This document shows, piece by piece, positions 1-20,000 of a DNA stretch of 20,000 nucleotides (the stretch's first letter is position 1; each line of letters begins with the position of its first letter). The stretch lies in the IMG/VR virus record IMGVR_UViG_3300044655_001510; one strand, given 5' to 3'. The notes below the pieces were generated by a model. That model worked only from the letters and a program-made list of their open reading frames with translations, ran no database searches and was not told the origin of the DNA. This DNA comes from an uncultured virus (IMG/VR IMGVR_UViG_3300044655_001510). Taxonomy: Duplodnaviria > Heunggongvirae > Uroviricota > Caudoviricetes. Both the position numbers and the translations under genes were made by a program.

Positions 1-33
1 CTTGTACCAGTGAGAGATATTGACGATGATTGA
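1..33 (+). CDS. C-terminal fragment of mini-CLec/DUF1566-like paralog (runs off window)
   Basis: Reads LVPVRDIDDD*, the family's PVRD tail; stop overlaps next ATG (ATGATTGA). Confidence 0.75.
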   Translation, partial: LVPVRDIDDD

Positions 34-229
34 GATTGGGAAGTACTATAACAAACGAATCACGTATGACGAGGCAATCTTATATTGTTTTTGCTTGGGT
101 GATGGTTGGAGATTGCCATCTGAAGCCGAATACATTGAGTATGAATTGCAAGGTTCTTGGTATGTTGATAGAATCTCACAAGTTAGTACGTTTTTTGTTA
201 GACCAGTGCGAGATATAAAAGATGATTAA
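26..229 (+). CDS. mini-CLec/DUF1566-like small protein
   Basis: MIEIG..TYDEAILYCFCLGDGWRLPS..W..RPVRD; ATG at 26 coupled to upstream stop. Confidence 0.8.
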   Translation: MIEIGKYYNKRITYDEAILYCFCLGDGWRLPSEAEYIEYELQGSWYVDRISQVSTFFVRPVRDIKDD

Positions 230-443
230 ACTGCAAATGGGTAAACCAACCATGTCGAGAATCACATACGAGAATGCACAGTTCTACATATTCTGCCTAG
301 GTGATGGCTGGAGAATGCCAACTCTGAATGAGTGCATAATATATCAAATGTACGGTGATTGGTGGTATACTGAACGACGTTGTTACAGTGTAGATGATGT
401 ATACCTTTTACAACCTGTTCGCGAGGTACCTGAAGATGATTGA
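222..443 (+). CDS. mini-CLec/DUF1566-like small protein
   Basis: TYENAQFYIFCLGDGWRMPT..WW..QPVRE; 8-nt overlap with previous gene. Confidence 0.8.
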   Translation: MIKLQMGKPTMSRITYENAQFYIFCLGDGWRMPTLNECIIYQMYGDWWYTERRCYSVDDVYLLQPVREVPEDD

Positions 444-696
444 AATAGCCACTGAGGATCTTGTAGCAATGCTTACCTTCGACGAAGTAAAACTGTATTT
501 GTTTTCTTTAGGTGATGGATGGCGATTGCCAGCAATCACTGAGGTAGTTCTATGCCGACAAAAACATCCCATTCTTGGACTAGCCGGAACGCTGTGGAGT
601 GATGTTTGGTTTAATTTTATTCAAGCACAAACCCATCCAGGTAGAGGTAGATCCTCACACTTATTAATCCCAGTACGAGATCTAAAAGATGATTGA
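436..696 (+). CDS. mini-CLec/DUF1566-like small protein
   Basis: Start reassigned to MIEIAT at 436; TFDEVKLYLFSLGDGWRLP..W..IPVRD. Confidence 0.8.
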   Translation: MIEIATEDLVAMLTFDEVKLYLFSLGDGWRLPAITEVVLCRQKHPILGLAGTLWSDVWFNFIQAQTHPGRGRSSHLLIPVRDLKDD

Positions 697-904
697 AATA
701 GCACCAATGGACCGTGAGATCCTCCTAAATTACGAGGAAGCAATGATATATTGCTTTTCGTTAAACATCGATGGTAAAATAGGTTGGCGATTACCAACCA
801 AAGATGAATGGTACGATAACGATCAATTAATGGGTTGTTGGTATATTGGTAGACCCAGTAAAGGTAAATGGTTGCTTGCACCAGTACGAAGCATTGACAA
901 TTAA
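689..904 (+). CDS. mini-CLec/DUF1566-like small protein
   Basis: MIEIAP..YEEAMIYCFSLNIDGKIGWRLPT..CW..APVR. Confidence 0.85.
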   Translation: MIEIAPMDREILLNYEEAMIYCFSLNIDGKIGWRLPTKDEWYDNDQLMGCWYIGRPSKGKWLLAPVRSIDN

Positions 905-922
905 ACCAAAGTAAGCTATTAT
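894..922 (+). promoter_or_regulatory. sigma70-type early promoter
   Basis: TTGACA(894)-N17-TATTAT; 12-mer ATTATCTTTTAG overlaps the -10. Confidence 0.65.
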
Positions 923-951
923 CTTTTAGAAAATCACCAAAGGAAAATCAA

Positions 952-1320
952 ATGGCAGAAAACAAATGGCATTATCACGATTGGTATGCAGTACAAAGAA
1001 CCCATGTGGAATTCGATACTGTAAAACTATTAACACTAGAAACAAACAAAGGCGTAGTTCATAAACTTGTACCAAACAAAATCATTGGTAAACTAGAATA
1101 TGAGTTTGGTAATAACTGTTTGAAATACTTGATTCATACTGCTACCCTAGAGAAACTACAAGATGCGGATATCTTCTATGAGTGTGAAGACAAGTTGTTT
1201 AAGTTTATTTCTTGTAATGGAGACTTAGCCGTTATAGCAGCAAAAGCCATGCGATACGAAATTCCATTTGCTGATATCGCATACAAAGAATTTGAATTAA
1301 AAACTGCATTAAAGTGGTGA
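952..1320 (+). CDS. hypothetical phage protein
   Basis: 122-aa ORF, AAGGA RBS, directly after promoter. Confidence 0.75.
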   Translation: MAENKWHYHDWYAVQRTHVEFDTVKLLTLETNKGVVHKLVPNKIIGKLEYEFGNNCLKYLIHTATLEKLQDADIFYECEDKLFKFISCNGDLAVIAAKAMRYEIPFADIAYKEFELKTALKW

Positions 1321-1324
1321 AGCT

Positions 1325-1558
1325 ATGATAATTGAAGAATTTGGGATTGAACTAGCACCACTGTCAGAATCCGCGATGTCATATACCGAAGCAAAAATGT
1401 ATTGCTTCACATTAACGTATGATGATAAGATCGGTTGGAGATTACCAAGCTACGATGAATGGGAAATCATTCCACATATCGTCGGATGGCACGAAAACAA
1501 GTTGGCAAGCGATAGTACTTTTCCACGACGAGTTATGCCAGTGAGAGATTTGAGATGA
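1325..1558 (+). CDS. mini-CLec/DUF1566-like small protein
   Basis: IELAP..SYTEAKMYCFTL..KIGWRLPS..W..MPVRD. Confidence 0.85.
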   Translation: MIIEEFGIELAPLSESAMSYTEAKMYCFTLTYDDKIGWRLPSYDEWEIIPHIVGWHENKLASDSTFPRRVMPVRDLR

Positions 1559-1638
1559 TTGAAATAGGTGAACGAACAAAATTCGAAATGACGCATGATA
1601 ATAACAACTTCTTAACAAACAACATAATGGAGTTACGC

Positions 1639-1830
1639 ATGATTGAACAATTTTCACATATAGGTACCGACCATATTTGCAATGTTTGTTCTTGCGAATT
1701 TTCGGATGACGAAGGCGGAATTCAAGGATACTTTGGAATACTTCCAGTTGCATTTTGTCCAACCTGTTACAGTAGTATGTACGATATGGTTCAGCAAGAC
1801 ATGGAATACATGGACGACCTCGACGAATAG
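1639..1830 (+). CDS. small CxxC..CxxC (zinc-finger-like) protein; in-frame upstream part from 1555 looks like a mini-CLec remnant
   Basis: GGAG RBS at 1629 before ATG 1639; CNVC...CPTC; acidic tail. Confidence 0.7.
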   Translation: MIEQFSHIGTDHICNVCSCEFSDDEGGIQGYFGILPVAFCPTCYSSMYDMVQQDMEYMDDLDE

Positions 1831-1833
1831 TAG

Positions 1834-1861
1834 TTGACATCCAGTCAACTACAGGTATAAT
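1834..1861 (+). promoter_or_regulatory. sigma70-type early promoter
   Basis: TTGACA-N16-TATAAT; inverted repeat TAGTTGAC..GTCAACTA covers the -35. Confidence 0.75.
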
Positions 1862-1888
1862 ACTCTTAACTTAACACAGGAGTACAAC

Positions 1889-2197
1889 ATGCAAAAACTA
1901 CACAGAGACTTTAAACGATGGTTGAAATCAAATGGATTGCAACCAGAAGGTCGAAAAAAATCAAAAAGCTGGAGACGGCTATTCTCAACTTGCCCACCTT
2001 ACTTTATTGGCAATGATCGCAGATGGCGTTTCTTGGTACCAGAAAACGGACAACTCAGATTTCAAGTTTCTTGTCCATTAGAACACTTTGATCGTTGGGC
2101 TAACAGTGCTGGTGAAAGTATTCCACTACCACAAACTAAAGAAGAGTTTGACAAAGCTATCCAACAACTGATATTATCTTCTAAGGATTTGACATGA
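1889..2197 (+). CDS. hypothetical basic phage protein
   Basis: 102-aa ORF with AGGAG RBS after promoter. Confidence 0.8.
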   Translation: MQKLHRDFKRWLKSNGLQPEGRKKSKSWRRLFSTCPPYFIGNDRRWRFLVPENGQLRFQVSCPLEHFDRWANSAGESIPLPQTKEEFDKAIQQLILSSKDLT

Positions 2198-2203
2198 TAA
2201 ACC

Positions 2204-2400
2204 CATTCACAACAGGTATACAAGTCAACTACCCGACGACTAAAGATCGTCGGGCTTGCTTACTCCCATGACTAACTACTGGTGATTTAGTAGATCTCTC
2301 GATTTTAGAAGTCATTTTCAGTAAAGCCTCTGGGATTACTCCCACATCGCCTGTTGCGTGCGATGATAATTTGGTTCCATAATTGAGTCTTTGCCCTTCA
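2204..2400 (-). ncRNA. putative TnpB omega/reRNA (scaffold plus flank-derived guide); 5' boundary uncertain
   Basis: TnpB reRNAs are known to overlap the tnpB 3' end and right end and read into the flank; RE hairpin present. Confidence 0.55.
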
Positions 2401-3646
2401 TGGAGAATATTTGTGGCAGCATTCAAGTCTCTGTCATGGACTTCGCCACAAGAAGGGCATTCCCATTCACGAGTTGCTAAATCCAATGATTCGAGTTTAT
2501 GGCCACAGCAAGAACAGGTCTTGCTACTTGGATAAAACCTGCCTACTTGTTGAACAAGAACGCCAGCCCATTCCGCTTTATATTTGATCATTTCTGAAAG
2601 AGTAGACCAAGCGATTTCGTGGATTGCTCTGCTGAGTTTCCGGTTCTTAAGTAAATTACTGACTGCCAAATCTTCTAAATAAATCACGTCATTGGTAGCC
2701 ACTAGGTATTTACTAAGGATATGATAATACTCATTTCGCTGTCGCGTAATCTTGGAATACAAACGAGCCACCTGAATCCGTAGTTTCTCGTGGTTTTTGC
2801 TGCCTTTGGTAGTTCTTGCAAACTGCTTTTGTTTGCGTTTCAATAGCTGCTTGGTTTTCGCATGGTATAGCAACGCATCTGGTTTTAAAAATCGAAGACC
2901 ACTTGAAGTAATCATCAAATCTTTAATACCTAAATCAAAACCGACTTCTCGATTTTTGTAATCTTGGGTGGGTACATCTGTTTCTATTAGCACAGATGCA
3001 TAATACCGATCATCTGGATTTTTAGGAACGGTTATTGATTTAACAACTGCACCTTCAGGGATTGGTCTATGGATAACTGCTTTTACTTCTTTTAATTTTG
3101 GAAGTTTAATGGCATTATCTAGTACTTTGGTTCCTCGACCAGGGGTTCGATATGACTGACGTCCATGTTTTGATTTGAACCTTGGCTCTTCTACTCGTTT
3201 ACCTTTTCTGTTTCCAGCACGGGATTTGAACATGTTATCATATGCAGCTGCGAGGTCAGCTGATGCGCCTTGTAAGGCATTCATGTCTACTTCGCAAAGG
3301 AATTCCAGTTCTTTCTTTAACGGGGTAATGAGTTTATTGACCGCGAATCCATTCAGGTGTGGTTCACCTGCCAAATATCTTCGTTCATTTTCTGCTTTAA
3401 ATCGGTTATAGATCAGTCTCTTGCAACCAAATGTCTTCCCAATCAGAATTTGTTGCTCTGATGTCGGGTATATACGATATTTGATTGCAATTAATCTTTT
3501 CATGTCTGTATTTAGCATTTGACAAAGAACGACTTATGGATTAACGTATGGTTTTATTACTTGATGGGGAATTAAACATGAATAGCGAATTACCACACGC
3601 ATTCCTCCCGGCGACTAAAGATCACCGGGTTTCCTGCGCGAATCAG
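2224..3646 (-). mobile_element. IS200/IS605-family, tnpB-only (IS1341-like) element
   Basis: Matching subterminal hairpins CCCGACGA-CTAAAGA-TCGTCGGG (2232-2254) and CCCGGCGA-CTAAAGA-TCACCGGG (3607-3629); right end ...GGGTAGTTGAC; TTCAT flanks left end on - strand; no TSD, no tnpA. Confidence 0.85.
2229..3503 (-). CDS. tnpB: RNA-guided endonuclease TnpB
   Basis: N-terminal KYRIYPT..FG HTH; RuvC-I GFDLG, RuvC-II LEDL, zinc ribbon CSCCG..CPSCG, RuvC-III DRDLNAA; start 3503 (or 3518). Confidence 0.95.
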   Translation of the reverse strand: MKRLIAIKYRIYPTSEQQILIGKTFGCKRLIYNRFKAENERRYLAGEPHLNGFAVNKLITPLKKELEFLCEVDMNALQGASADLAAAYDNMFKSRAGNRKGKRVEEPRFKSKHGRQSYRTPGRGTKVLDNAIKLPKLKEVKAVIHRPIPEGAVVKSITVPKNPDDRYYASVLIETDVPTQDYKNREVGFDLGIKDLMITSSGLRFLKPDALLYHAKTKQLLKRKQKQFARTTKGSKNHEKLRIQVARLYSKITRQRNEYYHILSKYLVATNDVIYLEDLAVSNLLKNRKLSRAIHEIAWSTLSEMIKYKAEWAGVLVQQVGRFYPSSKTCSCCGHKLESLDLATREWECPSCGEVHDRDLNAATNILHEGQRLNYGTKLSSHATGDVGVIPEALLKMTSKIERSTKSPVVSHGSKQARRSLVVG

Positions 3647-3936
3647 ATGAATCTAAGAAATCTGTTTGCAGATGCAATTGAAGATTGTATATTTTTAGAC
3701 ACCGGTGATGACAAAGATGTTGCATTAGAACCGTATAAAGGTAGTCTTCTTTACTGGATAGAAGACAAACCAGAAAATGCAATGGTTGGTTTTAAATTAG
3801 GATTACGTCCTATATTAATGGAACATAAACACAACCAGCATGCACGATGGGATCCATATCCTTGTGTAAGTAATTGGAAAGATATCTATCAAACAATCCA
3901 ACGCGATCAGTAACCCAAACTAAAAGATAATGTCCT

Positions 3937-3944
3937 CTAAATAC
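3937..3944 (+). promoter_or_regulatory. T4-late-like promoter CTAAATAC
   Basis: Similar to T4 late TATAAATA; no -35; same motif at 5900, 13099 (+) and 3508, 7968, 11578 (-). Confidence 0.55.
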
Positions 3945-3971
3945 TTCAATACCAAAAGAGGACATTATCCA

Positions 3972-4784
3972 ATGCGAATTCACGAACTACTAGAACCAAA
4001 GAAACCTTTAACTGCAGTTAAAAGTTCAACTGTATCAAAATCTGGGATGCAAGGTTCTAAGAACAAAATAGCACAACGTACTTTTACCACAAACAAAGGT
4101 AATCAAGTAGACATTCAATTCAAAACAACAACCGATGGCGATGAGAAAACAACCGATGTTGTTTTCTATGTTAATGGTACAATGTATGATACCGCATCGA
4201 CTGAAGGAAAAGATATTGATAATGATTTTGATATTCTATCTGGGGTTGGCTACATTGTTAAAACCTATCTTGACAAAGCCAAAATCGACCGATGCACTTT
4301 CTCTGCACATTCAACTCCTAGTGATACAAAACACAAATTCAATATACCAGTAGAAAGACCTAAAAGAGAATTACTCGCATCATTGCAAGGTTTAAGTTCA
4401 GTGACAAACGAGTTACTAAAAACTGAAGAAGATGAGATTAGAAAGAATAAGTACAATGTGGTATTAGAAACAATCGAGGCAATCAAACAATATCTTACCC
4501 AGCCAGTTGAAAAATATAGTTCAAGTGAGTTTGATAAACTATACTGGCAAATACGCAAAGCTGCTGACATGAAACTCAGCAAATATCCAGAGATGAACGA
4601 AGCCTTCAAACAACTAGAACGATTCATGTCAGTGATCACTAGTTACTCTCCAGAAGGCGTACACGTTAGACAAAATCGTAGATTCGCAGTCTATTCTAAA
4701 ATCCTTAACAAGTTCTTCTCTAGCACTTGGGATATCGAAACCTACGGTGATAGCTTCATCCTTACTAGAAAGGCATCAGTATGA
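3972..4784 (+). CDS. putative virion internal protein (MRIHELLE N-terminus)
   Basis: GAGGA RBS before ATG 3972; N-terminus resembles T4 capsid-targeting sequence. Confidence 0.7.
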   Translation: MRIHELLEPKKPLTAVKSSTVSKSGMQGSKNKIAQRTFTTNKGNQVDIQFKTTTDGDEKTTDVVFYVNGTMYDTASTEGKDIDNDFDILSGVGYIVKTYLDKAKIDRCTFSAHSTPSDTKHKFNIPVERPKRELLASLQGLSSVTNELLKTEEDEIRKNKYNVVLETIEAIKQYLTQPVEKYSSSEFDKLYWQIRKAADMKLSKYPEMNEAFKQLERFMSVITSYSPEGVHVRQNRRFAVYSKILNKFFSSTWDIETYGDSFILTRKASV

Positions 4785-5587
4785 GAATCGCAGAAATCTT
4801 AAGTGAACGTATATCGTTATCAACCTACACCCCAACAATAAACCGAGCACTACATAACGCTGTTGTAAACATATTCAAAACGCCAACGCAACCACCATCG
4901 AAAATGGATATGCAGTTTATGGTCAAGTACAACACTGCGTTTGTTAATGCGATCAAACCTATTCTAACAGATTACGCAAAACAAATAACAAACAGTGAGG
5001 TTACTATTCAGTTTAAATCCCTACCCAATGGAACCGGCCAGTACATAGAAGATACCAACACGATAACTATTTCACCTAAAGTACTTTCAAAATTAATAAC
5101 ACTGTTATATAAACAGTTGACAGATAAGATTGACGTTTCTACTGAACTAGATACTATCATTGGTTACTTGACTTCAGTATTCCTGCATGAAGTTACTCAT
5201 GCCACACAAGTAAGTCACGGACAACGATACGAATACAAACATGGCTATATCGAAAAGGACAAAATCAAATTCTTTACAGCCTTGATTCAGGATGAATTCA
5301 AATCAGAAGAAGAGAAAGTAAGAGCACACGAAATCTACAAATCTCAACCAGATGAAATAGCAGCATACGCACAAGAAGCTGCATCGGATCTAATCAATAA
5401 TATTCATAAGTTACCTGTAGCTGAACAAGCCACTGCTATTACTGTATTCCTAAAAGAAATCTCAAAGCAAGCAACTACCTATTCTGATTTTAAGAATAGA
5501 CAAGAACCAGGCTACGAGAAAGTATATCGCAGATACTTGAAATCAATCTACCAACATCTTACTGATTATCAATCAAGTTTAAGTTGA
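4781..5587 (+). CDS. zincin-like metalloprotease-domain protein, putative virion internal protein
   Basis: FLHEVTHATQ (HExxH) plus downstream PDEIAAYA; N-terminus MRIAEILSE; ATGA overlap. Confidence 0.7.
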   Translation: MRIAEILSERISLSTYTPTINRALHNAVVNIFKTPTQPPSKMDMQFMVKYNTAFVNAIKPILTDYAKQITNSEVTIQFKSLPNGTGQYIEDTNTITISPKVLSKLITLLYKQLTDKIDVSTELDTIIGYLTSVFLHEVTHATQVSHGQRYEYKHGYIEKDKIKFFTALIQDEFKSEEEKVRAHEIYKSQPDEIAAYAQEAASDLINNIHKLPVAEQATAITVFLKEISKQATTYSDFKNRQEPGYEKVYRRYLKSIYQHLTDYQSSLS

Positions 5588-5612
5588 CCGAAACTAAAAG
5601 ATGATGTAGACA

Positions 5613-5855
5613 ATGACTATCGAAATAGCACCCATCGAATACCATGACGCAATGACATGGAATCAAGCTAAACTCTATTTGTTTGCATTGAACATAGATG
5701 GTAAGATTGGTTGGAGACTACCAACAAGAAAAGAGTTTAGCGTGGATATGCATGGCCTGTATTTATGTTGGGTACAAGAAGATCAATCATCATTGATGGA
5801 TTCAGAACTAGATACATTACAATACATATGTTATCCAGTCCGAGATGTCAAATAG
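5613..5855 (+). CDS. mini-CLec/DUF1566-like small protein
   Basis: IEIAP..TWNQAKLYLFALNIDGKIGWRLPT..CW..YPVRD. Confidence 0.85.
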   Translation: MTIEIAPIEYHDAMTWNQAKLYLFALNIDGKIGWRLPTRKEFSVDMHGLYLCWVQEDQSSLMDSELDTLQYICYPVRDVK

Positions 5856-5930
5856 TTCCCTGTCGAGAATATGAGTTTGCTATTCACGGAAAATACCAAA
5901 TAAATACACAAAATTAAGAGGATTACCAAA

Positions 5931-6650
5931 ATGCGCATCTGTGAACTAATTACAGAATCAAAACAACGCCTAGACCCAAGTTGTTGGAAGGGCAAACACA
6001 AAGAAGGTACCAAGATGAAAGGTGGTATCCGAGTCAATAACTGTGTACCAAACGAAAACTTCAATGCAGTATATGATGACGAAGCTGGGATGGCTCACAG
6101 CAATCTTCATACGCTTCGAAGAGCAGTCGATGGGCTACTCGATACAATCGACGATCATGAAAACTTACCAGAATGGGCTCAAGAGAAAATCGCAAAAGCA
6201 GAAAGCATGCTGGTTTCTGTTTGGGATTACCTACAAAGCCAAGAGGATCAAGGAGTCAACCCAACAGTTGACGAGATGTTCGACATGATAGAAGATATGG
6301 TAGAAAGTTTAGCCATCAAACATAACATTGATAGCGATCTTATATGGGAAGACTTTGAATCAGTCAGTGATCGTGAACTCTTTGAAACAGCCGCGTGGCA
6401 ACGCAAAGAAGGCAAGAACAAGAAAGGTGGTTTGAACAAGAAAGGTGTAGCAAGTTACCGCAGAGAACATCCCGGTAGCAAACTTCAAACTGCAGTTACT
6501 ACCAAACCAAGTAAACTCAAACCAGGTAGCAAAGCAGCCAAAAGACGTAAAAGTTTTTGTGCTCGAATGAGTGGTATGAAAGGACCAATGAAAGACGACA
6601 ACGGCAAGCCAACCAGAAAAGCACTGGCACTGAGAAAGTGGAACTGCTAA
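5931..6650 (+). CDS. modular phage protein with basic DUF6321-like C-terminal domain, putative internal head protein
   Basis: ATAAATAC at 5900; MRICELITE start; CWKG..VNNCVP module; LPEWAQEKI module; AWQRKEGKN..GGLN..RRKSFCARM module. Confidence 0.75.
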   Translation: MRICELITESKQRLDPSCWKGKHKEGTKMKGGIRVNNCVPNENFNAVYDDEAGMAHSNLHTLRRAVDGLLDTIDDHENLPEWAQEKIAKAESMLVSVWDYLQSQEDQGVNPTVDEMFDMIEDMVESLAIKHNIDSDLIWEDFESVSDRELFETAAWQRKEGKNKKGGLNKKGVASYRREHPGSKLQTAVTTKPSKLKPGSKAAKRRKSFCARMSGMKGPMKDDNGKPTRKALALRKWNC

Positions 6651-6655
6651 TCAAC

Positions 6656-6682
6656 AAGGGTATCTAAGTATACCCTTTTTTG
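6656..6682 (+). terminator. intrinsic terminator
   Basis: AAGGGTAT-ctaagt-ATACCCTT followed by T run. Confidence 0.75.
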
Positions 6683-6685
6683 TTA

Positions 6686-6713
6686 TTGACATAATTGATT
6701 GTTTCGGTATAAT
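6686..6713 (+). promoter_or_regulatory. sigma70-type early promoter
   Basis: TTGACA-N16-TATAAT; 12-mer at 6727 in leader. Confidence 0.75.
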
Positions 6714-6746
6714 ACACGGTAACTCAATTATCTTTTAGAGAATCGC

Positions 6747-6980
6747 ATGGCCATCGAAATAGCACCAGAAGAATATCACAAAGAAGAAATAACCTACTCG
6801 GAAGCATTGGTCTATTGCTTCTCCCTTGATATCGATGGTAAGATAGGATGGCGATTACCGACAGATCAAGAATACGTCTTTGAACTACCAGACCGGTACA
6901 ATGTACTTTTTCAAAATTGCAATTACTTTGATCATAATACAGCAACCTGCATACCAGTACGAGATGTAAAAGATGATTGA
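6747..6980 (+). CDS. mini-CLec/DUF1566-like small protein
   Basis: IEIAP..TYSEALVYCFSLDIDGKIGWRLPT..IPVRD. Confidence 0.85.
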   Translation: MAIEIAPEEYHKEEITYSEALVYCFSLDIDGKIGWRLPTDQEYVFELPDRYNVLFQNCNYFDHNTATCIPVRDVKDD

Positions 6981-7278
6981 AATAGCACCTAAAGAAACTG
7001 TAGCAAAACTTACGTGGGAAGATGCCAGACTCTACTGCTTCGCACTCAATGCAAACAACAAAACTGGATGGCGTTTACCTACCCTCGAAGAACTCTATTA
7101 CGTCAGAGAAAACTTAGATTATAAATTCGGTCATGATTACTACTGGTCGTCTGAGTCTACAGCAGATAGAGCTAATTGCGTTTTCATGGGAGGCTACAAG
7201 TATCCTAGTAAGGATTGTACAAGAAACTCACCAACCACTTTTACTTTCTACGTAAGAGCAGTCAGAGATATAACATGA
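6973..7278 (+). CDS. DUF1566/Lcl-like protein (longer form)
   Basis: TWEDARLYC..GWRLPTLEEL..YYWSS..YVRAVR, the canonical DUF1566 pattern. Confidence 0.85.
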   Translation: MIEIAPKETVAKLTWEDARLYCFALNANNKTGWRLPTLEELYYVRENLDYKFGHDYYWSSESTADRANCVFMGGYKYPSKDCTRNSPTTFTFYVRAVRDIT

Positions 7279-7571
7279 ACATCGAAATTGCACCAAAAGA
7301 AACTGAGGTCATAGCCAATTGGGAAGATGCCAAACTCTACTGCTTCGCACTTAATACAAATAACAAAACTGGTTGGCGTTTACCCACTAAAGAAGAACTT
7401 AATGAGATCTATGAATCAGGGAAAATTTTGGGGAATCATTGGTACTGGTCATCTTCTGATTCTAAGTACGATGCTAACTCTGTATGGGTTCAGGATTTTT
7501 CCAAAGGTTTCAAGTATTACGGTAATAAGACCAAAGACCTTAACCATGTTAGAGCAGTCAGAGATCTCTAA
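7275..7571 (+). CDS. DUF1566/Lcl-like protein (longer form)
   Basis: Start reassigned to 7275 (ATGA overlap); NWEDAKLYC..GWRLPTKEEL..WYWSS..VWVQDF..G..HVRAVR. Confidence 0.85.
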   Translation: MNIEIAPKETEVIANWEDAKLYCFALNTNNKTGWRLPTKEELNEIYESGKILGNHWYWSSSDSKYDANSVWVQDFSKGFKYYGNKTKDLNHVRAVRDL

Positions 7572-7775
7572 AAGATAGATACCAATGAACCAAGAAAAGT
7601 ATATCAATTAGCAGATAGTGAAGAATTAAAAGATATAAAGTTCGCTGAACTAAATTCGGTGCAAGAGTCTGTGCTGAAAGGATTGGAGTTAACTTTATAT
7701 CCCTTTATATCCCTATAGTGCAGTTTCATTGTAGGGAAATACTCCATGTAATGATATTGCGAGCCACGCTAGTGG

Positions 7776-7962
7776 CGAGCATAATAGGTCAAAATATATT
7801 CAAAAATACTTGAATTATACCTCTATTTTACCCACAATTACCCCATTGCGAGTGCCGCTAGGCACGAGCATAATAGGTCAAAATATATTCAAAAATACTT
7901 GAATTATACCTCTATTTTACCCACAATTACCCCATTGCGAGTGCCGCTAGGCACGAGCATAA
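7776..7962. repeat. 89-bp perfect tandem duplication containing GCTCG-hairpin repeats
   Basis: Identical units start at 7776 and 7865, partial third at 7954; hairpin repeats at 7759, 7848, 7937. Confidence 0.9.
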
Positions 7963-8014
7963 AACCAGTATTTAGCATGGAAATCACCAAAAATACACGA
8001 ATTTAACCCTTATA

Positions 8015-8073
8015 AATCAATGACTTATATCTTAATTTTAGCTTAAGGGAACATTAAGTAAATCAATAACTTA
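8015..8073 (+). promoter_or_regulatory. two IHF consensus sites
   Basis: AATCAATGACTTA (8015) and AATCAATAACTTA (8061) match WATCAANNNNTTR. Confidence 0.6.
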
Positions 8074-8155
8074 CCATCGTAATATGGCGCGAAAAGTAAC
8101 ACGAACTTGTTGCTAAAAGTCAAGAACTTTTTCCTAAAGTACGCTAAAAGATCAC

Positions 8156-8184
8156 TTGACAGCACCCTCAAAATGGGCTATATT
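8156..8184 (+). promoter_or_regulatory. sigma70-type promoter
   Basis: TTGACA-N17-TATATT, AGGAG RBS follows. Confidence 0.7.
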
Positions 8185-8210
8185 GAGAAAAACCACTAGG
8201 AGAATTCACA

Positions 8211-8498
8211 ATGAGTATAGAAGTATCACCTAGGGAGGCTGAAATGTTTGGAGATTGGTACGAGGCCACCCTTATTATAAAGAGTATGCGAGTAAATGAG
8301 CACGATAACTGGAGATTACCGACGATCACGGAACTTATCGACATATACAAGCAAGATAACGACTTTACGCTGTCTAATTACTGGAGTTCGGATGAAGCGG
8401 AGAACTTTGCGTTAGCACATAGTTTCAGTGACAATAGTACTAGTAGAATAGTTAAGACTAGGGTGGCGAGTATAAGGGCGGTGCGAGATGTCAACTGA
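8211..8498 (+). CDS. DUF1566/Lcl-like protein
   Basis: IEVSP..DWYEA..NWRLPTITEL..YWSS..IRAVRD. Confidence 0.85.
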   Translation: MSIEVSPREAEMFGDWYEATLIIKSMRVNEHDNWRLPTITELIDIYKQDNDFTLSNYWSSDEAENFALAHSFSDNSTSRIVKTRVASIRAVRDVN

Positions 8499-8769
8499 CA
8501 ATGGCTCGCTCCTAGCGGAGCTCGCAGCACCAGCAACACAATACACTGAACAAACCCATATAGTACCGATACCGTTGACATACACGGAAGCGAAGCTATA
8601 CGCATTCGCCCAAGCTGAACACTGGAGACAGTTGACTATAGCGGATGTTAATGATATGTACTACGATAATCCGTATGTTAACCTGTGGATAGAGGACGAT
8701 ACAGTGCAGATTGCCTTATCTGTTACTAGACCTAGCATAAAGAGGATGCTGGTATTAGTAAAAAGATGA
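8488..8769 (+). CDS. degenerate mini-CLec-like paralog
   Basis: LTYTEAKLYAFA..WRQLT..LW..LVLVK; N-terminus includes a 22-bp hairpin repeat. Confidence 0.55.
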   Translation: MSTDNGSLLAELAAPATQYTEQTHIVPIPLTYTEAKLYAFAQAEHWRQLTIADVNDMYYDNPYVNLWIEDDTVQIALSVTRPSIKRMLVLVKR

Positions 8770-9017
8770 ATTTCTCCCCTAGAGAAAGTTGAAGCTGAGT
8801 TCCCTGGGCTACAGGCCGCATTATTACTGTATCGAAAATCATCTTTTAGGTACTGTTTTTCTCCCTGTGAAAAGTTGAAAATGTTTTGAAACTACCAGAA
8901 ATAAGGAACCCAGTAAATTCAAGGCCTGTAGAGGATTTGGTTATGTTGGGTATTGCAGAAAAGTTATCTTTTAGGAAGATTTCAAAGTTTTCCCAGAGAG
9001 AAAATCGCAAATAAGAG

Positions 9018-9046
9018 TTGACAGCCAGTAGAAAACCGAGTAACAT
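9018..9046 (+). promoter_or_regulatory. sigma70-type promoter
   Basis: TTGACA-N17-TAACAT, then the TTAACAA..CGGAG leader seen in other cassettes. Confidence 0.6.
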
Positions 9047-9078
9047 ACAACCTTTAACAACCACAACGGAGATAATCC

Positions 9079-9786
9079 ATGAGTTTAGTTCAAGTATCAA
9101 AGCACACTATTACAGTAGAAACATACAACTGGAAAGCAGGAGTAAATGCTAGTAGAGAAGAAGCGGAGCAGTTCCTTAAAGACTTTACAATTGCACTGGG
9201 ACAAACCCATACTAAGTTACCGGTGGCTGAGTTAAAGGCTAGTGCTGAGGTAGTAGACCCAGTGGTACAACCTGATATTAAGAAGGTGGTAGCTAAGGCT
9301 GCACCATCTAGCAGTGACATCAAGTTGGCTAAACAAGCCCTAGGAGAACTTTATACCGGTACTAAGTATACCCCAGAAGAATCTGACTTGGCAGGACGTA
9401 TAGCTGCTGCTGGATTTACGGGTGAAGAGTTATCTATTGCTCGTAATGTAGTGACTATGTTATCTACGTATGGTAACAGTTTGAAACAAGATAAGTTACA
9501 ACGTGACTTGGGATTGAGACCCTTCCAGTTTGAGAAGTTATTCGAGGTATTCTTTGAGGGTACGTTTGCATCTACACAGCGTGAGATTACCTTGATGCGT
9601 GGTGCTAAGATGTTAGAAGAGGATACTATATCAAAGATTTCAGACATCGCAAAATCGTTACTTTATTCTAAAGCAGGTTTCAGATCGGCGTTTAATGCTA
9701 TGTTTGGGATCTCGCCATTGGAGTATCGTCAGAATGCGCAACGTGAGAAGGGTAAGAAAGCGTTGGCAGAGTTAGTACACGCATAA
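9079..9786 (+). CDS. AraC-family HTH domain protein
   Basis: C-terminal MRGAKML..ISDIAKSLLY..GFRSAFNAMFGISPLEYR matches the AraC double-HTH signature. Confidence 0.75.
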   Translation: MSLVQVSKHTITVETYNWKAGVNASREEAEQFLKDFTIALGQTHTKLPVAELKASAEVVDPVVQPDIKKVVAKAAPSSSDIKLAKQALGELYTGTKYTPEESDLAGRIAAAGFTGEELSIARNVVTMLSTYGNSLKQDKLQRDLGLRPFQFEKLFEVFFEGTFASTQREITLMRGAKMLEEDTISKISDIAKSLLYSKAGFRSAFNAMFGISPLEYRQNAQREKGKKALAELVHA

Positions 9787-9895
9787 GTTACGAGCACCGC
9801 TAGGTGCGAGTCAATGGCTCGTGCCTATCGGCACTCGCAAACAACCAACCAAACAAGCAATATTAAAGTTGACAAATTATCTTTTAGGTGATAGA

Positions 9896-10312
9896 ATGAC
9901 AGACATAGTAGAAAGTAAGACGTTTGAGCAGCGGATGAAGGAACGTATTAGGGATTCGATAGGTGATTTGATCTCTGATGAAGATTTGACTAAGATGGTG
10001 GATAGATCCTTGGAGGAGGTATTCTTTAAACCTAGGCCGAATCCCAAGTATGCCTCGTATTATAACGCTGGTGAGCCAGCGACGATACCACCACTGCTAC
10101 ATGAGTTAGTAAAGGAGGTAATGGAGGCTAATGTTCAAGCGGCTGTTCGGGAGTGGATTGGCAGCAATCAGGAAGAGGTTAATGCGACTATCCAAAAGGT
10201 AATACAGGAAGGAATTGGTGCTGCGGTACTCGGTGCAATGAACAGTATGTTTAATTATCAGTTATCTAACTTACAGAATAACATTTCGCAACAGATTAGT
10301 AACTATAGGTAG
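9896..10312 (+). CDS. hypothetical helical phage protein
   Basis: Start reassigned to MTDIVES (AGGTG RBS); upstream extension lies in repeat/promoter DNA. Confidence 0.75.
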   Translation: MTDIVESKTFEQRMKERIRDSIGDLISDEDLTKMVDRSLEEVFFKPRPNPKYASYYNAGEPATIPPLLHELVKEVMEANVQAAVREWIGSNQEEVNATIQKVIQEGIGAAVLGAMNSMFNYQLSNLQNNISQQISNYR

Positions 10313-10316
10313 CAGT

Positions 10317-10463
10317 ATGGAAGAGTCAACAGATAAGGAACCGGTTGCATGGATGGCTAGGTATATTGACAAGGATGGCAATGAGGCGGTGTATACCACG
10401 ACTGTGTATGAGTTAGCAGTAGAGAACGATGCGAATGGCCAACCCATTCCATTATATATGTAA
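10317..10463 (+). CDS. 48-aa phage protein with EPVAW..PLY motif
   Basis: Manually translated MEESTDKEPVAWMARY...PIPLYM*; fills the gap between neighbours. Confidence 0.65.
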   Translation: MEESTDKEPVAWMARYIDKDGNEAVYTTTVYELAVENDANGQPIPLYM

Positions 10464-10482
10464 TTATCTTTTAGGTGAAATA

Positions 10483-11076
10483 ATGATTAAAGTAGAAGCA
10501 GTTAAAACATTTAGTTGGGCAGCGGCAGAAGGGTTGACTGAAGAAGAGGCAAGTGCGTTTCATGCGGAGTTGGGTTTAGCACTAGGGAAAAGTTTACCGG
10601 TGGCTGAGTTGCGTAATGGGTTGATGTCTGGTAATAGTTTATTAGTGAATACTGCGTTGCAGACTTTATATACTAACATGAGATACAAGCCAACTGCTGA
10701 GGATTTAACTGAGAGAGTTGCAGCTGCAGGTTATCAGATGAGTGACTTGGCATTGATTCAGAAGTTAGTAGCTAAGATTGAGGCTGGTGTGGATAAGGAA
10801 GGGGTATACTTGGCAGCTGGTTTGCCGGTTCATAAGGTAGATGCTTTGTTTAGTGCCTTCTTTGATAACACGTTTGCTATGGTAAGTAGAGATGTGCGTA
10901 TGACATTGGCTAAGTCGTTGTTGGATAGTGGTCGATTTGTCTCTATAGATGAAATTGCAAGTAAGTGTGGTTATGCCAATGCGACTAGTTTCAGAATTTG
11001 CTATAAGAACTGGTTTGGTGAGTATCCACAGCTTACAAGAGTTAAAGCCGTTAAGCAGTTGTTTGTGTTTGACTAA
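10483..11076 (+). CDS. AraC-family HTH domain protein (paralog of 9079-9786)
   Basis: RMTLAKSLL..SIDEIASKCGYANATSFRICYKNWFGEYP; shared N-terminal EEA..F..ALG..LPVAEL. Confidence 0.8.
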   Translation: MIKVEAVKTFSWAAAEGLTEEEASAFHAELGLALGKSLPVAELRNGLMSGNSLLVNTALQTLYTNMRYKPTAEDLTERVAAAGYQMSDLALIQKLVAKIEAGVDKEGVYLAAGLPVHKVDALFSAFFDNTFAMVSRDVRMTLAKSLLDSGRFVSIDEIASKCGYANATSFRICYKNWFGEYPQLTRVKAVKQLFVFD

Positions 11077-11122
11077 GGCTCGCACCTAGCGGTGCTCGCA
11101 ATCTAAAAGTTTTACAACAGTG

Positions 11123-11162
11123 GAGGTGCATCACTTTGGGAGAGGTGATGTGCCTTTTCTTT
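11123..11162 (+). terminator. putative intrinsic terminator
   Basis: AGGTGCATCACTT..AGGTGATGTGCCT stem then TTTCTTT. Confidence 0.6.
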
Positions 11163-11172
11163 GTATAGGGTA

Positions 11173-11200
11173 TTGACAATTATCTTTTAGTTGTTATACT
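11173..11200 (+). promoter_or_regulatory. sigma70-type promoter with 12-mer in spacer
   Basis: TTGACA-ATTATCTTTTAG-ttgt-TATACT. Confidence 0.7.
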
Positions 11201-11287
11201 TTATCAATGGACACGCCAATGGCTCACTGAGCGGGGTGATGTTTAGTTAAAGCCGGTTGGCTTAATTTTAACGAAGGGGTTTATAAT

Positions 11288-11464
11288 ATGAGAGTAAGAA
11301 GTCGAGTAGATTATAGTGTAGTAATGGGATATAATGCTTTACAGGATGAATATAGATTGTTTAGTTATATGTGTAGTCCAAGGGAAGAAATAAGTGAATT
11401 GGAACAGAAAGAGAAGGCTGAGTTATTAGAAAGAGTACGTGAGTATATGATACAAAATTACTAG
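11288..11464 (+). CDS. 58-aa hypothetical protein
   Basis: Manually translated MRVRSRVDYS...YMIQNY*; GAAGGGG RBS. Confidence 0.55.
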   Translation: MRVRSRVDYSVVMGYNALQDEYRLFSYMCSPREEISELEQKEKAELLERVREYMIQNY

Positions 11465-11696
11465 AGAGTGAGCTATTGGGTAGTTATCTTTTAGGCCTGA
11501 ACTTTAGAGTGTGAGCTATTGGGTAATGATCTTTTGAGTATTGCTTTTGTGTTGAACCGCGATTGGTTCGCATGATTGTATTTAGTGTTTGTTTTGAATT
11601 TTTGGGATTATGGCTCGCACCTAGCGGTGCTCGCGAGCGTTAGCGAGCCTATATACCCGCTGTAGCGTTATGTACCCATACGTATAGAGAGGATTT

Positions 11697-11942
11697 ATGA
11701 ATAAGTATATTGTATTAGTTTGTGTTTCGGTGGTGTTATTGTTTGGAGTATTGGGTTTATCTATACAGGAAGTCAATACAAGATCAGCTGATGATTGGAT
11801 AGATTCTAGGATAGAGACTGGTCAGGATCGTTTTGGTAACTGTTATCTGTATGTTAAGCCATGGCAGTGGATTCAACTGGTTGAGTGTGATCGTATAGGT
11901 AAGGCAGTTAAGCCAGTTGATAAGTTTGGTAATAGCTTATAG
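11697..11942 (+). CDS. small membrane-anchored protein
   Basis: GAGGA RBS; hydrophobic N-terminal segment. Confidence 0.7.
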   Translation: MNKYIVLVCVSVVLLFGVLGLSIQEVNTRSADDWIDSRIETGQDRFGNCYLYVKPWQWIQLVECDRIGKAVKPVDKFGNSL

Positions 11943-11984
11943 TATACCCGCTGTGCATGTGGGTGTAGGTACGTGTATATAGAG

Positions 11985-12121
11985 TTGACAAGTTAAATAT
12001 ACTTTGATATACTAATATCTTCTTAGTAGAACAAGAATAATGTTGTAGAGTTTATCCAATCAAGCTGTCACTTGGTTGGTTTATTGAATAAGAGGCAGAC
12101 TTTGCCCAGTCTGCCTTTTTT
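11985..12121 (+). ncRNA. candidate ~100-nt small RNA with own promoter and terminator
   Basis: TTGACA-N17-TATACT (11985-12013); hairpin CCAATCAAG..CTTGGTTGG; terminator AGGCAGACT..AGTCTGCCT-TTTTT; no ORF. Confidence 0.5.
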
Positions 12122-12234
12122 ATTGCCTGTTGGAAATACTACATAGTGTGTCATCACAACCTAAAAGATAATGATTGACACTACAGACATATCACATTAA
12201 TATTTGGCATTTTTAACCTTTGGAGATAAAGCAG

Positions 12235-12735
12235 ATGAAAAACAACTCACCAACTGTTTCTTGGAAAGATCTTGACAGTTTATCATTTCATAAAGATAAC
12301 AAACTGTTTGACATTGTAATGGTTACTAACAGAAACAGAAGTAACATTAAGTCGTATATTAAGTCGAAATGCGACCTAGTAGGTGGATGTTATTATTGGT
12401 TTCGTGGAGATGGAGATATTCGCGGTGCTGTTCAAGTGTTCATTGATAAACGAAAACCACTCTCTCAGGGTAAGCCATATGAAGTAATCAAAAATGGTAA
12501 ACGTTGCAGAACATTAAAAACTGATCTTATTGACGTTATGTCAGTTATGTCTGCAAATGATTTAACCATTGCTGATTTAACTGGTATAACGTTTAACAAG
12601 AATGGTAAACAACTAAACCTAGTATGTATGGGTAACGTTCCAATTGTTGGAGTGGAGACGTTGGATGATTTAGTAACCAAACTTTACGACAATGAATATG
12701 CGGTTGATATGGATAGTCTGGTGAGTACCCAGTAG
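12235..12735 (+). CDS. hypothetical phage protein
   Basis: GGAG RBS before ATG 12235; promoter TTGACA(12175)-N17-TAATAT. Confidence 0.75.
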   Translation: MKNNSPTVSWKDLDSLSFHKDNKLFDIVMVTNRNRSNIKSYIKSKCDLVGGCYYWFRGDGDIRGAVQVFIDKRKPLSQGKPYEVIKNGKRCRTLKTDLIDVMSVMSANDLTIADLTGITFNKNGKQLNLVCMGNVPIVGVETLDDLVTKLYDNEYAVDMDSLVSTQ

Positions 12736-13224
12736 GAACCTGGTTCGTTATTGCGAGTGCCGGTAGGCACGAGCTTGTAACATAACTGTCATAATCAGGT
12801 ATATATAGAATGCGGCCTGCAGAGGAAAAAAAAGGCACACTAAGGGAGAAGAGATTTGTTGATCTTCTTCCTGATGCCTTTTGGTGGCTTCCTTGGATTC
12901 TTCTTCCTGGTCTTGCTCTTCTCCTGATTCTCCTCAGAATCCCTCGAGTAATTGCACAAGAAAATCGATCGAGCAATTGGTGATATCACTAAAAGATAAT
13001 TGAACTATTGATGAAGTTATCTTTTAGATATATTAGTTGACTGATTGGTTATGGATATGATAGTATTAATTCGACTAAAAGATAATGGAGGTCCTGTACT
13101 AAATACATGAGTTAAAAGTTCGATTGATCATAATCATTTTTCTTAAACCCCTAGCTAGGTTGGCCAACCGAATTAGGGGTGGTTTGATCAGAGAACTGGT
13201 AACACAAACCATAGGAAGAATAAG

Positions 13225-15006
13225 ATGATCGAAATCCACGAGTCTGTGTACGAAGCAATGTATGCGGAGTTTTCTAAAAAATCAGTAGATAAAGCACTTG
13301 AGAAGTATTCTAAGGTCTTGTCTAACTTGATACATATATCAATTACAAACGATTACGCATGTACTGCGTATAGTCAGTATCAGATCCCGTTACAATCATT
13401 GGTGACCAAAGGTGGTAAGATCACTGATTCCAAGGGGAAACAGATACGAGTTCATTCCTGGCTAAAAGATAATAAGCCAATCATAAAAGTTCTAAACATG
13501 GGTAATAGTTTACAGAAGGTAAAATCTACTATTTCCCTAATTGACAACCGATGTACTTACACAGATCTATTTGACATGAGCCTAGAAGAATACGAAGAAA
13601 AACAACTTAACATCCAGACTGATGATTTCCTTGATAATGAAATGTATGATGATTTATTCTACAGGGAATATCCAGAGGTTCTATATGCAAGACAAGGATT
13701 GATGTCAGTTGATGATTGCCTAGCGATGTTTCACCCAATTGAAGTTAATGCTACAACGTTAACTAATTACTTGAATTGGCTTATCTATGACAGTACTAAG
13801 TTGGATGAGAACCAACGCAAGAGTTATATACGTAAGGCTAAGATGATATTGGCCCTAGCACATAAAGGAGATGGGTATTGGTTCCAGCGGAAGAAGCAGA
13901 GTGTATTTGGCCGGTTGTATTATGTTGGGTTATCGATGCATAACATTCCAAGGGAAATGCGTAAGAATGTATTGGGTGATTCATGGCAGTATGATATCAG
14001 TTCTTCATCCATTGCCTGGAAGTATAGTTATGCAGCTGCGTATAACCGAGAAGTTAAACCAGAAAGGTTCCAGTATACTAATCATTACCTGACAGATAAG
14101 GAAGACTTTATACAGGACTGTTTGAAGCACGTGTTCTTATGCCGTACTTACAAAGACAAGGAGGGTAATGTTCACCGGTATGATCCTGAGTGGTGTCGTA
14201 AAAAGATCAAGGCTATGATGAATGCCATATCTTTTGGTGCGAAGGTATTCGGGATTGTCATACCCAACCCAAAAGATCCAGATAATCCATTGGTTAATTC
14301 GTTAGGTGATATCCTAAAAGATAATGAAATCCGTGATGCATTTTTGAATCATGATTTGATTAGTGGATTTATCTATGAGCATATGGAGTTAGCTGAGTTT
14401 ATCCTAGAGAAGAATAAGAGTATATTGGCTCCGTTAACCTGTACTAAAACAGATACTGGGCGTCGTAGTAAGGCCAAAGAGATGGCTTACTTGTACCAGC
14501 ATGCTGAGACTGAGATCATGACTAGAGCTACTTCGATTGCGGAAGCAATGGGGCATGAGATACTAATCGGTGTGCATGACGCGTTCATTGTGCGAAATAA
14601 GATTGCATTTGATGATCTGCAGGAGATTGAGCTGTGCATCCAATCAGAGTTTGGTATGCCATATTGGAAGTTAGTGGGTGAGAAACTTACTGGGTATACT
14701 GCGATGGTTGGTCCTAGAGTTGAGGATAATGACCGTAAGGTTGCCATTCATAGATTAGTCATACGTGAGCAGGAATATGAATTGTCACGTGGTAATACTA
14801 CTCGGATCATTGAATCGGATATTGATGATTCATTAATTGAACCAGAGATGCGAGCCATTAAGGAGGAACGCGAACGCTATGCTAAACGCCATCGTGACTC
14901 TTGGGGTACAGATTACTTTGATGGTTCTGATCATAGATACGATGGTGTTCAGTATGGGGATGAAGAGTACTTGTATGAATATGACGACGAGGATGACGAA
15001 GACTAG
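13225..15006 (+). CDS. divergent family-A polymerase-fold protein (Pol A / T7-RNAP-like)
   Basis: FGRLY..HNIP..R; QYDISSS (motif A Asp); RKKIKAMMNAISFG (R-x3-K-x7-aromatic-G, motif B); YQHAE; GVHDAF (motif C); acidic tail. Confidence 0.7.
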   Translation: MIEIHESVYEAMYAEFSKKSVDKALEKYSKVLSNLIHISITNDYACTAYSQYQIPLQSLVTKGGKITDSKGKQIRVHSWLKDNKPIIKVLNMGNSLQKVKSTISLIDNRCTYTDLFDMSLEEYEEKQLNIQTDDFLDNEMYDDLFYREYPEVLYARQGLMSVDDCLAMFHPIEVNATTLTNYLNWLIYDSTKLDENQRKSYIRKAKMILALAHKGDGYWFQRKKQSVFGRLYYVGLSMHNIPREMRKNVLGDSWQYDISSSSIAWKYSYAAAYNREVKPERFQYTNHYLTDKEDFIQDCLKHVFLCRTYKDKEGNVHRYDPEWCRKKIKAMMNAISFGAKVFGIVIPNPKDPDNPLVNSLGDILKDNEIRDAFLNHDLISGFIYEHMELAEFILEKNKSILAPLTCTKTDTGRRSKAKEMAYLYQHAETEIMTRATSIAEAMGHEILIGVHDAFIVRNKIAFDDLQEIELCIQSEFGMPYWKLVGEKLTGYTAMVGPRVEDNDRKVAIHRLVIREQEYELSRGNTTRIIESDIDDSLIEPEMRAIKEERERYAKRHRDSWGTDYFDGSDHRYDGVQYGDEEYLYEYDDEDDED

Positions 15007-15056
15007 GCTCGCTCCTATCGGAGCTCGCTATACCTATCTACCCGCTGTACAGGTAC

Positions 15057-15084
15057 TTGACATCCGTACATATACATGTATAAT
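15057..15084 (+). promoter_or_regulatory. sigma70-type promoter
   Basis: TTGACA-N16-TATAAT. Confidence 0.7.
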
Positions 15085-15115
15085 ACAAACTTTCTAACTA
15101 ACCGATTAAACCCTT

Positions 15116-15448
15116 ATGAAAAAGTTATTAGCAGTAATCGCTTTATTAGCATCGTTAAACGCCAATGCATATACCTTGGATGATATCAAGACTCAGATGT
15201 TAAACGCTGGGTTCTTGGTAGACTACGACGCAATGAAACTCAATCCACATATCATAGTAGCTTGGAAGCGTGGGATGAGCAGATATCAATGTGATCTCTA
15301 TACCAACTCTATGATTAAAGAGATGAACTATCCACATGTAACTCAGGAGAATACCGCTGATGGTAGAATCGAAATGATAGTGAATAATCCTGGACTTGTT
15401 CTTGGTTGTGCTGCCAATCAATCGTTTGTATGGCTGATCAAATCCTAG
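15116..15448 (+). CDS. exported protein with Sec signal peptide
   Basis: MKKLLAVIALLASLNANA, AxA cleavage site. Confidence 0.75.
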   Translation: MKKLLAVIALLASLNANAYTLDDIKTQMLNAGFLVDYDAMKLNPHIIVAWKRGMSRYQCDLYTNSMIKEMNYPHVTQENTADGRIEMIVNNPGLVLGCAANQSFVWLIKS

Positions 15449-15520
15449 TTACCCGCTGTGCGTGTTAGTAGCTCGTGCTAATATACACGTATAATTGTTC
15501 AATTTTCAACTACTTTCTTG

Positions 15521-15689
15521 TAAGTCATTGAATTATAAAGACATTATCTTTTAGACCCTTAAAATAATAATGATATAAATCAATGACTTACAAACAGTAC
15601 CTTTAAACAGTATCTTACCCTGGTTACCCTACAGGGTCAATAATCTACAATACACAAAAATCACACCGAACGCTTGTAAGTTATTGATA
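15521..15689. promoter_or_regulatory. cluster of three IHF-like sites
   Basis: 15578 AATCAATGACTTA (+), 15677-15689 TATCAATAACTTA (-), 15521-15533 ATTCAATGACTTA (-, one mismatch). Confidence 0.6.
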
Positions 15690-15768
15690 TAACTATCTAT
15701 AATTTCTACTTTACCCGCTGAAGAAGGTATGGTAATATACACGCATTCACACATATAGGAGAGTACAC

Positions 15769-15987
15769 ATGTTAAAAGTTGATGATGGTATCTACCAGGC
15801 CCGGATTTTCTATGCTGGTAAGAATGCAGTAGAGATTCATGTATACAGGAAGCATTGGAAGTTCTGGTGGCAGTTTGTTTGGCAGGCCACCTGGGATGCT
15901 GAACAGTTAGATTTCAAGACAATCCGTGCTTGTGCACTGGAAGCCATTGAGTGTGCACGTATGGTTGAGTCAGGCAACCCGCTGTGA
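15769..15987 (+). CDS. small Trp-rich hypothetical protein
   Basis: AGGAG RBS; 72 aa. Confidence 0.7.
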   Translation: MLKVDDGIYQARIFYAGKNAVEIHVYRKHWKFWWQFVWQATWDAEQLDFKTIRACALEAIECARMVESGNPL

Positions 15988-16028
15988 GCATACGTACATA
16001 TAGAACAATTATCTTTTAGGAGAAGAAA

Positions 16029-16334
16029 ATGTCATTAGAGTCAGCAATAATAACCGCACTATGGATCGGTGGGTTCGTATTCATTGTTACGTTAATCCAC
16101 GTAGGTAAACTTAAGTTCATTGAGCTATGGAGGGATAGTCCGTGGAATACACTTGGAATATGTGCGATCCTTGGAATTCAGGTAGGAGTCATATTAATGC
16201 AGGTATGGTATTTCGTACCCGCTGCATACATACCCGATCCTGCGATGATAGAGCGGATCAAAAGGGTTGAATGCCATTCACCACGCTGTGAAGAGATAGT
16301 CAATGATCTTTTAGCAAGAGTTTCAGCTAAATAA
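16029..16334 (+). CDS. two-TM membrane protein
   Basis: AGGAG RBS; two hydrophobic segments. Confidence 0.75.
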   Translation: MSLESAIITALWIGGFVFIVTLIHVGKLKFIELWRDSPWNTLGICAILGIQVGVILMQVWYFVPAAYIPDPAMIERIKRVECHSPRCEEIVNDLLARVSAK

Positions 16335-16338
16335 AATC

Positions 16339-16369
16339 AAAAAAGCCATCGAAAAGATGGCTTTTTTAT
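16339..16369. terminator. bidirectional intrinsic terminator
   Basis: AAAAAAGCCATC-GAAAA-GATGGCTTTTTT. Confidence 0.85.
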
Positions 16370-16462
16370 GCCTAAAAGATAATTGTTCCACGTGAAACAA
16401 ATAGCTTGACAGATGGGAAATTATCTTTTAGACTGTTGCCAACTTAACTGGAGGGTATACAA

Positions 16463-16669
16463 ATGAACCATAACGCAATATTGAAGCAGGCTAGAGCCAA
16501 TGCAAAGGCATTGGGGTTGACATTACTGAAGTTAAAGGGTAAGATAGATGGTATTTCTTGGTATGCGATAGTACCGAGAAGAAGGTCTGGCTTGCCAATG
16601 ATTGGGTTTGAACGCGTATCATTGGGCTGTGCTGCCAGTAAACTACAGGCATTAAGCCAATCGGAGTAA
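16463..16669 (+). CDS. small basic hypothetical protein
   Basis: Promoter TTGACA(16406)-N17-TAGACT; GGAGG RBS. Confidence 0.7.
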   Translation: MNHNAILKQARANAKALGLTLLKLKGKIDGISWYAIVPRRRSGLPMIGFERVSLGCAASKLQALSQSE

Positions 16670-16673
16670 TTAA

Positions 16674-16874
16674 ATGGCAAACTACTTACAAGCAACAACA
16701 GCAACTGGCGTAACCATCATCGACTCAACAGATCTTCCTGAAGGCGCAGACATCCTGTATCCACATGACTTCATGGATGATTTGAGATCCCTAAAAGATG
16801 GGGAAGTCATCTTCACTTATGTGTATCCAGACGAGCAAGAGTGGATTGATAGGGATTTTGGTATACAGAGTTGA
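16674..16874 (+). CDS. small acidic hypothetical protein
   Basis: GGAG RBS; 66 aa. Confidence 0.7.
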   Translation: MANYLQATTATGVTIIDSTDLPEGADILYPHDFMDDLRSLKDGEVIFTYVYPDEQEWIDRDFGIQS

Positions 16875-16930
16875 CAAGTAACCAGTAACTTGGTAGACTA
16901 ATGCCAACTTAAACCCAAGAGGATACTACG

Positions 16931-17122
16931 ATGATAGATTCATATATTGAGAAAGTTAAACAAATCCCAGAGGCTTATGAGCAGTATTCTGTACTGTACG
17001 AGCAGTATGAGGGAGAATCCAATCTGGATTTTATTGAGAGATGTGCTGTCATGGACTTTGATGATGGTGCATATCAAGGCAGTGTTTACCAAGAACTGTA
17101 TGATGAGTTGGTGGGTTGTTGA
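16931..17122 (+). CDS. small acidic hypothetical protein
   Basis: Promoter TTGACA(16871)-N17-TAGACT; GAGGA RBS. Confidence 0.7.
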   Translation: MIDSYIEKVKQIPEAYEQYSVLYEQYEGESNLDFIERCAVMDFDDGAYQGSVYQELYDELVGC

Positions 17123-17182
17123 CAACTCAGCTAACTACTGGTAGGCTATAAGCCGAAACATAAACATACAGGAGCAAACAAA

Positions 17183-17356
17183 ATGAACGAACCGACATTT
17201 ATACTAGGCACAAAACCGCGTAATGATTCGATCAAACTGGACTTGGACGAGCTGCAAGCTATGCCAGAGGAGGAGGCAATTGCAATCATTGCAGACTATA
17301 AGCGACGTGGTTATTGGTTTTCTTTATCCAATGACTCGATAATCGCATCACACTAA
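17183..17356 (+). CDS. 57-aa hypothetical protein
   Basis: Manually translated MNEPTFILGTKPRNDSIKLDLDELQAMPEEE...; promoter at 17119, AGGAG RBS. Confidence 0.7.
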   Translation: MNEPTFILGTKPRNDSIKLDLDELQAMPEEEAIAIIADYKRRGYWFSLSNDSIIASH

Positions 17357-17429
17357 AAGATAATTTGACAAGGTGGGTATTTTCGAGTAGGATGTACCCA
17401 CATTAACAAAGCACTACAGGAAAACAACA

Positions 17430-17660
17430 ATGCTAAGAGATAGACAAGCCGCAAATCGCATTATAACCTTACTAGAGTTACCTGCAACTGATATTGGTAG
17501 CCTTACTGATTTATTAACAGACATTATCCATTACTGCAATATAGAGGGTGAGGATTTCAATGAGTTACTAAAAGATGCTCAAGATTATGCAAAGCAAGAG
17601 ATAGCAATGGATGAAGTGGAGTTGGACGAGATTGCAGAATCAGAATGGAATAGAATCTAA
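17430..17660 (+). CDS. hypothetical phage protein (DLL.DII.YC family)
   Basis: Own promoter cassette; homologous to C-terminal half of 18916-19173. Confidence 0.75.
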   Translation: MLRDRQAANRIITLLELPATDIGSLTDLLTDIIHYCNIEGEDFNELLKDAQDYAKQEIAMDEVELDEIAESEWNRI

Positions 17661-17803
17661 AAAACAGTTGACAACTGGGTAAAGATCTACTAAACTATAC
17701 CCACCTTGAAACAAGGCAACCCACTAAAAGATAATGATTGACAAGGTGGTAATTATCTTTTAGAATATACCCACCTTAACAAAGCACTACAGGAAACAAG
17801 ACA

Positions 17804-18511
17804 ATGACTTTCAAATTATTAAGCACTAGCAATACTAAAACCATGAAAGGTGAAAAGGTAGGATATATGACTTACATTCTTCACTTAGCACCATATACCC
17901 TAGGTGGTATTAACGTATGTCCTAAAGCCACTGCTGGATGTATTGCAGGGTGTTTAAACACTGCTGGACGTGGTGGTATGTTCAAAGCAGGTGAAACCAC
18001 TAACACTGTACAAAAAGCGCGTGTGCGTAGAACGCAGTTATTTGCAACAAACAGAGAGGTTTTCATGGAAACCTTAATCACTGATATTACCAAGGCAATC
18101 AAACAAGCAGAGCGTAAAGGTATGATACCAGTGTTTCGTTTGAATGGCACTAGTGATCTTAGCTGGGAGAAGTATTACTGGGGTGGTAAAAACATCTTTG
18201 AACACTTCCCAATGGTACAGTTTTATGATTACACTAAGGTGTTAGGACGTAAAGTGCAACATATCCCTAACTATCACTTAACTTTTAGCAGAGCAGAGAG
18301 TAATAATGTGGATATATCACACGCATTTTTGCAAGGTATGAATGTTGCGTATGTATTCGACAAAACGCCTACCGAATGGCAAGGTGTGCCAGTACATGAC
18401 GGTGACGTGGATGATCTAAGATTCTTAGACCCTAAAGGCGTTATCGTAGGATTGAAAGCAAAAGGACGTGCTAAAAAAGACACTAGCGGATTCGTTATTC
18501 GCACAAAATAA
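17804..18511 (+). CDS. Gp88-family phage protein (radical-SAM-like Cys triad)
   Basis: LAP..VCP.A..GC..GCL..AGRG, FRLNGTSD..WE, QFYDYTK, YHLTFS, DGD..DLRFLD..VGLKAKG. Confidence 0.8.
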   Translation: MTFKLLSTSNTKTMKGEKVGYMTYILHLAPYTLGGINVCPKATAGCIAGCLNTAGRGGMFKAGETTNTVQKARVRRTQLFATNREVFMETLITDITKAIKQAERKGMIPVFRLNGTSDLSWEKYYWGGKNIFEHFPMVQFYDYTKVLGRKVQHIPNYHLTFSRAESNNVDISHAFLQGMNVAYVFDKTPTEWQGVPVHDGDVDDLRFLDPKGVIVGLKAKGRAKKDTSGFVIRTK

Positions 18512-18576
18512 AGATTGACATGGTGGGTATTTTCTTTTAGAATGTACCCACCTTAACAGAACTACGGAGAATATCC

Positions 18577-18840
18577 ATGTACACCATGACAGAAACCACC
18601 TTTGCTGATTTATTACCTTACTTGGAATTGTTTGACGAGGAGGACAATGGATTCTTCCAATACGAACCAGCACGTCATATCCAACTCTATGTAAAAGAGT
18701 TTGGTGATGTGGTAGAAGTAGGAACAGTAGAAGTCTTAGGTGATAGCGTGACATTCAGAAACATTGGTGGTGGTAAATGCGGTACTGCCAAAGTCAATAG
18801 TATTGAATGCGCTGTAATGAAACAAAACAGACTAATCTAA
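18577..18840 (+). CDS. hypothetical protein (paralog of 19555-19815)
   Basis: MYTMTETTFADLLPYL..YVKE.G.VVEV..VEV.GD.V.F..IECAV.KQ. Confidence 0.8.
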   Translation: MYTMTETTFADLLPYLELFDEEDNGFFQYEPARHIQLYVKEFGDVVEVGTVEVLGDSVTFRNIGGGKCGTAKVNSIECAVMKQNRLI

Positions 18841-18915
18841 AAACAAATAGTTGACAATGGGTACATTCGCCTTTATAATGTACCCACCTTAACAAAGCAC
18901 TACGGAGTAAACAAT

Positions 18916-19173
18916 ATGAACAATTCGATTAAACTTGTGTTAGCAGAACTACAGGAAATGCCAGAAGGAGAAGAAGTATTTAAAAAGTTTTCTTTTTACA
19001 CTGGTGTTGAAAAGATTGCGGCAATATTAAAATTAGAAGATTATGGTTATGAAACAACCGTAGCAGATTTGTTAGTAGATATTATTCGTTACTGTGATTG
19101 TCATAATATCAACTTTAAAGAAGAAGTCGCTGATGCACTAGAAGATGCTGAGGCAGAACTAACACACGGGTAA
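18916..19173 (+). CDS. hypothetical protein, apparent chimera
   Basis: Own promoter cassette; halves match 17183 and 17430 products. Confidence 0.75.
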   Translation: MNNSIKLVLAELQEMPEGEEVFKKFSFYTGVEKIAAILKLEDYGYETTVADLLVDIIRYCDCHNINFKEEVADALEDAEAELTHG

Positions 19174-19244
19174 AAAAAGTTGACACTGGGTGCATTTTAA
19201 ACTATAATGTACCCACTTTAACAAAGCACTACGGAGTAAAGCCA

Positions 19245-19481
19245 ATGAGTAGTTTATACTGGAACGGCATTCAAAAACGGTCAGACCTTTATAGCATGGT
19301 ACAGTCATACAGACGTGACATTAAAGCTATGTTTGACATCTATGACACTGATTACTTAAAGTCACTGACAGAGAGTGAAGTCATTGCTAGGGACGAGATA
19401 GTAGCAGATATAACTGCCTTAATCGCAAAGATTGAAACCTTACGCGCGACATATCCTAAATTAGAACACGATTTAACCTAA
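19245..19481 (+). CDS. hypothetical protein
   Basis: Own promoter cassette with GGAG RBS. Confidence 0.75.
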   Translation: MSSLYWNGIQKRSDLYSMVQSYRRDIKAMFDIYDTDYLKSLTESEVIARDEIVADITALIAKIETLRATYPKLEHDLT

Positions 19482-19554
19482 AAACAAATAGTTGACATTG
19501 AGTACATTCGCCTTTATAATATACCCACCTTAACAAGCACTACGGAGAATATCC

Positions 19555-19815
19555 ATGTACACAATGACAAAAACCACCTTAGCTGAAATCATGCCATACT
19601 TGGTAGAATACTCGGATTATGCGGATTCAATCGATTACGAAGTTGCTAAAGACTATCAAATATATGTTAAAGATTGTGGCGAAGTGGTCGAGGTTGCTTT
19701 AGTTGAAGTAGCTGGTGACACTGTACTATTCAAAGGCACTGATGGCGAGTTTGGTGAAGAAATTTCAGCAGATGAAATAGAATGTGCGGTAATAAAACAA
19801 ACCAGAATAATCTAA
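19555..19815 (+). CDS. hypothetical protein (paralog of 18577-18840)
   Basis: Same leader (GGAGAATATCCATG) and similar protein. Confidence 0.8.
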   Translation: MYTMTKTTLAEIMPYLVEYSDYADSIDYEVAKDYQIYVKDCGEVVEVALVEVAGDTVLFKGTDGEFGEEISADEIECAVIKQTRII

Positions 19816-19890
19816 AAACAAATAGTTGACATTGGGTACATTCGCCTTTATAATGTACCCACCTTAACAAAGCACTACGGAGTAAAAGAT

Positions 19891-20000
19891 ATGAACATTG
19901 AAATCGCACCAAAAGAAACAGAGATTCAAGCCAACTGGTATGATGCCAGCCAATACTGCTTTTCGCTTAATATCAACGAGAAAACAGGATGGCGTTTACC
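19891..20000 (+). CDS. DUF1566/Lcl-like paralog, 5' part
   Basis: MNIEIAPKETEIQANWYDASQYCFSLNINEKTGWRL, closest to the 7275 copy. Confidence 0.85.
   Translation, partial: MNIEIAPKETEIQANWYDASQYCFSLNINEKTGWRL

Follow-up and report, generated by a model that had tools for sequence, protein, structure and literature searches.

A lineage-specific family of stand-alone C-type-lectin-fold genes in an uncultured freshwater jumbo myovirus

We have identified a lineage-specific multigene family of stand-alone C-type-lectin-fold proteins in an uncultured T4/Rak2-like jumbo myovirus from fresh water. The window (the whole 20,000-nt stretch of DNA analysed) lies within the early-type region of this phage. 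Sequence and length variation in the family is concentrated between two conserved motifs, GWRLP and PVRD, and the diversity apparently arises by duplication and recombination, not by a mutagenic retroelement. The best explanation as a whole is a lectin-fold family diversified by recombination, the products of which would act as early cytoplasmic binders for host takeover or counter-defence (probability about 0.55). The part of this explanation that comprises the family, fold, variation, junctions, mosaics, selection and lack of a diversity-generating retroelement (DGR) is very probably correct when taken by itself. The functional part, in which the products are early cytoplasmic binders of varied host molecules, is offered tentatively, at somewhat less than even odds.

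Copies in the window and their predicted fold

The window contains 11 complete family genes encoding 67-101 aa, a pair of copies truncated at its ends and one 13-codon remnant, all on the plus strand. A first-pass annotation had listed 14 copy positions, and all were upheld by reading of the sequence and by the family HMM (E 1e-17 to 1e-32 for each of the 11 complete genes). A six-frame HMM scan of the window returned 12 significant matches, with the next best at E 3.2, and no further copy. The window opens on the 3′ tail (…LVPVRDIDDD*) of a copy at 1..33, read from the sequence, the counterpart of which lies at 119014-119256 in G001, a 327-kb relative of the window phage (about 93% nucleotide identity, 92% complete). 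It is followed by a 67-aa short copy at 26..229 (MIEIGKYY…PVRDIKDD; HMM E 8e-23), whose first 8 nt overlap the end of the preceding copy and whose orthologue, G001_118818, is 99% identical in amino acid sequence (dN/dS 0.24). TTG 20 was considered as the start of this first gene and rejected in favor of ATG 26. The short copy at 222..443 (73 aa, HMM E 1.7e-23) has been replaced, because its dS of 0.85 relative to G001_118580 far exceeds that of the neighboring genes. A short copy with a long loop at 436..696 (86 aa, HMM E 1.9e-21) has no close partner in G001, with blastn blank for 449-688, and is unpaired in the family tree. Further short copies lie at 689..904 (71 aa) and 1325..1558 (77 aa, HMM E 3e-26; orthologue G001_117489, dS 0.21, dN/dS 0.24), and the remnant at 1555..1593 (MIEIGERTKFEMT) continues in frame into a small zinc-ribbon ORF ending at 1830, to which it is fused. 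Short copies at 5613..5855 (80 aa, HMM E 2.6e-32; 66% aa identity and dS 0.79 relative to G001_113235) and 6747..6980 (77 aa, HMM E 1.3e-26; orthologue G001_111357, 95% aa identity, dN/dS 0.19) precede long copies at 6973..7278 (101 aa), 7275..7571 (98 aa) and 8211..8498 (95 aa), the last of which is 98% identical in amino acid sequence to its orthologue, G001_108181 (dN/dS 0.07). A divergent copy at 8488..8769 (93 aa, …EHWRQLT…; HMM E 1.2e-17) gives no Pfam Lcl_C match and shares 87% aa identity with its orthologue, G001_107892. The window closes on the 5′ part (36 codons, HMM E 1.1e-15) of a long copy at 19891..20000, whose G001 counterpart at 97574-97867 encodes 97 aa.

All copies have a common scaffold, MIEIAP..LYCF..GWRLP..W..PVRD. 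Among the 128 copies of 137 that were parsed, the N-terminal part is 32 aa long at the median (sd 4.3) versus 25-76 aa (sd 13.3) for the segment from WRLP to PVR, and column entropy in the two regions is 1.55 versus 2.97 bits for short copies and 0.93 versus 2.26 bits for long copies. The constant frame and variable GWRLP-PVRD segment described in the first-pass annotation are borne out by these lengths and entropies, as is its observation that copies 6973 and 7275 have near-identical DNA as far as GWRLPT and then diverge, the 19891 copy being alike. There are two size classes, a ~97-aa form that corresponds to the full Lcl_C domain and a 67-91-aa form that corresponds to the core alone. This core consists of an N-terminal strand, helix 1 with LYCF, GWRLP, helix 2 and a closing PVRD strand, and the second beta-sheet is replaced by a short W-containing loop. 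The family has a median pI of 4.8. By a hydrophobicity proxy, used in place of SignalP, none of 91 copies has a hydrophobic run of at least 8 within its first 30 residues, in agreement with the annotation of these genes as stand-alone and free of signal peptides.

Kinship with DUF1566 and C-type lectins had also been proposed, and it was supported at the level of profiles and models. The curated gathering cut-off of Pfam PF07603 (Lcl_C, DUF1566), 34.9 bits, was exceeded by three of the 12 window ORFs, namely the long copies at 6973 (35.7 bits), 7275 (54.1 bits, the best match) and 8211 (35.8 bits). Four short window copies match the N-terminal half of the model only, below the cut-off (15-20 bits), and five of the 12 ORFs gave no Lcl_C match in the Pfam search; in G001, 27 of 59 Lcl_C matches lie above the cut-off. 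An hhalign comparison of short (A3, 41 sequences) and long (A4, 44 sequences) profiles gave a probability of 99.96% (E 5.6e-39) over 77 columns from the N-terminus to PVRD, and the short copies are a homologous, trimmed, "compact" version of the long ones. The AF2 model of copy 7275 (pLDDT 95.7) matched the C-terminal domain of Legionella pneumophila Lcl (PDB 8q4e) in Foldseek with E 1.4e-5, TM 0.81 and 29% identity, followed by Bd2740 and then C-type lectin domains; the long copies are true Lcl_C/DUF1566 domains of C-type-lectin fold. The AF2 model of the short copy at 689..904 (pLDDT 92.9) gave only weak Foldseek matches (best E 0.6). Its top VIA-align rows were TvpA (Z 6.2), Bd2740 (6.0), MPXV A35R (5.9) and Lcl (5.9), with all seven chains at Z of at least 5 being CLec-type, and Z values of about 6 fall within the range that the tool warns may reflect a "common arrangement". 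The characterised relatives of the domain (Lcl, Bd2740 and TvpA) act either as extracellular adhesins or as receptor binders varied by DGRs. Canonical Ca2+-dependent C-type lectin identity was considered and rejected: the Ca2+/sugar motifs (EPN or QPD, then WND) occur in none of 137 copies, and a single Cys is conserved (in YCF), with 0 to 5 Cys per copy.

The family shares the motifs LYC, GWRLPT..EL, YWSS and VRxVR with Lcl_C, as well as the fold. Lcl_C is usually a module of secreted or surface proteins and is often found in tandem within one polypeptide (3-10 repeats in each of five large matches examined), whereas the phage domains are separate genes of 67-107 aa without signal-like N-termini, and half of the copies are without the second beta-sheet and score too low for the Pfam cut-off. 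In lacking the long-loop sheet, the short copies resemble the compact C-type-lectin-like domains of poxvirus A33/A35, Link modules and intimin/invasin, and the short model aligned to MPXV A35R (VIA Z 5.9 and 5.7), aggrecan/LYVE-1 Link (4.9 and 3.9), invasin (4.8) and intimin (4.0). The class name for such compact or truncated domains is reportedly used by Zelensky and Gready (2005). Those domains form disulfide-bonded, extracellular parts of larger proteins, whereas the phage short copies are free-standing, 67-91 aa in length, and have one conserved Cys.

Family size and early-type setting

Genome-wide counts in relatives were higher than the window suggested. The family HMM gave 84 matches on 83 ORFs in G001 and 49 matches in G002, a complete (100%, direct terminal repeats) 372-kb cousin in which the copies are concentrated toward the two ends of the genome; these genomes are metagenome assemblies, in which mis-assembly of tandem repeats is possible. 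The family accounts for 75-83 of about 497 ORFs in G001, or roughly one gene in six, and for about 24 kb (about 7%) of its DNA. When the 497 ORFs were clustered by BLAST, the family cluster had 75 members and the next-largest family had five. The closest cultured relatives are the Rak2-like jumbo myoviruses Pectobacterium CBB, Cronobacter GAP32, Vibrio 2.275.O and Sinorhizobium Phosso (capsid protein 65-68% identical). They share with this lineage a giant virion protein as well as a T4-type set of genes for replication, recombination and late sigma, but none of the four has any match to the family HMM.

Sigma-70-like sites are frequent in the window (7 perfect and 8 further sites at 11/12, all on the coding strand), and 80 such sites, oriented with the genes, occur in G001. 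A perfect consensus site (TTGACA-16-TATAAT) at 6686..6713 (+) heads the 6747-7571 array, with a terminator-like hairpin just ahead of it at 6656-6677. An 11/12 site at 8156..8184 (+) lies ahead of the 8211-8769 pair, and another perfect site at 19826..19854 (+) lies ahead of the 19891 copy. The expectation that most copies follow early promoters held in part, since near-consensus sites directly precede only 6747, 8211 and 19891, while 1325 is reached only through ORF 952 and none is listed before 5613. In G001, only 10 of 26 arrays have a site of at least 11/12 within 150 bp upstream. The products of G001 include UvsX, gp32, SbcCD-like proteins and a late sigma factor resembling gp55, a set that fits a T4-type program.

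Duplication, recombination and selection

Family genes are arranged head to tail with stop/start overlaps of 8 or 4 nt (…KDD*/MIEI…), and in the arrays of G001, neighbors overlap by 8 nt at 21 junctions and by 4 nt at 18. Array content differs between the two strains of ~93% identity. Where the window has the 1555..1593 remnant, the matching flanks in G001 enclose a promoter and three further intact copies, and the remnant was left by a deletion. Among long copies, five pairs are clear mosaics in which the N-terminal halves are near-identical and the C-terminal halves unrelated, with pS of 0.13-0.25 in the former versus 0.44-0.67 in the latter (copy 6973 relative to G001_108869: 0.13 and 0.55); such clear mosaics are few and all belong to this class, and in most paralogue pairs synonymous sites have reached saturation (pS about 0.65-0.75). 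Five of 10 positional orthologues have dS of 0.5-2.3, versus 0.02-0.4 in 20 of 21 neighboring genes. Copies cluster by lineage in the family tree (7 label changes versus a shuffle mean of 38.6, with none of 500 shuffles as low), in which resolution is poor and 7 of 134 branches are starred. The annotation's suggestion of growth by duplication and recombination thus gains support from copy gain and loss between strains, mosaics and elevated dS. It is hypothesized that copy number would change through unequal crossing-over at the conserved, overlapping stop/start junctions, and that the variable half or whole genes would be swapped by homologous recombination between conserved flanks, probably driven by the phage's own UvsX/gp46-47-type machinery.

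The annotation had further suggested help from a DGR elsewhere in the genome, whereby mutagenic reverse transcription would rewrite the variable segment of each copy. DUF1566 and CLec domains are, in the parts of the literature consulted, known DGR targets, and the variable segment is on the C-terminal side, as it is in DGR variable proteins. The only cultured-phage match of copy 7275, in Pseudomonas phage Cruim01, lies three genes upstream of an annotated reverse transcriptase. Nevertheless, an RVT_1 search at E of 1 or below found no match in G001, G002 or three fragments (G003-G005), and the same search was positive in 4 of 14 control genomes. Mismatches in the variable halves of close paralogue pairs are spread equally over the four bases (A 0.28, C 0.33, G 0.27, T 0.30), without adenine bias, and indels are found among paralogue differences. 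In five orthologue pairs between strains the variable half is as conserved as elsewhere (dN/dS 0.07-0.49), consistent with purifying selection on it. This suggestion was not borne out; a DGR origin is extremely improbable and close to refuted. The family has the fold class and the variable C-terminal surface of Bordetella phage Mtd, Treponema TvpA and Thermus TaqVP (VIA Z of the short model 3.9 to 1yu0, 6.2 to 2y3c and 4.0 to 5vf4, respectively). Unlike these proteins, it lacks a reverse transcriptase, template-repeat logic and adenine-specific variation, and it stores its diversity as many germline genes where DGR systems rewrite one.

Amplification could also be largely non-adaptive, with the overlapping junction prone to unequal crossing-over and the copies having little individual function. 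The high uniformity of the junction would fit this, as would the differences in copy number between close strains (three copies present or absent at 1555; copy 436 in the window only). However, all 83 family ORFs in G001 are open and without internal stops, and all 10 orthologue pairs are under purifying selection, with dN/dS values of 0.07-0.60 that resemble those of neighboring genes. The family is also kept in lineages with capsid proteins only 79% identical, and devoting about 7% of a packaged genome to it carries a real cost. We consider this explanation unlikely.

Proposed role and comparable expansions

Under the favored explanation, the genes would be expressed early from promoters of the host RNA polymerase, and the products would be cytoplasmic, with a shared scaffold on which the binding surface differs from protein to protein. 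Most likely they would serve to bind a variety of host molecules in the course of takeover or counter-defence. An early intracellular binder repertoire is plausible because signal-like N-termini are lacking, the regions are rich in sigma-70 sites and the phage is T4/Rak2-like. The basis for a possible anti-defence or host-takeover role in particular is position in a promoter-rich, early-type region. No family copy matched PADLOC models, which describe defence and not counter-defence systems, and no copy matched a PHROG family with a named function. An intracellular role for an Lcl_C-type domain would be unusual, and the proteins could instead act on the virion or cell surface, as small receptor-binding tips or decoration proteins on fibres or capsid that widen host range. 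Structural neighbors of the family are adhesin tips (the fibre C-terminus of Bdellovibrio Bd2740, Lcl, invasin and intimin), long copies are matched by the C-terminus of phrog_4245 (a phage family 583 positions long), and fibre genes are many in Rak2-like phages, with several in G001. Such an adhesin role is nonetheless improbable, as the proteins consist of the domain alone without an attachment module, the arrays are in sigma-70-rich regions amid replication and early-type genes, outside fibre or baseplate modules, and copies in the complete G002 genome lie near both ends.

Terminal multigene families are known in poxviruses and ASFV. The phage family resembles such large-virus expansions in its strain-variable arrays and in the terminal position of copies in G002. 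In the available parts of a survey by Iyer et al. 2021 (PMC7824862), no CLec-fold 'FGS' domains are reported in 224 jumbo phages, and a ~35-copy zinc ribbon expansion in Bacillus phage G is called unprecedented. As in phage G, so far as it is described in those parts, one small domain has been multiplied to tens of tandem genes; the domain and host system are different, and the 83 copies of G001 exceed the ~35 of phage G.

Lectin-fold genes of the window

The plus strand of the window carries 11 complete small family genes in the ORF list (26-229, 222-443, 436-696, 689-904, 1325-1558, 5613-5855, 6747-6980, 6973-7278, 7275-7571, 8211-8498 and 8488-8769), among which the copy at 689 (71 aa) belongs to the compact short class of 67-91 aa and those at 6973, 7275 (98 aa) and 8211 to the long class. 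In alignments, the 11 have in common MIEIAP, EA.LYCF.L, GWRLPT..E, a later W and a closing PVRD or VRAVRD, and a profile made from them recovered each with an E value of 1e-17 to 1e-32. A six-frame scan of the window with this profile yielded just one addition, at 19891-20000 (+), where a copy is truncated (E 1e-15); the match ranked after it had an E value of 3.2. The tail of a further copy (…LVPVRDIDDD*) was read directly from bases 1-33, and comparison with G001, a collinear relative, identified a 13-codon stump at 1555-1593 (+). Since these ORFs, scan, tail and stump account for all of the copy positions listed in the first-pass annotation, every one of them is real. Successive genes share 8 nt at the junction, where AAAGATGATTGAAATAG encodes K-D-D-stop in one frame and M-I-E-I in the following one. 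The ORF at 1555-1830 (+) is a fusion in which the 13 lectin codons continue in frame into a small protein of zinc-ribbon-like type (C..C…CP.C), for which the native start probably lies near 1629; in G001, the zinc-ribbon-like gene is preceded by a separate consensus promoter, and the window has lost part of this promoter. Rfam and tRNA scans of the window found nothing.

The PF07603 domain (Lcl_C, formerly DUF1566) and the C-type-lectin (CLec) fold were already known (Lcl structure: PMC11162425). Three long copies exceed the curated Pfam cut-off of 34.9 bits (6973, 35.7; 7275, 54.1; 8211, 35.8), four short window copies match the first half of the model only (15-20 bits), and five window copies gave no Lcl_C match in Pfam. 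A profile of 41 short copies nevertheless aligns end to end with one of 44 long copies (probability 99.96%), the short copies being without ~25 middle columns. AlphaFold2 models were confident, with pLDDT values of 92.9 for copy 689 and 95.7 for copy 7275. The long model matches the Legionella Lcl C-terminal domain 8q4e (E 1.4e-5, TM 0.81, 29% identity), the Bdellovibrio Bd2740 fibre tip and many C-type lectin domains. The short model keeps the strand-helix-GWRLP-helix and the closing strand, and is without the second sheet; its Foldseek matches are weak (best 8q4e, E 0.6), and the PDB sequence search with the short profile reached 8q4e only at E 0.46. Designed beta-propellers (Cake, Scone) also matched in the PDB search and were rejected as spurious sums of ~3.6-bit 'N.DG..WR' repeats. 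In a structural alignment of all against representatives, CLec proteins rank top for the short model (TvpA, Z 6.2; Bd2740, 6.0; MPXV A35R, 5.9; Lcl, 5.9; CarF, 5.2; CLEC12A, 5.1), with Link modules, invasin and intimin lower in the list. A Z of ~6 alone is modest; taken together with the profile homology, it supports the short copies as a predicted trimmed, "compact" CLec domain. None of 137 copies has the motifs with which classical C-type lectins bind calcium and sugar. Pfam, the profile alignment and the match to 8q4e bear out the initial assignment to Lcl_C/DUF1566 with a CLec fold, and the stand-alone, single-domain architecture also holds.

Scale of the expansion in related phages

Genome-wide counts rest on two relatives. 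G001 is an IMG/VR contig of 327,256 bp (CheckV 92% complete) that matches the window collinearly in the opposite orientation, the individual blocks being 85-96% identical in nucleotide sequence. Ninety-five of its large ORFs were scanned with PHROG and reveal a T4/Rak2-like jumbo myovirus, with a gp23-type capsid, sheath, baseplate and large terminase, a replication and recombination set (UvsX, gp32, SbcCD-like nuclease, clamp loader and family-B polymerase), a late sigma factor resembling gp55 and a virion protein of 4,529 aa. G002 is complete at 372,173 bp, with direct terminal repeats and a capsid that is 79% identical. Among cultured phages, those with the most similar capsid protein (65-68% identity) are Vibrio 2.275.O, Sinorhizobium Phosso, Pectobacterium CBB and Cronobacter GAP32. 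No nucleotide match to cultured phages was found in a search with the whole window, nor any tblastn match for short copy 689. Public runs containing the window are lake-water and freshwater metagenomes, and bacterial genomes hold only distant, partial relatives of the family (13 loci, 26-48% identity), which give no pointer to the host.

The claim that the family is expanded in multiple copies was confirmed and greatly extended. The family profile found 84 domains on 83 open ORFs in G001 (36 of 91 aa or less, 44 of 92-125 aa and three longer or with two domains), occupying about 24 kb, or about 7% of the contig. When 497 de-overlapped G001 ORFs were clustered by BLAST, the family formed one cluster of 75, and the next family had five members. 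The genes are grouped into 26 arrays, the largest of which has 17 genes, and the junctions include 8-nt (n=21) and 4-nt (n=18) overlaps. An ORF at G001 36532-37197 (-) joins two tandem family domains, long and short; no other clear fusion was seen in that genome. G002 has 49 family matches, nearly all short class, with genes near both genome ends (1-11 kb, 41-44 kb and 352-363 kb); its copies have a distinct consensus, …AWLYCLTL.YNGHKDWRLPT…. Fragments from the same clade carry 5-8 copies each. The same profile search, with G001 and G002 as positive controls, found no family copies in four cultured relatives.

Against 1.84 billion representative proteins, the short profile retrieved many stand-alone proteins of 72-110 aa and giant multi-repeat Lcl_C proteins, among 4,696 matches of which some may be spurious. 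All five large matches that were checked are genuine multi-Lcl_C proteins, and the 10 library clusters examined are all from metagenomes and are labelled only 'hypothetical protein'. In the ESM Atlas, the neighbouring clusters are viral, carry Lcl_C and are about 100 aa long. Three features seem to be new: the encoding of the domain as a stand-alone gene, its trimmed version of 67-91 aa, and the extent of the expansion, which takes up roughly every sixth gene in a 330-kb phage. Literature searches, including the available text of PMC7824862 and PMC13573597, yielded no account of such a family, although supplements might list some. A survey of 224 jumbo phages reports no CLec-fold 'FGS' domains and calls the ~35-copy zinc ribbon of phage G an unprecedented expansion (Iyer et al. 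2021, PMC7824862). A term search of a 2026 paper on freshwater jumbo phages found no mention of the domain or of a family like this.

Variation and recombination among copies

The picture of a constant scaffold with a variable segment between GWRLP and PVR was upheld by length, column entropy and pairwise DNA identity. The N-part, the scaffold before GWRLP, has a median length of 32 aa (sd 4.3), and the GWRLP-PVR segment ranges from 25 to 76 aa and is bimodal near 30 and 54. Column entropy was 1.55 bits in the N-part versus 2.97 bits in the segment for short copies, and 0.93 versus 2.26 bits for long copies; mean DNA identity over 3,916 copy pairs was 0.63 in the N-part and 0.49 after it.

Diversification aided by a diversity-generating retroelement (DGR) had been suggested as one source of this variation, and a link between the DUF1566/Lcl_C domain and DGRs is already known from the literature. 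The only cultured-phage match of a long copy, in Pseudomonas phage Cruim01, has the classical arrangement, in which the domain forms the C-terminus of a larger, 203-aa protein with an annotated reverse transcriptase downstream, whereas the genes of the window phage stand alone. No reverse transcriptase (RVT_1, E<=1) was detected in G001, G002 or three fragments, in a search that did give matches in control genomes. Differences in the variable half are spread over A (0.28), C (0.33), G (0.27) and T (0.30) with no base bias, and include indels. The suggestion of DGR help is therefore wrong or at least unsupported.

Duplication with recombination, the other proposed source, is upheld by gain and loss of copies, mosaics and gene replacement. 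Whole copies are visibly gained and lost between strains: in place of the stump at 1555, G001 carries three additional intact copies together with a promoter, and copy 436 has no counterpart in G001. In five long-copy pairs, the N-half is nearly identical, synonymous sites included (pS 0.13-0.25), and the C-half (pS 0.44-0.67) is as divergent as in unrelated paralogues, with breakpoints at the GWRLPT and VRAVRD codons; one such pair, window 6973 and G001 108869, are positional orthologues. Whole lectin genes are visibly replaced at some positions, with dS at 0.5-2.3 in five of 10 positional orthologue pairs and at 0.02-0.40 in 20 of 21 neighbouring non-family genes, the exception being a GP88-family gene at 1.07. 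In the other five pairs, the variable half is as conserved as the scaffold. Individual copies are maintained by selection, since dN/dS was 0.07-0.60 in all 10 pairs and five pairs are equally conserved throughout. Whole-gene dN/dS exceeded 1 in no pair, so that no positive selection was shown, in a test limited by synonymous saturation. A tree of 137 copies, although poorly resolved, groups them by phage lineage (seven label changes versus a shuffle mean of 38.6), which points to separate expansions, or homogenisation, within each lineage. Contig joints between copies (705 to 1421, 705 to 5679 and 5717 to 6951) have sides of 30 nt or less and may come from other paralogues or strains, for which reason they were left out of the evidence.

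Promoters, proposed role and neighbouring genes

Seven perfect TTGACA-N16/17-TATAAT sites (1834, 6686, 15057, 18851, 19180, 19492 and 19826, all +) and eight 11/12 sites occur in the window, all intergenic and on the coding strand; the number of exact 12/12 sites is far above chance. Three consensus-type sites lie directly before lectin genes 6747, 8211 and 19891, and a terminator-like hairpin (6656-6677) precedes the site before 6747. G001 has 80 such sites, which track gene orientation and are densest in the 80-140-kb block in which the window's counterpart lies; only 10 of 26 G001 arrays have one within 150 bp upstream. In T4-type phages with a late sigma factor, host-type consensus promoters belong to early genes, and by analogy they would mark early genes here, given the gp55-like factor.

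None of 91 copies has a hydrophobic N-terminal run of eight or more, and their median pI is 4.8. Known relatives of the domain act outside cells. The copies matched no defence or counter-defence family among PHROG named functions and PADLOC defence-system models. Contigs of two RNA-library runs cover the TnpB-type gene, the AraC-type genes and some others, and cover the lectin arrays nearly not at all or not at all, although contigs cannot show absence. The best reading is that the repertoire consists of early, cytoplasmic, single-domain binders, with one scaffold and a putative binding surface particular to each; that they are used in host takeover or counter-defence is a further step that we infer as probable. 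The whole proposal, a germline repertoire of 50-80+ mini lectin-fold binders with DGR-free diversity acting as an early intracellular counter-defence or host-takeover library, is tentative, with a probability of roughly one in four. Diversity would be kept up by cassette exchange between conserved flanks through the phage's own recombination system, and every member would have its own host target to neutralise, be it a protein, a glycan or a signalling molecule, making the repertoire a possible phage counterpart to the terminal multigene families known from large eukaryotic viruses. If so, it would represent a new, non-DGR route for keeping phage CLec-based recognition diverse, and a natural collection of very small scaffolds that fold well and vary on one surface, useful for protein engineering. 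The question of how a phage benefits from dozens of paralogous binders is made directly testable.

Several other features of the window were observed. A TnpB-type gene at 2229-3518 (-) (HTH_OrfB_IS605, OrfB_IS605 and Cas12f1-like TNB; phrog_506, E 6e-115) is an insertion relative to G001, where the best match lies elsewhere (172499-173802, 80% nt) and at least four TnpB-type ORFs occur; parts of the gene are covered by RNA-library contigs. Paralogous proteins with a C-terminal AraC-type HTH_18 domain are encoded at 9079-9786 and 10429-11076 (+), and the metatranscriptome contigs from two runs that cover them derive from relatives, because they show about 5% differences. Repeated short promoter-plus-gene cassettes occupy 17430-19890 (+), including the paralogues 18577-18840 and 19555-19815 (87 and 86 aa) and 17430-17660 and 18916-19173, each with a consensus promoter before it; none of the cassette genes gave a family match. 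The GP88-family gene (PF17338; 17804-18511, +) has 75% aa identity to its G001 counterpart, which suggests allelic replacement, because its divergence far exceeds that of its neighbours. A 593-aa ORF at 13225-15006 (+), with a very acidic C-terminal tail, matched nothing in Pfam, PHROG or PADLOC, nor by tblastn across 50,697 cultured phage records, and is 95% identical in G001. A 171-aa ORF at 12220-12735 (+) has no counterpart in G001, and a 268-aa ORF at 4781-5587 (+) carries an HEVTH motif, with weak, sub-threshold matches to the putative metallopeptidase families DUF6782 and DUF4344.

Follow-up and report, generated by a model that had tools for sequence, protein, structure and literature searches.

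A repeated asymmetric 12-mer is the probable operator of a lineage-specific regulator of early promoters in an uncultured jumbo myovirus

The asymmetric 12-mer CTAAAAGATAAT is, judging from its sequence context, probably the operator of a lineage-specific DNA-binding regulator that would act, probably as a repressor, on sigma70-type early promoters. The 20,000-nt stretch analysed here (the window) comes from an uncultured freshwater jumbo myovirus whose capsid is of the T4 type, and it corresponds to the early region of small ORFs. The initial annotation had taken the repeat for the binding site of a phage protein, serving either a regulator of early promoters or a self-marking, nucleoid or DNA-translocation function. 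The first of these fits, because the copies keep fixed offsets and orientation at -35 and -10 elements, are confined to small-ORF modules, are conserved, and are absent from the nearest isolates. The other functions should produce a genome-wide or strand-biased distribution, and they therefore fit poorly with the empty genome blocks and even strands described below.

All 18 exact copies listed by the initial annotation were recovered with the same positions and strands, nine on each strand (Table 1). Its estimate of well under one copy by chance was sound, as 0.01 are expected and none of 200 shuffles of the window reached 18. Allowing one mismatch raises the count to 27 (0.25 expected); the six near-copies named earlier (682, 5594, 8838, 11483, 13016 and 18529) are real, and those at 4360, 8963 and 16303 are additional. 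As had been noted, no copy lies inside the TnpB cassette (2222-3526). A k-mer count, the check that the annotation had proposed, ranks the word as the commonest 12-mer both in the window and in a 327-kb IMG/VR relative from lake water (G001), which looks like a lytic T4-type jumbo phage. G001 carries 139 exact copies (68 and 71 on the two strands) against 0 copies of the reversed word, and 247 copies of the core 9-mer CTAAAAGAT.

Table 1. Copies of the 12-mer and associated features in the window
Feature	Position	Strand	Context
G-variant CTAAAAGATGAT	682..693	+	Gene junction; encodes ..RDLKDD-stop of ORF 394-696 and contains the overlapping ATG (689) of the next MIEIAP.. paralog
Exact copy	918..929	-	Overlaps -10 TATTAT (917-922) of promoter-like 894-922, 5' of ORF 952-1320; same in G001
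Exact copy	3920..3931	+	After stop of ORF 3548-3913, overlaps ATG 3930 (..ATAATG); conserved in G001
Other one-mismatch copies	4360, 5594	+	
Exact copy	6727..6738	-	13 nt past -10 of 12/12 promoter 6686-6713, in early transcribed region; 8 nt 5' of ATG 6747; conserved in G001
Other one-mismatch copies	8838, 8963, 11483, 16303, 18529	-	18529 in spacer of promoter 18515-18543
AraC-type (HTH_18) protein, 235 aa	9079..9786	+	Pfam E 4.6e-08; candidate binder
Exact copy	9876..9887	-	Spacer of TTGACA-17-TAGAAT, 1 nt past TTGACA 9869-9874; TAG + GTGA gives Shine-Dalgarno-like AGGTGA, 8 nt 5' of in-frame ATG 9896; missing at homologous G001 place, present in L077 at 764
Exact copy	10463..10474	-	Immediately 5' of AGGTGA + ATG 10483 of second AraC-type gene; conserved in G001; L077 12/12, flanks 100/120
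AraC-type (HTH_18) protein, 197 aa	10483..11076	+	Candidate binder
Exact copy	11179..11190	-	Spacer of TTGACA-16-TATACT, immediately 3' of -35 11173-11178; just downstream of terminator-like hairpin 11122-11157
Exact copy	12161..12172	+	2 nt 5' of -35 at 12175 (offset -14); upstream of ORF 12220/12235-12735
Convergent pair	12989..13027	.	Exact 12989-13000 (+), one-mismatch 13016-13027 (-); 27 bp start to start
Exact copy	13075..13086	+	Followed by GGAGG; intergenic, 5' of 593-aa ORF; conserved in G001
Exact copy	13462..13473	+	In 593-aa ORF, in frame Leu-Lys-Asp-Asn; conserved in G001
Second in-ORF exact copy	14314..14325	+	593-aa ORF, same frame LKDN; conserved in G001
Exact copy	15543..15554	-	Centre of long inverted repeat TTGTAAGTCATTGA ... 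TCAATGACTTACAA, intergenic 15449-15768; conserved in G001; L077 12/12, flanks 98/120
Exact copy	16008..16019	-	TAG + GAGA gives AGGAGA, 9 nt 5' of ATG 16029; absent from G001, present in L077 (site turnover)
Convergent pair	16372..16431	.	Around promoter 16406-16434, TTGACA-17-TAGACT; 16372-16383 (+) directly after terminator-like hairpin 16338-16368; 16420-16431 (-) in spacer, gives TAG of -10; both 12/12 in L077
Exact copy	17353..17364	+	Abuts -35 at 17365 (offset -12), PeSL-like promoter cassette; not kept in G001 (CTAAAAGAAGAT) or L077 (10/12)
Early-promoter cassettes, seven related	17365..19854	+	-35 at 17365, 17738, 18515, 18851, 19180, 19492, 19826
Model architecture	17724..17766	.	CTAAAAGATAAT 17724-17735 (+), GA, TTGACA 17738-17743, 8 nt, ATTATCTTTTAG 17752-17763 (-), whose TAG opens -10 TAGAAT (17761-17766); pair 28 bp start to start; both 12/12 in L077

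One-mismatch variants of the word number 0-7 in G001 at 10 of the 12 positions. The tolerated changes are A>G at position 10 (n=45) and T>C (n=21) or T>G (n=8) at position 12, and the tolerated forms are written CTAAAAGAT[A/G]A[T/C]. Beyond the 12 bases, which could span two adjacent major grooves, the information content drops to about 0-0.6 bit, and thus no second recognition element is seen beside the word. The copies are not fragments of a larger repeat, an origin that the initial annotation had considered. Specifically, a flank shared with another copy (at least 70% of 25 bp) was found for 0 of 18 copies in the window and 44 of 139 in G001, leaving unrelated flanks for all 18 and for 95, respectively; 139 random 25-mers, drawn once, gave a maximum of 64%.

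The placement of copies at promoters follows an orientation rule. Forward copies adjoin the -35 hexamer upstream, reading toward it and ending 0-2 nt short of it, and reverse copies downstream of the -35 occupy the -35/-10 spacer, often giving the TAG of a TAGAAT -10 element; as a result, convergent pairs spaced about 27-28 bp enclose the -35. Both placements had been recognized beforehand, and copies 12161, 17353 and 17724 indeed abut TTGACA, while 9876, 11179, 16420 and 17752 lie inside the spacer. In G001, the start of forward copies lies at -14 (n=10) or -12 (n=5) relative to the -35 and that of the reverse 9-mer at +17 (n=12) or +11 to +13 (n=10), with 24 reverse copies within promoters downstream of the -35. 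Among 60 promoter-associated G001 copies, 44 are directed at the -35, and pairs are far more often convergent than divergent (20 versus 4), 11 of the 20 being 26-28 bp apart.

A promoter scan of the window barely exceeded chance (77 sites versus 62 +/- 9 in shuffles), and our argument therefore relies on the perfect-TTGACA subset and the fixed offsets. On the + strand of the window, 9 of 23 promoter-like sites (perfect TTGACA, at least 10/12) have a copy inside or adjoining, and six promoters with 12/12 consensus matches (1834, 15057, 18851, 19180, 19492 and 19826) have none, so only part of the early promoters belongs to the set. The seven related cassettes share TTGACA-17-TA(T/G)(A/G)AT, a conserved leader and an inverted repeat GGTGGGTA/TACCCACC around the -10. 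The exact word is present in two and a one-mismatch copy in a third, and in three of the remaining four the same -14 offset is taken by CTAAAAACAAAT.

Across G001, 114 of the 139 exact copies fall in the 10.9% of the genome that is intergenic by the gene calls (479 ORFs) of a simple in-house ORF scorer. Relative to the downstream gene, 58 of these are in the same sense and 56 in the opposite sense; the 25 coding copies divide into 15 and 10. The copies are dispersed over 30-170 kb and 300-327 kb, with small-ORF modules reaching 2-5 copies per intergenic kb, and intergenic copies are absent from the blocks 0-20, 180-220 and 280-300 kb. A core copy is held by 51 of 235 promoter-like sites, and roughly three in four core copies have no strong sigma70-like promoter next to them in the promoter scan. 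Some 30-40 copies reside in four ORF-poor, non-coding repeat modules of about 2 kb around an sRNA gene, each with 8-10 core copies as forward blocks and then reverse blocks, and direct arrays spaced 32-33 bp also exist. Given the in-gene copies and those in the repeat modules, promoter control alone is an insufficient explanation.

The sites remain exact where their flanks diverge. In L077, a related contig whose AraC-type protein is 75% identical, 7 of 9 alignable sites are conserved at 12/12, an outcome in line with the conservation that the initial annotation had wished to see checked. Motif columns match at 101 of 108 positions and flanks at 694 of 821 (84.5%; Fisher p = 0.012), in local alignments for which anchoring by the word itself is possible. 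When 10 related contigs were pooled, 146 of 189 site comparisons were fully conserved versus 58 expected from flank identity, although these comparisons are not independent because the contigs overlap; the conservation tests concern close relatives with 73-96% identity. In-gene copies are constrained at the DNA level. The peptide LKDN occurs 19 times in G001 ORFs versus 1.8 expected, and the exact word is the coding sequence in 17 of these cases, versus about 5% expected from codon usage. Two copies that had been assigned to a polymerase-like coding sequence are present in frame as LKDN in a 593-aa ORF (13462 and 14314), but nothing supports the polymerase-like label; this ORF matched nothing in Pfam or PHROG, and a tblastn search of 50,697 phage records also came back empty. 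The nearest isolated phages (capsid protein 65-68% identical) are without the word, and the 9-mer core occurs 7 times in CBB, 7 times in Vibrio phage 2.275.O and once in Phosso, versus 247 times in G001. Across genomes of 185,579 bacterial species, the pair pattern yielded only five single hairpins, which are unrelated.

The window encodes two AraC-type proteins that are paralogs with 27% identity. The 197-aa protein has only six homologs (63-95% identity) among 5.8 billion clustered proteins. In Pfam scans of 451 of the 479 G001 ORFs, transcription-factor-like domains were confined to two HTH_18 proteins, one T4 DsbA-like protein and two small WYL-like proteins, and the two HTH_18 proteins are orthologs of the pair in the window. 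No other protein of the lineage is recognisable as a sequence-specific DNA binder, which makes these two-HTH paralogs the candidates, and we regard it as possible, if somewhat doubtful, that one of them binds CTAAAAGATAAT. The predicted structure of the AraC-type protein is poor (pLDDT 52.5), and the sites of AraC-family proteins are as a rule longer than this word and bipartite. With copy 10463 located at the ribosome-binding site of an AraC-type gene, autoregulation of that gene is possible.

Other readings of the repeat were weighed against a promoter operator. The word might be a loading or clustering site for an architectural protein (nucleoid-like, centromere/partition-like or origin iteron-like) that would organise early-region DNA, with promoter overlap being secondary. 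We consider this unlikely: the direct arrays, the 2-kb modules with their forward and reverse blocks and the DNA-level maintenance of in-gene copies favour it, but fixed offsets and an orientation rule at the -35 and -10 would be unexpected, no ParB-like, Rep-like or partition protein appeared in the scans of 451 of 479 G001 ORFs, and the window contains no array of the word. Alternatively, RNA polymerase itself, or a polymerase or sigma factor modified by the phage, could recognise the word as an intrinsic promoter module, with no dedicated regulator; copies upstream of the -35 would then serve as an UP-like proximal element, and inverted copies would form part of the spacer and -10. UP elements are A/T-rich, degenerate sequences that function only upstream, whereas CTAAAAGATAAT is exact at 10 of 12 positions and has the 24 G001 reverse copies downstream of the -35. 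Many copies are also distant from any promoter-like site or lie in genes, and the word is unnecessary for a consensus promoter because six such promoters in the window lack it. An intrinsic module is therefore quite unlikely, even though the upstream copy is A-rich and covers about -49 to -38, CTAAAAACAAAT takes the same offset in cassettes that lack the word, AGTACT, the related phage CBB's own word, abuts the -35, and CBB has an UP-like element 5' of RpoD-like early promoters in the available text of its description (PMC5259590).

It is distinctly improbable that the copies are functionless footprints of mobile promoter/terminator cassettes spread by recombination. The seven cassettes, with an inverted repeat at the -10, resemble the PeSLs of T4-like phages as the accessible part of the source presents them (PMC4122927), the window and G001 differ by segments swapped between promoter cassettes, and 44 of 139 G001 copies lie within larger repeats. 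The remaining 95 copies and all 18 in the window nevertheless have unrelated flanks, one cassette family includes members with and without the word, and the word is exact despite diverged flanks and recurs in unrelated genes through rare codon choice. The proximity of some copies to start codons could point to a signal acting in RNA, for instance a translational operator or an RNase/processing site (compare T4 RegA or RegB sites). Six reverse copies in G001 and two in the window lie 9-10 nt 5' of a start codon, a third in the window (9876) lies 8 nt 5' of an alternative in-frame ATG, and such copies read AUUAUCUUUUAGG(U/A)GA, fused to the Shine-Dalgarno sequence; the initial annotation was correct that some copies supply ribosome-binding sequence, with 9876, 10463 and 16008 reading ...TAGGTGA or ...TAGGAGA 8-9 nt 5' of ATG. 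Three forward copies, 3920 of the window plus two of G001, overlap an ATG. However, an RNA signal must have one sense, the intergenic G001 copies have both (58 and 56), many copies precede the -35 and so are untranscribed from their own promoter, and the -35 is enclosed by convergent pairs, all of which makes an RNA signal very improbable. Equally hard to credit is a target for a nuclease, nickase or DNA-modifying enzyme, or a self-marking or translocation signal. The word is long, exact and lineage-specific, and G001 encodes several HNH, GIY-YIG and NUMOD endonucleases and a methyltransferase, but these endonucleases are of homing types, which have single targets, and large parts of G001 are without the word, the strands are even (68/71) and the promoter offsets are fixed.

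An operator dispersed over a phage genome has precedents. For L5 and other cluster A mycobacteriophages, the available text (PMC9283540) describes an asymmetric 13-mer in promoters and short intergenic spaces at 'more than twenty' sites, read by the gp71 repressor as a monomer with two DNA-binding domains (with a TipsytheTRex repressor-DNA structure), and with an orientation that correlates strikingly with transcription direction. CTAAAAGATAAT is likewise a short asymmetric word at many, mostly intergenic sites (114/139 in G001), and the AraC-type candidates, with two HTH units, resemble gp71 in joining two DNA-binding units in one chain; in gp71-type repressors these are an HTH and a stoperator domain. 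It differs in its 139 exact and 247 core copies in G001 and in having no overall orientation bias (58/56) but a rule relative to the -35 instead. L5 is temperate and gp71 is its immunity repressor, whereas no integrase, immunity gene or CI-like protein appeared in Pfam scans of 451 of 479 G001 ORFs. Some C1 operators of phage P1 overlap promoters and some are paired inverted. These 22 operators have an asymmetric 17-bp consensus and are dispersed over the whole genome, according to the accessible part of the source (PMC8546580). Similarly, CTAAAAGATAAT is asymmetric, dispersed over G001 and located at the -35, spacer and -10, but it has fewer bases, outnumbers the P1 operators about six- to elevenfold and is far more exact. 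As a temperate plasmid prophage, P1 is also unlike the jumbo phage here, and no C1-type repressor was noticed in the Pfam output for 451 of 479 G001 ORFs.

PeSLs, as far as the available texts describe them, combine an early sigma70-type promoter with an inverted repeat between small variable ORFs (PMC4122927, PMC2839356) and are whole cassettes thought to mediate recombination (PMC4122927). The cassettes at 17365-19854 are similar, but the 12-mer is a much shorter unit with unrelated flanks that is present in only some cassettes of the family and also outside promoters. Jumbo phages of the Rak2/GAP32/CBB type have RpoD-like early promoters with an UP-like element and a short-ORF region, and the available text of the CBB paper reports no repeated operator-like word (PMC5259590). 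CBB resembles the phages studied here in its short ORFs under consensus sigma70 promoters and in a major capsid protein 65.5% identical, but it carries AGTACT 1235 times instead. Sites of the AraC/MarA type are asymmetric, and both HTH units that recognise them belong to a single chain; at the class I and class II promoters of MarA, SoxS and Rob, the distance from the -35 governs which way the site points, and AraC half-sites are usable as direct or inverted repeats with varied spacing. Such sites are 17-20 bp, bipartite and degenerate, with two elements one helical turn apart, unlike the 12 contiguous, nearly invariant bases of CTAAAAGATAAT, beside which no flank conservation fitting a second element was seen.

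With CTAAAAGATAAT as an operator, the regulator would be a sequence-specific protein that binds double-stranded DNA and is most likely phage-encoded, and it would act on host-sigma70-type early promoters of the freshwater jumbo myovirus. We infer repression as the main effect because RNA polymerase would be excluded by a protein occupying the spacer or the -10, and no activator is needed because the promoters already have perfect TTGACA and 16-17-bp spacers. Such repression may serve as a timed shut-off or gating of a subset of early promoters, about 40% of those in the window. Copies before ribosome-binding sites, after terminators and in genes might act as roadblocks or extra occupancy sites. 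For the upstream copy, with its centre near -43.5, polymerase contact is conceivable, which would allow dual use as activator and repressor. If this proposal is true, the control scheme of a few other phages would be present here in a much larger form.

The initial annotation had described 18 exact copies of the asymmetric 12-mer CTAAAAGATAAT in the window, and all of them, nine on each strand, were recovered at their positions. Dinucleotide-preserving shuffles of the window average 0.01 exact copies, and 18 was not reached in any of the 200 made. A one-mismatch search returned 27 sites against 0.25 expected, including all six near-copies named at the outset and further ones at 4360, 8963 and 16303. 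A proposed check of k-mer enrichment showed CTAAAAGATAAT to be the commonest 12-mer of both the window and G001, a related IMG/VR phage genome, in which the exact word occurs 139 times (68 forward, 71 reverse) and its reversed control not once. The 9-mer core, CTAAAAGAT, is present at 247 places in G001. The one-mismatch spectrum in that genome is very sharp, with 0-7 variants at each of ten positions; the common variants are A>G at position 10 (45) and T>C (21) and T>G (8) at position 12. Information content is near zero beyond the twelve bases, with a weak TGA/GA signal just downstream. The word is real and highly non-random. A literature search with either orientation retrieved only unrelated papers (on fly neurons and wasp barcodes), and to our knowledge none of the Fur, IHF, DnaA and marbox consensus sequences fits the word over its conserved positions.

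The window has a G+C content of 39%, and its ORFs, nearly all on the + strand, mostly encode fewer than 120 aa and have no assigned family (Pfam, PHROG). Its recognizable content comprises a TnpB cassette (2229-3518, - strand), two AraC-type HTH_18 proteins, one GP88-family protein and several small Lcl_C/DUF1566-like proteins. No near-identical DNA was found among 50,697 phage records. Scanning IMG/VR for the convergent word pair, in which two copies face each other, yielded 18 stretches on 9 contigs, one of which is G001 (327,256 bp, rated 92% complete). The window is collinear with G001 from 119,046 to 97,758 at 85-96% identity, with some segments replaced. G001 encodes a T4 gp23-type capsid protein, a tail sheath, a family B DNA polymerase, ribonucleotide reductase, RNA ligase, ClpB and DnaJ, along with several TnpB copies and homing endonucleases. 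Vibrio phage 2.275.O, Sinorhizobium phage Phosso and the GAP32/CBB group have capsid proteins that match that of G001 at 65-68% identity. Of 24 sequencing runs listed for the window, 22 are DNA metagenomes of lakes or fresh water, and the other 2 are metatranscriptome runs on a single sample. The gene content, capsid relatives and freshwater runs therefore identify the window as the early, small-ORF region of a jumbo myovirus from fresh water that is uncultured and looks lytic.

The TnpB cassette of the window is missing at the homologous place in G001, where the best match lies at 172.5-173.8 kb (80% identity) among at least five TnpB-like ORFs. Contigs from RNA libraries fall on this cassette (two runs) and on 9.1-11.7 kb, which holds the AraC-type genes. 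Two RNA and two DNA runs were compared with the window as contigs only, in which starts, ends and strand are not readable; such contigs do not show transcription, and they carry no weight here. The joints at 11180/17750 and 9838/17752, whose sides are short (at most 26 letters), resemble other promoters of the family and were not taken as deletions. A 593-aa ORF had been labelled polymerase-like, a label without basis because the ORF has no Pfam or PHROG family and no tblastn match in the 50,697 phage records; its G001 ortholog is 95% identical, and the ORF has no counterpart in the syntenic part of L077, a metagenome contig from a more distant relative.

Features of the window and of G001, and preferred positions of the word at G001 promoters (relative to the first base of the -35 element)
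Feature	Position	Strand	Remark
TnpB cassette (IS605 OrfB-type), window	2222-3526	-	family match
593-aa ORF, window	13225-15006		two word copies inside
Lcl_C/DUF1566-like paralogs, window	394-904, 5613-5855, 6973-7278, 8211-8498		many places in G001
Forward copy start, G001	-14		10 copies
Forward copy start, G001	-12		5 copies
Reverse 9-mer start, G001	+17		12 copies
Reverse 9-mer start, G001	+11 to +13		10 copies
RF01718 RNA, G001 locus L021	15014-15164	-
RF01718 RNA, G001 locus L028	5335-5485	+
RF01718 RNA, G001 locus L031	12703-12853	+
RF01718 RNA, G001 locus L035	10903-11053	+

Among 235 sigma70-like sites of G001 with at least five of six matches to TTGACA, 51 hold a copy of the core. Forward copies at -14 and -12 end 2 and 0 nt upstream of the -35 element, respectively. 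Reverse copies at +17 supply, with the TAG of the word, the first three bases of the -10 element, and those at +11 to +13 place the word inside the spacer. Promoter-associated copies in G001 face the -35 element in 44 of 60 cases, and neighbours at most 120 bp apart form 20 convergent versus 4 divergent pairs, with a spacing of 26-28 bp in 11 of the convergent ones. Earlier remarks that copies in the window abut promoters, occupy spacers or supply ribosome binding sites were correct on re-examination. The clearest case spans 17724-17766, where the word is followed by GA, TTGACA, 8 nt and the inverted word, whose TAG opens TAGAAT.

Not every early promoter carries the word. Of the 23 +-strand sites of the window that combine a perfect TTGACA with 10 or more of 12 matches, nine have a copy in or beside them, and none was found at the six 12/12-consensus promoters at 1834, 15057, 18851, 19180, 19492 and 19826. 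Seven related early-promoter cassettes between 17365 and 19854 have TTGACA, a 17-nt spacer and TA(T/G)(A/G)AT; an inverted repeat, GGTGGGTA/TACCCACC, which could be a second operator, brackets the -10 element, and a conserved leader, ACCCACCTTAACAAAGCACTACGGAG, precedes each small ORF. The exact word is present in two of these near-identical cassettes and a one-mismatch copy in a third; of the remaining four, three have CTAAAAACAAAT at the same offset. Because copies are found only in some cassettes and consensus promoters, the word marks a subset of early promoters, which looks like a regulon and not like a general promoter element.

By our own ORF calling in G001 (479 ORFs, 89% coding), 114 of the 139 copies are intergenic. 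They are dense (2-5 copies per kb of intergenic DNA) at 20-170, 220-240 and 300-327 kb; none of the intergenic copies falls within 0-20, 180-220 or 280-300 kb, where capsid, tail and nucleotide-metabolism genes reside. Relative to the nearest downstream gene, 58 read in the same sense and 56 in the opposite one, a balance that argues for recognition of double-stranded DNA, not RNA. Six reverse copies in G001, and those at 10463 and 16008 in the window, precede a start codon by 9-10 nt, and the copy at 9876 is 8 nt before an alternative in-frame ATG; the pre-start reverse copies all merge into the Shine-Dalgarno sequence as TAGGTGA or TAGGAGA. Some copies come after terminator-like hairpins (e.g. 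16372). The copy at 15543 is surrounded by a long inverted repeat, TTGTAAGTCATTGA ... TCAATGACTTACAA (window 15480-15620, arms about 50 nt apart), that is kept in G001 and L077.

The other 25 copies in G001 lie inside ORFs. All 15 same-sense coding copies use one frame; since either of the other frames would read a TAA stop, this bias is trivial and we do not count it as a signal. The tetrapeptide LKDN occurs 19 times in G001 ORFs versus 1.8 expected, and 17 of the 19 are spelled by the exact word where codon usage predicts about 5%; the coding copies are held at the DNA level. Among the 45 copies of the G-variant CTAAAAGATGAT, 20 form the ...LKDD-stop end of tandem Lcl_C-like paralogs and overlap the next ATG, and the number of these copies may be owed to paralogy. 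The Lcl_C/DUF1566-like paralogs (about 70-105 aa, often tandem) account for 48 Pfam hits among the scanned G001 ORFs; at their junctions the stop (..RDLKDD-TGA) overlaps the next ATG (MIEIAP..) and spells the G-variant.

Conservation in relatives had been proposed as a check, and most window copies proved to lie at the homologous place in G001; those at 9876, 16008 and 17353 are absent there though their flanks align at 87-96%. The only more distant relative recovered, L077 (8,036 bp, with an AraC-type protein 75% identical), has 14 exact copies of a word identical to that of the window. Nine window sites could be aligned with it over at least 50 bp, and seven are 12/12; identity is 694/821 (84.5%) in flanks versus 101/108 in motif columns (Fisher p = 0.012). 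In comparisons pooled over ten related contigs, the site was fully conserved in 146 of 189 cases versus 58 expected from flank identity, a figure that is indicative only because the contigs overlap and some alignments are paralogous. Sites are either exact or gone, and this all-or-none pattern fits a recognition word under selection whose sites are occasionally gained or lost.

In the three closest isolated phages the core occurs 7, 1 and 7 times, not above the reversed control. A search for the pair pattern in one genome per species of 185,579 bacterial and archaeal species gave five hits, all single long hairpins in unrelated MAGs; as they have no further copy and no similarity to G001, they were rejected as relatives and attributed to chance. 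Other phages have repeated words of their own. In phage CBB (KU574722.1) the palindrome AGTACT, which may be the counterpart of the 12-mer, occurs 1235 times versus about 129 expected from base composition and often directly adjoins the -35 (AAAAAGTACTTGACA) or -10 (AGTACTTTATAAT) element. Vibrio phage 2.275.O (MG592671.1) has 21 copies of the 16-mer TATAAAACATTAGTTG; the 3 of the + strand and the 18 of the - strand occupy separate parts of the genome, one orientation per region, and the 16-mer looks like a phage-specific promoter or leader.

The initial annotation itself had noted that its proposal would fall if the copies traced only to recent duplication of a larger repeat. At least 70% of a 25-bp flank was shared with any other copy for 0 of 18 copies in the window and 44 of 139 in G001 (maximum identity in one set of 139 random 25-mers, 64%), and the finding survives, in that the copies do not belong to a larger repeat. 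The same mostly unshared flanks show that the 12-mer itself is not a promoter-early stem-loop (PeSL), although the promoter cassettes around it resemble the PeSLs of T4-like phages as these are described in the available part of the source (PMC4122927).

The closest known systems are the dispersed asymmetric operators of phages L5 and P1. According to the available text, a 13-mer in L5 and other cluster A phages has more than twenty sites, whose orientation is tied to the direction of transcription and which a monomer recognizes through its two DNA-binding domains (PMC9283540); for P1 C1, 22 operators share an asymmetric consensus of 17 bp (PMC8546580). On these figures, the number of sites here is five to ten times higher. 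The orientation rule of L5 stoperators, when tested on the 12-mer, does not hold (58 same, 56 opposite, G001). Moreover, L5 and P1 are temperate, whereas the present phage is uncultured, freshwater, 327 kb in size and apparently lytic. The word would work like the L5 and P1 operators and is a member of neither group. For CBB, the accessible portion of one account (PMC5259590) reports RpoD-like early promoters with an UP-like element within a short-ORF region, and describes no repeated operator. The principle of dispersed asymmetric operators is known, and what is striking here is scale and geometry, both of which are testable.

The word is exact, asymmetric and sharply bounded, occurs in both orientations and follows a position-dependent orientation rule. 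Taken together with its restriction to one set of modules and a promoter subset, the DNA-level constraint within genes and its absence from relatives, these properties are those to be expected if it is the operator of a sequence-specific DNA-binding protein co-evolving with the phage. On balance we favour the view that the word is the operator of a putative lineage-specific regulator of early promoters. A protein on a spacer or -10 copy would exclude RNA polymerase; given that the -35 element is already perfect and the spacer optimal, such exclusion suggests repression, which would most likely shut off part of the early genes at a set time or gate them. With its centre near -43.5, the upstream copy occupies a classical class II activator position, which leaves room for a possible dual use of the word in activation and repression. 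The two-sided facing of the -35 element suggests how the putative regulator meets RNA polymerase.

Scanning 451 of the 479 ORFs called in G001 with Pfam revealed few transcription-factor-like domains: those of two HTH_18, one T4 DsbA-like and two small WYL-like proteins. The two HTH_18 proteins are orthologs of the AraC-type pair of the window, which are paralogs of 27% identity. The AraC-type family is tiny, with 6 homologs (63-95% identity) among 5.8 billion clustered proteins, and a structure predicted for the AraC-type protein from a 6-row alignment reached a pLDDT of 52.5, too low for the model to be informative. A conserved word copy at the ribosome binding site of one AraC-type gene is at most suggestive of this protein as a candidate binder. 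The binder may well be among the early ORFs without any match, because most early ORFs match nothing.

G001, but not the window, carries four copies of RF01718 (Polynucleobacter-1 RNA) scoring 68-80 bits versus a gathering score of 37, a finding that puts this orphan RNA family in a phage genome and may hint at a host among freshwater Betaproteobacteria such as Polynucleobacter. Each resides in an ORF-poor repeat module of about 2 kb, with a reverse copy of the core placed at -79/-80 relative to the start of the RNA and, downstream, 3-5 forward copies (+466 to +795) followed by 1-5 reverse ones (+774 to +997). It is conceivable, though we think it unlikely, that one monomeric two-HTH (AraC-type) protein runs the whole early programme of a lytic jumbo phage by reading the word at about 250 places: inward-facing pairs would clamp the -35 element of selected sigma70 promoters, other copies would be roadblocks in genes and at ribosome binding sites, and the dense arrays round the four sRNA genes would be sinks or organizing centres. 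If true, no other virus would be known to have an operator regulon nearly as large, and the Polynucleobacter-1 family would gain its first context linked to a function.

In lake metagenomes the word gives an easy means of recognizing this lineage. Operator and regulator would, when the binder has been found, make a compact, highly specific pair for synthetic control. The presence or absence of the word divides otherwise near-identical early promoters into two classes. For a phage group in which hardly any early gene has a known function, the copies supply a regulon that is ready to be tested.

Follow-up and report, generated by a model that had tools for sequence, protein, structure and literature searches.

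The gene at positions 13225..15006 of the 20,000-nucleotide stretch of uncultured viral DNA analysed here (the window) encodes a minimal family-A polymerase-like protein. We consider it moderately probable that this protein can start replication by itself, as a self-contained primase-polymerase akin to TV-Pol and CcPol, and that it serves as an accessory enzyme in a T4-like jumbo phage. Among the roles suggested in an earlier note on this DNA, that of a primase or initiator is judged the most likely. The reading frame is a real gene under purifying selection, with a dN/dS of 0.19 against the 95%-identical copy in locus L001 (566 of 593 residues identical). The gene and the parts of its product are laid out as follows:

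13225..15006 (+), gene of the minimal family-A polymerase-like protein, an ORF of 593 aa with an ATG start, stop codon included
13225..13671 (+), alpha/beta N-terminal domain (residues 1-149), putatively DNA-binding and weakly winged-helix-like; model pLDDT 82.6
13672..14694 (+), polymerase core (residues ~150-490), seen in secondary structure, VIA, Foldseek and conservation in 118 sequences
14713..14901 (+), C-terminal helical extension (residues 497-559, with helices 497-521 and 535-559), past the point where the Pol I palm ends
14902..15003 (+), disordered acidic tail (residues 560-593); pLDDT < 50 for residues 555-593

In the AlphaFold model of the 593-aa protein (pLDDT 80.7), residues ~165-490 match family-A DNA polymerases, and on this predicted structure the right-hand fold of the Pol A/T7 RNA polymerase (RNAP) superfamily that had been proposed for the protein is confirmed. 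A VIA comparison with Klenow aligns 278 residues, within model residues 164-490, at Z 15.3 and an rmsd of 4.0, and across both VIA runs the Klenow match lies at Z 15.0-15.3 over about 278 residues (rmsd 4.0-4.2). When VIA is run without bias on 48,161 chains, ranks 1-8 are occupied by family-A DNA polymerases with Z scores of 15.0 to 10.3. The top matches listed by Foldseek are all family-A DNA polymerases (best E 1.8e-7; 161 matches at E <= 0.001), as are 50 of the 50 entries listed by VIA for the Foldseek-matched chains. Palm, thumb and fingers are all found, and Klenow, at Z 15.0 in the unbiased run, scores above T7 RNAP (Z 9.4), the yeast mitochondrial RNAP (Z 9.6) and a 404-aa chain of N4 RNAPII (Z 7.6), the T7-type single-subunit RNA polymerases as a whole reaching Z 7.1-9.6.

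The core begins with a two-helix thumb (residues 176-188 and 195-214), near the start of the thumb-palm alignments with Pol I at residues 164-167, and the two helices directly precede a beta-hairpin (strands 218-225 and 231-234) that carries R230. The palm contains D257, on strand 253-259, and H451-D452, with D452 on strand 446-456; the fingers contain K329-x7-F337-G338. Structural alignments with family-A polymerases stop at model residue 490. The N-terminal domain has invariant residues at Y28, W79, L80, G93 and S101, and in phage G003 it is a separate 132-aa ORF ahead of the polymerase core. Its fold search returned no significant match (best Z 4.6 in VIA, best E 0.66 in Foldseek), so that DNA binding by this domain is a guess; the weak matches are mostly to winged-helix DNA binders and plasmid Rep initiators. 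Neither an exonuclease signature in Pfam nor an exonuclease-like fold match for the N-terminal domain was found, in line with the earlier note, and the acidic tail that it described is present. The tail ends ...EYDDEDDED and is confined to the close phage clade, 7 of the 38 sequences in the alignment.

The active-site motifs named in that note, GRLY..HNIP..R, the Asp of motif A, the Phe of motif B and the HDAF of motif C, could all be located. F228-G229-R230-L-Y ... H239-N240-I241-P242 ... R246 is aligned by hhalign to residues 665-681 of E. coli Pol I (ATGRLSSTDPNLQNIPV), in a match to this single sequence that is not significant alone (E 0.32). Motif A is Y256-D257, and motif B is K329-x7-F337-G338, where Phe stands in place of Pol I Y766 (low-confidence alignment). 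Motif C, H451-D452-A453-F454, aligns both to HDSF of T7 RNAP and to HDE of Pol I, and reads HDA(F/I/V) across the family. The family profile gives a non-significant E of 0.051 against a 31-sequence Pol I profile and 0.21 against the T7 RNAP sequence. PF00476 (DNA_pol_A) has no match at E <= 10 in the 593-aa protein and none in 38 family members, and in five genomes carrying a relative it matches the host Pol I only. As none of these sequence matches to Pol I reaches significance, the residue map is a low-confidence collinear alignment combined with the structural match.

R230, which aligns to the template-contacting R668 of Pol I, is kept in 118 of 118 relatives. D257 and K329 (each 116/118; the latter, the Lys of the O-helix, aligned at low confidence to Pol I K758), F337 (117/118) and G338 (118/118) are conserved as well, and H451 and D452 are present in all 113 ungapped sequences. 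The fingers have Asp at D291 in 108 and at D294 in 98 of the 118. With its catalytic residues conserved in this way the protein is predicted to be an active polymerase, and a dead enzyme was rejected on the same ground. The mixed signatures reported earlier are borne out at the positions of sugar selection, where the Glu gate and the third carboxylate have given way to small residues. At the position aligned to the E710 sugar gate of Pol I (low-confidence alignment) the 118 sequences have A in 99, S in 11, T in 7 and G in 1, an alternative D+5 register giving V 106, S 5, A 5 and E 2, and the position of the third carboxylate, E883, is Ala in 111 of 113 (low-confidence alignment). Lacking both of these Pol I residues, the core is probably ribonucleotide-tolerant. 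At position 325, where RxxxK has its Arg, only 8 of the 118 relatives keep that residue, with P in 41, L in 17 and T in 13 among the rest; the window's own protein does carry R325.

TV-Pols, the transposon-virus polymerases, are minimal family-A enzymes that lack an exonuclease; they were described in 2008 and predicted to be primase-polymerases (Iyer, Abhiman and Aravind 2008, PMC2579912). Like them, the present family has a thumb of two antiparallel helices, an invariant Arg on a beta-hairpin, an RRM-like palm with a pair of catalytic Asp residues, a conserved Asp and the RxxxK Lys in the fingers, and no nuclease domain. It is likewise carried by phages and by integrase-bearing mobile elements (a tyrosine integrase occurs in 49 of 80 bacterial loci), and shares an extra N-terminal globular domain that is sometimes a separate adjacent gene, as in G003. 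It differs from TV-Pol in that the Arg of RxxxK, which is defining in TV-Pol and Pol A, is rare, in that its N-terminal domain is alpha/beta and winged-helix-like whereas TV-PolN is predicted to be all-helical, and in the absence of a D5-helicase fusion; no fused form of 1055-3010 aa was found, D5-helicase fusions included, although this is weak evidence. Structural neighbours in the Atlas do include D5_N/DUF5906 fusion proteins (TM 0.40-0.42). Against Ma-LMM01, a phage said to carry a TV-Pol, the family profile found nothing at E <= 1, and the 70 ORFs of >= 250 aa in that phage, searched with hmmsearch and hhalign, gave at best E 0.54 and P 0.14; TV-Pol membership by sequence is therefore unproven. 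A Pol I profile matches two adjacent Ma-LMM01 ORFs (E 1e-25 and 2.7e-13).

CcPol-MP of SCCmec is reported to be a family-A primase-polymerase, and PolA-SSB primases to occur in elements of Bacillota (Rice 2023, PMC10061031). As described there, CcPol alone only extends primers and requires its partner MP for priming, and the PolA-SSB polymerases are truncated Pol I derivatives that keep parts of the exonuclease domain. The window's protein resembles CcPol as a family-A catalytic domain on a mobile element, in the place of a primase, and a DUF6641 gene lies 3' of the bacterial homologue in 61 of 80 loci much as MP follows CcPol in that account. It differs from the same account in having no helicase in the operon, no DUF6641 homologue in the window and no exonuclease remnant in the family. 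The word undescribed, used in the earlier note of an enzyme-plus-repeat module, is thus too strong for the enzyme: the TV-Pol kind has been known since 2008 (PMC2579912), and CcPol with MP is reported as a primase-polymerase (PMC10061031).

With Klenow and Pol I the protein shares counterparts of R668, D705, K758, Y766-G767 and H881-D882, all in the low-confidence alignment. Unlike them it has no PF00476 match and neither a 3'-5' nor a 5' nuclease domain; Ala or Ser replaces E710, Phe replaces Y766 and Ala replaces E883, R754 is missing, and the core comprises ~340 residues where the Klenow polymerase domain has roughly 410. T7-type RNA polymerases have the same superfamily fold, HD followed by a small residue in motif C and a two-carboxylate active site, but their structural scores are far below those of the DNA polymerases, T7 RNAP has 883 aa against 593, and no promoter-binding elements are recognisable in the window's protein.

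The family is widespread and is a 'hypothetical protein' missed by Pfam, PHROGs, NCBIfam and PADLOC. The 593-aa protein has no Pfam domain match at E <= 10 and a single PHROGs match at E 0.24; Pfam gave only scattered chance matches on 38 family members, NCBIfam yielded no name for 10, and PADLOC had no match on 5 members and 6 neighbours, by which a component of a defence system was rejected. Searches of the PDB with phmmer and with the profile returned no sequence match that names the protein. A megablast of the 20-kb window against phages found no match, and tblastn against phages found only two records, both of one Desulfovibrio phage, at 24% identity. The enzyme is accordingly unannotated, but not the orphan that it was taken for: it has 37 homologues, and the profile search recovers 1088 representative clusters at 50% identity (E <= 0.001). 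The metagenome scans for loci gave none in one case and 9 in another.

The carriers of the family are ~29-kb phages and integrase-bearing islands of freshwater Burkholderiales, in addition to the window's T4-like jumbo phage and other phages of its clade. The 80 bacterial loci contain a short tyrosine integrase in 49, DUF6876 in 44 and a second integrase in 22, the DUF6641 gene (163 aa) is immediately downstream of the homologue, and several homologue copies occur per genome. The Atlas yielded nothing further about DUF6641. HMMs of eight conserved bacterial neighbour clusters, including DUF6641, the short integrase and DUF6876, found none of these in the window or the phage loci, and in the window neither a helicase nor an SSB-like partner adjoins the gene and no integrase is linked to it. 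The complete phages G002 (28.7 kb) and G003 (29.0 kb) each carry a homologue and have no PF00476 or DnaB_C match; apart from an endonuclease VII, whose gene is 3' of the homologue in G002 (one locus only), no other replication family was found among their scanned ORFs. Because no primase or helicase of a recognised family was seen there, something must start synthesis in G002 and G003. A syntenic 327-kb relative of the window is T4-like and encodes a Gp23 capsid protein, a family-B polymerase and a DnaB-like helicase, which bears out the accessory status in a T4-like phage suggested in the earlier note; it has a single copy of the polymerase gene. A T4-like jumbo phage already has a full replisome, which counts against the proposed role there.

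The gene is flanked by hairpins in opposite orientation, as had been observed, and by further boxes and promoters:

12753..12775 (-), dispersed hairpin, upstream copy bordering a synteny block; RNA fold -11.4 kcal/mol, z -2.7
12989 (-), 13017 (+) and 13075 (-), TTATCTTTTAG boxes flanking the candidate promoter
13037..13066 (+), weak candidate promoter of the polymerase gene, TTGACT-N18-TAGTAT with TG; 9/12 matches
15006..15028 (+), hairpin that overlaps the stop codon and opens a PeSL-like cassette; fold -11.6 kcal/mol
15040..15047 (+), ACCCGCTG box, after this hairpin and ahead of the next promoter; position kept in L001, L126 and L127
15057..15084 (+), perfect sigma-70-type promoter of the next gene, TTGACA-N16-TATAAT; 12/12 matches

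The hairpin is present in 10 copies in the window against 0.00 expected (200 shuffles), and in the 327-kb relative in 39 copies, 19 forward and 20 reverse, spread over at least four separate regions. L001 and L126 have the stop-codon copy in the corresponding position, their stems showing compensatory changes. Synteny with L001 breaks at 11105 and 12750, adjoining the hairpins at 11077 and 12753, and the block shared with L001 around the gene begins at 12750. ACCCGCTG occurs seven times in the window, always on the + strand (0.26 expected), as one box per small-gene cassette with no tight iteron cluster, and flanks the gene in all four phage loci of the clade, even where the proteins are only 46-48% identical. 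All 13 TACCCGCTG boxes of the 327-kb relative have the same strand and fall within 76.8-105.6 kb, where the polymerase gene also lies. The four loci of distant homologues that were checked contain no hairpin or box motif save one opposite-strand ACCCGCTG in L003. Near-consensus sigma-70 promoters number 15 in the 20 kb, all on the + strand, so that the surroundings of the gene appear to rely on the host RNA polymerase; sites of 9/12 quality are no commoner than in shuffles.

The hairpins are ordinary regulatory cassettes, dispersed over the genomes of such phages, and are PeSL-like. PeSL (promoter-early stem-loop) cassettes are known from T4-like phages (PMC4122927); in them a stem-loop precedes an early promoter of the sigma-70 type, and the pair lies between small genes of the hyperplastic region. 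Likewise, the window's hairpin at 15006-15028 is followed by the perfect promoter at 15057-15084, and the cassettes edge blocks exchanged between related phages. The window's hairpin differs from PeSL in occurring in both orientations and in having no T-run, and was not scored as an intrinsic terminator; its cassette also adds the ACCCGCTG box, which is not known to be described for PeSL. This comparison concerns the repeats and not the polymerase. The notion of an enzyme-plus-repeat module fares poorly, since the hairpin is genome-wide, with 39 copies to one copy of the gene, and is tied to early promoters and synteny breaks; co-occurrence with the repeats does not extend to the four loci of distant homologues that were checked.

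It is proposed that the protein is an active minimal family-A polymerase without exonuclease, in which the N-terminal domain would place the enzyme on DNA and the ~340-residue, probably ribonucleotide-tolerant core would lay a primer or a short first strand. The product would then be handed over to the main replisome, that of the host in the small elements and the T4-type one in the window's phage, and the acidic tail may contact the latter. The gene would form an expression unit of its own within an early, hyperplastic region. An enzyme that depends on primers and does no priming, whether in repair, gap-filling, strand displacement or lesion bypass or as sole replicase of small elements, is a less likely but real contender. 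The nearest folds are those of Pol I, Pol theta and Pol nu, which act in gap filling and bypass, and no counterpart of the MP that CcPol needs in order to prime (PMC10061031) was seen in the window; on the other hand, the lack of any recognised primase or helicase in G002 and G003 speaks for priming, and an additional N-terminal domain together with a lost sugar gate would suit an initiator more than a repair enzyme.

That the protein is a miniature single-subunit RNA polymerase, which transcribes a subset of phage or element genes, seems very unlikely. The HDA(F/I/V) of motif C, reminiscent of the T7 RNAP HDSF, the small residue at the sugar-gate position and the Z scores of T7, mitochondrial and N4 RNAPs would suit such an enzyme, but the DNA polymerases score ~5 Z units higher, the 15 near-consensus sigma-70 promoters point to the host RNA polymerase and the bacterial homologues travel with integrases, the setting of replication modules. 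We would give scant credence to an enzyme that acts specifically on the neighbouring repeats and starts synthesis at the hairpins or ACCCGCTG boxes. The conservation of the stop-codon hairpin in three lineages with compensatory stem changes, the flanking of the gene by ACCCGCTG in every clade phage locus and the single orientation of the TACCCGCTG boxes around it argue for such specificity; against it stand the genome-wide spread of the hairpin, its pairing with promoters and synteny breaks as in the PeSL cassettes (PMC4122927), the lack of a tight iteron cluster, the near absence of the motifs from the four distant-homologue loci that were checked and the two AraC-type regulators encoded near the gene, which are simpler candidates for box binding. 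The particular version in which the N-terminal domain reads strand-specific ACCCGCTG boxes and the core starts DNA synthesis there is equally improbable, and is based on the confinement of the boxes in the 327-kb phage to a ~29-kb region around the gene, with 13 of 13 on one strand, and on their constant position beside the gene in phages with an enzyme of only 46-48% identity. If true, a T4-like jumbo phage would have another initiation system, sequence-specific and based on a family-A primase-polymerase, in place of the usual primase or recombination-dependent starts.

As for the primase-polymerase reading favoured here, family-A polymerases acting as primases are, to our knowledge, the third known way of starting DNA chains, with CcPol-MP as the sole tested example. 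Members of the present family occur in small integrative islands of bacteria from fresh water, in ~29-kb phages with apparently no other replication gene and in a T4-like jumbo phage, and a widespread 'hypothetical protein' would gain a name. With its catalytic residues kept and its sugar gate lost, the ~340-residue core provides a compact test case for the divergence of DNA and RNA synthesis in the superfamily, and may be a source of a small, permissive polymerase.

The minimal polymerase is encoded by a gene with a palindrome in its leader:

13225..15006, + strand: polymerase-like ORF with an ATG start, 593 aa
13147-13180: 34-nt palindrome within the polymerase gene's 5' leader (fold -16.1 kcal/mol, z only -1.3)

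The protein shares 95% identity with its counterpart on a related 327-kb viral contig (locus L001), from which it differs at 27/593 residues with a dN/dS of 0.19; the ORF is a genuine gene on which purifying selection acts. Searches of Pfam (at E <= 10), PHROGs, NCBIfam and PADLOC, as well as phmmer and profile searches of PDB sequences, left the protein unnamed. An earlier note described the enzyme as an orphan, which does not hold, as a word-indexed search recovered 37 relatives (0/37 with a Pfam domain) and a search of 1.84 billion proteins with the profile A1 built from them reached 1088 representative clusters at E <= 0.001, of which 408 have E <= 1e-30.

The AlphaFold2 model built on the A1 alignment has a mean pLDDT of 80.7 and a pTM of 0.71. 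The top Foldseek matches listed from the PDB are all family-A DNA polymerases (best E 1.8e-7; 161 matches at E <= 0.001). When the Foldseek-matched chains were realigned with VIA-align, model residues 164-490 superimposed onto Klenow with a Z of 15.3 (278 residues aligned, rmsd 4.0), and 50/50 entries among the matches listed are family-A DNA polymerases. An unbiased VIA search of 48,161 chains gave the following scores:

Klenow: Z 15.0
Pol theta: Z 14.1
Pol nu: Z 13.2
apicoplast Pol: Z 12.3
T7 DNA polymerase: Z 11.7
yeast mitochondrial RNAP: Z 9.6
T7 RNAP: Z 9.4
N4 RNAPII: Z 7.6

Taken together, the Foldseek and VIA scores confirm for the modelled protein a right-hand fold that is nearer to DNA polymerases than to RNA polymerases, and the comparison with Klenow and T7 RNAP bears out the Pol A/T7-RNAP fold that had been proposed from the sequence.

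The family profile does not match E. coli Pol I significantly (E 0.32, the sole aligned stretch placing FGR230...NIP on TGR668...NIP), nor T7 RNAP (E 0.21, with VHDAF aligned on IHDSF), and a 118-sequence family profile compared with a 31-sequence Pol I profile likewise gives no significant match (E 0.051, around motif C). Residues were mapped onto Pol I through a relaxed alignment with a single collinear path, which is of low confidence and agrees with the structural ranges. D257 falls two residues ahead of Pol I D705 in this low-confidence map, an offset attributed to alignment error, and is assigned the role of motif A Asp on account of its position at the end of palm strand 253-259 in the model.

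Low-confidence residue map to E. coli Pol I, with conservation among 118 relatives unless stated otherwise:
R230: Pol I R668; 118
D257: 116
262 (D+5 register): V 106, S 5, A 5, E 2
I263-A264-W265-K266: Pol I I709-E710-L711-R712; at 264 (aligned to the E710 sugar gate) A 99, S 11, T 7, G 1
325 (Arg of RxxxK): Arg only 8/118
K329: Pol I K758; 116
N333: Pol I F762
F337-G338: Pol I Y766-G767; F337 117, G338 118
H451-D452-A453: Pol I H881-D882-E883; H451 and D452 113/113 ungapped, 453 (aligned to E883) Ala 111/113

The mixed DNA- and RNA-polymerase signatures noticed earlier are genuine: an intact catalytic core is combined with small residues at the positions by which Pol I rejects ribonucleotides and with two carboxylates, as in T7 RNAP. 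This combination of residues suggests that rNTPs are tolerated, and does not indicate the product.

Residues 1-165 were modelled separately on a 33-sequence alignment (pLDDT 82.6). The fold of this N-terminal domain has no significant match by VIA (best Z 4.6) or Foldseek (best E 0.66), and no exonuclease-like fold is found among the matches of either search. Most of the weak matches are to winged-helix DNA-binding proteins and to initiators of plasmid or chromosomal replication, so that a winged-helix or initiator-like domain is a lead only. The complete phage G003 encodes the N-domain as its own 132-aa ORF (locus L003, 9586-9984), directly before the polymerase-core ORF (9992-11203), and the N-terminal domain of TV-Pols, the minimal family-A polymerases of transposons and viruses, behaves in the same way, being either fused or a separate gene (PMC2579912). 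In the model, residues 497-559 extend as two long helices past where the Pol I palm ends, and residues 560-593 form a disordered acidic tail, which occurs only in the close phage clade (7/38 aligned sequences).

Like TV-Pol, the family has no nuclease, is carried on mobile elements with integrases, and has a two-helix thumb, an Arg in the hairpin, both Asp, and the Asp and Lys of the fingers; the Arg of RxxxK is rare in it. The family profile has no match in Ma-LMM01, a phage said to carry TV-Pol. The minimal polymerase is predicted to work like TV-Pol, and membership of that family as first delimited is not claimed. Ma-LMM01 itself (NC_008562) contains two adjacent ORFs at 157,273-159,683 (-) that match the Pol I profile (E 1e-25 and 2.7e-13; 98.7% and 97.2% by hhalign), and the pair resembles a family-A polymerase that has been split or interrupted.

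The window and L001 share synteny, with 88-96% nucleotide identity. Genes for a Gp23-type capsid (E 3e-96), a split family-B polymerase and a DnaB-like helicase lie on the 327-kb contig, which carries a single copy of the minimal polymerase gene and yielded no PF00476 polymerase. As this relative has its own family-B polymerase and helicase, the minimal polymerase is accessory in this T4-like jumbo phage lineage, as had been proposed. At 255-261 kb the PF00136 match of the family-B polymerase falls into two parts separated by about 2.4 kb, one in an open frame of 723 aa and the other in a different frame of 330 aa, and the gene may be split or interrupted.

Homologues are also carried by two small complete phages, G002 (28,678 bp with terminal repeats) and G003 (29,043 bp), which otherwise encode packaging, head and tail genes plus endonuclease VII, with no PF00476 or DnaB_C match and no other replication family among the ORFs scanned. 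Bacterial genomes gave 105 relatives, with 80 loci retained; most come from Limnohabitans, Polynucleobacter and other freshwater Burkholderiales, and a genome can hold several copies: one MAG has four loci, three of them on one 444-kb contig. Neighbours were clustered and then named, and their counts are lower bounds since many of the 80 loci end at contig edges:

DUF6641 gene, 163 aa (phrog_31551), immediately downstream: at least 61/80 loci, median gap 118 bp (example: L047, 11683-12174)
short tyrosine integrase, 197 aa, about 2 kb upstream: at least 49/80 loci
DUF6876, about 2 kb upstream: at least 44/80 loci
second integrase: at least 22/80 loci

None of DUF6641, the integrases or DUF6876 is found in the window or the phage loci, and the polymerase gene is the only part common to bacterial and phage loci. 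PF00476 matches in five relative-carrying bacterial genomes are host Pol I only. By analogy with MP of CcPol-MP, the SCCmec primase-polymerase, DUF6641 could be an accessory subunit.

The window contains 10 copies of the hairpin (GGCTCG-stem-TANC-stem-CTCGC), lying between 7759 and 15028 on either strand (shuffles 0), and the 327-kb relative 39 (19 forward, 20 reverse; control 0), spread over at least four regions. Manual reading of the 36 exact copies of this relative found six stem variants, all fully complementary, and at the stop codon of the polymerase gene the hairpin persists in the window, L001 and the phage locus L126, each time with a different stem that is complementary within itself. 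The hairpin is a selected structure, yet a genome-wide one. Folding energies are about -10 to -11.6 kcal/mol (z -1.5 to -2.7), and scoring as a terminator was negative, with no T-run. The stop codon is followed by the hairpin, a ACCCGCTG box and a perfect TTGACA-N16-TATAAT promoter, one of 15 near-consensus promoters that the window carries, each of them + strand. The two breaks in synteny with L001, at 11105 and 12750, adjoin hairpins at 11077 and 12753; the same promoter and synteny-break behaviour is described for the promoter-early stem-loop (PeSL) cassettes of T4-like phages (PMC4122927, PMC2839356). At 7759-7959 three hairpins 89 bp apart with near-identical flanks form a short tandem array of the cassette.

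Less commonplace than the hairpin, ACCCGCTG occurs seven times in the window (11655-16224; 7/7 on the + strand), usually inside T(A/T)ACCCGCTGT, and its places around the gene are kept in the phage loci L126 and L127, whose enzymes are 48% and 46% identical. In the 327-kb relative, TACCCGCTG lies 13/13 on one strand within 29 kb (76.8-105.6 kb). Since there is one ACCCGCTG per small-gene cassette at a varying distance to promoters, a regulatory site is the simpler reading. The 11-mer TTATCTTTTAG has 30 sites at <=1 mismatch over the whole window and both strands, against 0.9 expected, is also present in L001, L126 and L127, and often lies inside promoter spacers (e.g. promoters starting at 9869, 11173 and 17738); a phage regulator probably has its operator here. 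Two paralogous proteins are candidates for binding TTATCTTTTAG or ACCCGCTG:

12989(-), 13017(+), 13075(-), 9877, 11180, 17753: example TTATCTTTTAG sites
9079-9786 and 10429-11076, + strand: paralogues with a C-terminal AraC-type HTH_18 domain

Elsewhere in the window, the sole long minus-strand ORF (2229-3518) is a TnpB/IS605 OrfB-type gene with HTH_OrfB_IS605, OrfB_IS605 and Cas12f1-like TNB domains. Three small paralogues with an Lcl C-terminal domain (PF07603) lie at 6973-7278, 7215-7571 and 8211-8498 (+), and four repeat units of about 330 bp at 18515-19900 each contain an ORF of about 85 aa and a near-identical consensus promoter (...aaaaacaaatagTTGACA...TATAAT).

The earlier note tied the enzyme to a repeat module on which it would act. 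With 39 hairpins to one gene copy in the 327-kb relative that tie is not supported, and in the four distant-homologue loci checked (L002, L003, L129, L131) the three motifs are absent, except for one opposite-strand ACCCGCTG in L003; a repeat-directed enzyme is the least likely of the readings. A mini RNA polymerase, to which the putative rNTP tolerance would be suited, is very improbable for a fold that lies closer to Klenow than to T7 RNAP. That the protein is merely a primer-dependent polymerase would accord with its family-A core, and is considered unlikely. Favoured instead, with moderate confidence, is a self-contained starter of DNA synthesis, because the minimal polymerase has no nuclease, carries a small extra domain and retains its catalytic residues, and its gene moves alone between small phages and integrative islands and in the former stands where a replication module would be expected. 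TV-Pols are predicted primase-polymerases (PMC2579912), which fits the protein studied here, as does the reported behaviour of CcPol-MP (PMC10061031). As such a starter, the minimal polymerase would itself lay down the primer and then hand over to the main replisome, a process in which the acidic tail may also have a role.
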